DNA of 64,000 nucleotides from a virus (lineage: Duplodnaviria > Caudoviricetes). The stretch lies in the IMG/VR virus record IMGVR_UViG_3300037047_000246; one strand, given 5' to 3'. The notes under the pieces are model-generated. The model saw nothing but the letters and a program-made list of their open reading frames with translations. It ran no database searches and was not told the DNA's origin. Position numbers and translations under genes: made by a program. This document shows, one piece after another, positions 1 to 64,000 of the stretch; positions within the stretch are counted from its first letter, which is position 1, and every line of letters starts with the position of its first letter.

Positions 1-210
1 CTCGGCGTAGTTGGAGCCGACTTGCACGACGCATCCGAGCCATTCCTGCGGTGGCTCTTGCTCCTCGTCTTCGTCTTCGTCTTCGTCCGATTCGCTGCGC
101 ACCCAGTACCAGCGGCCCACAGCTGGCTCGGCCGAGCTGTCGCCTGGCATTTCGTCGGCTTGCGCCGCAGCCACATGAACGATTTCGGACTTGTCTTTGG
201 GGTCAGTCAT
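1..210 (-). CDS. hypothetical protein, 5' part only (runs off the left edge)
   Basis: Open frame from ATG 210: MTDPKDKSEIVHV...VGRWYWVRSESDEDEDEDEEQEPPQEWLGCVVQVGSNYAE; not in the ORF track; explains the (ttcgtc)n repeat. Confidence 0.6.
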   Translation of the reverse strand, partial: MTDPKDKSEIVHVAAAQADEMPGDSSAEPAVGRWYWVRSESDEDEDEDEEQEPPQEWLGCVVQVGSNYAE

Positions 211-260
211 CAGGGGGAGCCTACAGCGCGAGCTCCATGATTTCCGTCATTCTTCCGCGA

Positions 261-794
261 TCATTCTTCCATGATTGACCAGACCGCTACCGTGGCGTCA
301 GACAAACCCTCGATCGAAGAGAACTGAGGATTCTCGTCCGGGGTCCAATATACCATGCCCTGCGGCGAAAGCCGCAGCTTGCCCGACCACTCGACTTGCA
401 TCTCTTGTCTGGCCGGGAACGGCAGGCGCGCTCTTGCGTCAGCCACGGCCCGGCGGAACGCGCCGAACCATTCGGAAGCGGCCTGGTCCAAAGTCGGGTT
501 GTCGACTGCCAGCCGCACGCCTGCACCGGTCTCGAGGTAGGTGTTGCCAGAGTCACATATGAGGCTTACGCCAATGACCATGTCTCCATCTAGCGGCAGA
601 TCGAACTCTTCGAGGTGCCGCAGCGAGTCGGCGGCGTTGGCCACTTCCATGCATCTGTTAACATAAATCTCGGTTCTGGCTGGGGCCAGCTTGCGCCCCA
701 TGGCGACGGCTTTGCCCTCGGCGTTGCGCCTGGAGGCCGGCCGGGCTTGCAACTTGAACGCCTCGCTTATCCAACGCGCCGTCGCAGACTTCAT
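261..794 (-). CDS. hypothetical protein with C-terminal tag (IMEE)
   Basis: ATGA overlap with the Dam stop; ends ...TVAVWSIMEE. Confidence 0.7.
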   Translation of the reverse strand: MKSATARWISEAFKLQARPASRRNAEGKAVAMGRKLAPARTEIYVNRCMEVANAADSLRHLEEFDLPLDGDMVIGVSLICDSGNTYLETGAGVRLAVDNPTLDQAASEWFGAFRRAVADARARLPFPARQEMQVEWSGKLRLSPQGMVYWTPDENPQFSSIEGLSDATVAVWSIMEE

Positions 795-1627
795 TGGCAC
801 TCCGCGCAGTTGCTCACAAGGATCTCTGGCACAGATGTGCGTTTGTCTGGCCTACCCACACTGCGTGTGCCGGTGACCACCTCTACTTCAAAATCGCAAA
901 ACCACGCCGCATTGCCTGCCGCCGAGGAGTTAGACAAAACCTGTGCGACTCCGGCGCCGTCCAAACGTTTAAATGTCTCGACGAGCCTCAGGTGGTCTGA
1001 TGCAGCAAAGCCGCCAGACGTGTACTGGGTGAAGTTGGCTGTATTGGAAATAGGCAAGTATGGGGGGTCGTAGTAGACGGCGTCGCCAGGTCCTGCGTCA
1101 GTGCAAATGTTCTCGAAATCCGACTCGGCCAGCTCGGCCATCTGCAAAGCTTCCGAGCAGGCCCTCAAGTTGGCTTCGTCGCATGTCACCGGGTTTTCGT
1201 ACCGGCCGAAGGGCGTGTTGAACTGGCCTTTGCTGTTGACTCTGTGCAGGCCATTAAAACACGTTTTGTTCAAATAGATGGTGCGGGCAGCGCGCACCAC
1301 CGGAGTCATCTTGTCCGGGTCCGCCCGCCTGATGTCCAAGAAGGATTCGCGGTCATATTTATACTGCGACTGGCGCAACTCGCGCACCAGGTCATCGACT
1401 TGGTCTCGCACCGCCTGGAAAGCATTCATCAGCTCTGGACATTTATCGCCGATGACCGCGCGCTCAAATCGGCGCGTCCTCGCGAGTTCAAAAAAGACTG
1501 CGCCTCCGCCCAGAAACGGCTCGTAGTAAGTGCCGATGCGGGCCGGAAGCTTGGCCAGGATGCGTGACGCCAGGCGGCCCTTGCCTCCACACCATTTCAA
1601 GAACGGCCTTGTATGGGTATTCGACAT
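791..1627 (-). CDS. dam: Dam-family (D12 class) DNA N6-adenine methyltransferase
   Basis: PFLKWCGGK, YYEPFLGGGAVF (SAM binding), YLNKTCFNGLHRVN, YYDPPY catalytic motif; TATCGT 6 nt upstream of ATG 1627. Confidence 0.93.
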   Translation of the reverse strand: MSNTHTRPFLKWCGGKGRLASRILAKLPARIGTYYEPFLGGGAVFFELARTRRFERAVIGDKCPELMNAFQAVRDQVDDLVRELRQSQYKYDRESFLDIRRADPDKMTPVVRAARTIYLNKTCFNGLHRVNSKGQFNTPFGRYENPVTCDEANLRACSEALQMAELAESDFENICTDAGPGDAVYYDPPYLPISNTANFTQYTSGGFAASDHLRLVETFKRLDGAGVAQVLSNSSAAGNAAWFCDFEVEVVTGTRSVGRPDKRTSVPEILVSNCAECQ

Positions 1628-1691
1628 TGTTTTACGATACACCCCTTCGCAATCATTCGTCATACGGCAGACGAGCTGACCGACCTTAGAG

Positions 1692-2192
1692 TTATGTCTT
1701 CGCTATATCATCAGTTGATGAGTCTAAGAATTCCATCAGCGCGTCTCTGGTCATGGCGCCGTCTACGCGGTCCAACTGCACTTGTTGATACTCCATTCCG
1801 CACGCAGTGATGAGATGTGCGTCCAGCTCTCGTCGATATGCCTCGTCGAACACTACGCGGCGAATGCCGGAATTCACCAGCATTTTGAAGCAGTTGTAGC
1901 ATGGTGACAGCGTCACGTACGCGGTGGCGCCGTCGATGCAGGTACCATGTTTGGCAGCTTGCGCCACAGCGTTGATTTCTGCGTGGATCGTCCGCTGACA
2001 TCCGCCGTCAGGCCCGATCTCGCAACCTACATCTAAACAGTGCGGTTGACCGCGAATCGAGCCCGCATAGCCAGTCGACAGGATGGCCCTATCCCGGACT
2101 ATGACGCACCCGACTTGTTTGCGATTGCAGGTCGATCGCTCAGCGACGTTGCGGGCGATCGACAGGAAATATTCGTCCCAGCTCTTGCGCAT
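1692..2192 (-). CDS. dCMP deaminase (cytidine/deoxycytidylate deaminase family)
   Basis: WDEYFLSIA, STCNRKQVGCVIV, IHAEINA and TLSPCYNC Zn motifs. Confidence 0.93.
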   Translation of the reverse strand: MRKSWDEYFLSIARNVAERSTCNRKQVGCVIVRDRAILSTGYAGSIRGQPHCLDVGCEIGPDGGCQRTIHAEINAVAQAAKHGTCIDGATAYVTLSPCYNCFKMLVNSGIRRVVFDEAYRRELDAHLITACGMEYQQVQLDRVDGAMTRDALMEFLDSSTDDIAKT

Positions 2193-2277
2193 GGGACTAA
2201 GTTACATCTGCAGTGCCAGTGTTCAGGCTAAAGTGAGGTATCGGGCCTCTATCGGATTGCAGTCTGAACCTTCTGCA

Positions 2278-4239
2278 CTAAGCGGCCGTGTCTTTGCGGC
2301 GACGGCCACCAAGGTTGTTGGCCATGCGATCCGTCAGTATTGAGTCTTCGCTGAAGAGGCCGAGCATCGACATGGTGAGCGCAGCGGGAGAACGCAACTG
2401 CTCTTCGACGTCGTTGCGGCCCCAATTGGGGTCCCCCATGAAATGTTCAGAATGTGCAACCCGGGCCACCATGACCTCGCCGTACACTTCTTCAACAATG
2501 GCGTCTACCTTTTCGCCAGGCTTTGCTGGGTACATGTCTCGCCAGTATTTCTTGACCTCGGCCATGACTGTGTGATCGCGCGCCAGCTGAATTACGCCAG
2601 TCGGATGGTCTTTATTAGGTTTTACCCAAGAAGCGGCGTACGCCCGCTTGTTTTCCCCGTTGATATCAGCACACGTCACCCATTCGTATTCCGGCAGCCC
2701 GCACAGACTGGGCATTTTGACCGCTTCGACTCCGGTCTTGGTCGTCGGCTCACGCGCTGCGATGATGGGACGGTCCGCTCTGGGTTCGAACACCTCAGTG
2801 GTTTTCTTCGGGCAGGCGAGCGACGGCTGTGCTGCTTTGCCTGCGCTGCCTCTGCCCACCTGCGGCCCCTCTGCCAGAACTACCTGACCGCGCAGCGTTG
2901 TATTGATGTTGAAAGGGCCACCTTTTCTATGCACGTAGCGCACAACTGTCCAGCGCTTCGAAAACTCGCTTGCCAGCCTTTTGCGCCATTTGCCATCATC
3001 TAGAGTACCAGTATGCTCCGGCGTGGCAACGTTCATTGCGTCGCTGATAGCTTGCGGCATGTTTTCCGCAAACTCTTGCCCCCATTCGGCCCACGGCAGC
3101 GGTTCACCTGCCCGTTTTGTGCCTTGAACCTTCAGCGTGCTGCGGGCGCTGTCAGGGTATACGCCGTACGTGTCTGGCCCGCTCAGAGGCGGTTTGGCAA
3201 CAAGTGTCAGATTATCCCTCACCATCTTGTGGGTGACGCCAAAGCTGCGAAACTGTGCTGGATGCTGCTGCGTGTCGTACAACTCCGACTGATACAAAGC
3301 AGTGATGTACCCCTTTTCGTATCCATACGAGTGGACGCCGGGCCTCTCGCCCTTCCACAAATACCACTCGATTATGGTGCCGTCGCGCAGCGTTACGGAT
3401 CCCACTTCGATTTTCTTGACATTGGTTGACGTGTCGCCTCTCGCGCGCACTTGCCACACCAGATACTGAGCCCCGCGCACTTGCCGGCGATTCCATCGGC
3501 GGTCGCTTGTGCCTGACGCATCGGCCAGACTCCGCGGCCATCTGGCTCTTTTGTCCTTGCCGCACCTGAGCTCCTGCACCCAAATCTCAGTGTTGCCAGG
3601 CAAGTCCCAAAATCTCTTATTCAAATAAACGGTGATCGCCTTTTCGCCGTCTTCGCCGTCTCTGCCCAAAAACGTGTCTTCTGTTCCGTTGTTGCCAAGA
3701 CACACGACCACAGTGCCGTGGTCCTGAATCCACTTCGGCTTGACGTCTGACCACTCGGCGAATGGCTTAACTACGCTGTCATAAGTCGAGTCGCCGTTGC
3801 CATTGATCGTCTCGAACTTTTTCGCTCCGTACTCCTTGGAGACGGGGTCATACATGAGCCACACCATGGCGCCGTCCGGGCAAGCAGGGGTCCAAGATAT
3901 GACAACGACGCCGGCGCGATTCCACGGCAGCAGCGACGTCTTGGCACCGATGCCGAAGTTTTCATGCGCATCTCCGATAGGCTTACCTCCGCCGCCGAAA
4001 GTGTTCAAAAATTTCAGCAGGTCGTCCGGATCCATGCCTTTGCCGTTGTCAGCAACCATGAGCCTATACACGTCTCGGCGCGAGACGGCCTGCCACTCAG
4101 GGCCGAATTCCACCCGGGTAGCTCCGGCCTCCAAAGAGTTGCGCAGCAGTTCGCGCAGATACTGGCGCGGACTGCTTTCTTTGTAGGCACGCTCCACTAG
4201 GTGATGAACGCTAGTTACGACCATCGGCGTCAATGACAT
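2278..4239 (-). CDS. GHKL (Hsp90/MORC-like) ATPase domain protein
   Basis: Bergerat motifs ELLRNSLEAGA, VADNGKGM, NFGIGAK near the N-terminus; the C-terminal ~400 aa is unassigned; GGAGG RBS. Confidence 0.8.
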   Translation of the reverse strand: MSLTPMVVTSVHHLVERAYKESSPRQYLRELLRNSLEAGATRVEFGPEWQAVSRRDVYRLMVADNGKGMDPDDLLKFLNTFGGGGKPIGDAHENFGIGAKTSLLPWNRAGVVVISWTPACPDGAMVWLMYDPVSKEYGAKKFETINGNGDSTYDSVVKPFAEWSDVKPKWIQDHGTVVVCLGNNGTEDTFLGRDGEDGEKAITVYLNKRFWDLPGNTEIWVQELRCGKDKRARWPRSLADASGTSDRRWNRRQVRGAQYLVWQVRARGDTSTNVKKIEVGSVTLRDGTIIEWYLWKGERPGVHSYGYEKGYITALYQSELYDTQQHPAQFRSFGVTHKMVRDNLTLVAKPPLSGPDTYGVYPDSARSTLKVQGTKRAGEPLPWAEWGQEFAENMPQAISDAMNVATPEHTGTLDDGKWRKRLASEFSKRWTVVRYVHRKGGPFNINTTLRGQVVLAEGPQVGRGSAGKAAQPSLACPKKTTEVFEPRADRPIIAAREPTTKTGVEAVKMPSLCGLPEYEWVTCADINGENKRAYAASWVKPNKDHPTGVIQLARDHTVMAEVKKYWRDMYPAKPGEKVDAIVEEVYGEVMVARVAHSEHFMGDPNWGRNDVEEQLRSPAALTMSMLGLFSEDSILTDRMANNLGGRRRKDTAA

Positions 4240-4360
4240 GCTGACCCTCCAACCTCAGTGTTTTACACTGCACAAGACCGGTACACTCTGGCCTGCCGCA
4301 TTTACGTCGTCCCTCTCCGTCTGACTGAAGTCAGCAGTACTATGCGCAGAGAAGGTCCTG

Positions 4361-4585
4361 TCACGACTCCTGCACGTCCATGACGTCCATTATGCTGCGC
4401 GCATTGTCCCTGAAATACTCCAAATCGTCGATCCTCTGTTTAAGATCTTCAATTTCGCCAAGCTTTTTTCTGAGATCTCCGATTTGGCCGATGAGACTGG
4501 CAATCTTAGCTTGCATTGACCGTACGGCGCGTCCAGAAGCACGCCGTACGACTGCTGATTTTTTGCGCGTCGTCCGTTTCTTCAC
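4361..4585 (-). CDS. small coiled-coil protein with C-terminal tag (VQES)
   Basis: Heptad pattern IASLIGQIGDLRKKLGEIEDLKQRIDDLE; GTG start. Confidence 0.65.
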   Translation of the reverse strand: MKKRTTRKKSAVVRRASGRAVRSMQAKIASLIGQIGDLRKKLGEIEDLKQRIDDLEYFRDNARSIMDVMDVQES

Positions 4586-4703
4586 ACGACCACCATGCCA
4601 GTTTGGGTGAGTGCCTAAACTCCTGCACGTAAAACGACTACCTTATTCATGCATCTGCATACTTATGACTTAGTGTGGTTTACGCATTGCACACTGGACA
4701 TAG

Positions 4704-5147
4704 TTAACTTCCCATCACTTCCTCGGCGACCTTGCTGGTCAGCCGCTCGAAGTCCACAGACCTCTCCAGCAAGTTCCACAGCGGCTCGGCGGCGCATTCC
4801 ATCAGGAAAGACTCATATCTCCATCGCTGGTCTGTCCGGTTATGCTCGTCATATCTTGGCTCCAAGCGGCCGAGCTCTTTCTTGGTCTGACGCAGTGACA
4901 CCGTCATCATCACTATATTGCCGTACAGCTCCGGCAGCACAGTGCAGTGTGCTTGCGCCAAAATTCCGCTACTGCCTTGCCACGGCACGTGTTTCTCCGC
5001 TGAGAAGGTGACGGTAAACACGTCAGAATTGGATCCTGCGCCGTGCACGAACACGTTGAACGGGCAGTTGTCTACTGTGCTGGCGAGGCGCTTGAAGTCT
5101 TCGTCCATGCACGACACGACACTGCTTTTGAGGCGCCGGAAGTTCAC
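4704..5147 (-). CDS. hypothetical protein with C-terminal tag (VMGS)
   Basis: GTGA overlap with the upstream stop at 5144; ends KVAEEVMGS. Confidence 0.65.
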   Translation of the reverse strand: MNFRRLKSSVVSCMDEDFKRLASTVDNCPFNVFVHGAGSNSDVFTVTFSAEKHVPWQGSSGILAQAHCTVLPELYGNIVMMTVSLRQTKKELGRLEPRYDEHNRTDQRWRYESFLMECAAEPLWNLLERSVDFERLTSKVAEEVMGS

Positions 5148-5755
5148 GTCGCGCACCCATTCAAAGCCCCGACTGCTATCTGGTGTCGCCAGTCCATCGT
5201 GGCTGGGACACTGAGCGCGCAGCGCGAACACACAACGCAGTTGCCATTGTCTGCCCACTCGTGTCGGGTCTGCTTCTTGTTCAAAACCTTGGCTGGGCTC
5301 GCCACCCGCCAGCAGCTCTTGCCGACTGTGTGGTGTGCGGCGTACTGTGCGACGACTTCAGATGTCACCCTCCACATTTTCCCTATCTTCTTGCCTGGCA
5401 GGCGCCCTTCCCGCAACATCTTGACCATGGTCTGCGCGCATAGCCCGAGACGCTTTGCAGCCTCGGCTGCGCTCAGTCCGGCCTCAGTCTGCCGCGGCGC
5501 TACACGCAGCCCTGCGAAATTGCCTTCTGGCTGCAATCCAGCCATGGCCGCAAGCATTGCCTTAGCAGCCCAAGCCGTGCGGGCTGCTGCCGGCATGAGT
5601 CGCTTCACAGTGGGCAGAACCTCTTGTTCCCAGCCTGGCTTGGCCGCGACTGCGCGGCGCTGCATGCCCAGCAGGTTTCCGTGAAGCAGGTTTGCGTCTT
5701 TGACCGCTGCAGCCACCTGCTTGCGCAGCTTTGCGGCTCCGCGGCTCGTCTTCAT
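5144..5755 (-). CDS. excisionase/MerR-like helix-turn-helix (HTH_17) protein
   Basis: LSAAEAAKRLGLCAQTMVKMLREGRLPGKKIGKMWRVT. Confidence 0.75.
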   Translation of the reverse strand: MKTSRGAAKLRKQVAAAVKDANLLHGNLLGMQRRAVAAKPGWEQEVLPTVKRLMPAAARTAWAAKAMLAAMAGLQPEGNFAGLRVAPRQTEAGLSAAEAAKRLGLCAQTMVKMLREGRLPGKKIGKMWRVTSEVVAQYAAHHTVGKSCWRVASPAKVLNKKQTRHEWADNGNCVVCSRCALSVPATMDWRHQIAVGALNGCAT

Positions 5756-6159
5756 GAGTCCTGCACCTGCCTGGTCACCAGATCCTGCAAAAACTGCTGG
5801 AGCAGTTTTTTGGATGGGTTCTTCATGTACTTGATTGAACTCCCACCCTGCTGGATTGCTTCAAGCTGCACTTGTTCGGACGGCTGCTTGATGAACCGCA
5901 CAGCGGTCCAGTTTTGCTTGACTGCTGCAAGCTGTACTTGTTCGGACGGCTTATTGATGAACTGGATTGAGAAGCCGTTCTGTCGGACTGCCGCGAGCTG
6001 GACCTTTTCGGACGGGTTCTCGATGAACTGAGTCGCCTCACTGTTCTGCCGGACTGCTGTAAGCTGAAATATCTCTGAACACAGACCGAGCGCGCAGCGC
6101 AGACCTGACTCGAATGCTTCTTCAGGAGTCAGCCCGTGCTCTTGCAGCAGCTCTTTCAT
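5752..6159 (-). CDS. DUF4116-like 22-aa repeat protein with C-terminal tag (VQDS)
   Basis: 3-4 copies of PSEqVQLaAVrQNgxsIqFI; matching 66-bp DNA periodicity (ttcggacgg...gatgaac). Confidence 0.75.
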   Translation of the reverse strand: MKELLQEHGLTPEEAFESGLRCALGLCSEIFQLTAVRQNSEATQFIENPSEKVQLAAVRQNGFSIQFINKPSEQVQLAAVKQNWTAVRFIKQPSEQVQLEAIQQGGSSIKYMKNPSKKLLQQFLQDLVTRQVQDS

Positions 6160-6278
6160 GAGTCATGAACCTTCCGCAGGATGCACCGGGATTCGGGACA
6201 CTCCGGATCGTGGCAGAATTCGATCACTCCGCCCGCTCCGATCGAATACGAATGGCCGACAGGCACGTTCTCAGTCAT
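6156..6278 (-). CDS. 40-aa Cys/His peptide with C-terminal tag (VHDS)
   Basis: MTENVPVGHSYSIGAGGVIEFCHDPECPESRCILRKVHDS; ATGA overlap with the next gene; below the ORF-track length cutoff. Confidence 0.55.
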   Translation of the reverse strand: MTENVPVGHSYSIGAGGVIEFCHDPECPESRCILRKVHDS

Positions 6279-6365
6279 GATGATGTGCAGCGTCAAAGCA
6301 GACCCCGCGGAGCACGGATTGTGATGCGTATCGGGTGGGCAATCTTGATCATGTGACCGGGGGTT

Positions 6366-6602
6366 TCAAGACTGCATGATTCGGCGCACGAGCTGCCGAT
6401 TGCAATCAGAGTACACTTGGTCTCGCTTCAAATCTGCTGGCTGCGGCTTCCACCCGACGCAATCGCGCGGGTCTGTGTCGTCCGGCGCCGCCACTCGGCA
6501 CTCGGCGCCGCACTGGGTGCATCGCCAAATGAGCACGCACTTGCGCCGCTTTTTGCGCCACCCGATGCGATGGCGCGCCATCTGCCAGTCGTGGTTGAGC
6601 AT
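6366..6602 (-). CDS. Zn-ribbon protein with C-terminal tag (IMQS)
   Basis: WRCTQCG...DCNRQLVRRIMQS; start uncertain. Confidence 0.65.
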   Translation of the reverse strand: MLNHDWQMARHRIGWRKKRRKCVLIWRCTQCGAECRVAAPDDTDPRDCVGWKPQPADLKRDQVYSDCNRQLVRRIMQS

Positions 6603-6638
6603 GATTGGCGCTACTTCGTGCTGGCGGCGATTTCCGGC

Positions 6639-6902
6639 TCATATTGAGTGGATGTACATCACGAGAGCTTCCTCGTACGTAATTGGTACGATTGAATCTA
6701 AACTGTGCATTGCTCGCCACTGCGTAGCGCAGTCCTTGCACAGCGCATTAGGGCGCATAACCAGACTACCAAACCTCCCATCAATCGGTAGAAGTGTGCG
6801 CCACCATTCGACGGCAGGCTTACCGCATCGTTCTCCTTCCAGTTCAGGCCCCTCTACCAGAAGAATGACGCAACATCTGTCTGTGGGTAATCTTGCAATC
6901 AT
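6639..6902 (-). CDS. small Zn-binding family protein with tag (IHSI)
   Basis: RCGKPA...LCKDC...PITYEEALVMYIHSI. Confidence 0.65.
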   Translation of the reverse strand: MIARLPTDRCCVILLVEGPELEGERCGKPAVEWWRTLLPIDGRFGSLVMRPNALCKDCATQWRAMHSLDSIVPITYEEALVMYIHSI

Positions 6903-6946
6903 TCAGTGATGCTCGTGTGGTCGCTAGTCGGTCTTGCGCTTGGACT

Positions 6947-7177
6947 TCATATGTCTTTTCCCATGCCCCATCCGGACTTGAACTCTTCGAACTCCTGCTC
7001 AGTGCCGCCGCCGGAGACTTCGAAAGCTTCGCGGATTTCGGCGTCCTCAGGGTCGTCTGAAAGAACAGAATCGCGGCGAATGCGGCAGAATGCGCAAGAG
7101 CAAAGCTCAGACCGAACTTCCATCAGTATCTTGCCAAGCTCGTTGCGGCCTTCGCCACCGACCTGCCCCCAAAGGTG
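6947..7177 (-). pseudogene. NADAR family protein, detached C-terminal part
   Basis: HLWGQVGGEGRNELGKILMEVRSEL is the canonical NADAR C-terminal WG..G.N.LG..LM..R motif; joins in frame to 7970-8311 if 7178-8311 is flipped. Confidence 0.85.
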
Positions 7178-7232
7178 GTGAGTCGTGAGGCAGCTTGTAA
7201 AACTCTGACTTGAAATTGGTACTGTTGGCAGA

Positions 7233-7541
7233 ATGAACAGAGATTGCACCAAAGGAATTGCTGGCTGTAAGTGCGCAGCTGGCTTCAAGCCAGAAGAGCA
7301 GTGCCCGGAGTGCCGGGAGGACGGAAGAAGGTATTCATACTGCATGTGTCCGCCAGATTTCGAACACGAGCGTCCTGTTAACACGGCCTCGGCCTCTGTC
7401 GAGGACAAATTGGCCGCTGCCAAAAGTTCGCTGCTTGAATTGTCTGAATACTCTGGTCCGCTGGCCGTTGAGCTTAGGGCCCGCAAAGTCATGCTGATAA
7501 AATCCCTCGAAATACTGATGAAACATCCTGAGAGCAAGTGA
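7233..7541 (+). CDS. Cys-rich hypothetical protein
   Basis: CTKGIAGCKC, CPEC, YCMCPPD; lies inside the inversion. Confidence 0.6.
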   Translation: MNRDCTKGIAGCKCAAGFKPEEQCPECREDGRRYSYCMCPPDFEHERPVNTASASVEDKLAAAKSSLLELSEYSGPLAVELRARKVMLIKSLEILMKHPESK

Positions 7542-7583
7542 GCGTGCCCCAAACTGAGCGCATGCCGGAAAGTAGAGTCCGGC

Positions 7584-7808
7584 ATGCGCTCATTTGTCGC
7601 CATTTTTATGCTCTTGGCAGGGTGCGGATCGCAAGACTCCCGACCTGCTTACACTTGCATGAAGGCACTCGACGCGTCTCGATGCGGCAGACACACCGCG
7701 TGGGAATGCACTCACGGCGTGGTGCCGGACGGCTGCACAGAAGCTGACTTGGGGCATCTTGAAGGATACGATTGGGTGGTGTGCTGCCCGCCAGGGCAGA
7801 CGCCGTGA
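7584..7808 (+). CDS. small Cys-rich lipoprotein
   Basis: MRSFVAIFMLLAG-C lipobox. Confidence 0.65.
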   Translation: MRSFVAIFMLLAGCGSQDSRPAYTCMKALDASRCGRHTAWECTHGVVPDGCTEADLGHLEGYDWVVCCPPGQTP

Positions 7809-7969
7809 CAAATCGCGTCTCAGCTGCTTTCTCTGATTGTAAACTTGCTGACACCTGAACGGTCTAACATGGGCGCGACTCTGCCTGCGGCGGAAATCTG
7901 TGCAGGTCCCGAGTACGAGGCACAAGCGAAGTTTTAACCCGGTGCCGGTTGCGGCCGGTCAGGTGACTC

Positions 7970-8311
7970 ATGACCACGATCGATTCTTTCAGCGGAGAGT
8001 TTGAATTTCTGTCGAATTTTTACCCGTGCCAGGTCATGTTTGACGGCGTGGTGTGGAAAAGCGTGGAGCATGCGTACCAAGCAGCCAAGACAGACAGCTG
8101 CAAAGAGCGCACCGCAATCTACGGAGCGACGTCGCCAGCCAGAGCCAAACGGCTTGGCGCAAAAGTGCGCCTGCGCAAGGGGTGGGATCAGCTCAGGTTA
8201 GGCGTGATGAAAGAACTTGTCCGAGACAAGTTTGTGCGCAGTGCCGAGCTGCGGCAAAAACTTATCTACACCCAGCACGCGCAGCTTGTGGAAGGTAACA
8301 CATGGGGCGAC
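7970..8311 (+). pseudogene. NADAR family protein, N-terminal part
   Basis: FLSNFY, SVEHAYQAAK, AKRLG, VMKELVRDKF, LVEGNTWGD; homology stops at 8311 and the track ORF continues into unrelated sequence. Confidence 0.88.
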
Positions 8312-8501
8312 AGGTTACTAGCACGGCGGGGCGGACTTCGTACTGGCTCTCCTGCAGTCCGTTCACGTCGCACAACTCTGCGATGAACTCGTTGGCGGCT
8401 TGCTCGGTATTGAACATCGTAGTTTCCTCACCAGTCCCGCATGTGCATGCCGAGTGCTCGTCGTCGCCCTTGAACCACACAATGAATCCAGGAATCTCCA
8501 T
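8312..8501 (-). pseudogene. hypothetical protein whose 3' end was displaced by the inversion
   Basis: ...YEVRPAVLVT; after re-inversion it reads TGT GAG TCG TGA = CES*. Confidence 0.65.
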
Positions 8502-8531
8502 GTCACCCCTCCCCTCGGACCTGGAAGCACA

Positions 8532-8723
8532 TCATATGGTCATCACATGCTTGACACATTGCTCGTCGCAAAACAAGACTCCATTGAGCTGCCATAGACG
8601 GCTGTCCGTGTTCGGGTCAGAGCAATTGGTGATCACTGCAGCTGCACAATTCCGGCACTGCCACAGTCGCCAGTTTCCATACTTGGTGTCACCACTCATT
8701 CTGACGATCCAGTTGTGCAACAT
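8532..8723 (-). CDS. Zn-ribbon protein with tag (VMTI)
   Basis: WQCRNC...FCDEQCVKHVMTI. Confidence 0.6.
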   Translation of the reverse strand: MLHNWIVRMSGDTKYGNWRLWQCRNCAAAVITNCSDPNTDSRLWQLNGVLFCDEQCVKHVMTI

Positions 8724-9036
8724 TTATTTGCACATCTCAGCTTGCTCCGGGGCCGTGCGATCCGATATGCAGCATAACACAGATGTGATCAGCATTCGGT
8801 TTTGTTCTGTTTCCAGCGGCGCAAGAAGCGTCTGTCAGGGCGGCTTCCCTCGTGCACTCCGCCGTGCCCAGCGAGCCGCCGGCAGACGTAGCCTAGATGC
8901 TCCGCCCCGCATTGGTCGTCGCCCGCATAAGGCGGCTTGCCCAGCCGGACGCGGTCCTTGACCTCTTTGGCCGATCGCTTGGCCGAAGCCCGGCAGCGGG
9001 TCGCGTGCTTGATCTGATTTGTCTTCTTGCGCGTTT

Positions 9037-9372
9037 TCATCCGTCCATTACCTGGCTGACAATGACGTAGTTATTCATCTCTCGCGCAAGCATACAATGC
9101 TCAAAGGCAGCCGCATGGCTGCCATGCAACTTGGGGTCCATACCGACCATTTGCACAAATTTCCGCCGCGTGTTTTCGTCCATACCCTTGCAGGTATTGA
9201 CGAACGACAGCAGGCCGGCCATCTGGAACTCGAACCATGTTGGGTCCTCTAGCGCAGGCGAGCCGTCATGATCGAATTTGGTTGGGCCGTGCTTGGCGCT
9301 CCACTTAAAGCTGTGGCCGCACGCGGCGCAGACCCATTTGCACCCTTCGCACTTCCAGTTGTGCGACGACAT
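9037..9372 (-). CDS. Zn-ribbon protein with tag (VMDG)
   Basis: HNWKCEGCKWVCAACG; ends VIVSQVMDG. Confidence 0.65.
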   Translation of the reverse strand: MSSHNWKCEGCKWVCAACGHSFKWSAKHGPTKFDHDGSPALEDPTWFEFQMAGLLSFVNTCKGMDENTRRKFVQMVGMDPKLHGSHAAAFEHCMLAREMNNYVIVSQVMDG

Positions 9373-10473
9373 TCAACGCACCTCGTGCATCTCGGGCATC
9401 GGGCGTGCCATATATTCGATGCAGCGCAGCAACTTCAGGTCGGAAACCCCTACCAGAGAGCCATGTCCGCGCAAGTTAATAGCAAATCCAGGAGCCATTT
9501 GCGGCGTGAGTTCGAGCACAGCGTCGGCTTCTCTCACGTCGCCACAGGCCAGCACATCGCGCGTCATAGGAGCCCCTAAGACGTAGGTGTGCGAGTGCAG
9601 CATAAATCGCACGAACGGCAGGCGATTGAAAAGTCGGATACTGATTGGCGAATCGACCGACGGCTTGGCATCGCCCCAGTACCCTGTGCGCTGCTCGTCC
9701 AGCAAGCTCACCGGAACGAATCCGCCCGCGCCGATGTCGCGCTTGTCTATGTTGCGCCGAGACATGTAGGCAATGCCACCCAGGCGGAAGGCGGGGAACC
9801 CGCTCTCGCATCGGAAGGACGCATTGCCCATCAGGCGCTCCGGATTAACCGCAGCATGTATCAATTCGTGAAACGTCTTGGCATGACTGCGGACGATATT
9901 GAAGAACTCTTCCACCTCGTCCGGCACGCCTACCTGATGACAGGCGGCGCGCCACAAGTCGGACTGCTCGCTGCCCAAGCACGTTGAGCTGACGCGCGTA
10001 CCGTGCTGCAGCTCTGTCATCCTGGCAGCGAGCGCCCCGGCGACGCGCTCGACATCTAGCTCGTTCGACAGGAACACATTGCCAAGCGGATCCATCAGCG
10101 TGGTGGACACCTTGCTTTCGGCCTTGCGCAGCTCTAGCATCAGGCCACTGTGGGATTTGAGCGCGCGGGCGATCAAATCGCCAAAAGAGTAGCGCCCTTC
10201 GTCGTTGCGCTTGGTTGTGATCAGCAGCGTGTGCGGCGCGAGCCGCTTGATGTCGTTGATCAGCTTGGGCCGGCTGTTGTCGACGTCCGGCATCCACAGC
10301 ACAGTGTCGTGGTCCGGCAGGGCCTTACATATGCGCTCCAGCGTCGCCCAGTCGCCGCCATTGTGCACGGTAGCGATATGTGCGAGGTGTTGCGCGAGCA
10401 GGTTGACGTATCCGGATGGCTTGCCTGTTTCGAAGTTGCCGCCGATGATCAGCATGAGATGATTTACACTCAA
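9373..10473 (-). CDS. class II aldolase/adducin-like protein with extra N-terminal domain
   Basis: GNASFRC, KPSVDSPI, MLHSHTY (HxH metal site), NLRGHGSLV. Confidence 0.7.
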   Translation of the reverse strand: MSVNHLMLIIGGNFETGKPSGYVNLLAQHLAHIATVHNGGDWATLERICKALPDHDTVLWMPDVDNSRPKLINDIKRLAPHTLLITTKRNDEGRYSFGDLIARALKSHSGLMLELRKAESKVSTTLMDPLGNVFLSNELDVERVAGALAARMTELQHGTRVSSTCLGSEQSDLWRAACHQVGVPDEVEEFFNIVRSHAKTFHELIHAAVNPERLMGNASFRCESGFPAFRLGGIAYMSRRNIDKRDIGAGGFVPVSLLDEQRTGYWGDAKPSVDSPISIRLFNRLPFVRFMLHSHTYVLGAPMTRDVLACGDVREADAVLELTPQMAPGFAINLRGHGSLVGVSDLKLLRCIEYMARPMPEMHEVR

Positions 10474-10937
10474 TCAGTCATCACCGACACTACTATTTTG
10501 TTGTCTATCATGTCGATCATCTCGCTGCGGCTCACCCCGGCGCGAATGGCGTCGTGTAGGGCCTTTTGCAGGGCCACGCGCGGCTCGACCGCCTTCTTGA
10601 GCCACGTGGCGTCGACATAGGTGTCGACACCGAACGACATGGCGTTGAGCGCCATGTCGGCGCGAATTCTGGCGTCGCTGAGCGGCTCAAGCTTCCACCA
10701 AGTGCCATGCAGCTTCACCGCCTCGCCGTCGGGGCGCATGCCGGTCGAGTGCGAGGCCATCGATCTGGCGGCCCATAGCACCGGCGGTGCTTCATCGCTG
10801 AGCATTCGGTTCCAGTCCATCCATTGAACCGGCGGCAGATCGCCCAGAGGCTCAACCTTGAAAGCGCTGGTCTGCCTGCCTTGCGAATATGTTGCCAAAG
10901 CTCCAGTCGACACCGCCGGCCCGACCAAGTTGACCAT
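10470..10937 (-). CDS. hypothetical protein with tag (VMTD)
   Basis: Ends GVSRSEMIDMIDNKIVVSVMTD. Confidence 0.65.
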   Translation of the reverse strand: MVNLVGPAVSTGALATYSQGRQTSAFKVEPLGDLPPVQWMDWNRMLSDEAPPVLWAARSMASHSTGMRPDGEAVKLHGTWWKLEPLSDARIRADMALNAMSFGVDTYVDATWLKKAVEPRVALQKALHDAIRAGVSRSEMIDMIDNKIVVSVMTD

Positions 10938-10938
10938 C

Positions 10939-11223
10939 TTAGCTCTCCTGCACTTCCTTGACTTGGAACAAATCAGCCACGTGTTGCACGTCTTCAAGAG
11001 TTACCTTGCGCGAACCGGACTTGCAAGTGTTGGCATAGGTTATGATGTCGTGCGCGTCCCTGCCAGAGATAAGCTGCAAAATGCCGAAGATCTCTTCTGG
11101 CGTAAATTTAGCAAACGTGCGAGCACGCGGGACGTGCTCCCTGCCCACATTGTTGAAGAAGCGAAACATCCCATCGGCTGCTTTGCTCTTAGGCATGCCG
11201 AGATCGTACAATCGAACCAGCAC
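10939..11223 (-). CDS. hypothetical protein with tag (VQES)
   Basis: Ends VADLFQVKEVQES. Confidence 0.65.
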   Translation of the reverse strand: MLVRLYDLGMPKSKAADGMFRFFNNVGREHVPRARTFAKFTPEEIFGILQLISGRDAHDIITYANTCKSGSRKVTLEDVQHVADLFQVKEVQES

Positions 11224-11408
11224 CTATTTTCGAGATACCCGCGTTAGCAGTGCGGCATCAGGACCTTCCCGACCAACGCTTCCACGTCTTATACGAGCTG
11301 GCACCACATTTGTTTGCGGCATGATATACCGTGTCTGTCACGCCGCAAACTAGACCGGGTTTTGCCGGGTTTCCGGCCCTTCTTAAGATTTCGATGGGAC
11401 GCTAGGGC

Positions 11409-11819
11409 ATGACCCCCAAAGAGTACTCAGCGCTCCTGTGCAATATTGCCGACAAGATCGATGCTTCCCGGAAGCCTTCCCGCACTTTGGTGGCTGCAGC
11501 CATTCGAGAAGCCATCGCCGCTGTAAAGCGCACCAAAGACGAAGGCAAAAAGGACAAGATCAATAAGAAGGACGTGGACGCGTCCACCGCGGCTTCCATG
11601 CACATGGGTCTGCTAGAGCGGTACAAGGAGTTCCACGATACTGGAGCCAACCTGCTTGGATTCAGAAATGTGGTTGTGGACGGCATTCCGGAAGACTCAC
11701 CGAACGATGTGCTCACCGCGCGCAAAGAGTGCGCCGCAGCGTTTGATGCCTTGGACCAGGCTATGAAGAGCGCGAGGGCAAGTTACTCACGTCTCATGGC
11801 GTCGCTGGCAGGCATCTAG
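11409..11819 (+). CDS. helical hypothetical protein, possible internal virion protein
   Basis: N-terminus LLCNIADKIDASRKPSRTLV. Confidence 0.65.
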   Translation: MTPKEYSALLCNIADKIDASRKPSRTLVAAAIREAIAAVKRTKDEGKKDKINKKDVDASTAASMHMGLLERYKEFHDTGANLLGFRNVVVDGIPEDSPNDVLTARKECAAAFDALDQAMKSARASYSRLMASLAGI

Positions 11820-12012
11820 AACCCTTCGTGGATTGAGCTCCTTCGTGGGGTTCAAGTTCACGATCTACTGCCACGCCCACATCGAATCTGGTCGGCGCCC
11901 CATCGGCATCACCAAGCACACGATGATGCATCATCTCTCCGGACGCCCTGGCTTGGAAGCCATTTAACTACCTCAGATAGCACCTTCCAAACGTTTATTC
12001 TTTGCCCAATGC

Positions 12013-12285
12013 ATGGGCAAACTGCGCACAGATTCAAGCTCCCAAATTGAAGCCCAGAACGCGTGGCCGTCAACCGAGCGCGACACATTGACGACTTGCC
12101 CCGCTTGCGGAGGCACCGGCAAAAAAGAAGTGACTGGACAACAGCCGGGCCAATACAGGTACCTAACCTGTCGCTGGTGCTTCGGATATGGCAGCACGAC
12201 CAAACAGATCCACTTAGCATTCGTGCGGTGGCTGAGGATTTTGAACCGGAACCGGCACCTCGGTCGATGCGGGGCAAAACCATAG
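12013..12285 (+). CDS. DnaJ-type CxxCxGxG zinc-finger protein
   Basis: CPACGGTG and CRWCFGYG. Confidence 0.6.
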   Translation: MGKLRTDSSSQIEAQNAWPSTERDTLTTCPACGGTGKKEVTGQQPGQYRYLTCRWCFGYGSTTKQIHLAFVRWLRILNRNRHLGRCGAKP

Positions 12286-12321
12286 GCCATCGCTTTCGGC
12301 TGTTTGTCCTGCAACAGTTGC

Positions 12322-12846
12322 ATGGATTTGGTCAGAATCGCATCAAAGGTTGCCCAAGGTTGGCAAGACGAACTGCAAGGCGGTCTTGCAGACGACAAAA
12401 TGCCGCAGCAGTTCGACCCCCAATCGCTCATCAAGGGCACCGTCGTGGAGTTCGAACACACGTGCGCAGAAGCGCACGAGCTGCTGAAGCAGAATCCTGA
12501 TGCCGTGCACAAGGCAATAGAGATTGCCATGGATCATCTGACCGAAGATCCTGCGTACTACGACAAATTGGCTGAAATGGAAAGCTCGGGCAGACAGCAG
12601 ACTGCTTCCAGGGCCACTGAGCATCTCATGTACTGGAAGCAAGCCTTGTCCGGCGACGCTCCGCGCGACCCCGGCAGCAAAGCCACGGCTAGGAAGTATG
12701 CGGACCTGGCAGATATGCTGGCAAATAAGAAAGAACGAAAGGTCAGTCAGGGGCTTCCGCATCCTAGGTTCGAAAGCTTCTACGTCAAGTGGTCTCCAGA
12801 CGAGCTGCGGGAACTTGCTCGCGGTTTGCGCATGCTATCTGCTTGA
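12322..12846 (+). CDS. DUF5661-like protein with N-terminal RIAxxVA motif
   Basis: GGLADD...GTVVEFEHT...EIAMDHLTEDPAYYDKLAEME. Confidence 0.7.
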   Translation: MDLVRIASKVAQGWQDELQGGLADDKMPQQFDPQSLIKGTVVEFEHTCAEAHELLKQNPDAVHKAIEIAMDHLTEDPAYYDKLAEMESSGRQQTASRATEHLMYWKQALSGDAPRDPGSKATARKYADLADMLANKKERKVSQGLPHPRFESFYVKWSPDELRELARGLRMLSA

Positions 12847-12917
12847 CCATGTCGCATAGGCCTCAAGGCCGCCATAGTCGGGCTCGTCCATATGCGCTGC
12901 AGCGCATACTGAAGGCT

Positions 12918-13720
12918 TCATGACTCGTGGGTGTTGAAGATGTCGGTCATCTCGCACCCATTGTCCGGATGTGCGTCAGGGAAGCTCACTCCGCAATCAG
13001 GACATTTCCGCAGGATTCCGGCTCTAGGGTCCGCTGGGTTCTTAACGAAACTTACTAATATGAACTCGGTTCCATGTACAGCTGCTTGACATCCTGCTCG
13101 GTCAGGTTCATTTCTAGCACGTCCCATATCGCACGCATCTCGCAGCAGTTCGGCGAATCCACTTCGCCATTTCGCTTTGCAGCACGAACATCGAAGCGTC
13201 TCCAGTTAGTCTCTGGTTGTTCGCAGCGGTCGCGCCATGGCTGCGGCCAAAGCGGCTATGCGCTAGGCCCTTCCGACCGATTCGATGAACTTTCTGATGA
13301 CGGGATCGGTGTTCATGGCATCATCACATCCCAGATTTCGCGCAATTCACAATCGTTGAGCGGATGCGGTCCATGCAGCCACTTGGCGCCGCAGCTAGGG
13401 CATTCTTTCTGCGGTCCGCCGCCTTGCATGGTTTGAGCGAGAAGCCGACGGCCGGCCGGAGTCATGATGGCTCTGGCAATAATTGCCTCTTTTTTCGGCC
13501 GGCGTCATGTTTCGCTCACATCATACACGTCGCGCAGCTCGCAGTCGTTGCGCGGATGGCCGAAGCAGCATTCGACGCTGCATGATGGGCATTTGGGCGG
13601 GCGCCGGAGAGTCATGTTGAGCGCCGATGCCCAATGAAGGTATCGGCCGCCCGCCTCGACGTCGAGCACGCGGATGGCCGGCGCGTCCAGAAACCGGAAG
13701 AACCGTAAGTCACGACTCAT
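12918..13720 (-). repeat. tandem array of about 4 paralogous small CxxC/H/C + tag genes, partly disrupted
   Basis: CPSC..HPRNDCELRDVYDVSET; CPSC..HPLNDCELREIWDVMMP; CSCC..SPNCCEMRAIWDVLE; CPDC..HPDNGCEMTDIFNTHES; frameshifts and internal stops in the middle copies. Confidence 0.7.
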
Positions 13721-13907
13721 GGCGCCTCCTGACCATAAGGAAACTCCTAAGACTCATGGACATCCTCCATCAAGCCAGTCTCACAGTTCAGCTCGTGGCC
13801 GTCAATACGCTTGCATTTGTCGCATTTCCGGAACGGCTGGTCGTAGAAGGCTTGAACGACCGAGTTCAGCAGAGGTTGTATTGGAAACGCCAGTGCGCGG
13901 CTTCCAG

Positions 13908-14162
13908 TCAGCGGTTGTCATCTCTCATCTGTCCTATTGTGCGGACTCCCAAGACCCACAGGACTCCCTGGACGAATCCGAGCCATCTGTTGAACCTGTC
14001 AGGATTCCCAGCGGCGTCAGGCATCTGCAGAAGCATCCACGCCACATGCTTCTTGGCGAAATGCGCATCCAGCGGCGGCGTCTCCATGGATGCTCGCTCA
14101 GGCTCGACACCGAGGTCCTTTACATAGCCCTCCATAGCTGCTGTTACCTTGTCGATGTTCAT
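13908..14162 (-). CDS. phage-type hypothetical protein
   Basis: RFNRWLGFVQGVLWVLG motif. Confidence 0.65.
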   Translation of the reverse strand: MNIDKVTAAMEGYVKDLGVEPERASMETPPLDAHFAKKHVAWMLLQMPDAAGNPDRFNRWLGFVQGVLWVLGVRTIGQMRDDNR

Positions 14163-14219
14163 TGTTGGCCTCTTGATTTGATCATACAATTTGGCGGGCG
14201 CCAGCGCCGAGAGGTCCAA

Positions 14220-14741
14220 ATGACACAAGCTGTCAAAGGATTACCAATGCCGAACCAAGCTCGGAACTCCACCCCCGATGTCATCGAGATAGCTGTTCGG
14301 GTTGCTGGTTCAGGGCTCGCAGCCTCCAAGGCAGACGTCGCTCGGTGGCAGCTGCTGCTGCAAGAGCACGCTGGCGTCAGCAAATCCGTAGCGGCTGACA
14401 TTGCCAAAAATTTGGTGTCGTCTGGCAGAGATCTGCCTGCGCTGGCCAGACAAAAGCGCTGGGCCGACGAAAGTGTCTTCAAGCCAGCTCTTGATGGCAC
14501 AACCCTAGCTATTGGCTGCTGGAAGATATGGAGTGAAAAAAGACCCCTCGCCTTCGGCGAAGAGCCGCCGTCGCTGGACGAATTTGCCAGGATGCTGAGC
14601 GAGGGAGACCCTCAGCTTGCCAAGCTCATGGAGCTCGCTGACTCCGTGGGCGTGGACCCAGGCCTGTTCGACGAGGCACTATCATTCATGCAAGCCGAAG
14701 AAGCAGAGCAAGAGTGGGCGAAGTATGCTGCGATATTGTAA
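14220..14741 (+). CDS. hypothetical protein with IAVRVA motif
   Basis: DVIEIAVRVAGSG; the track ORF 13674-14741 is over-extended at the 5' end. Confidence 0.65.
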   Translation: MTQAVKGLPMPNQARNSTPDVIEIAVRVAGSGLAASKADVARWQLLLQEHAGVSKSVAADIAKNLVSSGRDLPALARQKRWADESVFKPALDGTTLAIGCWKIWSEKRPLAFGEEPPSLDEFARMLSEGDPQLAKLMELADSVGVDPGLFDEALSFMQAEEAEQEWAKYAAIL

Positions 14742-14763
14742 TCAATCTGCAACTTCACATTTG

Positions 14764-14838
14764 TAGGCCCGGCGGGGTTCGAACCCGCAACTCTTCGCTT
14801 ATGAGGCGAAAACGCTATCCAGTTGCGTTCACAGGCCC
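14764..14838 (-). tRNA. tRNA-Met/Ile2 (anticodon CAT)
   Basis: GGGCCTG/CGGGCCT acceptor stem, TTCGC-CTCATAA-GCGAA anticodon arm, GGTTCGAAC T-loop; full CCA not encoded; Met versus Ile2 not resolvable by eye. Confidence 0.88.
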
Positions 14839-15455
14839 AGTATACGTTACATTCGTGAGACTGCCTTTATGCGATTTGCCATCCGCCTGGCCGCACCTCA
14901 ATCCTGAACGATGCGCCAGGCTGCTGCATCTCTGCCGGGATTTTGGCGGTTTCAATCCACGCCGTGGCCTCTTCGCCCTCTGAGGACCAGGTGCGAACAC
15001 GCGCAAGATCGCCTTCTATTGCTTCCACAAAACAGTCGAACCACTCAATCATGGGAGGGATTACAACGAGGTGACCACAGGTCAACCCGCACAATATTCG
15101 CGCACGACGCGGAACTTGTCGATGACCTGCTGGCGAGCCTCGGCCGCGACGTCATCGGGCAGGGGGACCGAATCGACCTCCACGGTCGAATCGCGCGAGC
15201 TGAGCCGCGCGTAATACATCGCGCGACTGTCAAGCTTGAACTTATGGCGCAGGGTCGCGCGGGACACGACCCAATAGGCGTCGAGTACGATCTGGAAGTC
15301 CAATACACAGAAGCTCCAGACCTCCTGGCGCAAGGGACCGGAGCTGCGGATGACGATCGGGTGATAGTGCATCAATCCTCGTTCACGGCTAACTGACTGG
15401 TCTGCGTGATTGTCACGCCAAACGCGTAGACTCCTCCTTCAGCGGCCTACCTTAC

Positions 15456-15788
15456 TCACGCTTCCATCGTTTCCCGCACGTGCTCCAATCGCAGTGTGCT
15501 GATCAAGCGCTGCAAATACATGCACTGCATTTGCCCGGCTCCGCCCTCCAGCAAGATGTCCTTCCACGAGCTTCTGCCAAACAGCCACGGCTTGGACATC
15601 GGATTTATGCGGACAGCCAAAATTTGGCCGCAGCGAGAACACTGAGCTGCCATGGACTCGTGCGTTATGGCTGTGAACATGCAGTCATGGCCATACTCGG
15701 CCATGACGCTTCTGATAGTATGCTCCAGGCGCATTTGATTGGAAATGTTGCGCATTATCTTCTGTGCAAATTTGATGGTGGGTATCAT
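15456..15788 (-). CDS. Zn-ribbon protein with tag (TMEA)
   Basis: YGHDC...QCSRCG...QCMYLQRLISTLRLEHVRETMEA. Confidence 0.65.
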   Translation of the reverse strand: MIPTIKFAQKIMRNISNQMRLEHTIRSVMAEYGHDCMFTAITHESMAAQCSRCGQILAVRINPMSKPWLFGRSSWKDILLEGGAGQMQCMYLQRLISTLRLEHVRETMEA

Positions 15789-15978
15789 CTAATCACCGCG
15801 CATGTGTTTCTCGAACAAGGCCCTCAGCAAGTCAAACCATGTCCAGTCCCCAGTCACCATGGCTTCTCGCATAGCCAACTCAAGCTTCTCCACGAAAGAC
15901 CTTCCAACGTCGCAACACGTCATGCCTCTATTGCAACCGCACCCCATGACTACACTATACAATAGGCCGGCAGTTCAG

Positions 15979-16049
15979 CTGGGGCGGAGGGAATCGAACC
16001 CCCGTCTTGAGAGCCAAAATCTCAGGTCCTTCCGCTGAACGACACCCCA
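15979..16049 (-). tRNA. tRNA-Gln (TTG)
   Basis: TGGGGTG/CGCCCCA acceptor with U1-A72, TGAGA-TTTTGGC-TCTCA anticodon arm, GGTTCGATT T-loop. Confidence 0.9.
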
Positions 16050-16323
16050 AACTTGCTCGACAAACTATACGCCTCTGGCCAGTTCCTTTCCGCTCATGAA
16101 GGTTGGACTGCGTTCGAACATCAAGTTCTAACATTGAACGGGTGAATCATCCAAACTTTCATTGCAGTTTACCAGTTCACTGAACGCACTGTCATCCCAG
16201 TGCCGGTGTAAAATTGCATATGGATTTCACCGCAATCCAAACTGTCTTAAATGTTGCCAAATCTTGCGGCAGAGACGCAACGGCCCCTAACCGTCCGGCA
16301 TCAGACTGACTATGGTGGTCGCC

Positions 16324-16713
16324 ATGGATACCCATACCGAGACAAAAACTCAATCGAAAACGAAATTTGCACATCAGGTCATCAAGCTTGACGAAGCCGT
16401 CAAGCTTGATGACCGTCTTCTTCTGGGCTACGCCTCCAGCTCTATGAGGCTGCTCATTTTCATGGAACACTGCGGCCCAAGCCATCCGTGCACGATGAAT
16501 GAGTCCAAATTGTTTCGCCGATACAGTGCCGCAGTGGCGATGCGACATGATGCACTGAATGTGCGACAAAACCGTTCAGTGGTGGCTGTATGTATCGCCA
16601 ATAGGCTTGTGCACATTGCCGCAGATGTGGTCCACACTTTCGACCTTGAACCTGAATTTGAGGCAGAGATACTGACAAAATTCGCCTCCCAGGTTCGAGC
16701 TCGCTTCTACTGA
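16324..16713 (+). CDS. hypothetical protein
   Basis: Open frame; TATGGT 7 nt upstream of the ATG. Confidence 0.55.
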   Translation: MDTHTETKTQSKTKFAHQVIKLDEAVKLDDRLLLGYASSSMRLLIFMEHCGPSHPCTMNESKLFRRYSAAVAMRHDALNVRQNRSVVAVCIANRLVHIAADVVHTFDLEPEFEAEILTKFASQVRARFY

Positions 16714-16767
16714 CCCGGCAGACCTGACCTCGGCACTATCGAATTTTTGTCGATCGATTGTGCTGCC

Positions 16768-17052
16768 ATGGATTCAACATCGCCCGCCTGCACATGCGAT
16801 TTTCACAGTGCTGTCATGAAGCGCATGAAAGCACTGGAAGATTCAGCCAGACTCACCACCGACCTGAAAGAAACGCTGCGACACTTGTCCGACAACGTAG
16901 CTGCGCTGCATCAAGCAGTGGTCGAAGTTTCGACAAGACGCAACGAAGCGATGCCGTGGTCTGTCAGGTGGGCTATATGGACGCCGTCAGTTTTGGTCAC
17001 GATCGCTTCGTGTGTGTGGCTGGCAGGGCATCTGGCGCAAATGGCAAAGTAG
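16768..17052 (+). CDS. coiled-coil protein with C-terminal TM helix (holin/XhlA-like architecture)
   Basis: Heptads followed by WAIWTPSVLVTIASCVWLAG. Confidence 0.55.
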   Translation: MDSTSPACTCDFHSAVMKRMKALEDSARLTTDLKETLRHLSDNVAALHQAVVEVSTRRNEAMPWSVRWAIWTPSVLVTIASCVWLAGHLAQMAK

Positions 17053-17075
17053 CGAACGAGCTGCAACGGTCGCGA

Positions 17076-17393
17076 TCAAGCTTGCCCTGCGCCCTTGCGA
17101 CCGAACGTGCGCTCCCACCCGCTCCTGTACTCTCGGGTAGAGACTTTGCTCGGGCCTTTGGCTGCACTGCCGTCGTACAGAGTTTCCACCTTATACCTGG
17201 AGCCGTCCAATGGCGTCAGTGCAACAACTTCGCAACCGTTGCACGCTTGGCCGTCTTTTGCTGATCGCATGAAGCCGCCCAGCAACCTATGGTCGGCCGT
17301 GTGCCGCACAAACGGTCTCGTCCCGTCGCCCATTTCGGGTCCTACCACCAGTTCGTCCGCACAGGCGCACTTCGGATCTTTGTCTTCGCTCAT
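17076..17393 (-). CDS. hypothetical protein
   Basis: ATGA overlap with the upstream ORF; GPSKVSTREYRSGWERTFG. Confidence 0.65.
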   Translation of the reverse strand: MSEDKDPKCACADELVVGPEMGDGTRPFVRHTADHRLLGGFMRSAKDGQACNGCEVVALTPLDGSRYKVETLYDGSAAKGPSKVSTREYRSGWERTFGRKGAGQA

Positions 17394-17764
17394 TTGTCCA
17401 CCCGAATGAAGCCCATCAGTTTGCCGGTTTTGTCGTCGAACTGAGCGGCTACATGCCCCCACCCTGGCTTCGCAGAGCCATCAGGCTGCGTGCCAAACAT
17501 TCCGTTCACGATCCCTAGCAGCCCGACCGTCGGATGGCCGTCGTCGTTTTCTCTGACCTGAACGGTTGGGTGGCTTAGCATTGCCTGGTTGCACCGCACC
17601 CGAGTTTCAACAAGCAGCTCCACAGCTTGCCTGTCAAGGCAAACAAGCTCGTTGAGAAATGAAACCACCTGGTCCAAATTGGCTGTGTCGAGGCATCCAA
17701 CCGGCATCCTAGATCTCCTACTCCTGAGTTTATTCAGAAGTTCGTCCCTTGTCCCGCGATTCAT
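17390..17764 (-). CDS. hypothetical protein
   Basis: FLNELVCLDRQAVELLVETRVRCN..HPTVQV..VGLLGIVNGMFG. Confidence 0.7.
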   Translation of the reverse strand: MNRGTRDELLNKLRSRRSRMPVGCLDTANLDQVVSFLNELVCLDRQAVELLVETRVRCNQAMLSHPTVQVRENDDGHPTVGLLGIVNGMFGTQPDGSAKPGWGHVAAQFDDKTGKLMGFIRVDK

Positions 17765-17811
17765 GCAAACTGCGGCTTATCAAGATTACACCATCAGGCA
17801 TCGGATTTACG

Positions 17812-18234
17812 TCATGCGCTCATGACTTCCTGCACAGCCAGCAGCTGCTCAGCTTCGTCCAGCTGCTTATCCCACTCGCATTGCTGACTTCGCCATAGAT
17901 GCCAGATTGTCCTGAACTCGTATGTATTGGCGAGCTTCCTGTTGGACAGCGCGCTGCGGTCCATGCGCAGAAGCGTCCTGCAAAAGTATTCGGCAGCGTC
18001 CCTGATGACAGCTTTGCGCTGATATTCGTTCAACCCGGCAGCAGTGGAGAAGACCGCAGATTCAAAGCCTTTCCAGACGAACTTGAAGCCGACTCGCCTG
18101 AAGTCGGACAGAATCGGCACGAGCGCCATCTCGCTCAGATTGGGCACAACCTGCTGCCTGCCTGCCGCGTCGACGACGCGCGTCGGGGTGGGCATCCGCT
18201 GCCTGCGGCCGTCTCTAGTCACCGCCCTTGGCAT
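17812..18234 (-). CDS. hypothetical protein with tag (VMSA)
   Basis: Ends EQLLAVQEVMSA. Confidence 0.65.
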   Translation of the reverse strand: MPRAVTRDGRRQRMPTPTRVVDAAGRQQVVPNLSEMALVPILSDFRRVGFKFVWKGFESAVFSTAAGLNEYQRKAVIRDAAEYFCRTLLRMDRSALSNRKLANTYEFRTIWHLWRSQQCEWDKQLDEAEQLLAVQEVMSA

Positions 18235-18441
18235 GATCGTGTTTACACGAAAATGCGCTTAATCTTCGCGCGTCGTCTGCTCCGGTGTCTGATGCCTGGC
18301 GTCGCAATGCTGCATGGGCGGCATTGCTTCTTCACAGCTTTGTCTGACACGTTGAGTGATACAGCTCTCCTCGGCATAGCCCTGTAAGCATTGTTGGAGA
18401 TGCACCGGTTTCGTATTGTACTGTGTCGCATGATTTCGATC

Positions 18442-18918
18442 ATGGTCGACAGGCTGTCGCCCGGGGGCCTTCCTCACTATTGGTTACCGGACCCGTGGCC
18501 ACACCGGGTGTTGTTCGTGGATTCTACGGGCCAGAACATACTTCAACTCAAGGGCGATTCCAAGAAGGTGTGCCTGCCCGAGTTTGAGCTGTGCTCCGCG
18601 GTCGTTGCCAGGTCGCAGGAAGCCATGAGGCTGGTGCGGATTAAGGTGCTGAGGTTCATGGCCGAGTTCTGTTTAGCCGCCGAGATCCAGGATGGCCTCG
18701 TGCTCATGCCTATGCGCAACGAGATGGTGCTCGGAGTCGACGGCGGATATCTGGGATCGATCACTCTCAGCCTAATGGTCACCAGCCCGTTCGAGGCCGA
18801 GGCCGAGGCCGAGGCCGGCCACGAGTATGACTGGATCCCGCGGGAGATCGCCGACATGCCGGCATTCGCCAGCGATATGGAAAACTACCTGACGGTCATG
18901 GGAGTGATGTTGGAATGA
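18442..18918 (+). CDS. hypothetical protein with tag (VMLE)
   Basis: Ends ENYLTVMGVMLE; ATGA overlap with 18915. Confidence 0.65.
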   Translation: MVDRLSPGGLPHYWLPDPWPHRVLFVDSTGQNILQLKGDSKKVCLPEFELCSAVVARSQEAMRLVRIKVLRFMAEFCLAAEIQDGLVLMPMRNEMVLGVDGGYLGSITLSLMVTSPFEAEAEAEAGHEYDWIPREIADMPAFASDMENYLTVMGVMLE

Positions 18919-19127
18919 AGAGAGCTGCGAGGAAAAACAAAGTCGAGCTGTGGTGTCGTGTGGGTCCGGTCTGGGACGGCGACGTCAACAAGCTGGCCAA
19001 GAGCAATGTGGTCCCGGACGGCTACGAGTTGGCCGAAGTCAAACGCGCTGGATGTAAATTCACATTCGTGTACCTCAAGAGCATCCCGCGAAATCCGAAG
19101 TAGCAGTTGGTCGTCCGCGAATCGAAG

Positions 19128-19213
19128 TGCCACCGGAGGGGGTTGAACCCTAGTACTCGCTAAGGAGCCGGCGGTTCTGAGCCGCCGACATATGACAATT
19201 CCATCACGGTGGC
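19128..19213 (-). tRNA. tRNA-Leu (CAG)
   Basis: GCCACCG/CGGTGGC acceptor, GGCGG-CTCAGAA-CCGCC anticodon arm, long variable arm, GGTTCAAC T-loop. Confidence 0.88.
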
Positions 19214-19234
19214 GTTTTTGTATTTTTGCAAATC

Positions 19235-19786
19235 ATGAAGCAAAAACTGCTGCTTGACATTGACGGCGTCCTGACTGACTTCCACTCCGCTGTGGCTAAA
19301 ATAGCTACAATGGGCGGGTTCCCAGTTACGTCTGCTGAAATGTGCGAGTGGGAGATAGGAACTTCGTTGCGCCGAATCGGTGCACCGGAGAATATTGTAG
19401 ATCTGTGTCTCAACGCCATGGCGTTTTCCGGGTTTAACGCTTCGCTCGAGCCATGCGTATCGGCGCTCAAATGGCTGCCTGATGTCCGGCGCGCAGCCGA
19501 TGTGATGTTCGTCACTTCACCAAACTCCAAATGCTCAACTTGGATCTCGGAGCGCGTGGCCTGGATGCGCAAATACTTTGACGTGGAGCCTCAAGACATC
19601 CGGTTCGCCAGCGACAAGTCAACTATAAACGGAGACTTGTTCGTCGACGATTGTCCTGAGAACGTCGCCGCTTGGCAGTTGGCGCATCCTAGCAGGTCAG
19701 CACTGTTGTGGGGCAGACCGTACAATAAGTCGCCAGGTCTTCCGAAAGTCTGCTCGTGGGAGGATTTACTGTCGAAGTTGACCTAA
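19235..19786 (+). CDS. 5'(3')-deoxyribonucleotidase (HAD, NT5C-like)
   Basis: LLLDIDGVLTDF (DxDxV), FVTSP, FVDDCPEN. Confidence 0.85.
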   Translation: MKQKLLLDIDGVLTDFHSAVAKIATMGGFPVTSAEMCEWEIGTSLRRIGAPENIVDLCLNAMAFSGFNASLEPCVSALKWLPDVRRAADVMFVTSPNSKCSTWISERVAWMRKYFDVEPQDIRFASDKSTINGDLFVDDCPENVAAWQLAHPSRSALLWGRPYNKSPGLPKVCSWEDLLSKLT

Positions 19787-19806
19787 GATCAGACTAGTGA
19801 CTTAGG
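19782..19806. terminator. hairpin between convergent genes, possible bidirectional terminator
   Basis: CCTAAG-A-TCA-GACTAG-TGA-CTTAGG; no clear U-tract. Confidence 0.35.
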
Positions 19807-19841
19807 TAGTGTGGCTCCAACTGCATCGAACGCGGCTCTTT

Positions 19842-20267
19842 TCAGTCCAAAAATTCAGGATCCCACTCGAGCATAGACCGAAGTCTTTCAACAGATACTT
19901 CGCTGCCGCTCCACCATTCAACATCCCAGTCAGGCCCAGGATCTGTGACCAACGACACAGTGATATTTTGAATTTGGTCAAGCACTTCCTGCTCGGACAA
20001 CTGAGGATACTGCGGCCAGTCGCTTCGCATTCTCTCGACGGCAGCGACGCTGAACGGGATCAGCACGTATTTCCCGTTCGTCATCCGAATCAAGTATCGA
20101 TCTGGGCGCGTGACCTTAAGACTACCCCTACCTCTGCAACGCGGACAATCGTACAAGCCTGGGCCGAATCCAGTCCCTCGGCACGATTTGCACTGATCTG
20201 GATCTGATGATGGAACAGCTGCCACCCTGGCAGCAATGCGTATAATTTTGTCCATGATTTTGTCCAT
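19842..20267 (-). CDS. RIAARVA-motif protein with CxxCxGxG finger
   Basis: MDKIMDKIIRIAARVAA; CKSCRGTG, CPRCRGRG. Confidence 0.65.
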   Translation of the reverse strand: MDKIMDKIIRIAARVAAVPSSDPDQCKSCRGTGFGPGLYDCPRCRGRGSLKVTRPDRYLIRMTNGKYVLIPFSVAAVERMRSDWPQYPQLSEQEVLDQIQNITVSLVTDPGPDWDVEWWSGSEVSVERLRSMLEWDPEFLD

Positions 20268-20275
20268 GTTGCTAA

Positions 20276-20767
20276 GTGACAAAAAAAAAAATCCATACCG
20301 CCGCCGACTGGGTCGTAAATGCGATGCCTGCGCAAGTAGCCAAACCCATGGGTCCGAGACCTTCCACTCGCTTTGGGCGTTCAAGCAAACAACGCGGCAA
20401 GTCTTGCACGCCAGAGTGGTCCAAAGAAGGGTGCAAGATATTCGCCACTGTAGAAGGGATGCTGCGAGCCATAATCGGATACATACATGGCACCGGACGC
20501 ACGCTGGTGCCGCACGAGTTCGACGTGAAATGTGTCGCGTATTCTGGATTTCGAGACCCGGTCAACAACCGCAGGTGGGCCGTCAGCTCCTGGAGTGTTA
20601 AACCAGTGTTCAGCCGTCCGGAATGCGACGAGCTGCCGGACGAGTCGGACCTTGGCTTCATTCATTTTGCGATGTGCACCATGGCGGGCAAGAGACGCTT
20701 GATCCAGCTTGCTGCGGGCAAGGAACTCGACGGCCTGCTAGCCATGCGCAAAGTGATGGCCGAATGA
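20276..20767 (+). CDS. hypothetical protein with tag (VMAE)
   Basis: Ends LLAMRKVMAE; start uncertain (probably ATG 20324). Confidence 0.6.
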   Translation: MTKKKIHTAADWVVNAMPAQVAKPMGPRPSTRFGRSSKQRGKSCTPEWSKEGCKIFATVEGMLRAIIGYIHGTGRTLVPHEFDVKCVAYSGFRDPVNNRRWAVSSWSVKPVFSRPECDELPDESDLGFIHFAMCTMAGKRRLIQLAAGKELDGLLAMRKVMAE

Positions 20768-21019
20768 GCATGACCTGGATGCTGCGGCACGATCCGCCAC
20801 CTCACATCAAACACGAGGTCGGCATGGAGGCGCTTGCCCGCATAAGCGAATTCTGCCAGGCTTCAGATAAACGCGCAATGCGGGCAAAGGAGCAGGCGTT
20901 TCTGCGCGCGCTCAGCGACTGGGCGTTCTACGCTTTGGCGCGCAACAAATCTCAAGCCGCTCAGCATTCCAAAGAAATGCTGAGACTCTCTTCCGGGAAA
21001 TGACGCCTGAGACCTTTAT

Positions 21020-21364
21020 TCAACGCGCATCGAACCACACATACTCGTAATCGAACGTGATTTCGTCGCCGGCCCGAATAGGCCGCAAAGCTTCAAGAAA
21101 CACGGTGTGCGTGCTGTAGTCGCGCATCAGATCGCAGTTTGGGCTGTCCGAATGATTGGCAAACGAAATGGGGCCGAATGCGACCGCCGCGTGCTCGTCG
21201 TCCCACCAAAACATGTAGTCGCCGATTGGCGTTTGCTCCACTATTTTTTCTTGGTCATTGGTGACCACCAAGACGTGCGCCCGCTCAACCACTTCGCCAG
21301 CTGCGAAGTCCTTGTGCGCGAATAGTCCGCGCCTATCTATGGACGAATAACCGACCTGGTTCAT
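21020..21364 (-). CDS. SET domain protein (lysine methyltransferase fold)
   Basis: RGLFA...AGEVV, FANHSDSPNC, ALRPIRAGDEITFDY. Confidence 0.88.
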   Translation of the reverse strand: MNQVGYSSIDRRGLFAHKDFAAGEVVERAHVLVVTNDQEKIVEQTPIGDYMFWWDDEHAAVAFGPISFANHSDSPNCDLMRDYSTHTVFLEALRPIRAGDEITFDYEYVWFDAR

Positions 21365-22185
21365 TTGCAGCAGTTCCTGGAGCTCCAGTAGATCAGCTGG
21401 CGACTAACGCATTTGCAAGGCTTGCGCAGCTGCTGTTCGACGGCAGCTGCCGTCGCATGCCCCGCAGAAGCCGGAGCAAGTCCCTGGTCAGAAACTGGAA
21501 AAGGCAGCTCGAGCTGCACTGACTCTGGCGTCAATTTGTCGTCCATGGCCCACTTTACGCGCCAAGCGCGTTCGTTTGCACGGATTGAAGTGTAACTGAC
21601 AGCATGAAGGCTGAAGAGATCATTGAAGAGGCGTTAACTGCTGCGCAGAACAGAGGCATCAAAATCGTCCGCGGCGCCATATTCGACTGGCGCGACAACG
21701 CAGACCCGAGTCGGAGAGGCAAAATGCCGTGTGCTTGCAACGCCGTCGGAGCCGTTCTGCTTCACTTTGGCATGCAAGACTTGGCGCGCGGAGGATTTAG
21801 CGAAGGATGGATAGAAAAACTTTGCGGATCTCTGGGGACAACTTGGCCCTGGCTTTGGAGGTTCATTCACGGCTGGGACTACGGAAGCTGTCTTACAGTT
21901 ACCTACATGGAAAAGGGCAAGGAGCGCACGGCACACGACGAGACTTCCAGGGATGCTAACCGCCTTGCGCTTGAGTGGGCGAGAAGGGCGAACGCGGCGC
22001 CGCTGCATGCAGCGGCGCCGGAAGACCAGGGAAGGTAGTTTCCTGGCCTCCGCAATCAGACAGGGCGCACCAGGCCGCACCCTGTCGCCAAGCCTTAGGA
22101 AGACCCCTCCCTGTGTCAGGACGACCCCGGCTGCACCGCTACACAGGAGTGCACCAGTACGCAAGCTTTTGTTCCATGCATTTGC

Positions 22186-22611
22186 ATGAATCACCTAGCG
22201 GCGCGTCAGCGCGAATCTAACAAGCGTTGGGACTACACTTGCAAAAGAGACGGGATGGTGTGGCCGATCGGGTATTGCGCCGGATGGCGAGAGCCGCAGC
22301 CGGGGCTGCTGACTCCGGAGCAGGCCAGCCAGTGGTTGGCCCAATCACTGCCCCACAAAGACAAGTTCCATACGGACGGTCACGACACTGAAGCCGAAGC
22401 TTGCGAATGCTACAAAAGGTATTTGCTTGATTTCGACTTGAGACTCTGCGGGGAAGCCATCAACATGCAGCGAAAATGTGCCGTGTGCTCGACTTGGACG
22501 TCAAAATATGCTCAGCTAGGATACCAGACGTGGTTCTTGTGCGAGGAGCACAGAACCAGAGACCAGGTGGAGAAGCTTTGCACGTCGCCAGGACAGTGTT
22601 GGGAAGGATGA
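22186..22611 (+). CDS. phage-type Cys/His-rich hypothetical protein
   Basis: WDYTC..PIGYC..HDTEAEACECYKRYLLD..CAVC..LCEEH. Confidence 0.7.
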   Translation: MNHLAARQRESNKRWDYTCKRDGMVWPIGYCAGWREPQPGLLTPEQASQWLAQSLPHKDKFHTDGHDTEAEACECYKRYLLDFDLRLCGEAINMQRKCAVCSTWTSKYAQLGYQTWFLCEEHRTRDQVEKLCTSPGQCWEG

Positions 22612-22647
22612 CTTGTGAGGCCAGGTTTTTAATGATCGGCGGCTTGC

Positions 22648-23220
22648 ATGAGCACCCTGGAGCCTGCGAATGCTGCGTCGCTAGCGAAATTTGTCAGAAT
22701 AGCAGCGCGCATCGCCGGAGTGCGTGTAGCAACTGCTCCCCGCGGAGAGTCATTTGACCTGACCAGGCATGTGACGCAGTTCCAGGTTTCCCATTCTAAG
22801 CTTCCGGACGATCTCAAAACCGAGTTCGTCAACACCCTGGCCAAAAAAGAGCGCGTGCAGGAGCTGTTCGTGAAGTATGCTCGGTCGCTGCGGGACTCCG
22901 ATCTCAAACAGTTGGAGTACGCACAAAAAGGCTTGGTGCACTCGCTTCAGTCACTGATGCGCATAGCCGAAAACAACATGATCCGGTGGGTGCTGCGGTT
23001 CGACGCCGCACTGACTCGCATAGAGCGATTCGATCCTGCTCTGGTTTATGAATCCGACCTGTGGCACGTGGACATTTGGGTGCAGCATGTGCACGAGCTC
23101 GTCACAGCGCTGTTTCTGGCATGTGGCGGCAGAACCGGAGACGAAGTGCCGACTGAGCTGTGGCAGCCGGAGTGGGGCGACCAAGGCCCTGCCGAAGTGA
23201 CAGAGGCAGATTTCAGCTGA
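22648..23220 (+). CDS. hypothetical protein with RIAARIA motif
   Basis: LAKFVRIAARIAGVRVA. Confidence 0.7.
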   Translation: MSTLEPANAASLAKFVRIAARIAGVRVATAPRGESFDLTRHVTQFQVSHSKLPDDLKTEFVNTLAKKERVQELFVKYARSLRDSDLKQLEYAQKGLVHSLQSLMRIAENNMIRWVLRFDAALTRIERFDPALVYESDLWHVDIWVQHVHELVTALFLACGGRTGDEVPTELWQPEWGDQGPAEVTEADFS

Positions 23221-24271
23221 CGTCGTGCACGCCGTTTTCCCTGATGCCTGCAGCAGTGACTCTAACGAATCGAGCTCGCCGCTGCAGCTCTTTGATGTTG
23301 GCAGCCCCAACATACCCCATGCCGGACCGCAGGCCTCCAACCAGCTGATGCAGAACCGCTGACAACGGGCCTACGTACGGCACTTTGGCCTCCACGCCTT
23401 CAGGCACAAGCTTGTCTGCCGACACGCCAGATTGCCCATAACGATCTTTGGACCCTCGCTCCATGGCGCCGACAGATCCCATGCCTCGGTACACCTTCCA
23501 GCGCCGGTCCATAAGCTCGCCAGGCGCCTCGTCAGTGCCAGCCAGAAGAGAGCCGATCATGACTGCATCGGCGCCGGCGGCAAGAGCTTTGACGATGTCT
23601 CCAGAATTCCTGATTCCGCCGTCTGCCACGATGGAGACGTCGTGTTTGTCAGCTTCCTCGGCGCAGTCTGCCACAGCGGTGAACTGAGGCATGCCGCAGC
23701 CAGACACTAGACGGGTGGTGCAAATCGTGCCTGGCCCCTGGCCAATTTTGACGATGTCTGCGCCAGACTCCACCAAGGCTCTCACAGCAACGGCGGTCGA
23801 CACATTTCCAGCCATGATCTTCATCTTCGGGTACTTTGCCTTGATGTCGCTCACTGCTCGAAGAACGTTGACGGAGTGACCGTGCGCCGAATCTACAACT
23901 GCAAGGTTGACGAACCGTTCGCATTCGCCCAGGCGCTGTTCCCAGTCCCGAACCCCAACCGCCACAGCGGCTGTGGGGAAATGCGTTGAACCTTTGGCCG
24001 CATGCGCCCCAAGCGCCTTCCTTGCTTTCCTGATTTCGGCCGCTTGCTCGGCGGGGCTCAGGTTCTTGTGCACCACGCCGCACCCGCCCGCTCTGGCCAT
24101 GGCCGCCGCCATGGCTGCCTCGGTCACAGTGTCCATTGCGGCGCTTAGAATGGGAATTGCAAGTTTGAGTCCGGACAAGCTGGTGCCGCAGTCAACATCT
24201 GCTGGCACAACGCTGCTCAGCTGCGGGATCAAGAGCACATCGTCAAAGGTGAGGCATTCGCGAAGTTCCAT
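23213..24271 (-). CDS. guaB: IMP dehydrogenase lacking CBS domains
   Basis: [30 protein letters not shown] (catalytic Cys loop), ADGGI, YRGMGS, PEGVE; TAAGGT 5 nt before the ATG; GMP reductase not excluded. Confidence 0.92.
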
Positions 24272-24431
24272 GGCACACCTTACCGTTGGCGTTTCTGGCG
24301 CGCCACCTCGCGCAAACAAATCTTACATAGAATTCTAGGCTTGCCGTCTATGTCGTTTGGAGGTACCAAACCATGGACACGGCAAAGTTTACTAACCCCA
24401 GCGTCTGTCGAGAGCTGGTCTCATAGGAAAA

Positions 24432-24662
24432 CTATTCCTCCATCGTCCATTCCACAGCGGCGTGCGGGCAGATGTCATCGCGCGTCACTGGCGACGCCAT
24501 GTCAAACCTTCGGCCACACTTCTTGCACACGAACTCGTCACTTGAAAAGTCGCAGTCGCACTCGTGTCCGACGCCAGCCAAATCGAGCACGCGCCACACA
24601 CGCTCATCCTCTTTGGCCTGAATTGCCACGAATCCCGCCAATTTCTTGCACTCAACAGCCAT
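24432..24662 (-). CDS. Zn-ribbon protein with tag (TMEE)
   Basis: GHEC..FVCKKCG..ICPHAAVEWTMEE. Confidence 0.6.
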   Translation of the reverse strand: MAVECKKLAGFVAIQAKEDERVWRVLDLAGVGHECDCDFSSDEFVCKKCGRRFDMASPVTRDDICPHAAVEWTMEE

Positions 24663-24914
24663 AACGCCTCCGAGTACCAGCGCCCATCGTCAACGCCGCT
24701 TGAAGGTCTCCGAAACTTCTTCAGCTTCTTGAATGCTGTCCGCAAATGCTTGCCATCCGTCCTCGCAGGGGCAGCGCCGATGCATGCCTCTAGTTTGGGC
24801 CAACCAAGCCTCGCAAGAGCTTAGATTGGAAGGGTGGGCGTGGAAAGCTTCGGAGGCTTTGCCCCTCGCCTCCAGCTCAATACTGAGTTCGGTTTTTGCT
24901 CCCATGATGGAAGC

Positions 24915-25499
24915 TTACAGCAGCTCCGGATGCGCCGCAATGAGTCTGAACAGCGCCGAATGCGTGAACGGATGCGAGATTCGACCGTCCAAGCACATTT
25001 GCACAGCTTCGGAGAGGGGCACCAGTACAACCTCTATCTCTTCGCCAACATCCGGGTTTGCGGCTCCACCGGACTTCGCTGCTGAAGCGCAGAGCGCAGC
25101 CATCATACGAACCGAGTTGGTGTTGATCGCCGGATTGGCAAAAGCAGAACCTAAGGACTCCCATTTTGCAGATGCATATCCGGTTTCCTCAGACAGCTCC
25201 CTGGGGCCTGCCTGCTCTGGCGTCTCCCCATCGTCGATTGTTCCTCCAGGAAGCTCCAACACAAACCGTTGCACGCCGTGGCGCCACTGGCGCACTAGCA
25301 CAAGCTGCCTTTGCTCTGTCACGGCAGCAACATGCACCCAGTCAGGATACTGCAGCACAGTGAACTCTTTTTGGTATCCTGTGGCTTGTGATCTGGCCAA
25401 TCGACCAATCACTGACACAACGCTGTTGGCGAACCTAACGCAGTCACCAAGGCTGTCCCAGGGAGGCAGCGCTGCAGTCAGAGCTTCTTTGACATTCAT
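24915..25499 (-). CDS. Nudix hydrolase (ADP-ribose pyrophosphatase-like)
   Basis: Intact Nudix box GGTIDDGETPEQAGPRELSEETGY. Confidence 0.92.
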   Translation of the reverse strand: MNVKEALTAALPPWDSLGDCVRFANSVVSVIGRLARSQATGYQKEFTVLQYPDWVHVAAVTEQRQLVLVRQWRHGVQRFVLELPGGTIDDGETPEQAGPRELSEETGYASAKWESLGSAFANPAINTNSVRMMAALCASAAKSGGAANPDVGEEIEVVLVPLSEAVQMCLDGRISHPFTHSALFRLIAAHPELL

Positions 25500-25548
25500 T
25501 CCAAACTAGAAGAACAAAGGCCCATGGCCGAGCAGGTCGACAGCTTCT

Positions 25549-28500
25549 CTACGCTTTCAGCAGCGCAATTTCTGCCTGGAGCTGCCGGACCAAGTCGGAC
25601 AGCTCCTGCACGGCCCGCACCGTGACGGCCAGCACGTGCTCCGGCTTGTACGTCCAGTCTTCTTCCCGCTCCGAGTCCACATACCCGATGTCGAGCCCGC
25701 ACGACTCGACCGCCGTCTTGACCTCGTCGGCGATGAACCCGGCCTGCGTCCTCTTGTTGTGCGTCTGCATCATCTCTTCGCGGTCGCGCCACTGGTAGAA
25801 CACCGGCCGGAGCGCGCGCACGACCTGCAGCGACAGCGCGCCCGGGATAGGTGCGATGTCGGTCTTGAGCACGCGGGACGACCACGCGGTGATGGTCTGG
25901 GCGCGCAGATGGTAGGCGGTGCCGCCGTTGTCGCCGCCGATCCAAAACTCGCCCGACGGGGGAGCGGCGGTCGGCTGGCTGGGCGATATCTGCCCCGAGT
26001 TGGCGTTCGTCGTCACGACGCTCCGACCGATCGCGATCTGGTTGTCCGCAGTGGCCGCCGCGTCCGCACCCAGGCCGATGCACACGTTGCAGACGCCGCT
26101 CGTCACGCTGTCGCCCGCCTGGTATCCCACGGCCACGTTGCCGCCAGCCGTAACGGAGGTCAGCGCCATGTAGCCGACCGCCACGTTGCCGTAGACGCTG
26201 GCCGCGCTGGCCGCGCCGGTCTCGGCGCCGATGTAGACGTTCTCGCGGCAGAAGGTGGACTGGCCGTACCCAGCACGATGGCCGACCGCCACGTTGTTGT
26301 CGCAGTTGGTGTCGTTCGCGGTGACGCGAAGGTTGTACAGCGCGCTGGGCCCCACCGCCACATTGCGTCTGGCGGTGGCGGCCGTAAGCCCGGAAGCGGC
26401 CATGGAGTACAGCGCGCCGTTGCCTATCGCGATGCAGTCCTGCGTGTTGTCGTTTGCGTTGTACAGCGTCTCGGTCCCGATGGCAATCATGCCGGAGACG
26501 ACGACCGCGCTAGACAGCGCCGACATGCCCACGACCACGTTGTTCACGCCGCCCTCGATAGCCACGCCGGCATGGCTGCCGATCGCGATGTTGTAGCCGT
26601 CGCAATCGTACGACAGCGCCTGCAGGCCGATCGCGATGGACGAAGGCGCCCCGGCTGTGGCGAACATAGCCCGGTAGCCGATGGCGATGGAGTAGCTCGC
26701 CTCCTCTACCACCTGCATGGCGCCCGTGCCGATCGCAATGTTGCTGGTTAGCGCGCCGGTTCTCTCCGCCCCGTAGCCGCACTCCTTGCCGATGAATATG
26801 TTGCTGGAGCCCGTATTGCCAATGCGGTACCCAGCCTGGTACCCGATCGCGATGTCGTACACACTGCTCACGGTGGAACCATCGACCGAGCCGCTTGCCG
26901 CCCCAAACCCGATCGCCACCACATAACTGGGTGTCTTCGTAGCCGCCTCATACCCCACGGCCACCACACCCTCAGCGGCGACTGGCGCGTATCGCATCGC
27001 GCAAAATCCGATGCTCACGTTGCCAGAACCTGATGTGACTGTTCCGGCTGAGAAGCCCCCAACGAACGCATTTCCAGTGCCTACCGTTAGCGATCCTGCT
27101 GCGGCGTTCCCAACGACGACGTTGTGGTTGCCGCTCGTGAGCTCTGCCGCCGACTGGTACCCGATCGCGATGTTCCCAGAGGCCGCGCCAGGCGTGGCGT
27201 TGCCGTACCCGGCTTGTCTGCCCAGGAAGATGTTGTCCGACCCCGCCCCGATCCGGTACCCGGCCTGGTAGCCGATCATCGTCCCGTAGGCCTGCGCGGT
27301 GCTCTTGCCGGCCTCGTGACCTACCGCCACGTTGCCGCTGTACGCGGTCAGCGAGTACAGCGACTGGATCCCGATGGCGATGTTTTGTGCGCCGCTCGTT
27401 ATCGTGTAGGCCGATTCCCGGCCGATGGCGATGTTGTCTACCCCGGTTGAGGCCGCGGTGCTGTACAGGGCCGAGTTGCCGATGGCTACACTGCCGCCCT
27501 CGGCCATATTGAATCCCGCCTGGTAGCCCACGCACACCGATCCGTACCCGGTCGAAATCTTTCCAGCACCGTAGCCGATGAAAACATTGTTGTTGGATCC
27601 GGCGATCGTTCTGCCGGCGTCCTGACCTATCGCGATGTTGCGTCCGCCGGTCGTCAGTGCCCGCAGGGCGGCGTTGCCAATGGAGACGTTGTTGTGGCCG
27701 CTCGTCAGGTTGTAGCCAGAATCGTAGCCGATGAAGACATTCTCGTAACCGCTGGTCACGCTGTACGCCGCCCGGTAGCCCAGTGCAACGTTGCTGTATG
27801 CAGTCTTGGTGACACTGTCCCCTCTCAACGCCTGATACCCGGCGGCGACGTTATAGCTGCCGCCGGGATAGTAACCGGCCTGATACCCGACCCCCACTCC
27901 GCCGCTAGTGGCGGCGTTTCGCCCAGCATCGTGCCCCACGTACGTGTTGTAGCTTTGAGCCACCAGCGAGTAACCGGTCGCCGTGCCGACTAGAACGTTT
28001 CCGGACCCGGACTGAAGCAAGTAGCCGGACTGGTAACCGATGGATACCGCGTAGCTTCCGGTGCACCCGCCGCCGCCCGTGCCTATCATGGTCTCGTGCC
28101 CAATAGCTACGTTGAAACTACCGGCGAAGTAAAAACCAGAACTCTTGCCGAAATATAGACTGTTCGCGGAAGTCGTGTAGTACCCCGCCCGATAACCCAT
28201 CAGAAACGTTTCTGTCGGAGTTGCGCCGCCGCCGCCGCCGGCCTCTTGGCCGATCACCACGTTGCCGCTCTGCGTGGTCAAGCTATAGCCTGACGAATTG
28301 CCGAGCAGAACGTTGTGGGCTCCTGAGGACAAAGAGAACCCAGACCTGTAGCCAATGGCAGTGTTGTTGTTCGACGTGGTAGTGACGTTGTTGCCGTACA
28401 GAGCTTGATACCCGATCGCAACGTTATAATCGCCATCGGGGTAGTAGCTGGCTTGATGCCCGAGACCAATGCCATAACTGGAAGATGATTCGTTTCCCGC

Positions 28501-30000
28501 TCTGTACCCTATGAAGATTGAATTAGCCGACGTTGCGCCATATCCAGTCTCAAGGCCAATGAAGATGTTGCCTGTTTGTGTGCTGACGGAGTATCCTGCC
28601 GAGTTCCCTATGCATACGTTGGAACCGCCGCTGCTGATGCTGTAACCAGCGTAGTATCCTACGCTGATATTGTTGGCCCCATTACCGTTTCCTACGGAGT
28701 GCGCATAACTTCCGATGGCAATATCGTGTGTGGCAGTTGAAGTGTTTTTGCCGGCATCATATCCGATCGCTATGCAGTAAGAGCCGCCATAAGCCGCTGC
28801 GCTTTGTCCAATGCCGACTGTGTAGGCACCGACACAGTTGCTGCAGGCACTGGGCCCGACACCCACCACATAGCTGGCCGCAGCAGTGACTGTGGAGCTG
28901 GTCACTCCAGCATTGTGTCCGACAAACACGCAACTGTTCACGCTGCCGCCAGCGTTGGCCCCATTATTGCCCGCCCCGTTGCCCACACAAACGTTGTTGC
29001 TGCCAGCCAACCCGTAGCTGCAGTTCAGCGCGTAGTATCCGATGGCTACGTTTGTGTTCCCTGTTTTTATGCCGGCTAGAGCATACGAACCGACCGCAAC
29101 GTTTTGGCTACCAGCCCCGCCGGTCGCGTGTCCTTGCAGAGCATACGAACCGACGCTCGTATTCAAGGACCCTGTGTTGATCTGCCCGGCTTGGTGTCCG
29201 ACATATGTGCCGCCACTAGGGTCCGCCACAGTGCTGCCAGCTTGATATCCTATGATCACAGATGACCCAGCAGCCGTGCAGCCCAAACCTGCCTCAAAAC
29301 CAATGATTACTCCAATGCCGCTGGTGACTGCCGTTCCAGCCTTGGAACCAACGAACACATTGTTTGATGCTGTTTGTAGCGCTAACCCTGCACTGTAGCC
29401 AAAGAAAGTGTTGTGAACACCACTGGTGACAGCTGTGCCAGCGCCCACGCCCAATGCCGTGTTGTAGGTACTTGCGCCGAGAGTGTAACCGGTGAGAGAT
29501 GCGCCGCCAGACGCCGCCGTCGTCACCCGCCCGTACGCGTCTACCGTGACGCTCGAGTTGGTGTAGCTGCCGGCCGGGCTCGGGTTGAGCGCCGGCAGCT
29601 GCTGGTCGAGCTGCATGCGGCTCGCACCGATCGTAAAGTACAGGTGGCTCGAGTGGTACTCGAACGCGCCGTCTTCGGCTGCCGTCATGGCCGTGCCGCT
29701 CGTCAGCTTGATTGGTGCCGACCCGGCCGCAGTCGTGTGAGCCGGCAAGTGCAGCCTGGCGGTCGGTTGGGCGTCGTCTCCGACGCGCAGCCTAGCATTT
29801 GCCGTGTCGAACTGCGCCACGACCACACCAGTTGAATTGCGGATGGTGACGCCGTTGATGTCTATGCCATCCACGCTGGGCCGCAAAGACAAGCCGGCCG
29901 CGCTGGACTGCGCGCCAGCGCCGATCAGAAGCACCGTGCTGTTGCCTACCCGGGTGGCGTACTTGGTCGTGGGATCGAATACGAGAGCTTTTTCGGCCAT
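25549..30000 (-). CDS. long tail fibre/adhesin with C-terminal peptidase S74 intramolecular chaperone
   Basis: Dozens of N[VIT]xIGyxAG repeats; SSRVLKTDI..LRPVFYQW..GFIADEV; terminal coiled coil. Confidence 0.88.
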   Translation of the reverse strand: MAEKALVFDPTTKYATRVGNSTVLLIGAGAQSSAAGLSLRPSVDGIDINGVTIRNSTGVVVAQFDTANARLRVGDDAQPTARLHLPAHTTAAGSAPIKLTSGTAMTAAEDGAFEYHSSHLYFTIGASRMQLDQQLPALNPSPAGSYTNSSVTVDAYGRVTTAASGGASLTGYTLGASTYNTALGVGAGTAVTSGVHNTFFGYSAGLALQTASNNVFVGSKAGTAVTSGIGVIIGFEAGLGCTAAGSSVIIGYQAGSTVADPSGGTYVGHQAGQINTGSLNTSVGSYALQGHATGGAGSQNVAVGSYALAGIKTGNTNVAIGYYALNCSYGLAGSNNVCVGNGAGNNGANAGGSVNSCVFVGHNAGVTSSTVTAAASYVVGVGPSACSNCVGAYTVGIGQSAAAYGGSYCIAIGYDAGKNTSTATHDIAIGSYAHSVGNGNGANNISVGYYAGYSISSGGSNVCIGNSAGYSVSTQTGNIFIGLETGYGATSANSIFIGYRAGNESSSSYGIGLGHQASYYPDGDYNVAIGYQALYGNNVTTTSNNNTAIGYRSGFSLSSGAHNVLLGNSSGYSLTTQSGNVVIGQEAGGGGGATPTETFLMGYRAGYYTTSANSLYFGKSSGFYFAGSFNVAIGHETMIGTGGGGCTGSYAVSIGYQSGYLLQSGSGNVLVGTATGYSLVAQSYNTYVGHDAGRNAATSGGVGVGYQAGYYPGGSYNVAAGYQALRGDSVTKTAYSNVALGYRAAYSVTSGYENVFIGYDSGYNLTSGHNNVSIGNAALRALTTGGRNIAIGQDAGRTIAGSNNNVFIGYGAGKISTGYGSVCVGYQAGFNMAEGGSVAIGNSALYSTAASTGVDNIAIGRESAYTITSGAQNIAIGIQSLYSLTAYSGNVAVGHEAGKSTAQAYGTMIGYQAGYRIGAGSDNIFLGRQAGYGNATPGAASGNIAIGYQSAAELTSGNHNVVVGNAAAGSLTVGTGNAFVGGFSAGTVTSGSGNVSIGFCAMRYAPVAAEGVVAVGYEAATKTPSYVVAIGFGAASGSVDGSTVSSVYDIAIGYQAGYRIGNTGSSNIFIGKECGYGAERTGALTSNIAIGTGAMQVVEEASYSIAIGYRAMFATAGAPSSIAIGLQALSYDCDGYNIAIGSHAGVAIEGGVNNVVVGMSALSSAVVVSGMIAIGTETLYNANDNTQDCIAIGNGALYSMAASGLTAATARRNVAVGPSALYNLRVTANDTNCDNNVAVGHRAGYGQSTFCRENVYIGAETGAASAASVYGNVAVGYMALTSVTAGGNVAVGYQAGDSVTSGVCNVCIGLGADAAATADNQIAIGRSVVTTNANSGQISPSQPTAAPPSGEFWIGGDNGGTAYHLRAQTITAWSSRVLKTDIAPIPGALSLQVVRALRPVFYQWRDREEMMQTHNKRTQAGFIADEVKTAVESCGLDIGYVDSEREEDWTYKPEHVLAVTVRAVQELSDLVRQLQAEIALLKA

Positions 30001-30037
30001 GCTGCCCTACCTTTACGTCAGCCCGTTCCAGCGAAGG

Positions 30038-32830
30038 CTACGGCAAAATCACTCCAGCCGCTGCTGCCTTGATCTTCAGATAATCGGCCATCTGGGTGCG
30101 TTCGCCAGCCTGCAGTTCTCTGTTGTACTGGTAGACGGCAAACACATCAGCACGCGCTGGGTTAAACCCGTGCCCGCCCGTGCAGAGCGTGAGGCCGCCT
30201 GGATTGAGAGCACCCGCGTCGCCCGTGGCGAACGCTCCGGCGTCTTGCGCCAGCTTGGACGACACGCCGTCGAGCACGTAGTCGATGATGTGCCACGCAC
30301 CGTCCACCAGCGATTTGGTGACTCCCGCCCCTCCAGCCGTCAGCGTCACGTTAGGTCCGCCTCCCGCGCTGGTGAGAAGCGAACCAAAGTTGGCGTCTTT
30401 GCCGTCTATCAGCCGGGCGTAGGTGCCGGTCGAAGTCCATTTGGCGACGATGAAGCCGTGCACCGGCTGGTTCAGCGTAAAGTTGGCGGTCTTCAAGGAG
30501 TCGCTGACGCCGTCGAACCGAAGCACGCCGCCCGTACCCTGCGCGACCCATCCAGGTCGATTGATGTCGGTAGCCTGCTCGATGTGTCTGCCCAGTCCGG
30601 TGTTGTCGGTCGCTCGCGAAGCCGAGATGCACTCGACCGTCACGTCGTCCACCCACACCGACCGGCCAGCCGCCATGTTGAGACAGCGGAACTGGAGCTG
30701 GGTGTCGCCCGCCTGCGTGACCACGTCGAAGTATTGCCAGTCGGTGGATGCCGTGCCGATCCACTTCTGCGCGCCCATGTAAATGTCCATATAGGCGTTG
30801 CCATCGCCCCTGCACCAGCCCCGCACGCGGTACCACAGGCCTGTCGTAAGAACGTTCTGGTAGATCCCCCCATTGCCCGACACCCAGTCCTGTCGAATCG
30901 ACTGGGTGCCGCTGTGCTTGATGGACGTGTCTTTGACCGGAGTCGTGGTGGCGTACGAGGTCCAGGCTCCGACACCAGCCGTCTCCATGTTGCCGTCCAC
31001 CAGCGCGGGCACCGGGCCGGGTAGAACGACGTTGTTGACGCTGCTGCCCTCCCAGCCTATGACGAGACCGGGCAGCATGCTGGGCGTCCACAGATCGGAC
31101 CGCACATCCACTGGCCGCGCCGGCTGCAGGTAAACCAGCGGGGTGGCGGAAGCCGTTTTGGCCGTGCCGACGAACGTGACGAACCCGTATGGAGGGGCCG
31201 CGTGGCTGACCTTGCCGGCCGTATCGGCCAGGTACAGCGCGGACCCTTGGGTGGCGGTACCGGTTTCCATGTTGCACGTCGCCACGCCGGTCATCGCAAC
31301 CGCGTTGGTCGCCACCTTGACCCCCACCACCACGGCCTCTTCGGCCGTCCCGTCGGCTTGAGACTTCGCCATGTTGTCGCTGCTGTCGATGTACACGACG
31401 TCGCCCACCGCGACAGTGCCGGTCTCGCCTGACGTGGGGACGGGAACGGCCGAGTGCGTGTGCAGCTGGGCGGCGTCGGAAGTCACGCCAGCCGTCAGCG
31501 TGCCAAGGTTGGCTGCCGTCACGTTCGCGCTGACGGCAGCGCTTTGGATCTGGAATCTGGCAGAGGCGTTGTTCGGCAGATTGATGTTGGCCGCCCCAGA
31601 AGCGCCGAGCAACCCTCCCGGCACCGACAGCGACCAGGTGTTGGTCGCGCCCAGCGCTATGCTGGAAGTGCCTGAGTTGCCAATCAAGATCAACCCACTT
31701 GTACCGCCCCCGCCTGCCGCCCCAGCCGCCAAGGTCAGGTTGCCGCCGTTGCCAGTCGAAGCCGTGCCGGCCGCGATGGCCACGTTGCCGCCCGCGGTCG
31801 CGCCGGAGCCGCCGGTGATCTGCACCGCGCCGCCGGTCGACCCGCCTCCGCCCAGCAAACTGACCGCTCCGCCAGCCGCGTTTTCGGATTCGGCCGTCTG
31901 GCCGGCCAGCGTTATGCTCCACTGGCTGTCGCCGTCGGCAAAGCCGAACGTGGTATGCGCCCCATGCAGAGCGCTCGGATTGGTGGCGTACCAAACGCTG
32001 CCGCTGAATTGCAGGATGTCACCAGCCGCCCCGACAGGAACTTGTGCGGAGTTGTTAGTAGTCAGAACGTCGTACCAATTGGAGTCCCCATCGTACCTGA
32101 TCTGCCAGGTGTTGTGTCCAACTGCGTCAAGATTGTCGTACCGCAAACCTGCTGACGGAGAAACCCCAGTGTTGGCAAGAATCTGGTAAGCGTTGGCGCT
32201 GGCTGCGCCTGACTGGCCAAACACAATGTCACCACATGCAGCCGAATTGACTCCGCTGCCTGGAGTCAAAACCACGTTGCCGCCGGTGCTGCCGCTTGAC
32301 GAACCTGCAGACAGTGTAAGACTTGTGCCTTGAGCAGCAGCGCTGTCTACAGTAAGTCCTCTTGTGCCGCCGGACGAGAACGGAATGGCTCCGCCCATCT
32401 TGCCGAGGTTCCAGGACATGGTGCCGTTGACAGTTATCGGATCTCCTGCGCCGTCTCCAAGCACAATGCTTTCGTCAAAAGTGGTGTCGCCAATGACGTG
32501 CTGGATGCCGCGAACAGTCAAGTCTCCGTGGACGACTACAGACATGCTGTATGGAGGACCGAGCTCGTCCCCTATATTGACCGTATCTCCGGCACTGCCT
32601 ATGCTGATCGTTTTGTTGGCGGAGCCTGTGCCAATATCCACCACTGACGTGTTGGCACCACCTATGGACACAGACAGACTGTTCGCGTGTCCGCCGATGC
32701 GCACACTGGCAGCGTTAGCGTCGCCGATGTGCAAAGTGGATCCTGCACTGTCTGCAGTTTCGAACGTGAGTACATCGGCCCCGATCCTGGAAATCGCGCC
32801 TTTAAACACCAACGCTTGATAACTTGACAT
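30038..32830 (-). CDS. multi-domain virion fibre/adhesin (Gly-rich shaft, cement-like domain, CBM-like and LamG-like domains)
   Basis: GGxVxLxGG repeats; VGDVVYID..GSALYLADTAGKVS; VDGNMETAGVGAW; LRFDGVSDSL. Confidence 0.75.
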   Translation of the reverse strand: MSSYQALVFKGAISRIGADVLTFETADSAGSTLHIGDANAASVRIGGHANSLSVSIGGANTSVVDIGTGSANKTISIGSAGDTVNIGDELGPPYSMSVVVHGDLTVRGIQHVIGDTTFDESIVLGDGAGDPITVNGTMSWNLGKMGGAIPFSSGGTRGLTVDSAAAQGTSLTLSAGSSSGSTGGNVVLTPGSGVNSAACGDIVFGQSGAASANAYQILANTGVSPSAGLRYDNLDAVGHNTWQIRYDGDSNWYDVLTTNNSAQVPVGAAGDILQFSGSVWYATNPSALHGAHTTFGFADGDSQWSITLAGQTAESENAAGGAVSLLGGGGSTGGAVQITGGSGATAGGNVAIAAGTASTGNGGNLTLAAGAAGGGGTSGLILIGNSGTSSIALGATNTWSLSVPGGLLGASGAANINLPNNASARFQIQSAAVSANVTAANLGTLTAGVTSDAAQLHTHSAVPVPTSGETGTVAVGDVVYIDSSDNMAKSQADGTAEEAVVVGVKVATNAVAMTGVATCNMETGTATQGSALYLADTAGKVSHAAPPYGFVTFVGTAKTASATPLVYLQPARPVDVRSDLWTPSMLPGLVIGWEGSSVNNVVLPGPVPALVDGNMETAGVGAWTSYATTTPVKDTSIKHSGTQSIRQDWVSGNGGIYQNVLTTGLWYRVRGWCRGDGNAYMDIYMGAQKWIGTASTDWQYFDVVTQAGDTQLQFRCLNMAAGRSVWVDDVTVECISASRATDNTGLGRHIEQATDINRPGWVAQGTGGVLRFDGVSDSLKTANFTLNQPVHGFIVAKWTSTGTYARLIDGKDANFGSLLTSAGGGPNVTLTAGGAGVTKSLVDGAWHIIDYVLDGVSSKLAQDAGAFATGDAGALNPGGLTLCTGGHGFNPARADVFAVYQYNRELQAGERTQMADYLKIKAAAAGVILP

Positions 32831-33107
32831 GCCGTGATCTCCAGGCGGGAACTATTGGATCTTCATGTAACGAGAGTCTACTGACATCAGTTTGACGGCA
32901 TATTCATCTGCAATGTCGTATCCAATGTCCTGCCCTGGCGGAAAAAACTCACCGTTCTTAGGCAAAAACTCCGCCACAGTGCCATCCTTGAGCGGAATTC
33001 GGATCTTCTTGAGCCGACCCATGCTCTTGACGAAACCTTTGCGCGGTTTTTCGCCAACATACTTGAATCTAGACATCGCCGGGCCTCCACAGACTTGCGC
33101 GGTCGAA

Positions 33108-33461
33108 TCACTTCGGCGGGTTGCACAGTGTTTCTATATCTTCGCAAGTCTGCGCCAGTTTGACTATGCAGTCATTGTTCCAGGCAACTCCGTTATTGTG
33201 CTGGTAGACGCAGAAGTCCACGCACTGCACCGATCCGCCATCCTTGAACACAACCGGTTTGCCTTCTTCGCATCCGACGACGTCAGGACCGGCATCTGCT
33301 GGAGCAAGCTTGGCGTTCATTGCTTCGCAAGCGGCTGCGCACTGGTCAGATGACTGCGGAACAATGTGCGGGGCCGGGTCTTGCCCGGGGTGACTGGCGC
33401 ATGCTTGCACTAGCACGAACACTGATGCGCAGAAGGCGCGATTTGTGGACCACATGCCCAC
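33108..33461 (-). CDS. Cys-rich lipoprotein
   Basis: VFVLVQA-C lipobox-like signal; CAAAC, CVDFC. Confidence 0.65.
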   Translation of the reverse strand: MGMWSTNRAFCASVFVLVQACASHPGQDPAPHIVPQSSDQCAAACEAMNAKLAPADAGPDVVGCEEGKPVVFKDGGSVQCVDFCVYQHNNGVAWNNDCIVKLAQTCEDIETLCNPPK

Positions 33462-33477
33462 ACTTGGAATGAGAATC

Positions 33478-34305
33478 CTAAAGAGATCCTCGAGTGGCGC
33501 ACCACAGAGACTTGGTTCCGGACCAGTCTACATAGTCTTTGTGCATCCAGCAGTAGCCAGCCTCGCCCCACCCGGTGCCCCAAGAGTTTCTGACCTTGAA
33601 CGCCTGGCGGCCTGGATCCCAACCGCATATGACCATGGCGTGTCTTCCAACTATGTAGTCAAAAGCGCCAGGTCGGCGGGCTACACCTCCCGGATAAGAT
33701 AGGAACGAGTTTGCCAGTGCGGTGCCAAACAGCACATTGTGCTTGGAGTTTAAAGCCTGGAGCACCGACGCAAGCCTGGCGTCTCCCTCTCCGCTTATGC
33801 TGTAAAAAGACGAGAACGTGTTGACGAAGGCTTCCCTGTACGACATGATGGACGGCCTGGTGGTGGCCTTCAGCGGATCATAGGGCCAACGGGCCTCAGT
33901 GCACACGCCGAATCTGGCCCCTACGTCCATAGCCAACCTGTTGTACGTGCCAGAGTTTGGATTGTTTGTCTGGTTTGGGTCCATTTCGTTTCTTGCATTC
34001 CACCACACGAACATCCTGGACAGGTCAGGGGTGGACGCTCTGGCGTTTGCCAGCGGCATGCCGGCCGAGACCTTGTCTAGCACCAAGGCGGCCTCCAACA
34101 TGTCCGCGGCAGCGTTCGCCACGCATGCTGGCAAACTGAACTGATTGGAAATGTCTTTGAAGTACGGCGAATTGTCGACGATTTTTGAATCGGCAGTCGC
34201 ACAAGCGGACATCGGACTGGCCGAGAACGGCAGATCCCTGACGTCCGGCGGGTCTTCCACCCACCCGAAATTGCGCGCCACTCTTACGCCGGAAATGGTT
34301 ACCAT
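33478..34305 (-). CDS. papain-like cysteine peptidase (C1A)
   Basis: GWVEDPPDVRD N-terminal motif, QFSLPACVANA (Q/C), GRHAMVICGW (H), VRNSWGTGWG (N). Confidence 0.9.
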   Translation of the reverse strand: MVTISGVRVARNFGWVEDPPDVRDLPFSASPMSACATADSKIVDNSPYFKDISNQFSLPACVANAAADMLEAALVLDKVSAGMPLANARASTPDLSRMFVWWNARNEMDPNQTNNPNSGTYNRLAMDVGARFGVCTEARWPYDPLKATTRPSIMSYREAFVNTFSSFYSISGEGDARLASVLQALNSKHNVLFGTALANSFLSYPGGVARRPGAFDYIVGRHAMVICGWDPGRQAFKVRNSWGTGWGEAGYCWMHKDYVDWSGTKSLWCATRGSL

Positions 34306-34349
34306 GAGGCCTCCTGACTAAGGCCTCCTGATAAACAGCCTGACTCGAA

Positions 34350-34658
34350 CTAAATCCTGGTGAAGGTCATGGTGGAGATGTCGAAGTCCAGAGGGCGTTC
34401 GTCCGGATTCAGCCCATACTCTGCAGCAGTCTTCTTGATCCTGTCGTACAGGCTCCTGTCCAGACTGATCACTTGCTGCGCTGCTTGAGCTCTTTGCATA
34501 GCCAAAGACTCTGCCTGCGCAGCAATGTTGGCCAGTTCCATTTTGGCCCGCGAGAGTTCTTGATTGATCTCTTTTATGATCTTCTGATCTTCGTCCTTAA
34601 CTCTGATTTTGGCGGGCGCTTCTTCCAGGTCGTTTTTTGTCTCATTTGCAGCTGTCAT
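34350..34658 (-). CDS. coiled-coil hypothetical protein
   Basis: Helical heptads; TATGGT 6 nt before the ATG. Confidence 0.65.
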   Translation of the reverse strand: MTAANETKNDLEEAPAKIRVKDEDQKIIKEINQELSRAKMELANIAAQAESLAMQRAQAAQQVISLDRSLYDRIKKTAAEYGLNPDERPLDFDISTMTFTRI

Positions 34659-34740
34659 GTCAACACCATACCCGAGTCAAACGTCTTGAGCATCACAAAG
34701 AGCGCCTCGGCTCCTCGTGACGGACGTTACCGACAGCAGC

Positions 34741-36543
34741 CTACATCACTATTGGTCTTGACTGCTGCAAGTACACATGAGGCGTAGCTGAAGATGTTTT
34801 TGCGTATCCGACAACAGTCACATGTCCGGATCCAGGAATTGCGTGGGTGACTTTGCCCGGAGTGGTGGCAAGGTACAAAACCTCGCCCTTTGTGGATATC
34901 CCAGCATCCATGTTGCACACAGCAACCCCGGCCACCGTCATCAAGTTTGCTCCGCTCTTGACTCCGACCGCCACAGCTTCAGCCAAAGTGCCGCCGGACT
35001 GCGACAGCACCATGTCATCATCAGAGTTTGTGTGCACAACGTCGCCAACTTCTATTACGCCAACTTCCCCGGATGTTTCAACTGCTGGTCCTGCATGCGT
35101 GTGCAGCAGCGTGGCGTCTGACGCCGGACCGGCGGTCAGCGTGCCCAAACCAGCCGAAGTCACGTTTGCACTGACCGACAAGCCTTCTATCTGGAATCTG
35201 GCAGAGGCGTTGTTCGGAAGGTTGACATTGGCTGCGCCGACAGCGCTGAGAATTTTGGTGGAGTAGTTGAACTGAAGGCTGTCGCCGTCTCCGATAGACA
35301 CAGACCCGCCATGGAGGCGGATGCTGCCCCTGGAAGCTCCATTTGCGCTGATAGCTAGCGTGATGCTTCCGCTGGCTTCAGACCCTCCGTCGCCAGAATT
35401 TATGAGAACGTCGCCTCCAAACTCGTTGCCTGCGCCGCCCCAAATCGACACCTCGCCGCCGGATCCAGCAGTTCCTCCCAAGCTGGCGTTGCCGCCAACA
35501 AGGGTAATTATCCCTCCTGAAGCTCCTGCTCCAGCTCCGCCGTCCACCCCAGCTGCGCCGGCAGCCAGCACAACTGCGCCTCCAGCTCCAGCACCGAGGA
35601 CCGCAGTGCCGGCGCCGCCGGCGCCGCCGCGGACTGTGAGAAACCCGCCCGCTCCGCCGCCGGTCGCCAACGCCGCACCGCCGGCACCGCCGGCGACAAC
35701 GAAATTCTTGCCCAGCAAGTCGCTGGTCGAAGCCAGCGGACCCAAGTATCTGTCCCCTGCAGCGACTGGACTCAGCAAAATGTCGTAAACTGCTTGCCAC
35801 CCGCCCGAGCTCCACTCAAGGTGCTGATAGTCCGCGCCGGCGGCCAGAGGGTCCCACTCCACCCACGAGAGCGGGTCCCCAGGCGGCGACGCCAGCCGCC
35901 AAAGCTTGGACGTGCCCGCAACAAAAGAGAACATCCCAGTTTTGCGAAGAGTCTCCGGTATGCTGTCTCGTTCAGCGTTGTCAAAGACTACTCTGAACCC
36001 TCCCACGCAGTTGACGTCTTCGATGTTGGAGGGCAGCCACTGAGACCCATCCGACACCAGAGACTGCCCTGGCGAAGGACTGTCGGACGACAATCCGACA
36101 CCTTGCAGTCCAACGACTGTTTGAATGGTGTCGTCGCCTGACAAGTCGCCGCCGGCCGAAAACGCGCCGCCTGGGTCTCCTTTGTCTCCCTTGTCCCCCG
36201 GCAAGCCAGGTTCTCCGCGAGGCCCTGGCGGTCCGAGGGGTCCTCTCTGGCCTCGAACTCCAGGAGGGCCCTGAACGCTGCTCAGTCTGGAGCCCGCTTT
36301 GGCAAGCTTGACTGCAAACGTGTATTCCCATACCTGGTGAGCAGTCGTGACGCTAGTCAGTATGATTTGCGTCAGCATGTACTCTCTGCCAATGCCGAGA
36401 GTGCCGTAGACTTGGTTGTGCACAGCCGGGTCGTCAAACTGCAATGCCGGGTTTGGCAAAACTGCATCTGACGTGATTATCACTGTAGCCCGATAAGTGT
36501 CGAGCTCATCGGACGCCTGTTTGATCGTTCCGACCTTCAGCAT
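34741..36543 (-). CDS. collagen-repeat virion fibre protein
   Basis: [34 protein letters not shown]; C-terminal module paralogous to 30038-32830. Confidence 0.8.
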   Translation of the reverse strand: MLKVGTIKQASDELDTYRATVIITSDAVLPNPALQFDDPAVHNQVYGTLGIGREYMLTQIILTSVTTAHQVWEYTFAVKLAKAGSRLSSVQGPPGVRGQRGPLGPPGPRGEPGLPGDKGDKGDPGGAFSAGGDLSGDDTIQTVVGLQGVGLSSDSPSPGQSLVSDGSQWLPSNIEDVNCVGGFRVVFDNAERDSIPETLRKTGMFSFVAGTSKLWRLASPPGDPLSWVEWDPLAAGADYQHLEWSSGGWQAVYDILLSPVAAGDRYLGPLASTSDLLGKNFVVAGGAGGAALATGGGAGGFLTVRGGAGGAGTAVLGAGAGGAVVLAAGAAGVDGGAGAGASGGIITLVGGNASLGGTAGSGGEVSIWGGAGNEFGGDVLINSGDGGSEASGSITLAISANGASRGSIRLHGGSVSIGDGDSLQFNYSTKILSAVGAANVNLPNNASARFQIEGLSVSANVTSAGLGTLTAGPASDATLLHTHAGPAVETSGEVGVIEVGDVVHTNSDDDMVLSQSGGTLAEAVAVGVKSGANLMTVAGVAVCNMDAGISTKGEVLYLATTPGKVTHAIPGSGHVTVVGYAKTSSATPHVYLQQSRPIVM

Positions 36544-36576
36544 CTCGCCGTGTCGGTTTCAATAGAAGCCGCGGAG

Positions 36577-37188
36577 TCAGCTTGTTTTGACATGCACGAT
36601 AGTGCCCAGCGGAGGCACGATAATGCCTCCGCCAGGATATGGGGCTGCAGGGTCTTGAGACTCCCAGGAAACGTAGGCGCCGGACTCCACCCTCCAAGCC
36701 CGCTTGGCGTACGTCACTACGGGCGCCGGAGCAGCAGCACGCACAAGTTTGGTTTGATCCGCCACCACAGGGTTCAGCTGGCTGGCGTCGATTATGGACC
36801 ACTCCTCCACAGCAAGAGAGTCCCAGTCAGAGTATCCGCCTGACTGCTGATACACGCCTATGTAGAACGTGGTGCCGTTGGCTGTCTGAATCACGTCGAT
36901 TGGCTGCCAGTCGGTGGATGTGCTGCCCTCAAACGCCAGCACGCCTTGCAGCCAAATTTGCGGCAGCCGTGTGCCGTCTGATCGGCACGCGCCTCTTATG
37001 CGGTAAGTGCGGCCGTTGACGAGTTTGATCTGCTTCGCATATCCGTACGTGGCGCCGGTGTGCGTGACCCGCATATACCTGACGCCGGCGTACGGCGTGT
37101 CTGTGCGCTTTTCCAGCGTGGCCCCGTCCGCAGTCCAAGACGCGGTTGTGAGAGCCTCCATGTCCCAGTCGTCGATGACGATCGTCAT
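36577..37188 (-). CDS. CBM-like (jelly-roll) virion protein
   Basis: WDMEA..W; TYRIRGACRSDG..STSTDWQPID, paralogous to the CBM-like block of 30038-32830. Confidence 0.7.
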   Translation of the reverse strand: MTIVIDDWDMEALTTASWTADGATLEKRTDTPYAGVRYMRVTHTGATYGYAKQIKLVNGRTYRIRGACRSDGTRLPQIWLQGVLAFEGSTSTDWQPIDVIQTANGTTFYIGVYQQSGGYSDWDSLAVEEWSIIDASQLNPVVADQTKLVRAAAPAPVVTYAKRAWRVESGAYVSWESQDPAAPYPGGGIIVPPLGTIVHVKTS

Positions 37189-38369
37189 AGCTGAAAGTCA
37201 ATCCCGGCTCTGGTCGCGTTGGTGCCGGGAACACTTGCGCCATCCCAGGCCAAGGCCATCATGGGCTGAGCTGCGGAAGACGAACCTAAAACGGCTCGCC
37301 TCAGGTTGCCGTCCATGGTGTGGTTCATGTGGTTGTAAGTTTCTCTCACCAGCGCAGGGCTGAGCGTTCCTACAATGCCTTGGTACGCCTCGGAGCAAAG
37401 CAAAGGAATGTCGCACAGGTTCATTCTATTGGGCCCAGGAGTCCATACTTTGCTCGGGCTATATGTGGGTATGGTGCCGGCTGCGCCAACATTTTGTAGG
37501 CGGTCTATCCTCGCCATGCGCTCCTGGTCTCCGGGTAGGTCCATGCCTCCTCCGAGATCCAGGCCGTTGATTGGGCCAAAGTCAGTAGCAACTGAAATTG
37601 GCGGAGAGTTGTTGGTGATCATAGCCATGACGCCGCCAGCGGATTTCATGTCTGGCTCTTCCACAATGGCTCCAAGGTAGCTGAATCCGTAACTTGACCC
37701 TGCATTGTCTGAAAACACGCACACCACGGCGTCACCATCAGTCAAAAAACTGACGCGGTATGGATAATACGAGTCACTATTCACTATAGAACCCATGTTC
37801 TTTTTGGAGGCAGCGTGCGCTCCACCAAGCCCGTTGCTTCTAGGCAGCACGGCCACGCGGGTGCCTCCAGCAGGGATCTTCCAGTATGGCTCGCTGCCTT
37901 TTATATCCGTGCCGTCGTTGTTTGTGGTGCCGTTCCAAATGCTGGCTGTGCTTCCTATGCCCCTGGCAATCTGCCATCCGAATAGGTTGTACCTATTAGA
38001 CACGCCACCGTTTATGAGAGCCGGATGATCTACTGCCCCGAAGTTTATGGTATATCCGCTCACTTGGAAATGGAGATACCACGGCCAGGACCTGCCGGCA
38101 TTGGGCGGGAACCTGTACAGGAACCAAGCATTGGTACCAAAAGGGTTGGCCTCGTCCGGCCAGTCGGACCCTGGGTTGACTGGCCAACCCGTGCCGACGA
38201 GGTTTGAAGACCCTTTGAACCACGCGATGCGCTCGCATATCCCTAGGTTTTTGAAATGCTCCATCGCTTGGAACGTGGCTTTCATCCACATTCTTGCTTG
38301 AGTGCCCTGGAGACCCAGCGTGCTGTACAAATTTGGGAGATAGCACTCGATTTTTCCATAAACGGTCAT
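37185..38369 (-). CDS. putative virion structural protein
   Basis: G/S/N/W-rich 394 aa within the fibre cluster, ATGA-coupled. Confidence 0.6.
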   Translation of the reverse strand: MTVYGKIECYLPNLYSTLGLQGTQARMWMKATFQAMEHFKNLGICERIAWFKGSSNLVGTGWPVNPGSDWPDEANPFGTNAWFLYRFPPNAGRSWPWYLHFQVSGYTINFGAVDHPALINGGVSNRYNLFGWQIARGIGSTASIWNGTTNNDGTDIKGSEPYWKIPAGGTRVAVLPRSNGLGGAHAASKKNMGSIVNSDSYYPYRVSFLTDGDAVVCVFSDNAGSSYGFSYLGAIVEEPDMKSAGGVMAMITNNSPPISVATDFGPINGLDLGGGMDLPGDQERMARIDRLQNVGAAGTIPTYSPSKVWTPGPNRMNLCDIPLLCSEAYQGIVGTLSPALVRETYNHMNHTMDGNLRRAVLGSSSAAQPMMALAWDGASVPGTNATRAGIDFQL

Positions 38370-38409
38370 GTCACGTCGCCTTGGTGAAAAACCTCAGTTG
38401 TGCTTGTTG

Positions 38410-39285
38410 TCACGAAAAATCGACACGCAGGCAAGCTTTCATGCAGCAGCACGCCCCGCCAGCATTGTTTGGCGTGCACATCCAAACTTCCAGCTGCTGA
38501 GAACCCGCAGCAAGCACCACGGCCTGGCTGATTTCGGTGTCTGCTGCAAACGGCCCAAGCTCGCCGGTGAGGCTGTTGTGGTTCGTGAAGTCATACAGCT
38601 GCACGAGAGCAGTGCTTCCGTTTGGCACCACCACTGCAGCTTTGAAAGTTGCGGACACAGCGCCAGTGCCCAAACTGGCTGGATCGAAGCTTGTGGTCGC
38701 ACCGAGAACTTCGTAGACGACGGTGGCGGCGTAGGCTTTGCCGGCTAGGAGCACAATCTCGGCGAAATTTGGTCCGTTCGCCGGGGGTCCTTGCGGCCCT
38801 GGGTCGCCTTGATCGCCTTTGTCGCCAGGCAGACCTTGCTGCCCAGGCAGACCCTGCTGCCCTTGCTGCCCGACGTCTCCTTTGTCGCCTTTGTCTCCGG
38901 TGGCCCCGGGAATGCCAGGTTCGCCGGAGTCCCCCTTATCCCCTCTTTCGCCAGGAGGGCCTTTGGGGCCGGGCGGTCCCCTATCCCCTCTGTCTCCCTG
39001 GGGTCCTGAAGCCACATCCAGCTGCACGCCTGGTCTGGCGAATTTGAGCGCAAAACTGTACCCGAAGACGCCGGTGCTGGTTTTTGACACCTGCACAAGG
39101 AACAAGTTCGCGACAAAGTACTCCTTGCCTATGCCAAGCGCCCTATACACTTGGTCCATGACGTCAGGTTTGGTCAGCTCACACACCGGATCGGGCAGCA
39201 CGACGTCGGAACTCAGCAAAGCCGTGGCTTTAACAGTCCCAGGCTGGTCCGACACCTGCTTCATCACGCCTATGGTCGTAGTCAT
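38410..39285 (-). CDS. collagen-repeat virion fibre protein
   Basis: About 24 Gly-X-Y triplets; N-terminal domain paralogous to 34741-36543. Confidence 0.8.
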
Positions 39286-39862
39286 GCAACGACGCCAGGG
39301 TATGAAAAACGCAGTGTACTAGAACATTTCAACCGGCCAGCATGGCGTCGGCTCGAGCGGATCTGTTGCCCGGCTCGTCGTCATGCCCGGGTCGGCGTTG
39401 CAGTCGTGGTCCCAAATGGCGCATCCGCGGCACATCGCCGCAACCTTGCAGCTGTGGGTGAGCTCGACCGCGTCCTGGTGCGGCCTGCCGCAAATTTCGC
39501 ACCACTGCGGAAAACCAGGGTCCTTCTTGCCGCACAGCACGCAGTTCACTGAAGACTTTCCAACCGAAGCTTGCCTGCCACGTCGACAACTCTGTCGCCC
39601 GGCGCGACGCGGAATCCGAGCTTTCGGCTCAGATTTTTGGCCCCATCTTCCTTGGCGTGCTGGTCCCAAAAGTCGCTACAAATCGACAGATCTGTGACAA
39701 ATGCCTCTGGATGGCCCACGGCTTCAAGGACTTTGCTGATCCACTTGCGGAGATCGTTGATGCGGCTTGACCGCACGTAGGTCACCTGGATCTCGCCGCT
39801 GCGAATCTTGCGGGCAATTTCAGCTGTCCTGGCGCACGATTCCGAAGTTCTCTTGAAGTCTG

Positions 39863-40069
39863 TCATGAGTTCATTACCTGCTTGACGCGGTGCACGTCGC
39901 AGTCCTCTGGCATATGCTGATGGTCCGGATGGCGCAGGCCGCCGCAGTGCTCGCACGGCACCCACACCATATCCTTGTATGTTTGCAGATCCATCCAAAT
40001 TTTGCTGCAGACGAGCGTCTGCCGATCTATCGCGGCGAACGCTTCACGCAGCGTCTTGCGCGAAATCAC
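39863..40069 (-). CDS. Zn-ribbon protein with tag (VMNS)
   Basis: CEHCGGLRHPDH...CDVHRVKQVMNS. Confidence 0.6.
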   Translation of the reverse strand: MISRKTLREAFAAIDRQTLVCSKIWMDLQTYKDMVWVPCEHCGGLRHPDHQHMPEDCDVHRVKQVMNS

Positions 40070-40777
40070 TTCTTCACCAAGAAGTCAACATGGATGTAGC
40101 GCAGTGGCATGGCTACGCGCATTATCATCTCGGAATGCATTTCGTCTTGAGGCTCTTCCATGACTTCGCGCACTAGAGCCTCGGCCGGGTCGTCCTCGAC
40201 CATACGGACGCCCTCGAGTATTGCGAGGCCTGGGTCCAAATCGGCCAAGACAACAGCAAGCGCTCTAGCGGGTTGCTTGGCCGACATCTCGCCACCCACC
40301 GCATAGCTTCTGCGCACCGCTTCGTCGATCGCTCCTTTAAGCTCGTCGAGATCGGTCTCGGATGCGCCACACTCGCCAGGTCCCGTCATTGGTTCATCAT
40401 GTCTCCCAAAAGGAAGATCTCGACAGCGTGCAGCAAATCGTCGGCCGACATTCTGTCGAGACATGGCAAGACAACACCAAATCCGGTCTGTTTGATCGCT
40501 ACGTATTTTTGCTCGTACTCGCTCAGGTAATCGTACCGCTGCGCCAATCGAAGTCTGCAACTGTCCAAGCCGACGTCCAGCACGAAGGTAATGGTCCAAC
40601 CTGGTTCTACCACTTGAAATTTAAAAGAGAATGTCTCGTTGACGTGCTTCCTGATTTCTGCCCACACGGTTTCCACCGACTGCCGGCGAAGACAGTTTTC
40701 GCCAACGCCGTCCAAGTCAATGACTACAGACAACGCCCGCTTGACGTCAGACGAATATATGTCGGCTGGTACGGGAG

Positions 40778-42079
40778 TCACGCGACAATTTCCGGCAATG
40801 CTCTCTGCAAAATTGAATCTGCGTGGCGCAAGACGTAGTTCAAGTCGAAGCAGCGCGCCGCCCCCTCGGGGCCTATGGCGGCGAGCACTTCCGGGTGGGA
40901 AGTTATTCTGTCTCGAAACGGCGCTGGAGACATCGCGCACGACTGCACTATTTTGTAAGCCTGAGATTTGATCATGCCAGACCTCACGAGCGCCAACATC
41001 ACCGACTCGCTGAAGATCAAACCGCACGTCGCCCGCAGATTCAAGTCCATCCGGCCCTCGTCCACTACCAAGTTCTGCACCAGCAGAAGCGCCCTGTCCA
41101 GCATGTGCGCCAAGGCAGCAGTGACGTCCGGAGCTATCATGCGCTCGACCGACGAGTGCGAAATGTCGCGCTCATGCCACAACACGGCGTTTTCCATCGC
41201 CGGCGCAACGGCGGACCGGACGTATCTTGCCAGTCCGCACAGTTGCTCAGAAACTATGGGGTTGCGTTTGTGAGGCATCGCCGAGGAGCCCGTCTGGCCA
41301 CGGGAGAAGCTCTCTCGCACTTCGGCCACCTCGGTGCGGGCCAGATGCCTGAATGCCAGAGCAAGCCTCTCGAGGCCTGTCGCGACCATGCCGCACACCC
41401 AAAACAAGGCGGCGTGCCGGTCGCGGGCCACTACCTGGGTCGGCACCGGCTCCGGCCGCAGCCCAAAGTCGAGCAAGATTTCGCGCTCGATCTCTGGATC
41501 GAGATGCGCGTAGGTACCCACGGCCCCTGAGATAGTACCTGTTTGGATTCCGAGCTGGGCCTGCAGCAGATGGTGCTGCGCCCGCTGCAGCTCCTGGAAG
41601 TGCCCAGCCAGCACCAGCCCGAACGTAGTGGGCTCGGCATGCTGCCCGTGCGTGCGGCCCACCATGGCAGTGCCGGCATGCTCTCGGGCTCGCACGGCCA
41701 GGGCGCACATCACAGCTTCCAACCTCAGATACAGCAGCGCGCACGCCCGATCCAGCAGCACAGCGAGCGCCGTGTCGACCACGTCGCTAGAGGTCAGTCC
41801 GTGGTGCAGCCACCTGGCGGCAGGCCCCAAACTCTCTTCCAGGTGGCGCAGGAACGCCACCACGTCGTGCCGGGTCTCGGCTTCCAGCTCCGCGACGCGG
41901 GCCGGGTCGGGGCGAAAATTCTGCGCAGCCGCCGTCAGAACGTCTGTCGTGCCAGCAGGCACGATGCCATGGTTTTCCATGGCCGCAGCGGCAGACATCT
42001 CGATCCTGAACCAAGTGTCGAGCCTAGTCTGGTCGGACCACAGATCGGCGAATTCTTTAGGTGTATACCTGGGAATCAC
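40778..42079 (-). CDS. purB: adenylosuccinate lyase
   Basis: IPRYT, ETRHDVVAF, HHGLTSSDVVDTA, GRTHGQHAEPTTFG, GSSAMPHKRNP signature, HERDISHSSVER; GTG start coupled to the stop at 42076. Confidence 0.95.
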   Translation of the reverse strand: MIPRYTPKEFADLWSDQTRLDTWFRIEMSAAAAMENHGIVPAGTTDVLTAAAQNFRPDPARVAELEAETRHDVVAFLRHLEESLGPAARWLHHGLTSSDVVDTALAVLLDRACALLYLRLEAVMCALAVRAREHAGTAMVGRTHGQHAEPTTFGLVLAGHFQELQRAQHHLLQAQLGIQTGTISGAVGTYAHLDPEIEREILLDFGLRPEPVPTQVVARDRHAALFWVCGMVATGLERLALAFRHLARTEVAEVRESFSRGQTGSSAMPHKRNPIVSEQLCGLARYVRSAVAPAMENAVLWHERDISHSSVERMIAPDVTAALAHMLDRALLLVQNLVVDEGRMDLNLRATCGLIFSESVMLALVRSGMIKSQAYKIVQSCAMSPAPFRDRITSHPEVLAAIGPEGAARCFDLNYVLRHADSILQRALPEIVA

Positions 42080-42618
42080 AGCGTCACCTTCACCCAAATG
42101 ACGGTCCGGTCTTCGTCTTCTTCCATGATGCCGTCCACCAGGACTTCCGCCGAATCCATGACCCGCACTTGCGGCGGAGGCATGCCTAACGGCACTCGCT
42201 TGCACCTGAACGCGTCGAGCAGAGTCCATACGATCCAGTCCTTAAACTCGTCCCGGGTCCGGGTGAAGAAGCCCTCCAAAGGAAGAATTCGCCCCGTCCA
42301 GCGAGCGGCCTCTGCTGCCAGCTCCGCGTCGGTCATCGACCTGGAGGTTTCAGAGGCCGGTTCAAACTGTACGGGAACTCCAGCGGTTTGCCCTCAGGAA
42401 TTTTGCCTGAGCTCCACAAATTTTTGGCTTTTCTGTCCAGGTCCACGTCCAGCCTTTTGCATGCTTCGTCCACCTTGGACTTTTGCGCAGCCGTTAATGG
42501 CTTACCCTGGTCTAGCTTGTCTCGCATGCTAGCAAAAGCTTTCTTCTCCCATTCATCAAGGGCTTCATATTCGAGGATGGTGCTTAGAGTTGCAAGATCG
42601 TCTTTGATGCTCATGCAG

Positions 42619-42960
42619 TCAAATTTCCATAATAAGCGCCACGGCAAGATAGTCCGTGATTTGTTTCACAGACTGTCGCCACTGCCGCGCCGCTGAAGAG
42701 TATTCCAGTTCAAGCGTATACCTACGCGCCAGCATGTCTATTTCTTCGATCTTGCCCACCTGGCCGCAAATGGCGTTGTGCACGCCGCAGGCCACGCGAA
42801 ACATGATGCGCTGCACTATCTCTGCGGGCGAATCTGACAGCATCAGCCACATGCCGTCGCATTGGCAGTACAGCGGCCCCACCCCGATTGCAATCTTGAT
42901 TCTCCGGTCGTCCTCGATGTGCAAATATGGCGTCACGTCATAAAGAGGCGGAAAAATCAT
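42619..42960 (-). CDS. hypothetical protein with tag (IMEI)
   Basis: ATGA-coupled; ends YLAVALIMEI. Confidence 0.6.
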   Translation of the reverse strand: MIFPPLYDVTPYLHIEDDRRIKIAIGVGPLYCQCDGMWLMLSDSPAEIVQRIMFRVACGVHNAICGQVGKIEEIDMLARRYTLELEYSSAARQWRQSVKQITDYLAVALIMEI

Positions 42961-43370
42961 GACTCCATCACATCGCGCAGATGCTGATAGTCCCGCGTCA
43001 GCGAAGCCAAGTCCGCATCCATCGTATGGCACGGCGTCGGGGACACTCGGGACCATTTTATTGTCACACAGTCCCCGCTGCAGCCGCGAGTTATGGAAAT
43101 ACTGTACTCGAACACAGCGCCTGAAATTTTCATCTCAGACATCACACTGTCCACCAGCCAGTACTGCCTGTCTTTCTCACTCCTGCCTACATCTTTGGAT
43201 GATAAAGCAGATACTATCTTTGCTCGTATTACATCTACATACTGGACGGTGTAAGCTGGCATGAACTGTTTTACTTGGCCGGACTTCGCATTTGCGCGAA
43301 ACTGTATCAGTTGTGCTGCGAGCACGAGCTGCGCGTTTCGCGGCAGTCTGCCTGATATTGCAAAATACAC
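42957..43370 (-). CDS. hypothetical protein with tag (VMES)
   Basis: Ends YQHLRDVMES; start uncertain. Confidence 0.6.
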   Translation of the reverse strand: MYFAISGRLPRNAQLVLAAQLIQFRANAKSGQVKQFMPAYTVQYVDVIRAKIVSALSSKDVGRSEKDRQYWLVDSVMSEMKISGAVFEYSISITRGCSGDCVTIKWSRVSPTPCHTMDADLASLTRDYQHLRDVMES

Positions 43371-44143
43371 CTTCTCATCTTCAGTGCAGCACGATCGCCG
43401 ATCTGTTTGGCTCTTTGCTTTGTGACCCCTATCTTTTTGCCGGCCTCAGCCAAACTCTCTGAAGACATGATCGAGCGAATAACCGTGGCTTCGCGGTCTG
43501 TGAGCGAAGCCATTGCGCTTCTAAGCCACAGCTGGGCGAAGTCCCTGTTTTCTTTGGCTATGCACTGTTCCTCGGGATCGGCGTCGTAGTTCCTTATGCG
43601 GTCGCCCAGAGTCTCTTCCCCATCTTGCCCCACCGGAGCGTCCATGGAAGTTGCGTACGACCTGGATGCGTCCAGAAGTTCGTCAAGCTTGGCAGAATTC
43701 ATATCCAGACGGTCTTGCACGGCGACTCTCACGCTGTCGTCCCAGGCACCCTTGCCGGACATGGCATACTGCCGGCACAACTCTCTTTTGAAATGCGTCA
43801 TGTTCGGGAAGTCTGACAACAGCCTGCAGCTTTGCTTTATATGCTGCATCATTGCAGACCGGATCCACCAAGCAGCGTAGGTGCAAAACTTCATGCCCCT
43901 GGATGGGTCATATCTGTTGGCTGCAATCCAGGCTCCGAGCAGACCAGCTCCGACCAGGTCATCTCTGTCTGCGCTGGATCTGGCGTACGCCGACGCCATG
44001 AACAAAACCAATTTTAAGTTACCGTGCACGAGCTTGGCCGCGGACCAATAGTCTCCCGCTTTGGCCGCCCTAATGAGTTCGGCTTCATCATCCTGAGACA
44101 TAACATCAGGCACGTGCCATTTCCATCCGCATTCATTGCTCAT
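43307..44143 (-). CDS. sigma70-family RNA polymerase sigma factor (RpoH/RpoS-like size)
   Basis: Region 2: NLKLVL..DDLVGAGLLG..RYDPSRGMKFCTYAAWWIR; region 3: SMDAPV; region 4: SLAEAGKKIGVTKQRAKQI. Confidence 0.92.
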   Translation of the reverse strand: MSNECGWKWHVPDVMSQDDEAELIRAAKAGDYWSAAKLVHGNLKLVLFMASAYARSSADRDDLVGAGLLGAWIAANRYDPSRGMKFCTYAAWWIRSAMMQHIKQSCRLLSDFPNMTHFKRELCRQYAMSGKGAWDDSVRVAVQDRLDMNSAKLDELLDASRSYATSMDAPVGQDGEETLGDRIRNYDADPEEQCIAKENRDFAQLWLRSAMASLTDREATVIRSIMSSESLAEAGKKIGVTKQRAKQIGDRAALKMRRCILQYQADCRETRSSCSQHN

Positions 44144-44286
44144 CTAAAGTATAAGCCCTGTTGGCTCCTCCACTTCCGTCACACCGCAGCGCTCATGAAA
44201 ACTCAAGACGCTACCGGCTCGCAACTTTTGTGCAGAAAACCTTGCGCTTCGACGTGCAAGATGCGCGGCAGTTCGCCGCTGGCAGG

Positions 44287-45585
44287 TCACGCCCTGTCGA
44301 GATATTGAAAAACCATGTTGAAAGTGGCTTCCACGTCCATGGCGCCAATATCAACGAGCTTCTGGCACGAGGCGAACAGCTCCCTGAGCTGCGCCTTGAT
44401 CAAGGCGACATCTTTTGGCTGGGAGGACTGAACGTCGGCCAAGCGCTTCTTCAGCACTTCGTTTTCCTCCATGTAAATGCGCGCGAGCTCGGCGTCGTCC
44501 ACCACCTGAATTTTAGCCAGCGGCTTGGCGGCGGTCCTGGCGGCGGCCCTGTTCGATGCCGTTTCTGCGGTCTTGCCTCGACGGATCTTTTTCGGCGCAG
44601 GCCCGTGACGTCGAACCCTGTCGTACCACGCCTTGTATCCGATTGGCGCGCGTGGCGAAATTGCAATGGAAGCCATGAACTTCGACAACTGGTCCGGGTC
44701 TTGAGGCCCGTCTTCTTCCTTCCAGTATTTGCGAATTTCCGGAAAGATGTCCTTGTACGGCACGCCTTTGTCGCGCAGGCTCGTGACTTTGCGCACAAAC
44801 CTGTCCAGATTTTTGTCGCTCAAAGCGCGAAGGAACATGGGGCGCTTGCCGCGCCGGTCTGCGACCTCAGCTGCGGCCTCTACAGGTTCAGGCTCCTCCT
44901 GAACGTCCGCGTCGCTCGCCGGACGCCCGGCTTCAATCCAATCTTTGTAAAACTCTGGACAATTCGAGCGCCTGTAAATGTTGTCAAGATACGAGCGCAG
45001 CTGCTTGCCGCTCTCAAGCGTCCCTGACTTCCAGTACTGTTGCAGCTCCGGCACCATGTCGTCGTATGAGGTGCCATGGCCGTGCATCTTGATCATATGG
45101 CGAAGCATGTGCTCCACCAGTTCATTCGGCACTGATTTGACTGCGTTCGATGGCATGTTTTCGTCTCCAGTATTCGAGTCTGGCGGCGCACTGGCCGGTG
45201 TCTCGCTTGAATTTACAACCGTTGCTACAACTTCTGCTGCAGCTATTGTAGCAGCCGTGTCGATGTGTGTTCCAACCGCTGGGGCACTTCTGACTTCTGA
45301 CTGAACGCTGGGGAGTCTGTCTCCCCACAGTGCCGACTTGCGGCTGATGCAAATCAGCGGCAGATTGGCGCGCTCAGCAAAATTTTTCACAGCATCATTT
45401 TCGCCGTGACTTGAAAGCTCGTGCATGAACAGCACTGTGGCAACATCAGGCACAGGAGTCGTGATGGATGAGGCGGCTCTGGGCGACAAGACTCTATCCA
45501 CCGACACACCTCGAGTCTTCAGCTTGGGAATGACTGAATCTTGAAGGAACCTGTCGGGGAAATTACTGAACAACAGCGCCCGCAT
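44287..45585 (-). CDS. DUF2325-like N-terminal domain plus duplicated helical domain
   Basis: VLFMHELSSH..VKNFAERANLPLICI; two ~65-aa internal repeats. Confidence 0.7.
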   Translation of the reverse strand: MRALLFSNFPDRFLQDSVIPKLKTRGVSVDRVLSPRAASSITTPVPDVATVLFMHELSSHGENDAVKNFAERANLPLICISRKSALWGDRLPSVQSEVRSAPAVGTHIDTAATIAAAEVVATVVNSSETPASAPPDSNTGDENMPSNAVKSVPNELVEHMLRHMIKMHGHGTSYDDMVPELQQYWKSGTLESGKQLRSYLDNIYRRSNCPEFYKDWIEAGRPASDADVQEEPEPVEAAAEVADRRGKRPMFLRALSDKNLDRFVRKVTSLRDKGVPYKDIFPEIRKYWKEEDGPQDPDQLSKFMASIAISPRAPIGYKAWYDRVRRHGPAPKKIRRGKTAETASNRAAARTAAKPLAKIQVVDDAELARIYMEENEVLKKRLADVQSSQPKDVALIKAQLRELFASCQKLVDIGAMDVEATFNMVFQYLDRA

Positions 45586-46929
45586 GTCGTCACCCTCCTG
45601 CAGATCTGGGTTTGCATCCTGGACCGCTCTTGCCAGCACAAACGGCACAGAGTGCGGTCCGCGTCTCATCTGCCAATAAATTACGTTTGGGACCTGCAGA
45701 TTTACGGCAGGGTGAAATTTGAACGCTTCAGGATTGTCGACACTGCTGCAACTTGCCTTAGCGGTCCAGCAGCGGAGGGCGTCCGGCGCAGTGTGGCCGA
45801 ACTATCCTCCCAGAAGCCCAAATCACGGTCTGAACGTGTGCCTTGCTGCTTGCTCTAGCCGCTCCGCCGCTTCGTCAGCTCTGATTTTTGCTGTTTCGCC
45901 GAGCTCCCTGATGCGAGCCAACGTGCCCAGCGCAGCTTCCGCAAACTCGCCAACCTGCGAGCAGGCTTGTGCTGGTCCAGTCACGGTTCCAATAGCCAAC
46001 GCAGCACTGCGCAAATTATGCAGGACTTCAGAGTCTGTCATTTCGCATCTCCGACCGGGGGCTTGTAGCTTGTCTTCAGGAACCTCGGCAATAGAGGCTT
46101 GCATGCCGCGTCCAGTTCGCACAATAGCTGAGCAAGTTGCTGATCAAAATCCGGCACTTCGTCTGGATGATCGAACAAATGGCCTATCTTCTTTGCTGCA
46201 GCCTTGACTTTTTCCAGTGCGTCGAGGTCGCCTGCAGCGTGGCCTGACAATCGCGGCTCCATGGGGTGCAGCACATCGTCCCACCACATCACGCGATCGT
46301 TGCCGCACAGGCCCTCGTGCCCCGTTTCTTTCTGGCACGTCGTCCCGGGCCTGATTGTGCTGACAGTTCCGCAAGTGTTCACTTCACGTTCCATTCCACC
46401 AGTTCGTGTTTCGCCGCCGAGGTCAGCGTACGTCGTCCAGTGCTCCGAGCTCCTCTTGTATCGCCAACTCTATGCCGGCGGCCTGCTCTTGCGGCAAAAC
46501 GTCAGCAAGTATCTTGGCCCTAGCCAGCAAATGCGCTCTTTCTTGAATCACTGCAGACACCACGCTCACCGCCATGAACGACGTCAGTTCTTCTGTCATC
46601 TCGTCGGGAAGTTTCTTGAGGTCAGGGAAAGCTTCGCGAGCCGATCTGAGACCAGCGTCCACAAGCGCAGTGGCCAAATTTCTCATTTGTCCAGATCTGC
46701 TGATTTTGGCCGCGTACTCGTCTACATGAACATCGTAGCAGTCGTCCGAGCCGTCCGAGCCGCGGTCTGCGCATGCAACATCTGACGCGGAATGAAAAAC
46801 CTCGTCCACTTGGGCCAGATGGTCCGAGCACAAACGGACTCCGGGGGCCGCACATTTGCCGCAGTCTTTGATGGCGCAGTCTGACGTCATGGAACACGAT
46901 ACCTGATGCTGCAAGCTTTAGGTATGCTG

Positions 46930-47436
46930 TCAGCCGTCGACAGGGTTCTTGATCCAGTCTCGCTTTGACACGACCGAATCCCAGGTTTGCTTTGCCGCTT
47001 GCACCACGTCAACCCCGGAAATGACTCGCAACAAGGCGAATAGTCTAGCCAGTGCCTGGCGTCCCTCTGTCTGCCAGTCTTCGTCTGTCCGAACCGCCTG
47101 CGTCTGCTTCAAATGCGCATGGCACAGGCGCCCAAGATTGATCAGCACAGCGGTCTCTGGCTTCTGCGATTCAGCATAACTTACGGCGCTGCTGGAGCTG
47201 GACTCGCGCCAAATGTCGCCAAGATGCCACCCCATCGAGGTGCAGTAGTCTGCCGCAAATATGACAACGTCGGCTACAGCGTCCACCCTATCTTCGTCGC
47301 TGGCCGCAGCAGCGAACTCTCCAAACTCTTCTACAAGACCGAGAAGCGGATGCCACGGCTTATGACCGGGAAAATTGCGGTCTATCCATGGTTTTTGAGC
47401 CAACTGCAGTCCCTGCAAAACTTCCGTCTCGGTCAT
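46930..47436 (-). CDS. MazG-like NTP pyrophosphohydrolase
   Basis: LLGLVEEFGEF..DAVADVVIFAADYC all-alpha NTP-PPase motif. Confidence 0.8.
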   Translation of the reverse strand: MTETEVLQGLQLAQKPWIDRNFPGHKPWHPLLGLVEEFGEFAAAASDEDRVDAVADVVIFAADYCTSMGWHLGDIWRESSSSSAVSYAESQKPETAVLINLGRLCHAHLKQTQAVRTDEDWQTEGRQALARLFALLRVISGVDVVQAAKQTWDSVVSKRDWIKNPVDG

Positions 47437-47592
47437 ACTCGACCGATGTTACAAAAGTTCCACTTTGTTGGACGCTCGGCGCCGTAGATGCCTCAATTAA
47501 GCTGGAACAGTCTTTGACTGGGAGCCATACAGCGTCGCCGTCGAGGCTTCACGTGCACCCTCAGGCTCCAATTTTAGTGAGAGCTAGCGCCC

Positions 47593-47976
47593 TCATTCGC
47601 ACATTACATGCAACACGTTGCGCTCGAGCATGGACCGAAGAATGTTGGCAAACCACCTTTTTACGGACTTGGTGTGAAATAGATGAAACGGTCGCTCGTG
47701 TCTGCATGCAGGCAGGAATACTCCATCTGTAGTCCACCCGGCGAAGAGATCGTGTACGCTGGGAGCAGACTCCTCCACACTGACCCACACCGTAGAATGG
47801 CGAATTTTCACAACGACGCGAGCTACTTTGGATCGGTTAAGCTTCAGGTCAAATGTGGTACAAGACTTTTTCCGGATCCCAAAACTGGAATCCGAAGCCA
47901 TATTTTTGACGACGTCGGCAATCTCCGAGCGCAGCTTGCGCAGAGCATGCGATTTTCTAAAGAGTTTTGTGCTCAT
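47593..47976 (-). CDS. hypothetical protein with tag (VMCE)
   Basis: Ends LERNVLHVMCE. Confidence 0.65.
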   Translation of the reverse strand: MSTKLFRKSHALRKLRSEIADVVKNMASDSSFGIRKKSCTTFDLKLNRSKVARVVVKIRHSTVWVSVEESAPSVHDLFAGWTTDGVFLPACRHERPFHLFHTKSVKRWFANILRSMLERNVLHVMCE

Positions 47977-48021
47977 GACTCCACGGCGCCACGTGCCACG
48001 TGCCGTTGCTGATGCGAGCCG

Positions 48022-48210
48022 CTAGTCCAAGTCCTCTTCGTGCAAATATTTTTCGTGCAGTCCGCCTGTGTGCTGTACCGTGGCCGACCCAGGCAGATCG
48101 GCGAACGATTTCTTGTCTTCAGACGAACAAACCACGCACGTTTTGGCGCGCGGCAGAGCGTCAAGGCGCCTTTGCGGTATGGGCTCGCCGCACGATACGC
48201 ACGATTTCAT
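48022..48210 (-). CDS. TraR/DksA C4-type zinc-finger protein
   Basis: CVSCGEPIPQRRLDALPRAKTCVVC. Confidence 0.85.
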   Translation of the reverse strand: MKSCVSCGEPIPQRRLDALPRAKTCVVCSSEDKKSFADLPGSATVQHTGGLHEKYLHEEDLD

Positions 48211-48254
48211 GCCAAGCCGAATTGTGCCATGTGGAGCACACTACCCGAGGTGAG

Positions 48255-48731
48255 CTAGACTGTCAGTTTGTTTGCCGGGTATACGAACTCGTACACCGCT
48301 GTGTTGCCGTCCACCTTGCCAGGCCGCCACGCGACGTAGGCTTCCAACCCGTCTTGCTCGCGCATTTCGAACACCGGAGGCAGGTTCGCCATGAACTCGG
48401 CTGACAGCTCAGCCATTTGCTCTGGCGCCATTTGTTCGCCTGCCGCAGGCGAAAACGAGAAAGTCACGGTCACATCTGGACCGAGCACCTCTTCGATGCC
48501 AATGCTGGAGTCTTGTCCTCTACTGCCCCAGTACTCGTACTGGCCTATGCCTTGGTCCACCACCCGAACGTTGACTTCCAGATCGCTGAAAATGACGTCT
48601 CGCATCTCGTCGACAAGAGCGTCGTCGTCCCAACCGTCTCCATTCAGCTCGTATGCAAATTCGGCAGCGACTGGGCTTGGTTGCCCAGTGTAGGCAGAGA
48701 TTCTTTTGGCAATGGCAGCAGTCTTGTCCAT
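48255..48731 (-). CDS. acidic hypothetical protein with IAKRIS motif
   Basis: MDKTAAIAKRISA; IGQYEYWGSRG. Confidence 0.7.
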   Translation of the reverse strand: MDKTAAIAKRISAYTGQPSPVAAEFAYELNGDGWDDDALVDEMRDVIFSDLEVNVRVVDQGIGQYEYWGSRGQDSSIGIEEVLGPDVTVTFSFSPAAGEQMAPEQMAELSAEFMANLPPVFEMREQDGLEAYVAWRPGKVDGNTAVYEFVYPANKLTV

Positions 48732-48754
48732 ATCCAGCCTCCAAAATTGAAGAT

Positions 48755-48991
48755 TTAGGAGTCGTGAACTTCTCGCAAGCGAACATTTCATGCTGATGCA
48801 AAGAACTTCGTCTTCTGCCCATCGTGGTGTGCGGTGCCGTGGCCGCAGCGCATGATGCACCTGGCTCCACCCCACACGGCCGCGTTGGCTTCGCACCGCA
48901 CTGCGTCGGATTCGGCGCGGATTCGCTCGAAGTATCCTTCCACCGAACGCTGGTATGCTTCCACTGTCTGGGCCCACTCGTCGGCAATCAC
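48755..48991 (-). pseudogene. tag-family ORF interrupted by one TGA
   Basis: ...KFFASA-TGA-NVRLREVHDS-TAA. Confidence 0.5.
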
Positions 48992-49435
48992 GCCAAGTCC
49001 ACTTGAATCATCGCTTGTGCGGCGTCCCATTGGGTCCTGACGATCTCTACGACGCTGGCGAATTGTCCCAGACAAAGTGAGGTCGCGTGCAGCCGGCACC
49101 TGGCCGCCACGTACGTCGTGCTCCCACAGTTGACAAGGAACCAGTGCCTGGCTTCGCATCCGCATGGTCCATCCTCCGGATTGCCATTCCAGTTGTCGCA
49201 CTCGTCGGGCGACGGATCCCGAGTCGTCTCACACTTGTCGTTCCACTCATTCAAATTCACTGCCTTGAGGCCATCCCGCGCTCCTTCTTCTTGCGGCGAG
49301 TCATCAGCCACCACACAAGCTTCGCCACCTGCCTGTCCGACATCCCATCCGTCCGCAGGCGCAGCCATCCCGCCAGCCGGCGCAAACCCACCAGGTTCAG
49401 ACGCTTGGCCTGGTTCAACTCCGATTTGGTCACCA

Positions 49436-49951
49436 TCAGGATGCATGAACCCCCGACACGACAACTTCATTGAACACTGTCTGAACATCTTCTGGCGTCA
49501 AGCCTTCGCGCATTGCCTCCGCCATCTGGTCACGCAGCCGGCGGTTAGCTCTGAAGCGAATTTTGGCGTGCAAATCTCTCGAAACGGCATCCCACACAAT
49601 TCCAGCAAAACTGGTCAGCGTGGGCCAGCGGCCGATAAGCTGGTCGCTGGCCAGGCCACTACTCGCCACCCAATCATTGTCAGTCCATGCGAGTGCCAAG
49701 AATTCCAAAATCCGCGCCTTCGGCCTATGCGCGTCGATAATCCCGCCGCTGATTGGCAAATTTCTGCCGCCGCTTGAGCAGCGATATGCGGCGAACTTCA
49801 TCATCACCAACCTAGATTCCAAGTCGAACTCGACGTCATGTACGTCGATACGAGCTTTGGCGCCGCCGTACAGACGATGGACTAGGTTGCACCTGTCGGT
49901 CAGCACCAGGGATGACTCAATGTCATCCAAGACTGCCTTGAGCTTCATCAT
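49436..49951 (-). CDS. hypothetical protein with extended tag (VHAS)
   Basis: Ends GLTPEDVQTVFNEVVVSGVHAS. Confidence 0.7.
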   Translation of the reverse strand: MMKLKAVLDDIESSLVLTDRCNLVHRLYGGAKARIDVHDVEFDLESRLVMMKFAAYRCSSGGRNLPISGGIIDAHRPKARILEFLALAWTDNDWVASSGLASDQLIGRWPTLTSFAGIVWDAVSRDLHAKIRFRANRRLRDQMAEAMREGLTPEDVQTVFNEVVVSGVHAS

Positions 49952-49965
49952 GTCGACCGTTACTT

Positions 49966-50196
49966 TTATGAATTTTGGACTTCCTCAATTATCAGCTCGT
50001 CCAAGGTCTTCTCAACTATCGGATAGCCTTTATTGACCCAGTTGGCCACAACCTCCAATGTCATTGCAGCAGCATGCTTGCGACACCTGGCCGATGTTCT
50101 TTTACCATCTCTGGACAGCATCTCGAACCACCGAGCAGCCGGCTTCCCGCACACTCCTCCTGCACCATCGCAGACCATCGGGATGCCCTTTTTCAT
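49966..50196 (-). CDS. small Zn-binding family protein with tag (VQNS)
   Basis: CGKPAARWF..ARCRKH..KTLDELIIEEVQNS. Confidence 0.7.
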   Translation of the reverse strand: MKKGIPMVCDGAGGVCGKPAARWFEMLSRDGKRTSARCRKHAAAMTLEVVANWVNKGYPIVEKTLDELIIEEVQNS

Positions 50197-50229
50197 GGTA
50201 TGGTCCTTGCCAATTTTAGGACAAGTTTT

Positions 50230-50260
50230 AACAATTTTAGCATACAGTTGTAAGCACGTG
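50230..50260 (-). promoter_or_regulatory. candidate sigma70-type promoter in an AT-rich intergenic gap
   Basis: Minus strand CTTACA-18-TAAAAC with TGn extension, upstream of ATG 50196; coordinates approximate. Confidence 0.3.
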
Positions 50261-50394
50261 CGGCGAAAATTTGCAAACGGGTCTGACTAAAATTTTGATC
50301 CTAACGCAATTTGCATGTTGCAACTGATTGGGGGATCAGTGCCATCATAATTCATCATGCAATGCCACTCTGGGTTACATGGCCATACATTAAC

Positions 50395-50937
50395 TCATGA
50401 TTCGTGAATGTGCATCACATCCAACATTGAGTCCACTTGTCGAGAAAACTCATCCCATTCTGGCCAATCTCGGTCCGGCACTTTGCTAGGACCCGACAGC
50501 AGCGATCGTTCGGACGGCAAAACTTTGCCAGAGCGCGGATCAACAGCGTCGCCCACTTCGGCACACGCCATATGCCATAGCCAACCCCGTTTTCTCGGAA
50601 TAAGCTTTGACTCAACTATGCCACTGCTGATTACACTGTCGACTATCCAGTCACCGCGCACGCGAGCAAATTGCCAAATGGGCGCTTCAGTTATCTGGTA
50701 GGGACGAAGCGGATCTGCCGACTGCAACCTTAGGAGCGCAGCCGTCTTGTCAGCAAAGGTCATGAAAAAGGTGGCTTCGCTGCCGCAGCATCGGACCAAA
50801 ATTTTCCAACAATCAAACGTCAGCTCGAGCATGGCGGACTGAGTCGAGGCCAAGTTCAAATTTTTGACTACCCTCAAGTTGACATTGGCACCGCCAACTG
50901 TCTCGTAAGCATGGAAGCCGGTTGCCCTTTTCATCAT
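50395..50937 (-). CDS. hypothetical protein with tag (IHES)
   Basis: Ends SMLDVMHIHES. Confidence 0.65.
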   Translation of the reverse strand: MMKRATGFHAYETVGGANVNLRVVKNLNLASTQSAMLELTFDCWKILVRCCGSEATFFMTFADKTAALLRLQSADPLRPYQITEAPIWQFARVRGDWIVDSVISSGIVESKLIPRKRGWLWHMACAEVGDAVDPRSGKVLPSERSLLSGPSKVPDRDWPEWDEFSRQVDSMLDVMHIHES

Positions 50938-51352
50938 CTCACTCCAGTTCGGCGCTGTTCTCTGACAACCCAGGCGCTTGCCCTAACGTCTCATTTCCTT
51001 CCAAGTGCTCTGCGCATCTCCAGGCGGTTCTCGCGTCCCACTGAGGCTTGTACCAACCCCACCCTTGCTCCACTGCATGCTGCGGATTTTCGCAGTTTCT
51101 CCTGCAGCTCCACACCACGCACCGAATCACTGTTTCTCTCATATTCAACACCAAGTTTGACTGCGCACCCGCCGCAAATGTAGTACAAATTCCCGTCGCC
51201 AGACGGGCAGCTATTGCGCACAAGCCACCCAGGAGGCGGCAGGTGCCAAAGCTTGCGCTTGACGAACGCAGTTTGCACGAACGCAGATGTGCGGCACTCG
51301 CAACATGCCACTCTTTCGGTTTTGGAACTCATCGAGACAAATTACGCCTGAG

Positions 51353-51604
51353 CTACTCGCTGTGCACTTCAATCACAGCAATGGCGTCCGGGCTAATTTC
51401 CTCCCACAGTATGTGCCGCGGCGGACTGTTTGGACCGCCAAAATGCCAGTTGCCGTCCCACAACCGCGTCATCATGTCAGCGCAGGAGCTGCAGTATTGC
51501 AAAATGTTGCGGTCGTCATGATTTGTGAGAAAGACGCGCGTGGCCTCCAATGCACACTGCGGACGGAAGCACTTCACAACAGATCCTTGGTGCAGCAAAT
51601 GCAC
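51353..51604 (-). CDS. small Zn-binding family protein with tag (VHSE)
   Basis: CFRPQC..YCSSC..EEISPDAIAVIEVHSE. Confidence 0.65.
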   Translation of the reverse strand: MHLLHQGSVVKCFRPQCALEATRVFLTNHDDRNILQYCSSCADMMTRLWDGNWHFGGPNSPPRHILWEEISPDAIAVIEVHSE

Positions 51605-51897
51605 CCCCTTCCTCCGCAGTCAGAACACTGCGGAGGAATGGTGACCGACGCGGCTGCCGGCCGAAGCTGGGCAGGATCTGCCTCGATTTGCACCGGGCCG
51701 GACCGTAGTGGGCACGACGCAGGAACGCAGTTTCTGTCAGGAGAGACGCTTTCGCTCAACCTACAGCCGCTCATGGGCGGGAATTCCACGCTGAACAGAC
51801 AAGGACACCCGACGCACGACTTAATGATTAGGTTCAATTTGCTGCTCCGACAAATCCTAAAGACGAAAGTCGTAAAACATCAGTGTACAGTCGGAAA

Positions 51898-52608
51898 ATG
51901 CCTAAATTCGCCGTGTTCAGCGATCTGCATCTTGACTTCCATCGCGATGGTGGTCGCGGGTTGATCCGTTCCTTGCCGAAGGAAGTGTGCTTGATGGCTG
52001 GAGATGCAAGCTCTGCCCCGATGCTGCTGGCTTCCTTAGCTTTAGCCTGCGAGCACTTCCCTCGACTCATTTACGTGAACGGGAACCATGATCTGTATGC
52101 GTCCAGTCCAACCGAGCTAGCCGAGGTGAGACGCATAGCCACAGAGCGACACCCAAACTTGTCGTGGCTGGAGCGAGGAACGTGCACGATTGACGGGACT
52201 CGCATCGTTGGCTCGACACTGTGGTTTCCGCCGTCTAACGCGCCAAGAAGCGGGCTGAATGACTTCTTCCAAATTCGGGACTTCGACCCCTGGGTGTGGC
52301 AAGAGCATGAGCGAGACATGAAGTTTCTCGAGGCCACGCTGAGGCCGGACGACGTGCTGCTTACGCACCATTTCCCGCTCCGGCAGTCAATTGCCCCAGC
52401 ATATGCCTCCTCGGCGCTGAACCCATTCTTCTGGGCCGGAGCCGACGCTGAGGAGCTCGTGCTCAAGCACATGCCGCGGCTGGTCATCCATGGCCACACG
52501 CACGACTGCATGTCGTACGAAGTTGGCTCTATGCGCATCGAGTGCAATCCTCACGGATACCCGAGCGAGAACCTAGCCTTCGACTTCTGCCGCATCGTCG
52601 AAACCTGA
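51898..52608 (+). CDS. calcineurin-like metallophosphoesterase
   Basis: SDLHLD, AGD, VNGNHD, LTHHFP, IHGHTH, CNPHGY; TACAGT 6 nt before the ATG. Confidence 0.92.
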   Translation: MPKFAVFSDLHLDFHRDGGRGLIRSLPKEVCLMAGDASSAPMLLASLALACEHFPRLIYVNGNHDLYASSPTELAEVRRIATERHPNLSWLERGTCTIDGTRIVGSTLWFPPSNAPRSGLNDFFQIRDFDPWVWQEHERDMKFLEATLRPDDVLLTHHFPLRQSIAPAYASSALNPFFWAGADAEELVLKHMPRLVIHGHTHDCMSYEVGSMRIECNPHGYPSENLAFDFCRIVET

Positions 52609-52609
52609 C

Positions 52610-52903
52610 TCACTCCGAGTGCACCAGCGCCACCAAGACCTCATCCCAAGTGAGTCGCAGCGGCCAATAGACCGAATCGTGCTCGGCGCAACGGGGATGA
52701 ATCCAGCCTGTAGAAGAGGACACGCACCAGACCACGGCTGGCGCGTCGCACGGCTGCGCCGGTCCGATGTTCTCCTTGCAAAACTGCAGGCCGAGATCAG
52801 TCAGAATCCCAGAGCTTATTTCTGGCACTGGCGCCTCTTGAGATTTGATTGGCGGACGAGACGAATGGCTCGCGTCACGACTCCTGCACACGCGCCACTT
52901 CAA
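52610..52903 (-). CDS. small Zn-binding family protein with tag (VHSE)
   Basis: PCDAPAV..PRCAEH..LTWDEVLVALVHSE; true start probably downstream of the track start. Confidence 0.6.
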   Translation of the reverse strand: MKWRVCRSRDASHSSRPPIKSQEAPVPEISSGILTDLGLQFCKENIGPAQPCDAPAVVWCVSSSTGWIHPRCAEHDSVYWPLRLTWDEVLVALVHSE

Positions 52904-53060
52904 GCCAGGCGTACTCGTCCAAATGCTCCTGGCACATCAGCAGACTTCCGACAAGAGAGTCGTCGGGGGCTTTGCCCATAGCCTCGCTCTCGCACTCGGC
53001 GACCGAGCACAAGCCCTGCTCCCGGTTTCTCGGGCTGAACACGCCCAGACAGGTTGCCAT
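52875..53060 (-). CDS. 61-aa Zn-binding protein with tag (VQES), paralogue of 56447-56632
   Basis: MATCLGVFSP..CSVAEC..MCQEHLDEYA..VQES; TAAGCT 5 nt before the ATG. Confidence 0.75.
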   Translation of the reverse strand: MATCLGVFSPRNREQGLCSVAECESEAMGKAPDDSLVGSLLMCQEHLDEYAWLEVARVQES

Positions 53061-53635
53061 GCGGGAGCTTACATTTCGAGAGCGCTGAGCGGCTTGGCCG
53101 GCGGCGGTACAGTTCTCGCGGAGCCGAACCCAGTCAGGAGCACTCCCTGCCATGAACGCATACGACCAAGCCAGCTACGCCCACGCAATCTCGGAGTTCG
53201 TGCGAAAGCTCAATGAAGTGGCGGCGCCCGTCGAGATTGGCCAGACCTGGGTCCGCATAGCGCCCTTGGACAAGGCGGACATAGGCGCGTGCGAGCGAGA
53301 CCCCAGGCTTTTGCCTTTCCTGCACGTCGGGTCCTTGGCCGAGATCGTCGACGCGGACGCGCGCTTCGTGCAGGTCCGGGTCGGAGGAGACTCGATCTTG
53401 CTGGAGCACGAGGTCTTTCTGCGGACGTTTGTGCGCGCTGCGGCCTCGCCGGATTGGGCGGCGCGGCCTCCTGCAGCGCGAGACGGAGCTGCTCTTGGGC
53501 GAGCAGGAGAGCCGCGGACAGCGCTTAATCCTTTCGACCAGCCGCGAAAGCTGTCTGAGCGGATCGAATAGAGCAGAGCGAATCAGGCACGCTGCGCTGG
53601 GCGGACAACGGCAATGGCGGAGCCATGTCCACCGC

Positions 53636-54049
53636 TCAAATTTTCTCCCAGACAGCCTTGATGCGGCCAGAGCACGTCTGGATGCCGTTCAAAAACACCG
53701 TCTTGCGCTCGATGGCGGTGCCGCTCTTCGCATCCCTGGTCCAAGAAGCCTGTCCGACAGTTCTGACCACGCCGCCGTTTGCTGCGGGGCACATGGTGTC
53801 GCATGAAGACATGCAGTTGTCTGCAGAGTAGTCGATCGGCCCGGTGCATCCAAGCGCCTTGATGCTTTCGGTGGTGGGCTGACTGCTCAAGCTGACGATT
53901 TCGTTTGCAGGAGCGGAGCAGGTGCCGTCTTGATAGGAGTATTTGACTTGGTAGGTGCCGCGCCGCTCGGCGCAAACGTCGAGGGAGTCTCCTTGCTCAG
54001 AGGAGCATCCGACCGACAAAGCCAAAATCAAAAGTGCGCAGAATTTCAT
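53636..54049 (-). CDS. Cys-rich lipoprotein
   Basis: LLILALSVG-C lipobox; GGAGG RBS; related to 62537-62986. Confidence 0.75.
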   Translation of the reverse strand: MKFCALLILALSVGCSSEQGDSLDVCAERRGTYQVKYSYQDGTCSAPANEIVSLSSQPTTESIKALGCTGPIDYSADNCMSSCDTMCPAANGGVVRTVGQASWTRDAKSGTAIERKTVFLNGIQTCSGRIKAVWEKI

Positions 54050-54142
54050 ATATCCTCCATTCCTAGGGGATTACGCCAAAAGCGGCAGCACTTCCACCTT
54101 CTACTAGCTGCTTGTTGATCAGTTTGGCCAGTACCTCATGGT

Positions 54143-54376
54143 TCATGGTCGTCTCCTTGTCCCGGCAGGCCTTGGTCGACCAGGTCGAGCGACTCCTGCC
54201 GGACCTGCTCGACCATCCGATGATGCAGCCATGACGTCCGCGCCGACAGCGTCACCCACCACGAAATCGTCACCTTCCCAAGCCGCATCTCTTATGCTGT
54301 TTGCGTAGTGCTCTTCGAATTCTGTCTGAGTCAAGTCAAGGTGCCCGGAAATAAACCAAGTCGTCATTGTAGTCAC
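54143..54376 (-). pseudogene. truncated SLOG/YspA-like protein
   Basis: WFISGHLDLTQTEFEEHY..FVVGDAVGADVMA, followed by low-complexity sequence. Confidence 0.55.
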
Positions 54377-54611
54377 TCACTGTCGTCATATTGCCGAGAT
54401 GCCCTAACCTCTCGGATGCGAAAGCGGTCAGGCAATAGAAATCGACTGAGTGACTCCAGAAAGCTCTTGACTTCGTAATCACTCGCGCCAACCGCAGGAT
54501 CGACTTCGAGCGTGAAGCTGACTTCATACTTGTCTTTTTCGGAGGCCATGAATGAGGTTACGCTCGATGCAGACGAGTTTACGCTATTCACTCACACGCC
54601 GCCAAACGGAC

Positions 54612-55274
54612 TTATCCGCTCATGATGTTGGTGATCATCCGCTGCCTGCAGGCTTCAGGGTCATGAACCTCGGAGCGCGCATGGCGCCGGGTCTTGCCGC
54701 TGCACCAGGGACATTCTCCCTTGGTGCGCCACTCAAACATCAGCCGACGTTTAGGGGCAGATGTGGCCGATCCTGAAACACGAGCTTGTGCCAACTGAAC
54801 ACTCTGGTTCCTGATGTAAGTGCCATCGTTCAACTTGAACAAATAACCTTGAGCAAGCAAATAGCTGAGCACGCCCGGTACGCTGTCCCTTCGGCCAAAG
54901 TCTTCAATCTTGGCTTTGCCGATACGCTCGAACACCTTGCGGACTCGGAGCAGCACATCGGGGTCCACCTGGGGCTTCGGGACGGGAGGCGGAGGCGGCG
55001 CGCTCGGGGCGCACCTGTACAATCGGCCATCTCGACGCAACCGCCCGTCGTGCACCATGCGCTGCAGGCAGTCGTCGACATCGTCGACGTGCTCGCCAAG
55101 AGCCTTCGCAATCTGCATCGGGTTGTGCGCTCGGTAACGCCAGTCGTACCCTTGAAACACGGCGTTACCGACGCGGATCAACAAATCAGGGCGAGCACGA
55201 CGCAGCGGAGGACGCTCAACACCAGATTTGTCTTCCGACTTATGCTCGCGGCGCCTGTCGCGGTTCTTGGCCAT
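54612..55274 (-). CDS. winged-helix-like protein with Zn knuckle and tag (IMSG)
   Basis: PMQIAKALGEHVDDVDDCLQRMVHDGRLRR; ECPWC..H..EACRQRMITNIMSG. Confidence 0.65.
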   Translation of the reverse strand: MAKNRDRRREHKSEDKSGVERPPLRRARPDLLIRVGNAVFQGYDWRYRAHNPMQIAKALGEHVDDVDDCLQRMVHDGRLRRDGRLYRCAPSAPPPPPVPKPQVDPDVLLRVRKVFERIGKAKIEDFGRRDSVPGVLSYLLAQGYLFKLNDGTYIRNQSVQLAQARVSGSATSAPKRRLMFEWRTKGECPWCSGKTRRHARSEVHDPEACRQRMITNIMSG

Positions 55275-56243
55275 TTGCTCCTTCAGAGGAAATCATCCTC
55301 GTCACTGCTCCATTACGTCAGCCGTGTTGGAGTCAGCTGAGTAATCCGCCCACAACTGATGCTGCGCGAAGCTATCGGCCTCGATGCGGTAGACCACATC
55401 GGCGAATCTCGGATCTTTGCTCACGCTAGGGATTACGCGCAAGGTAGCCGAATCTCCGGTCTATCGGCGAGCGCCGACAAGGCCGTGGTAGTGCTTCTTG
55501 GCCTCGGCTGCGGCCGACACGCCCTTCTCCATCTTCTCGATGTAGTCGAACGCGATGGTCAGGGCCCGGATCAGCTGCTTACGCGACAGCATCGGCGAGC
55601 TTATGGGCACGACGTGCCCCATGCTCGAGGCGCAAATTTCGTACTTGGACGGCTTGTCGTCGACCTCGCACGATGAGTCCATCACCTGTAGGACGCCGTC
55701 GATGGTGCGCAAGTGCTTGATCAGCTCGGTCAGAAAACCCTCGCCGTCCTTGTCTTCGCCGAGGAGCTTCTTGCTAATGACGAGTCCGAAAGAGATGTGG
55801 GCGGGCGTTGTTGAATAGCTCATGTCCGGAGATTACATCTAGCCTACGACTCGTCAGACTCTTCATGCAGACATTTATACCGAAGTTCATAACCTCGTCT
55901 CTGGCTTAGTTTGCTCCACTCTGGAAGCGGGCGGCTGTTGTCCCAACCGTCAATTTCAAAACGTCCCTTGCAGTCGGCACGCATTGCCTCCTGGCACTCG
56001 ACAGAGGGGCATCGGCACATCATCGTGAACCACATGGTGCCGTCCGGAGACACCTCTGCCCGCGTTATTTTGGCGGACCCGTAATCTGGCGCTTCCACGC
56101 CGATGCTTGAGACTGCTGCGCATCCAGCGCAGACAGACAAGGCAAGATGCAACGTCACGATTATAACGGCATAAGCGCTGCCGCGCTGACGTATGTTGTC
56201 GCAGTGCACTGGTCTCGCTCCCATGGCCTCAGCACAGACCCCG

Positions 56244-56450
56244 TTACTCTTCCATGACCGCCTTCACTTGCCTCTCGTCGCAGTCAGTCAGTTCGTATTC
56301 GCCCAGTTTGTAGATGGTTTCTCGAATTGTGCCAGAGATGCTGGTCAGCTTCAAGCCACACTTGGCACATGCGAAGTTCCTGCCAATGAGCTGCCAACGG
56401 TGCGGGGCAGTTTTAAGCTGCGTCTGAGTATTTGTGCGTCTAGCGTTCAC
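56244..56450 (-). CDS. Zn-ribbon protein with tag (VMEE)
   Basis: HRW..FACAKCG..TDCDERQVKAVMEE; GTGA-coupled. Confidence 0.65.
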   Translation of the reverse strand: MNARRTNTQTQLKTAPHRWQLIGRNFACAKCGLKLTSISGTIRETIYKLGEYELTDCDERQVKAVMEE

Positions 56451-56632
56451 GACTCCTGCACCAGTTCAACCTCAGTTTCAGCGTACTCGTCCAAGTGCTC
56501 TCGACATAGCATCATTCCGTCTACTGGAGAGCCGCAAGACAACGCTCCGGCGATCTCCCCGTCGCATTCTGCCACCGAGCAAACACCGCGAGTGATGTTG
56601 GAAGGACTAAACACTCCAATAAATCGCGCCAT
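56447..56632 (-). CDS. 61-aa Zn-binding protein with tag (VQES)
   Basis: MARFIGVFSP..CSVAEC..LCREHLDEYA..VQES; TAAGAT 5 nt before the ATG. Confidence 0.75.
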   Translation of the reverse strand: MARFIGVFSPSNITRGVCSVAECDGEIAGALSCGSPVDGMMLCREHLDEYAETEVELVQES

Positions 56633-57395
56633 GCTAAATCTTACATTCCGGCTCGCGATCCAAAGAAGCTTCATCCTCGGTGATCGGAGCTACTTCACAG
56701 CGCAGCAGCGCGTTCTTCACCCACCCCATGAACTGTCCGTTGTGCTCAAGCTGCAAGAGCGTGAATTCGGGCCCCAGCGGCAGCAACGGCCCGCTTGTGT
56801 GCATGCGGGTTGTTATAATGAGCTGCCTCGGCGCGGTGATACGCGTCTGGCGATAACCTGGTGCCTAGACAACTGCGTCCGATACGCTCTCCCACTTGCC
56901 TCTCTGACAACGAGCTTTGGTGCTTGACCAAATCCGTACTTCAAGTTACGCCGGACTTGCGCCCCAGCAGAGAGCGCGCCGACTCGGCGGCCCGGCGCTC
57001 GACAGTTCGGATCTCCATCGTCACGACCTCCCAGCTGGTCGGAATGCGCATCTTAGGGTGATATCTGTTGCCGCGCTCAAGCATCAGCAGGTGGGCCCGC
57101 ACTTCCGCCCTGGTCTTCCAGACTTTTCCGACCGGGTTGAACCTAGGGCCCTACCCGCCCGTGGAATACAATCCGGTCTTGCTGTCCCGGATCTTGAGCC
57201 CTATGTCGGACAGGCAGCTGTCGATGTCGCAGGTGGCCAGCAGCCTCCCAGCGAGCGCTATCAGCTGCCTGTCGTGGTCGTGCGATTCCCAATCCTTGAT
57301 GAGCCATTTGCGCGCTTCGGCCAGCTGCTTATCCGACAGCGGACCCTTGCGCTTCACCAAGTCTTCAAGCTTCGCGGGCATGCAGCGGCGTGTGC

Positions 57396-57701
57396 TCACG
57401 GCACCACTTCCCAGTCGGTCGCGAGCAGCTCTTCGGTCGAGGGCGTCCAGCCGACGTCAATGGCACCACTGACGTGCGCCATGGCGACGAACCGGCAGTC
57501 GTCACCCGACATGCTCGTGCCAGGCCCGGCTTCCGCCACCACGTTTGGCGAGCAGCTTGCGAGAAACAGGTAGCGGCTGCCGTTCCAGGACTTGCGGCTG
57601 ACCCGCCCGCCTTTGCGCAGCCACGCCAGAGCGAAACTGAAGCTGCCAGTCGGCATGCCAGAGCTTTCAATCGCAGCCTGCCTGATTTCTTTACAGCTCA
57701 T
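57396..57701 (-). CDS. DUF2829/Tad2-like protein (candidate Thoeris anti-defence sponge)
   Basis: FSFALAWLRKGGRVSRKSWNG..YLFL..WTPSTEELLATDWEVV. Confidence 0.8.
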   Translation of the reverse strand: MSCKEIRQAAIESSGMPTGSFSFALAWLRKGGRVSRKSWNGSRYLFLASCSPNVVAEAGPGTSMSGDDCRFVAMAHVSGAIDVGWTPSTEELLATDWEVVP

Positions 57702-57999
57702 GAATTTTCTCGCACTCGAACTCGTTTATCACCGGAAGGTCCAGCTCGCGCACCGTCCCAAGGAACGGCGAACGCGGTGCCCTGGGATGCCCGCTCAGTG
57801 CCCACCACGAAAAACTCCCCGGTCGGACGCTAGGCACTGGCGACACTGAGGCGGAAGCTTCTGTGACGACATTGAACACTTTTGTTCTGTTGTTGAGCAC
57901 TGGGATCACCGTGCCATGATCTTTTTTGAAGTCATGAGTGACGCACAAAGTAGCCGCACGCGTGTTCGGGTGTGTTTCGGTCGGGGTACTGGCACGTGT

Positions 58000-58305
58000 T
58001 CATCGCGCCTCCTTATTGTTGGTCCGCCGGGCGATCTCCATGCCCTTGGCGAGCGACCAGTTTATTGGGACGGTCAGGTCGAAGTCGTCCTCCTCGAGCC
58101 GGCGCCCGAGCCGGGATTCCAGGCAATCGAAGCACAGCTCGACGTGTTTCAACGCATCGTCCTTTGTGCCCTTGTGTTGCGCCACGACTTGCCGTTTGAT
58201 ATGCGGGTAGTCTGGGAACGCTTGTGACCACACGTGCTGGCGAACCATATAACTTGGAGATCGCCCGCCACAGTCCCAACATGCCAGCGGCCTACGTTTT
58301 TGCAT
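58000..58305 (-). CDS. CxxC Zn-binding hypothetical protein
   Basis: CWDCG..YMVRQHVW..LCFDCLESRLGRRL. Confidence 0.65.
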   Translation of the reverse strand: MQKRRPLACWDCGGRSPSYMVRQHVWSQAFPDYPHIKRQVVAQHKGTKDDALKHVELCFDCLESRLGRRLEEDDFDLTVPINWSLAKGMEIARRTNNKEAR

Positions 58306-58416
58306 TGCCCGACCTCAGTGATGTCGAAGCGCTGCAAGCAGCGCTTGCATCCGAGCTTGTTGAACCAGTCGTAGCCTTCGTCATCAATCCAGTTGGGTAT
58401 TTGCGGCTCCCGCAGT

Positions 58417-58635
58417 TTACAGCGAATGCACCTCGGCCGCCTCGGCCTCGGCTCGCGTGCACTCGCACTCGACGATGGACACGTTTTGCCAAGTCCCATT
58501 CCGAATAGATTGCCAGCAAGCGGCGCACACGGCGACCGGCGCGCTGCTTCCGTCGGGAAAAATTGCCCAGCGCTCGGGCGCGCCGTGCGAGCCGTCGTCC
58601 CACTCGCAGCGATCGAGCGACCGGCGCGCAGTCAC
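58417..58635 (-). CDS. small Zn-binding family protein with tag (VHSL)
   Basis: RCEW..VCAAC..CTRAEAEAAEVHSL. Confidence 0.6.
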   Translation of the reverse strand: MTARRSLDRCEWDDGSHGAPERWAIFPDGSSAPVAVCAACWQSIRNGTWQNVSIVECECTRAEAEAAEVHSL

Positions 58636-59000
58636 GGCTTGGTCCTATAGGGCGAGTCTGGCCGGGCGCCGGGCTTCAGGCGCACCGTCACCTCAAGCCG
58701 GCAAATGTCTCCCTTAAGGGCCAACCAGTCGGTTGTCTCAATCTGCTCGGCCGTCAGGCCGAGCAGATCTTGCGCCCACTGCTGCACCAGCTGGCAGACG
58801 TCCAACGCATCGAACACTATCTTCATATCTTCAGTCTCCAACGTGCAGCCTTTCCGGAGCAGCGAGCGGCCTCGCCAGTTAGAGGACCACGGCAATCTTA
58901 CTGCGAACGAGTCAAAACTTCCGGAGGCAATGTCACGATTGCATCGTTTACTCCTCGCGGTCGGAAATTTGAACTGGCGACGCCGTGCCTGGGCGGAGCG

Positions 59001-59990
59001 TCACAGGCGGCTGTCCCAGGCTTTGCTGGAAATCTTGACGTATGCCTCGTTGCGATAGGTGACGCGCACATTGTTGCCTTCCGCATCAGCCACGATAATC
59101 CCTCCGAGCAAACCCGCCTGCCCAGGCCATCCCCACCGGATTTCGCGCTCGTTTTGGCAGGACTCCGACCCATACTTGCGGGAGATGTCGCGCACAACCT
59201 CAATTAGCGTCGCTGCCCAGCTTGGATTGTCCCTCTTGTAAGCAAACACCGCGATTGCGCACACCGTGCCGGAGCACATATGCAGTTGCGCCCACTCTTT
59301 CGAGAACCCCAAGGTTTGCGGCACGCCTCTTAGGCAGTAGAAAGCCCGCATGCCGCGAAAAGATGAGGGCCGTTCCACCATCTCTACCCCTGTGGACTGG
59401 TGGCACAGGCTATTAGCCTGTGCCAGGGTCATGCCGAAAGAAAATCCCGCCAAACCTTTGGGCAGCGGCGGCCTGGACGGCGGCGCAAACGTCCCCTCAT
59501 CCGAACAAAGGCCGGGGTCTGGCGGGGGCGGGGGCGGGGGCGCGTTCTGCACCGGCACTGCGGCCACAGGCTCTGCGGTCGGAGCAGGCAAAGGCGGGGC
59601 TGTTGAAGACTCGGGCTCCTCGGATGCTTTCTGCTCCAGGTCTTTGGCTGCCCGCCTGATGTCCGCGTCTCCTGCCAAGGTTGCCAACTTGGCCGCTTCT
59701 TGAGCCAGCAGGACTGCTTGAGCCCGATTGCCCTTGGACAGGTGGCGCAAGGCGCCGGCCAGGCGGATTTTGGCCATCTCCGACCGGGCTTCCGAAGCCG
59801 CCCTCGTGTTTCCCCAAAGCCGGACGACAGCCGCGTAGTCGTCGAACTCTTCGGACTCCCTGGCTTGCTCCAGCGCCGAGAGGGCTTTGGCTTCGCGGTC
59901 TGTCATTGTGCGCGGCGGGGGGCCTAGCGTGGCGGGCTCGGCGCAGCCAAGCGCCAAAGCAAAACAGAGCGCCAAAAATTTGAGAGCCAT
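59001..59990 (-). CDS. lipoprotein with TPR-like helices and Pro-rich linker
   Basis: MALKFLALCFALALG-C lipobox; TAAAAT 5 nt before ATG 59990. Confidence 0.75.
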   Translation of the reverse strand: MALKFLALCFALALGCAEPATLGPPPRTMTDREAKALSALEQARESEEFDDYAAVVRLWGNTRAASEARSEMAKIRLAGALRHLSKGNRAQAVLLAQEAAKLATLAGDADIRRAAKDLEQKASEEPESSTAPPLPAPTAEPVAAVPVQNAPPPPPPPDPGLCSDEGTFAPPSRPPLPKGLAGFSFGMTLAQANSLCHQSTGVEMVERPSSFRGMRAFYCLRGVPQTLGFSKEWAQLHMCSGTVCAIAVFAYKRDNPSWAATLIEVVRDISRKYGSESCQNEREIRWGWPGQAGLLGGIIVADAEGNNVRVTYRNEAYVKISSKAWDSRL

Positions 59991-60138
59991 GGGAAATTTT
60001 ACTTCGAACAGGCTCAGGTTTCCGGCCTCCGGAAACCTGCAAGCTCGCCGAGAAAGGATGGCGAAATGAGCGGCGACGGTTGCCATGCCGAAATCTTACG
60101 GCGCGGGAGGCCGGATTTGCGCCGGTGTAAGTAGGAGC

Positions 60139-60792
60139 ATGGACAAAGCATATGCAAAAAAGTCTTTGAGCGCCGGAAGTCTGAGCAAGAGAGAGACGGA
60201 GGCAGACCCCGAATGGGACGCGGAGGTGTCGCAAGCGCTGTTGGAGCTTGCCGCCGTCAGGCTGGCCGAACAGGATGCCCGAGCTGCCGCGAACGCCATG
60301 GCTCGGGTGCGCCGGCGCAAGAAGGCCGCAGACGCGATGTCGGCGGCGATCCAGGAAGTCGTGCCTGAAGCGCTGGCCATGCCTGTGGAGGTACGCGCAG
60401 ACGAGTCCGGCTGGCCGCGGGTCTGGCTGGGGCAGGAGGTCGTGCGGATGCACCTTGGAACCGCGGAGTCTGTGCTCGAAGGCCGGATGATCGATATGGC
60501 AGCCTCCCGGTGCTCCGTCGCCCAGACCGGGATGAACAGCCTGGACGAGGGGGATTTGAGCGACTTGCCGAGCTGGGCTGCCATCAACCCCAAAGCATGG
60601 GCTGCCAAAACGCAGGAGCTCGTCCGAGCATGGGCGCAGATGGAGCTGCAGACGGCAGCCATGTCGCTCAGCGCGAAGACGGTGGTGATGTCGGGCATCT
60701 CGAGAGCGGAGCTCGGTGAGATGTTCGCCCAGGCGTGGGACCGAGCCCAGTGCCAGGACGTGCACGAGGAAGAAGGGTCCCAGGAACAGTGA
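60139..60792 (+). CDS. hypothetical protein with near-terminal extended tag (VHEE)
   Basis: GISRAELGEMFAQAWDRAQCQDVHEE-EGSQEQ; AGGAG RBS. Confidence 0.7.
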   Translation: MDKAYAKKSLSAGSLSKRETEADPEWDAEVSQALLELAAVRLAEQDARAAANAMARVRRRKKAADAMSAAIQEVVPEALAMPVEVRADESGWPRVWLGQEVVRMHLGTAESVLEGRMIDMAASRCSVAQTGMNSLDEGDLSDLPSWAAINPKAWAAKTQELVRAWAQMELQTAAMSLSAKTVVMSGISRAELGEMFAQAWDRAQCQDVHEEEGSQEQ

Positions 60793-61778
60793 CGGTAGCC
60801 GCGCGATGAATCAGCCCTTCGGAGCTTCGGGCTTGGGGCTTGAACCCCAAATGTCTTCTGATCGATCCGCTTCTGATCCGCGGCTTTCTGGTGCGCCCGC
60901 CGGGCCGCCTAGCAGGCGGTTTATCACCTGGCCGAGCAATAGGCCGAGCAATAGTCGCACACCGGATAGCCATTCTCCATGTTCTCGTTTCCTGGCACAC
61001 CGCCGCGCAAGCCCGAACAGCGCACACAAGAATCTCTGTGCGCCTGTGGAATCATGCGCAGCAGTTCCCGCCGCATGTCAAGGTTACCGTCACGGAGCGC
61101 GATTGCTGCCGCGTCTCGCAACGCGAACGCCTGTGCCGCATCCCAAAGATCGCCAAGCGCCGTTGAGACGATCGGCCCCTTGATTGGGTCCGCGTACCCG
61201 CGCGCCTGCGCAAACTTGCGGTACATTGTCAGAATGTTCGTGTTGTTTGGCTGGTCATTCATTCCGCCATCCTCCTCACTTCCAGTGCCAACTCATCCAC
61301 CCTATCCAACATCCGCTGACTCGTGGTCCGATGCCCATCCTCAGCCGCGTCGCTCTCCGCGTTGCTCCGTGAGTTGCGTCAGCCGCCTTCGTCCCCGTCG
61401 TCCAAGTCGCGCTCCTCGAACACATCGTCGGCGTCGAACCGCACCTCGTACGTGTCGATGTCCACGGGCGTGCACCCAGAGGAGTCGTAGCGGCCCCAAG
61501 AAAACTCTTTCTCGACTTTCTCGGCTGCAGCTTGAGCGGAGGCGGCCCGGACGCGAACGGTGCCGGACACGACAATTTCGACCGGGACGAAGAACTCTTG
61601 ATCCTCTTCCATGATGTCTCGCACCCGCTGCTCATTGTGCTTGCGCTCCTGCTTCTGGCTCTGCATTCCCATTTGCTAACCTCCAGCCAGGCGCTACGCT
61701 GCGGCAGCGGAGATTTCCGCGGTTCGACCGCCCCGGCGGACCGGGCCTGACTGAACATTGTCTGCGCGGACTGGCCGG

Positions 61779-62012
61779 TCACTCCCAATGCACCTGCGCG
61801 GCCAGAAACTCGTCCGGAGAGACGTCGATCGCATTGAACAGCGGCCTCATTTTGTTGTGCTCAGAACATAGGGCGAACGGCGCGCCGTTCTCAAGCACGA
61901 GCAGGCTTGCTGCACGCTTGCTGCAACGCTTGCTGGAAGAGCCTGACCCAGACCTCTTCCAGCGCCAGGAACACTGGAAATCGGAATCATTGACTGCGTA
62001 AGAAGCGCTCAT
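61779..62012 (-). CDS. small Zn-binding family protein with tag (VHWE)
   Basis: QCSW..RCSKRAA..ALCSEH..DVSPDEFLAAQVHWE. Confidence 0.65.
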   Translation of the reverse strand: MSASYAVNDSDFQCSWRWKRSGSGSSSKRCSKRAASLLVLENGAPFALCSEHNKMRPLFNAIDVSPDEFLAAQVHWE

Positions 62013-62333
62013 GACTCGCCTCTCTTCGCCTCTTCGCGGGTCTCGGCCCACGCGCGTCCGAGCACGATGCCGAACGACGCCCCGGCGAGCAGCCCGACCA
62101 GGAACAAAATCACTTGGGCCTCCCGCCCTTTGCCAGGAAGCAATCGTCCCAGTCTCATTTTGCCTCCACGGCGCACCAGCAGTCCAAGGCGATCGTGGAG
62201 ATGCGCCGCGCGTCCGCCGGACACGCCTTGGCGTCGCATCGATGCTTTGCGTAGACCGCCCACGCCACCAAGAGGGCGACGGGCACCGCGACGATCAGCA
62301 CCGTGAGCAGGAAGGAAGGCGGCTTGGTCTGCT

Positions 62334-62540
62334 TCACTTCTGAACTCCTTCGTGCTTGCACCACTCCGCAGCTTGAGACTCGCAAGCTGAAATGCCAAAT
62401 CGGCACTGCACTTCAAACATGCCACTGTCTTCTACTCTGGGCGCAGACTGCATCGGGAGCTGCGGCGGCAAAATTGCTCCGTCGTACCCGCATCCGAGAA
62501 GCGCTACAGCAAGAATCGGCGCGGAAAGCTTCAGCATCAT
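62334..62540 (-). CDS. small lipoprotein
   Basis: ILAVALLG-C lipobox; ATGA-coupled. Confidence 0.55.
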   Translation of the reverse strand: MMLKLSAPILAVALLGCGYDGAILPPQLPMQSAPRVEDSGMFEVQCRFGISACESQAAEWCKHEGVQK

Positions 62541-62986
62541 TGCCTCGTCATGCGGCATTTGTAGGTGGATTGGCACCAGGAGCCGTCGCCGCAGTCGATC
62601 CTCATAGTGTCGATGCTGTCGGCTGACGAGCCATCCTGCGCAAAAGTGGTCATATAGGTCTCGGACACCGTACAACCGCCATGCTGTTTGGCGAATGGGG
62701 TCTGAGACTCATAGGAGCAGCCCGTGCCGCGGGCAGCGCAACCGTCTTGCGACAGAGCGTCGCAAGACACAGACGACAGGTCCGCTGCGCCGGCCGAATC
62801 AGTGTTGAAGACAGAGTCCGCAAGCGGGCCGCAATTTCCGGACTGCTCGACGCAAGAGACGACGTAAGTGGCATTCTTGGTCGCGCACGGGTTGAGCTGG
62901 TTCCGAACTTTTTCAGAATCGGGATCGTTAGAAGAGCAGCCGATGGCCGAGATGACCAAAAACGGCAAAAATCGCATGAGCTGCAT
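62537..62986 (-). CDS. Cys-rich lipoprotein
   Basis: FLVISAIG-C lipobox; GGAGG RBS; related to 53636-54049. Confidence 0.75.
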   Translation of the reverse strand: MQLMRFLPFLVISAIGCSSNDPDSEKVRNQLNPCATKNATYVVSCVEQSGNCGPLADSVFNTDSAGAADLSSVSCDALSQDGCAARGTGCSYESQTPFAKQHGGCTVSETYMTTFAQDGSSADSIDTMRIDCGDGSWCQSTYKCRMTRQ

Positions 62987-63285
62987 GAAACACCTCCGCA
63001 AGCTGTGAGTGGGAAATTGCGCTGTCAAAATTTCCAACAACCGTGCCTCTGAGAAAGTCGGAAGGGTTTACAGCTGAAGCGGCGAAACTTACGAGACGGG
63101 CAGTCCGCCGAAGGACAGCAGCCTCCAGCGCGACAGGCGGTTGCGCACAGCGGCTTGCAGGCCGTCGGAGCGGACGACCCGAGCGACCCTGTGCTTGTCC
63201 ATGAATGAAAGAGCCTCGGACAAATTGGAAAACTGCCGGCCGGGAAGGACCCAATGGCGGCCTTGGGCGATTTGGACGAAGAAGG

Positions 63286-63519
63286 TCATGAGCAGCGCAC
63301 CTGGTCCAGGAGCTCGAGGGCGTCGGCCTCTTCGGAAGAGATTTCGCGGACGGGCTCGTTGAGGCGGGGCTCGCGGGACCACTCGATCCACCACAAGGAG
63401 TGCTCCTCGCAGACGCGGGAGACGGAGACGCCCCCAGGCCTGCCCTGGGCGAAGAAGCGGGCGGCGGGGAGGTTGCAATGACACAGAGGCCCGGCATGCT
63501 TGCAAAGATTGCCGCTCAT
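63286..63519 (-). CDS. small Zn-binding family protein, tag variant (VRCS)
   Basis: CHCNLPAARFF..VCEEH..EISSEEADALELLDQVRCS. Confidence 0.65.
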   Translation of the reverse strand: MSGNLCKHAGPLCHCNLPAARFFAQGRPGGVSVSRVCEEHSLWWIEWSREPRLNEPVREISSEEADALELLDQVRCS

Positions 63520-63731
63520 GACGAATGCACCAGCAGGACGGAATATTCGGCGGCCGAGACCTCGGAATACATGCCCATCAGGAGGGACGCCAGATCGTCG
63601 TGGCTCTTGCACAGGGCGAACGGCAGGCCCCGGTCGGACGCCCAGCACCGGAAAGCGGGCTGCCCGCACCGCTCATAGGGATGGCCGCCGTAGATGAGCC
63701 AACGGCAGGGAAAGTCGGAAGGGCTTGCCAT
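63516..63731 (-). CDS. small Zn-binding family protein with tag (VHSS)
   Basis: PCRW..RCGQPAF..ALCKSH..EVSAAEYSVLLVHSS. Confidence 0.7.
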   Translation of the reverse strand: MASPSDFPCRWLIYGGHPYERCGQPAFRCWASDRGLPFALCKSHDDLASLLMGMYSEVSAAEYSVLLVHSS

Positions 63732-64000
63732 CGGCGCGCCTCAATTCAGAAAGAATCCCTGCGGAATCGGACTGCCCGGGTCTAAAATCTGCGAGCATCC
63801 GGTCCTGACGTCCTTGAGAGCCCCTGTGGCCGTCGCCGTCCGCAGATGCATCTCCTGCCTGGAAGAGAACAGCGAAGCAATCTCCCGGTCCAGCCGATCC
63901 TGGCTGATCGGGTGGAACAAGTCGGCGCCGGGAGCCGGCTGCACTGAGGCCGGCTGCCAGAACGGGGAGCCGAGAAGATTGGCGACGTCGCTCTTGCCGT

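Follow-up and report, generated by a model that had tools for sequence, protein, structure and literature searches.

A shared C-terminal helical ending on small accessory proteins of a huge groundwater phage: a candidate docking label

One C-terminal ending is enriched in the window

A short C-terminal peptide recurs on about one in three (30-40%) small accessory proteins encoded in a 64,000-nt stretch, here called the window, of the huge groundwater phage IMGVR_UViG_3300037047_000246 (uncultivated; Duplodnaviria; Caudoviricetes). This shared ending is a real feature of the window. We consider it rather probable that it is a C-terminal helical docking motif that a single conserved partner recognises, this reader itself being putative, and it looks like an undescribed docking label.

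Here, a gene is called tagged when it encodes Val, Ile or Thr at position -4 and Met, His or Gln at -3, counted from the C-terminus ([VIT][MHQ]). Our own gene calling gave 120 genes in the window. As many as 31 of them are tagged, while 1.5 would be expected from the internal frequency of the dipeptide, 1.21% (binomial P 6.8e-32); the original prediction had expected about two genes by chance, and the enrichment is stronger than it stated. The enrichment is confined to -4/-3: none was seen when the pattern was sought at offsets -2, -3, -5 and -6 (2, 0, 1 and 2 genes, respectively). With five genes missed by the caller added, the count becomes 35 of 122. In the independent gene calls supplied with public assemblies, covering window positions 261-11223 and 39546-58826, 25 of 62 genes are tagged (P 1e-31); a third assembly call set, L006, covers 59001-64000. 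As controls we used uncalled open reading frames of at least 40 codons (16 of 878 tagged, 1.8%) and the unrelated phage contig L001 (0 of 29 genes).

All 35 C-termini originally listed are found in the sequence at the claimed stop coordinates, 33 on the minus strand and two (stops 18918 and 20767) on the plus strand. The claim that they share Met, His or Gln at -3 holds for 34 endings and fails for 13505..13720 (minus strand, 71 aa), a near-tag C2HC paralogue ending in DVSET, with Ser at -3. Within the assembly-covered regions, 26 of 27 listed genes are present in the assemblies' calls, the exception being 6156-6296.

Positions of the tagged genes

Features lie on the minus strand unless marked plus. 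The independent calls contain 261..794 (177 aa, end SIMEE), 4361..4516 (51 aa, end IMDVMDVQES, that is, three V/I-[MQ]-[DE] repeats), 4704..5147 (147 aa, EVMGS), 6366..6602 (78 aa, Cys-rich, RIMQS), 6639..6902 (87 aa, YIHSI), 8532..8723 (63 aa, HVMTI), 9037..9372 (111 aa, QVMDG), 10470..10937 (155 aa, SVMTD) and 10939..11223 (94 aa, EVQES). They also contain 39863..40069 (68 aa, C2HC zinc finger, QVMNS), 42619..42960 (113 aa, LIMEI), 42957..43262 (101 aa, DVMES), 47593..47976 (127 aa, HVMCE), 49436..49948 (170 aa, GVHAS), 49966..50196 (76 aa, C..C..CxxH class, EVQNS), 50395..50934 (179 aa, HIHES), 51353..51604 (83 aa, EVHSE), 52610..52828 (72 aa, LVHSE), 52875..53060 (61 aa, RVQES), 54612..55274 (220 aa, C-terminal C2HC finger, NIMSG), 56244..56450 (68 aa, C2HC-like, AVMEE), 56447..56674 (75 aa, LVQES) and 58417..58635 (72 aa, EVHSL), and, in L006, 61779..62012 (77 aa, C..C..CxxH class, QVHWE) and its paralogue 63516..63731 (71 aa, LVHSS). 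A search of the 49436..49948 product against 5.8 billion protein clusters returned no homologue.

Our own calls gave 17812..18222 (136 aa, EVMSA), 18508..18918 (plus, 136 aa, GVMLE), 20276..20767 (plus, 163 aa, KVMAE) and 24432..24662 (76 aa, Cys-rich, WTMEE). Found in our own calls only are 6156..6296 (46 aa, TTG start, KVHDS) and two open reading frames beyond the original list, 55302..55424 (40 aa, DVMEQ) and 57691..57948 (85 aa, KIHEL). The tagged set further includes a DUF4116 repeat protein at 5752..6159 (135 aa, QVQDS), two C2HC zinc-finger genes at 12918..13127 (69 aa, HPDNGC, NTHES) and 13313..13429 (38 aa, DVMMP), and 15456..15788 (110 aa, ETMEA). A stop-to-stop frame at 13747..13917, with 8 codons past its first ATG/GTG/TTG, ends in ELNCETGLMEDVHES and is possibly a remnant or a gene with an unusual start.

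The tag is carried by small proteins of different folds

The carriers are small accessory proteins of 35-220 aa, most of them orphans. In the window and two relatives, 67 of 176 proteins of at most 200 aa are tagged and none of 30 longer ones is (Fisher 3e-6). This size limit is a strong tendency and not a rule, since the assemblies' calls give 220 aa for the 54612 gene and include one tagged 275-aa gene just beyond the window. As originally proposed, no recognisable enzyme carries the tag, nor does any gene of the tail/virion block, and a search from 24432 to 39863 revealed no tagged gene.

Body similarity is not detectable among most tagged proteins. To call the whole set unrelated was nevertheless an overstatement: roughly half of it belongs to two paralogous zinc-finger families, C2HC ('CxxC..HPDNGC') and 'C..C..CxxH', where the tag forms the helix past the last ligand. 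Part of the count therefore reflects family expansion and not independent acquisition. The C2HC alignment holds 10 or 11 window proteins, each ending exactly 12 residues past the last Cys; the other family joins 61779, 63516, 6639 and 49966, and 52875 and 56447 form a paralogue pair. Body-to-body matches with E of 0.01 or better link 4 of 528 tagged pairs, about 15 times the rate among other pairs, and CxxC or Cx4C occurs in 17 of 35 tagged proteins. All of this would fit a few fast-evolving paralogue families derived from zinc-finger-plus-helix ancestors, with bodies diverged past recognition and no separate address system; the helix would then be intrinsic to the fold or to the proteins' own activity, e.g., contact with nucleic acid or polymerase. 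However, the tag also sits on the well-known DUF4116 repeat fold, where the domain match is confined to body residues 27-124 and the tag (residues 125-135) lies outside it. Among 120 homologues of this protein in the database, a single one has the two-residue pattern at its end, and the tag is thus portable, as had been suggested. Moreover, eight tagged proteins of 110-190 aa (261, 4704, 10470, 17812, 18508, 42619, 49436 and 50395) have no Cys motifs and no similarity to the finger families. Intramolecular packing hardly explains one face on different bodies, and even if common descent were the right explanation, the strong constraint on the helix would still demand a function. We regard common descent as an unlikely explanation of the tag.

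The tag is a helix with one conserved face

The motif spans 12-16 residues (in its shortest description roughly a 12-residue helix), with acidic residues at -14/-11/-10, Val or Ile at -7, Val, Ile or Thr at -4 and Met, His or Gln at -3; the free C-terminus lies exactly two residues further on, both of them polar or acidic and under loose constraint. Positions -14, -11, -10, -7, -4 and -3 fall within one 120-degree wedge of a helix. Pro and Gly together occur 0.37 times per 14 residues of tag, versus 1.6-1.9, and the net charge of the tags is -2.0. In the AlphaFold2 model of the DUF4116 protein the tag closes a helix at residues 117-134 (pLDDT ~92). The hydrophobic moment of the tags shows no excess over average internal segments (0.239 vs. 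0.249). When -4/-3 were excluded, a leave-one-out position matrix scored the tags at +3.05 bits and internal [VIT][MHQ] windows at -10.3 (P 9e-16); trained on the window and applied to the relatives, the matrix gave +5.6 and -9.8 (P 2e-15). Leu stands at -4 in nine genes, none of which has Met, His or Gln at -3, and at -3 in no tagged gene.

Two features of the motif are less strict. Met, His or Gln at -3 is not absolute, because C2HC-family relatives also have Ser, Cys, Asn, Asp or Val there (NVSDS, DVCES, NVNES, DVDES, NVVES). Likewise, a free end two residues past -3 is not obligatory everywhere, as one orthologue terminates in VMEEE where its counterpart has VMES, and an internal copy of the tag (40156..40203, minus strand; ALVREVMEE, then PQDE...) occupies residues 63-78 of the 107-aa gene 40066-40389, with 29 residues following. 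This copy is the top position-matrix match in the window (25.4 bits).

Such helices might bundle with each other in homo- or hetero-oligomers or a condensate, or cap small domains, with no dedicated reader. Their helical nature, the i/i+3/i+4 hydrophobic pattern, beta-branched residues as at coiled-coil core positions and the recurrence of a V/I-[MHQ] pair 3 residues upstream would all suit bundling. However, a net charge of about -2 and the acidic residues on the conserved face disfavour self-association, and a structural cap would leave unexplained both the fixed distance to the chain end and the Met/His/Gln-only, no-Leu restriction at -3. We find an explanation of this kind quite improbable.

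The tag is conserved in relatives and selected at the protein level

A search of related phage genomes recovered the tag in relatives from other metagenomes, including a 430-kb contig from which L014 was taken. Tagged genes make up 14 of 41 in L014, 18 of 43 in L017, 4 of 4 in L009 and 3 of 4 in L010. The tag is kept across a clade of huge phages from groundwater and sediment, in at least two distant relatives besides the window phage. Both orthologues are tagged in 17 pairs, neither in 23, and 5 pairs are discordant. Identity over the last 10 residues of tagged pairs is 62% (88% at -4 and 82% at -3) versus 53% over the body; for untagged pairs the corresponding values are 52% and 66%. The tag is thus constrained more strongly than the protein bodies. 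The 8532 gene has tagged orthologues in L014 and L017, the 10939 gene has the same end in both, the L017 orthologue of 10470 (37% identity) ends in TTMED and the L014 orthologue of 15456 (34% identity) in RVMEA.

Orthologues of 12918 end in NTHES, NTHEE and NTMEE. Such exchange of His and Met at -3 (EVHES/EVMES, NTHES/NTMEE) needs at least two base changes; the two residues would be functionally equivalent there, which we count in favour of docking. Since they interchange between orthologues, the three sub-classes drawn up originally are not three separate signals, and that division was overdrawn.

Conservation at the nucleotide level only was tested for and is not what we observe: orthologue tags drift synonymously with almost no amino-acid change (pS 0.3-0.7, pN 0-0.17). 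For 13313 and its L010 orthologue, the tag is identical with 4 synonymous changes (pS 0.69, pN 0.03), compared with a body pN of 0.27. Selection acts on the tag at the protein level.

With the stop codon in the A site, the tag still lies within the ribosomal exit tunnel, and its exact register to the stop could also mean that the last 10-15 residues act in cis on termination, ribosome release or re-initiation. TAG stops are found in 3 of 67 tagged and 22 of 109 untagged genes of the window and relatives, TGA is preferred, and a bL12 gene is present in the relatives. However, tagged genes use all three stop codons, the bases after tagged stops carry no information, and ATGA/GTGA overlaps in tight arrays account for most of the TGA preference; the avoidance of TAG may still be connected with translation or expression class. 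Gaps from tagged stop to next start (111, -4, 34, 62, 46, 1005, 20, 198, 17, -1, 156, -4, -29 and -4 nt in 14 genes) point to no common downstream event. Conservation along one face of a helix is typical of a protein that binds once folded, and arresting translation on a third of the genes would come at a high cost. A nascent-peptide effect is, in our view, very improbable.

Some features recall a by-product of nucleotide signals, namely the next gene's Shine-Dalgarno sequence or start overlapping the last codons, or a recombination or cassette boundary. GTGATG resembles the GGTGAT of an extended Shine-Dalgarno sequence, ATGA/GTGA overlaps occur, and many tagged genes end in NNA-TGA or NNG-TGA. 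Ser at -1 is encoded by TCA/TCG in 8 of 11 tags (32% genome-wide), and an NTG spans the stop in 46 of 67 tagged genes, a somewhat higher share than in untagged ones (56 of 109). However, information in the tag codons is concentrated at codon positions 1-2. Third positions hold 0.02-0.16 bits (-10, -13, -22, -25), with some others, such as -16 and -7, reaching as much as 0.6 bits. The codons used for Val, His, Gln and Glu match genome usage. We reject an overlap or ribosome-binding-site artefact, to which we give next to no credence: the next start lies at least 17 nt past the stop in 9 of the 14 genes, 7 genes with a 4-nt overlap have no tag, the peptide survives synonymous change in orthologues, and the pattern is rare in frames that are not genes.

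Comparison with known terminal signals

Encapsulin cargo-loading peptides dock otherwise unrelated proteins onto an HK97-fold shell related to phage capsids. Like the phage tag, they are short, C-terminal, portable and outside the folded body. They are, however, extended Gly/Ser/Leu-rich segments on a handful of cargoes per system, whose genes adjoin the shell gene, whereas the phage tag is an acidic helix with a different consensus and a fixed register to the chain end, on tens and probably more than 100 proteins per genome. Encapsulin peptides dock onto a shell protein; the reader of the phage tag is putative.

In phage T4, a short terminal capsid-targeting sequence shared by IPI, IPII and IPIII routes them into the prohead core, and this too is a phage-encoded peptide on small, otherwise unrelated proteins. 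The T4 sequence stands at the N-terminus, is cleaved off by the prohead protease and serves few proteins, while the phage tag is C-terminal and present on about a third of accessory genes.

Motifs such as ssrA (read by ClpX), the SSB C-terminal tip and the Hsp70/Hsp90 EEVD (TPR clamps) are bound through a few terminal residues and the free carboxylate. The phage tag shares the acidic-plus-hydrophobic character of the SSB tip and EEVD. These motifs span 3-8 residues in an extended conformation and are under strong constraint at the very last one (Ala, Phe, Asp); the phage tag, in contrast, is helical, loose at its last two residues and constrained at -3, -4, -7, -10 and -11.

The Legionella Dot/Icm (type IVB) system handles hundreds of unrelated effectors with a C-terminal signal, summarised (PMC4431377, citing Nagai 2005 and Kubori 2008) as Glu-rich about 10-17 residues from the end, hydrophobic 3-4 from the end, with small polar residues. 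Both systems place one C-terminal signal on a large unrelated set, which in Dot/Icm is handled by one recognition machine. In Dot/Icm the signal is loose, for the most part lacks structure and keeps no exact register, and it needs a type IV coupling complex, whereas the phage tag is sharp, helical and phage-encoded.

A probable docking helix with one putative reader

A docking or addressing signal common to many proteins should be a protein-level feature, portable, excluded from enzymes and virion proteins, and conserved, as the phage tag is. One reader is the most economical form of this explanation because one helical face recurs on many bodies in a fixed register to the chain end. Selection on the protein keeps the 12-16 residue helix, with this conserved face, on small accessory proteins. 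The putative reader, either encoded by the phage or a conserved hub of the host, would take up the helix in a hydrophobic pocket that is closed at one end and rimmed by basic residues. It would bind all tagged proteins and handle them as one class. They may be recruited to a machine, chaperoned or degraded at a set time, loaded into the virion, or modified at the C-terminus.

A C-terminal tag is shared by many small genes of the window

The original prediction listed 35 C-termini with one common ending, and all of these (35/35) were found in the sequence as described. Our own gene set, made with a self-trained codon-usage caller, comprised 120 genes. The defining pair [VIT][MHQ] occupies positions −4/−3, counted from the C-terminus, in 31 of them, while only 1.5 would be expected from its frequency at internal positions (1.21%; P = 6.8e-32), so the proposed enrichment holds against an internal-position control. 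The neighbouring offsets −2, −3, −5 and −6 give 2, 0, 1 and 2 genes, respectively, i.e., no enrichment. Five further tagged genes were found beyond those in the self-trained calls. When the independent gene calls supplied with public assemblies were used, 25 of the 62 genes in the two accessory regions covered proved to be tagged (P = 1e-31), and open reading frames outside the gene calls show the pattern at 1.8%. The tag is thus a solid and replicated observation.

In the window, the tag is absent from recognisable enzymes and from the tail block, as had been claimed. By size, 67/176 genes of up to 200 aa are tagged in the window and two relatives taken together, versus 0/30 longer ones. This limit is a strong tendency and not a rule, as a 275-aa tagged gene (ending DIMNA) lies about 4 kb before the window start. 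Just past the window end (64001–66175, covered by the assemblies L006 and L007), two of the four complete genes are tagged as well (WEVQNS, AEVHDS). With tagged genes on both sides, the tag extends outside the window.

A 56-codon stop-to-stop frame at 13747–13917 (−) also has a good tag ending (ELNCETGLMEDVHES), with only 8 codons following the first ATG, GTG or TTG. It may be a decayed paralogue of the C2HC family described below or a gene with an unusual start.

The carriers of the tag are not one family

The carriers had been described as unrelated small proteins. This is overstated for about half of them, which fall into two zinc-finger groups; the bodies of the rest show no similarity. 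The first group is a C2HC zinc-finger family of ten or eleven window proteins (CxxC, 8–16 residues, H-P-D-N-G-C), every member of which ends exactly 12 residues past the last Cys. The second (C..C..CxxH, followed by [ST]xxE...VH) joins four to six more carriers. The other half, which includes proteins of 110–190 aa without Cys motifs, has neither body similarity nor a Pfam/PHROG match. No Pfam or PHROG profile covers the tag, and significant matches among the 37 tagged or near-tag proteins were confined to the DUF4116 protein. In this protein the family profiles span residues 27–124 of 135 and stop before the tag, and just one of its 120 best database homologues has a [VIT][MHQ]xx ending; at least one unrelated, well-known fold has therefore acquired the tag. 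Judged by their sequences, the carriers are not one family, and part of the tag count is due to family expansion.

The tag is a short acidic-hydrophobic motif of predicted helical structure

In the consensus, positions −14 and −11 hold Asp/Glu, −10 holds Glu and −7 Val (22/35). Position −4 is Val/Ile/Thr and −3 is Met/His/Gln, and the chain closes with Glu/Ser/Asp (−2) and Ser/Glu (−1; Ser in 15, Glu in 9 and a hydrophobic residue in 4 of the 35). In short form, this can be written as [DE][E]xxVxxV[MHQ][ED][SE], with Cys at −12 in one sub-family. Positions −4 and −3 are coupled: M, H or Q follows in 26 of the 33 genes with Val at −4, and in none of the 9 with Leu. The motif holds about 20 bits of information. 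When tags were scored leave-one-out without positions −4/−3, tagged C-termini reached a mean of +3.05 bits (P ~1e-15), while internal [VIT][MHQ] windows and untagged C-termini had means of −10.3 and −10.4, respectively. The V/I-[MHQ] pair is also enriched three residues upstream, thus the motif is partly a three-residue repeat.

The tags are poor in Pro and Gly (0.37 versus 1.6–1.9 per 14 residues) and have a net charge of −2. On a helical wheel every conserved position falls inside a 120-degree wedge; the hydrophobic moment is no higher than average. An AlphaFold2 model of the DUF4116 protein, built on a 75-sequence alignment (pLDDT 91), predicts that the tag closes a long helix (residues 117–134), and a low-confidence model of a C2HC finger (pLDDT 62) has a beta-hairpin followed by a putative tag helix. 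The idea that residue −3 and Cys −12 jointly bind zinc was rejected on geometry, as the two are nine residues apart and lie on opposite helix faces. In C2HC relatives Ser, Cys, Asn, Asp or Val is tolerated at position −3.

The top-scoring copy of the tag in the window is an internal one. It lies at residues 63–78 of the gene at 40066–40389 (−) (ALVREVMEE, 25.4 bits) and is followed by PQDE and 25 further residues. It may have arisen when a tagged gene was fused to an ORF downstream of it, or it may be an internal copy that is tolerated. Together with one orthologue that ends in VMEEE in place of VMES, this copy shows that a free chain end is usual but not absolute.

The tag is conserved in related phages

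Searches with DNA and with large proteins found no relatives. Megablast against the phage collection yielded no hit, and searches of IMG/VR gave no exact match, nothing with the 460-aa and 653-aa proteins and nothing with the C2HC family alignment. The 924-aa tail-fibre protein retrieved only an unrelated 37-kb phage through a common fibre domain, and this contig was used as a negative control. Searches by tblastn with the purB-like, IMP-dehydrogenase-like and sigma-factor genes gave generic homologues only, and the orphan protein P0001 had no homologue except itself. Relatives were reached with the C2HC profile in an exhaustive search of 1.8 billion representatives, which returned members outside the window. 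The contigs of these members, combined with metagenome-scan loci and a family search, provided five short contigs and two 20-kb loci, L014 from a 430-kb contig (JGI 3300063078 Ga0598270_0000001) and L017 from a 64-kb contig.

The tag, whose presence in related genomes the original prediction had proposed to check, was found there. By the collections' own gene calls, 14 of the 41 genes of L014 (P = 4e-17) and 18 of the 43 genes of L017 (P = 1e-23) are tagged, and on the short loci L009 and L010 this holds for 4/4 and 3/4 complete small genes. Of the 84 genes on the two 20-kb loci, 32 carry the dipeptide at −4; it is seen at −5 and at −6 in one gene each, and at −3 and −2 in none. A matrix trained on the window, with the defining positions left out, separates the tags of the relatives from internal matches (P = 2e-15).

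Reciprocal-best orthologues among the three genomes are 27–87% identical, and in 17 pairs both members are tagged, in 23 neither, while 5 are discordant. Among tagged pairs, conservation is higher in the last ten residues than in the body (62% versus 53% identity, Wilcoxon 0.012) and reaches 88% at −4 and 82% at −3, whereas untagged pairs show the reverse (C-terminus 52%, body 66%). His and Met are exchanged at −3 between orthologues, and each exchange needs at least two base changes, which points to an equivalent function of both residues at that position.

The relatives also encode a homologue of ribosomal protein bL12 (L7/L12), at 949–1338 in L014 and 243–611 in L017, with a tagged gene immediately downstream (ends AVHDC and SVHDC).

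Selection acts on the peptide and not on the nucleotide sequence

The idea of a cassette boundary or recombination site is out, as the sequence after the stop is unconserved and third codon positions are largely free. The translational-coupling explanation, in which the last codons would hold the ribosome-binding site of the next gene and its overlapping start, was the obvious rival, since GTGATG resembles part of an extended Shine-Dalgarno sequence and many genes end in NNA-TGA. However, the distance from a tagged stop to the next start ranges from −29 to 1005 nt and is at least 17 nt in 9/14 cases (independent calls), and 4-nt overlaps also occur in seven genes without the tag. The information profile is three-periodic, with no conservation downstream of the stop; third codon positions carry 0.02–0.16 bits at −10, −13, −22 and −25 and up to 0.6 at a few further ones, −16 and −7 among them. 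The codons used for Val at −4/−7 and for His, Gln and Glu match genome usage. Moreover, tag codons of orthologues from other metagenomes show pS of 0.3–0.7 versus pN of 0–0.17. In the clearest pair, the window gene at 13313 and its orthologue in L010, the tag has a pS of 0.69 and a pN of 0.03, while the body has a pN of 0.27. Conservation at the nucleotide level only, which the original prediction had named as counting against a protein signal, is thus not what we observe, as synonymous sites drift and the peptide is kept. On the gap, codon and orthologue evidence, translational coupling was rejected.

Selection at the nucleotide level has left a single trace: the last sense base is preferentially A or G, consistent with frequent ATGA/GTGA overlaps in tight arrays. 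Tagged genes also rarely stop at TAG (3/67 versus 22/109 other genes of up to 200 aa in the window, L014 and L017; Fisher P = 0.0035); seven tail-block genes use this stop. Gene overlaps account for the TGA preference of tagged genes but not fully for the TAG avoidance; the latter may identify genes of an early expression class, or it may point to some connection with termination.

Genomic setting of the tagged genes

The window (64 kb, 57% GC) is a portion of an uncultivated phage with most genes on the − strand and its small orphan genes arranged in long arrays. The enzymes encoded include a D12 adenine methyltransferase, a dCMP/MafB19-type deaminase (1692–2192, −), and IMP-dehydrogenase-like and adenylosuccinate-lyase-like proteins; a NADAR-domain protein (7970–8386, +), a sigma factor and a GHKL-type ATPase-like protein are also present. 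The 25.5–39.3 kb block encodes very large tail-fibre-like proteins, one of them papain-like (C1 peptidase domain at 33478–34305, −) and one with collagen repeats (38410–39285, −). An untagged 101-aa gene at 57396–57701 (−) has a precomputed Pfam hit to the Tad2-like anti-Thoeris family (PF11195), which suggests that the small-gene array around it includes counter-defence genes.

Sequence identical to the window is present in groundwater and coal metagenome assemblies. All other assemblies of the region are 100% identical to it, and contigs aligned with it showed only 4 single-base differences over 20 kb. Fragments also occur in an RNA-library run; as these are contigs and may stem from DNA carry-over, they do not demonstrate transcription.

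Inside the tagged arrays there are untagged genes on the opposite strand, at 11409–12846 (+) and 16312–16713 (+). They encode a 136-aa protein, a basic 90-aa protein with two CxxCxGxG DnaJ-like zinc motifs, a DUF5661 protein and a 133-aa protein, and their identity across the three genomes (48–72%) is above that of most tagged genes. The DUF5661 proteins (12304–12846, + in the window; 14391–14690 in L014; 11283–11615 in L017) share an N-terminal RIA-x-[KR]VA-x-GWQD (the IAxRVA motif) and have tag-like ends, ...KLA[VE]ME[GS/N]..., followed by an acidic extension.

The tag differs from known terminal signals

Several kinds of shared terminal peptide are known to direct unrelated proteins to a common partner, such as encapsulin cargo peptides, the T4 capsid-targeting sequence, Dot/Icm secretion signals, C-terminal degrons, the SSB tip and EEVD/TPR. 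Encapsulin cargo peptides are rich in Gly, Ser and Leu, whereas the tag is depleted in Gly and Pro, so the two do not match; no encapsulin shell family appeared among the Pfam/PHROG matches of the window proteins scanned, which are mostly orphans. The T4 sequence is N-terminal and cut off by the prohead protease, while the tag is C-terminal. The ssrA-like/ClpX C-motif requires non-polar last two to three residues (LAA) and a free carboxylate, whereas the tag ends mostly in Ser/Glu after Glu/Ser/Asp. Ligands of PDZ domains and tail-specific proteases have a hydrophobic last residue and form an extended strand; position −1 of the tag is hydrophobic in just 4/35 cases and its segment is predicted to be helical. 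Dot/Icm signals, which work with a type IVB secretion system and its coupling complex, are Glu-rich at about −10 to −17 and hydrophobic at −3/−4. The tag resembles them in having Asp/Glu at −14/−11/−10 and Val/Ile/Thr at −4, a likeness in composition only. The systems compared share neither the sequence of the tag nor its helical character, register rule or scale, and literature searches turned up no description of such a tag.

The tag as a putative docking motif

Taken together, many different bodies carry one conserved helical face at a constant distance from the chain end. This face is more strongly constrained than the carrier bodies, and it has persisted in genomes whose orthologues now share 35–70% identity. 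On this basis we somewhat favour the view that the tag is a docking motif at the C-terminus and that a single conserved partner recognises it. Given the acidic upper half of the tag and its Val/Val/Met lower half, the reader would be expected to have a basic rim, and its hydrophobic pocket would be closed about one helical turn past position −3. As to the fate of docked proteins, recruitment to a phage or host machine would roughly rank first and chaperoning or timed proteolysis second, with virion loading and enzymatic modification of the C-terminus as further options. A candidate chaperone, the 653-aa GHKL-ATPase-like protein, gave no match when compared with solved structures.

The modification option is a weak lead, based on an R2K-clade ATP-grasp gene (PF14243/PF18299) that lies between two tagged genes in both L014 (18871–19770) and L017 (17377–18276). 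R2K enzymes, which occur sporadically in phages, are predicted to be peptide ligases that modify proteins, although their targets are unknown (PMC4431377; PMC7824862). The gene was not found in the window or its flanks, the syntenic site included, where orthologues of the two flanking tagged genes (10939–11223 and 10470–10937) are adjacent with no ligase between them.

More tentatively, the docking motif could belong to a proteome-wide addressing system of a huge-phage clade, in which a single reader, most likely phage-encoded, would treat a third of the accessory proteome as one class. Such a reader would recognise the acidic-hydrophobic C-terminal helix plus the nearby chain end, probably on more than 100 tagged proteins per genome, and the outcome could be delivery to a machine or compartment, loading for injection, timed destruction, or C-terminal modification (e.g., by the R2K ATP-grasp ligase).

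The small orphan genes of huge phages number in the hundreds and lack a handle for study, and the tag sorts a third of them into what would be one functional class. It also offers an experimental hook, as a peptide of 12 residues can serve as bait for the reader. Such a reader, if there is one, would act as a hub central to the infection programme, and it could become a portable targeting tool.

Follow-up and report, generated by a model that had tools for sequence, protein, structure and literature searches.

The locus described here raises a simple question: why do the two parts of one NADAR gene lie on opposite strands of a phage genome, at the edges of a segment whose own genes run against their neighbours? 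The window, by which we mean the whole analysed stretch of 64,000 nucleotides, comes from a huge uncultured phage of groundwater and coal-seam samples, with a genome of about 362 kb (contigs that carry the broken NADAR gene reach 362,732 bp), and contains tail-fibre, sigma-factor and nucleotide-metabolism genes. Its gene content includes a dCMP deaminase, an IMPDH/GMP-reductase family protein and an adenylosuccinate lyase (listed regions 1692-2192, 23213-24319 and 40778-42229), and also a Dam-type methyltransferase, a NUDIX protein, a 5'-nucleotidase, a sigma factor and a papain-like protease. A first-pass annotation had attributed the arrangement to an inversion of 1134 bp and had offered three explanations for it, namely an on/off switch, a lesion or an artefact. 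Using the sequence itself, domain models, the gene order of relatives and independently assembled sequencing runs, we argue that the inversion is likely to be a real, one-off event that is fixed or nearly fixed in the population.

Results

Ends and extent of the inverted segment

Reading the bases at both ends and flipping the segment in silico delimit the inversion to 7178-8311 (1134 bp), and alignment, HMM comparison, contigs of four sequencing runs and a JGI contig all support this delimitation. On the plus strand, the N-terminal half of the NADAR gene runs up to 8311 and ends with GAA GGT AAC ACA TGG GGC GAC, and on the minus strand, reading downward from 7177, the C-terminal half starts with CAC CTT TGG GGG CAG. 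The dinucleotide GT at 7178-7179 is the reverse complement of AC at 8310-8311, and the overlap is exactly 2 bp, with non-complementary bases both immediately outside (G at 7177, A at 8312) and immediately inside (G at 7180, G at 8309). Inverting 7178-8311 or 7180-8309 yields the same product, which leaves the breakpoints ambiguous by 2 bp. Alternative coordinates of 7173-8316 were rejected, as they would add five non-complementary bases at either end and put the join out of frame.

The inversion and its shared GT/AC dinucleotide, as first described, are thus confirmed at the level of the bases. The 2-bp core, noted in the first-pass annotation as typical of serine recombinases, carries less weight: an overlap of at least 2 bp has a chance probability of 0.16 for random pairs of breaks, and the “core” is therefore uninformative on the enzyme and offers no evidence for a serine recombinase. 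When the segment is flipped in silico, its three genes come to lie on the minus strand, co-directional with their flanks in a minus-strand gene block that spans from about 11.2 kb to 0.3 kb, in agreement with the first-pass annotation.

The split NADAR gene and its rejoined form

The N-terminal half of NADAR (codons 1-114) occupies 7970-8311 on the plus strand, where the present open reading frame continues to 8386 and encodes 138 amino acids, the last 24 of which are a nonsense tail; the same product has an entry in the protein collection that we searched. Pfam family PF08719 matches this half over model positions 9-122 of 163 (E = 3e-16; 60.5 bits against a cut-off of 35.1). The C-terminal half (codons 115-190) lacks a start codon; it lies at 6947-7177 on the minus strand and matches positions 145-162 of the same 163-position model, its last 18 positions. 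It carries the conserved motif WG..G.N.LG..LM..R, followed by an acidic tail of 50 amino acids. No second NADAR was found in the 64-kb window.

Flipping 7178-8311 produces a single NADAR reading frame of 190 amino acids on the minus strand, continuous through EGNTWGD, as the first-pass annotation had predicted. In an alignment of this rejoined protein with 15 intact viral NADARs, the join is crossed with no gap, and the same 15 genes from viral contigs were used to build an HMM of 142 positions. Against this HMM, the rejoined protein scores as one domain of 195 bits over positions 2-138, compared with 154 and 27 bits for the separate halves, and the N-fragment (positions 2-113) and the C-fragment (positions 114-138) abut with no position missing between them. 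The gapless join and the abutting positions show that no codon was gained or lost, a result that chance cannot yield. In its rejoined form the protein has the full domain with the conserved motifs VEHAYQAAK and VEGN-WGD-WG. The IMG/VR NADARs, which are distant (at most 54% identical), served for alignment and not for synteny.

The break falls in the most conserved motif of the gene, VEGNTWGD | HLWG, between the conserved Asp and the next WG. In solved NADAR structures, residues of this motif contact the ribose and the pyrophosphate of ADP-ribose (PMC11543638), and when mapped by alignment these contacting residues would lie in the very motif that is broken here. Because the break lies in this conserved motif and the C-fragment has no start codon, the split NADAR is, on sequence grounds, very probably inactive.

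Two observations were made on the DNA around the C-terminal half. The acidic extension of roughly 50 amino acids (6947-7099, minus strand) begins with C-S-C-A-F-C; the NADARs of the nearest relatives (142-146 amino acids) do not have it, and the small open reading frames downstream of them are unrelated to this tail. There is also an open reading frame of 218 amino acids (6947-7603, minus strand) that starts with an ATG at 7603, passes antisense through the 102-amino-acid gene described below and enters the NADAR C-half in frame. Such a frame has probably arisen by chance, the DNA being GC-rich, and the JGI gene caller annotates only its last 100 amino acids.

The small orphan gene at the other junction

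At the second junction, the body of a small gene (63 codons and one base) lies at 8312-8501 on the minus strand, as defined by the list of open reading frames, the flip and the protein collection. At present this gene runs on antisense to NADAR, ends at 8262 and encodes 79 amino acids. After the flip it becomes, as foreseen in the first-pass annotation, a frame of 66 amino acids ending in VLVTCES*, and GAG TCG TGA at 7180-7188 on the plus strand would represent its original last two codons and stop, now stranded. No homologue was found in a protein collection of about 5.8 billion clusters except the present 79-amino-acid form, no paralogue in the window was significant (best E = 0.19), and none of the fetched relatives carries the gene. 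As the gene is an orphan, its 66-amino-acid “repair” has no homologue against which it could be checked, and there is nothing unusual in a stop that lies a few codons from a junction. Of the two exact repairs claimed for the flip, only that of NADAR, where the join is gapless, is shown.

The likeness of VLVTCES to an ending shared by neighbouring genes was likewise borne out in part: three of the five defined positions of V-x-x-V-[MQH]-[ED]-S fit and the other two do not. Tag-like endings of the form V-[MQH]-[DE]-S are found on many minus-strand genes (5752-6296, with other ends between 260 and 11223). Two consecutive tagged genes share the identical DNA GACTCATGA, and the ATG of the next gene overlaps the stop; the “tag” signal therefore coincides in part with start/stop overlaps and possible ribosome-binding positions.

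Other features of the segment

Two intact small genes lie within the inverted segment. The first, at 7233-7541 on the plus strand, encodes a Cys-rich orphan of 102 amino acids and now runs antisense to the gene block around it, as judged from the list of open reading frames and the flip. The second, at 7584-7808 on the plus strand, encodes a lipoprotein-like protein of 74 amino acids with the lipobox LLAGC; it is about 61% conserved in relatives, which have it co-directional with its flanks. Between these two genes there is a hairpin at 7552-7595 (18 bp, 94% complementary), followed by a T-rich run, and its 3' arm includes the ATG (7584) of the 74-amino-acid gene. A consensus scan of 6500-9100 found no sigma-70-like promoters, and the same region has no excess of terminator-like sites over shuffled sequences.

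Relatives and the ancestral orientation

A comparison of synteny in relatives had been proposed as a check, and it favours the flipped arrangement. The closest relatives that were fetched are the Logan contigs L083-L087 (NADAR 65% identical) and L082 (70%). In L083 and L084, homologues follow one another on one strand in the order 366-amino-acid gene, 111-amino-acid gene, 74-amino-acid lipoprotein-like gene, NADAR and 87-amino-acid gene. This order and orientation are those of the flipped arrangement, not those of the window. NADAR is intact in both contigs (142 amino acids, with contiguous N and C parts), and also in L082. Since relatives combine an intact NADAR with the flipped gene order, we conclude that the flipped arrangement is ancestral.

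In L083 (L083:549-4745), genes for RtcB, a metallophosphatase and a vWA protein lie between the homologue of the 111-amino-acid gene and NADAR; they are absent from this place in the window. The 74-amino-acid lipoprotein gene of the same contig (L083:2542-2763) is present and was missed by the gene finder. Other searches for relatives were negative: the exact 27-mer at the end of the N-half had no match in the JGI metagenome contig collection, the alignment of the 74-amino-acid gene retrieved no relatives from metagenome contigs or viral contigs, and the neighbouring 366-amino-acid gene had no match in viral contigs.

One orientation in the sampled population

We compared the window, over 5500-10000, with the contigs of four public runs from four samples of 2020 (two labelled groundwater metagenome and two coal metagenome), each assembled independently of the window. 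Three further runs, X5-X7, contain only about 10% of the sampled words, and the comparison draws on the other four. In three of these four runs, a single contig each (62, 51 and 87 kb, at depths of 38, 62 and 23) spans the region with 0 differences. The fourth run, at a depth of about 6, has one contig (7132-7581) that bridges 7177/7178 and another (7942-10000) that bridges 8311/8312. Both junctions recur in a 4.5-kb JGI contig with 100% identity. The orientation in the contigs of the four runs is only that of the window, and these contigs, from which rare variants are dropped in assembly, contain neither an ancestral junction nor loose ends at the junctions. The four runs do not differ in sequence, and all of them probably stem from one campaign; they accordingly represent one population rather than independent lineages.

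The protein record agrees with the contigs. In a collection of about 5.8 billion proteins, the intact NADAR of 190 amino acids is absent: only the broken form of 138 amino acids is more than 71% identical to the N-half, and only the 79-amino-acid form resembles the small gene. An intact form would appear at near 100% identity and the next match after the broken form is at 71%, which means that only the broken NADAR is on record. Taken together, the inverted form dominates the sampled population and is probably the only one in it.

A one-off event could also have left a standing polymorphism, in which genomes with the ancestral arrangement persist at low frequency. The event looks recent, as neither NADAR half has decayed, and rare variants are not displayed in contigs, both of which would suit such a polymorphism; we nevertheless consider it unlikely, given that the four runs have no ancestral-junction contig and no loose ends and that no intact protein form is on record.

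Comparison with a programmed switch

The on/off switch of the first-pass annotation would mean that a recombinase whose gene lies elsewhere, in the phage or its host, flips the segment reversibly and turns NADAR on and off. In the surroundings of the segment ends (+/-40 bp), the best local score of an inverted alignment was 7, against 8.1 +/- 1.5 in shuffled sequences; 441 of 500 shuffles scored at least as high as the observed alignment, and the in-register identity was 22/80. A separate repeat search found no arm at 7178 or at 8311. Among the 101 open reading frames of at least 140 amino acids in the 64-kb window, none matched the resolvase, recombinase, integrase or transposase families of Pfam (E <= 1e-4). 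Both statements of the first-pass annotation on this point, that there are no flanking inverted repeats and no recombinase in the window, therefore hold. In the present orientation, the locus supplies only an N-fragment with a nonsense tail of 24 amino acids and a C-fragment with no start, and no intact NADAR.

Serine recombinases cut with a stagger of 2 bp. The shared dinucleotide would match such a cut, the exchange at the NADAR break looks conservative, and our recombinase search covered 64 kb of a genome of about 362 kb. Against this, the ends have no repeats and the window no recombinase, the long contigs of the four runs show one orientation and are unbroken at the junctions, the protein collection holds no intact form, and 16% of random break pairs would share 2 bp by chance. 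In addition, the known invertons, intragenic ones included, have as their defining feature inverted repeats recognised by a recombinase (PMC10028968). We therefore regard a programmed switch as very improbable. The same holds for its repeat-less variant, in which a serine recombinase of the phage or the host would make a conservative exchange with a 2-bp stagger at the locus of an anti-DarT-type NADAR and could flip the segment back at low frequency.

Finally, an assembly or amplification chimera, with no inversion in the phage DNA, is hardly credible: multiple-displacement amplification does typically generate inversions at microhomology and a single population was sampled, but both junctions occur with 0 differences in independent contigs of four runs from four samples (depths of up to 62) and in the JGI contig, random chimeras would not dominate several libraries, and no repeat of k-mer length could have misled the assembler, so that the artefact option is excluded for practical purposes by the independent per-run assemblies.

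Discussion

In this study, we have examined a phage NADAR gene that is split by the inversion of 1134 bp, and our results favour the lesion among the three options of the first-pass annotation, as the inversion is real and the flipped arrangement is the ancestral one in relatives. Based on these results, we propose that a single illegitimate recombination inverted the segment in an ancestor of the population, between sites that shared only 2 bp. One break fell inside the NADAR motif, and the other would have cut the small orphan gene two codons short of its stop. NADAR was thereby turned into an N-fragment of 114 codons, which kept its own upstream region and had its direction reversed, and a C-fragment of 76 codons with no start. 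The small gene would have had its last two residues replaced by 15 nonsense residues, and the two intact small genes became antisense to the long minus-strand block. Neither NADAR half has acquired further stops or frameshifts, which indicates that the event is recent. What the data show are the inversion itself, its precise ends, its occurrence in several libraries and the ancestral gene arrangement of relatives; the loss of NADAR function, the recency of the event and its molecular route we infer.

Several routes could have led to such an exchange. One would be end joining or template switching at the microhomology, another would be a topoisomerase (through subunit exchange), and a third would be a recombinase acting once on pseudo-sites. 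At the break in NADAR no base is missing, which suits a conservative exchange no less than error-prone end joining. The junctions share 2 bp of homology and there are no long repeats, as is the case in illegitimate inversions.

The phage NADAR AdfN strips the ADP-ribose that DarT1 attaches to phage DNA (PMC11825919), and if the NADAR studied here acts likewise, this phage lineage may have lost a counter-defence. For annotators, the consequences are more direct: the 138-amino-acid “NADAR” and the 79-amino-acid protein on record are products of breakage, the lineage has no intact NADAR at the locus or elsewhere in the window, and the local strand switch is secondary. More generally, the locus provides a clean natural case of a repeat-less phage rearrangement that can be mapped to the base and has not decayed, and whose ancestral state survives in relatives.

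Among known systems, a first comparison is with the phage NADARs. The rejoined protein shares the full domain with them, AdfN among them, and the motifs VEHAYQAAK and VEGN-WGD-WG, in which lie the residues that are described as acting on ADP-ribose (PMC11543638); it differs from other viral NADARs, to which it is about 50-71% identical, by its additional acidic tail of 50 amino acids and by the fact that its gene is broken.

The G segment of Mu with Gin, the C segment of P1 with Cin and the Hin system of Salmonella have inverted sites of about 26-34 bp and an adjacent invertase gene. In any population, such serine-invertase segments are present in both orientations, each of which gives a functional product. 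The segment described here resembles them as a phage inversion of about 1 kb, with a crossover compatible with a 2-bp core and with the body of a gene outside the segment that reads into it. Unlike in those systems, the sites, the adjacent invertase, the second orientation and the functional product of each orientation were not found, and the one orientation present has no intact NADAR. A further comparison is with invertons and intragenic invertons, which have been found through inverted repeats that a recombinase recognises and through reads in both orientations (Chanin et al., PMC10028968). The locus has in common with the intragenic invertons a breakpoint within a coding sequence and a truncated product, whereas their two defining features, inverted repeats and both-orientation reads, have no counterpart at this locus, as judged from contigs.

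A last comparison is with illegitimate recombination at micro-homology or with no homology, which has been put forward as one source of phage mosaicism (PMC2327257). The common features are a homology of zero to a few bp, the absence of dedicated sites and the restriction of the event to one lineage. Most documented cases are deletions, insertions or exchanges of modules between genomes, whereas the present one is an intramolecular inversion that left the NADAR break, where this can be checked, with every base in place. The inversion reveals no new mechanism; it is an ordinary kind of mutation in an unusually clean form.
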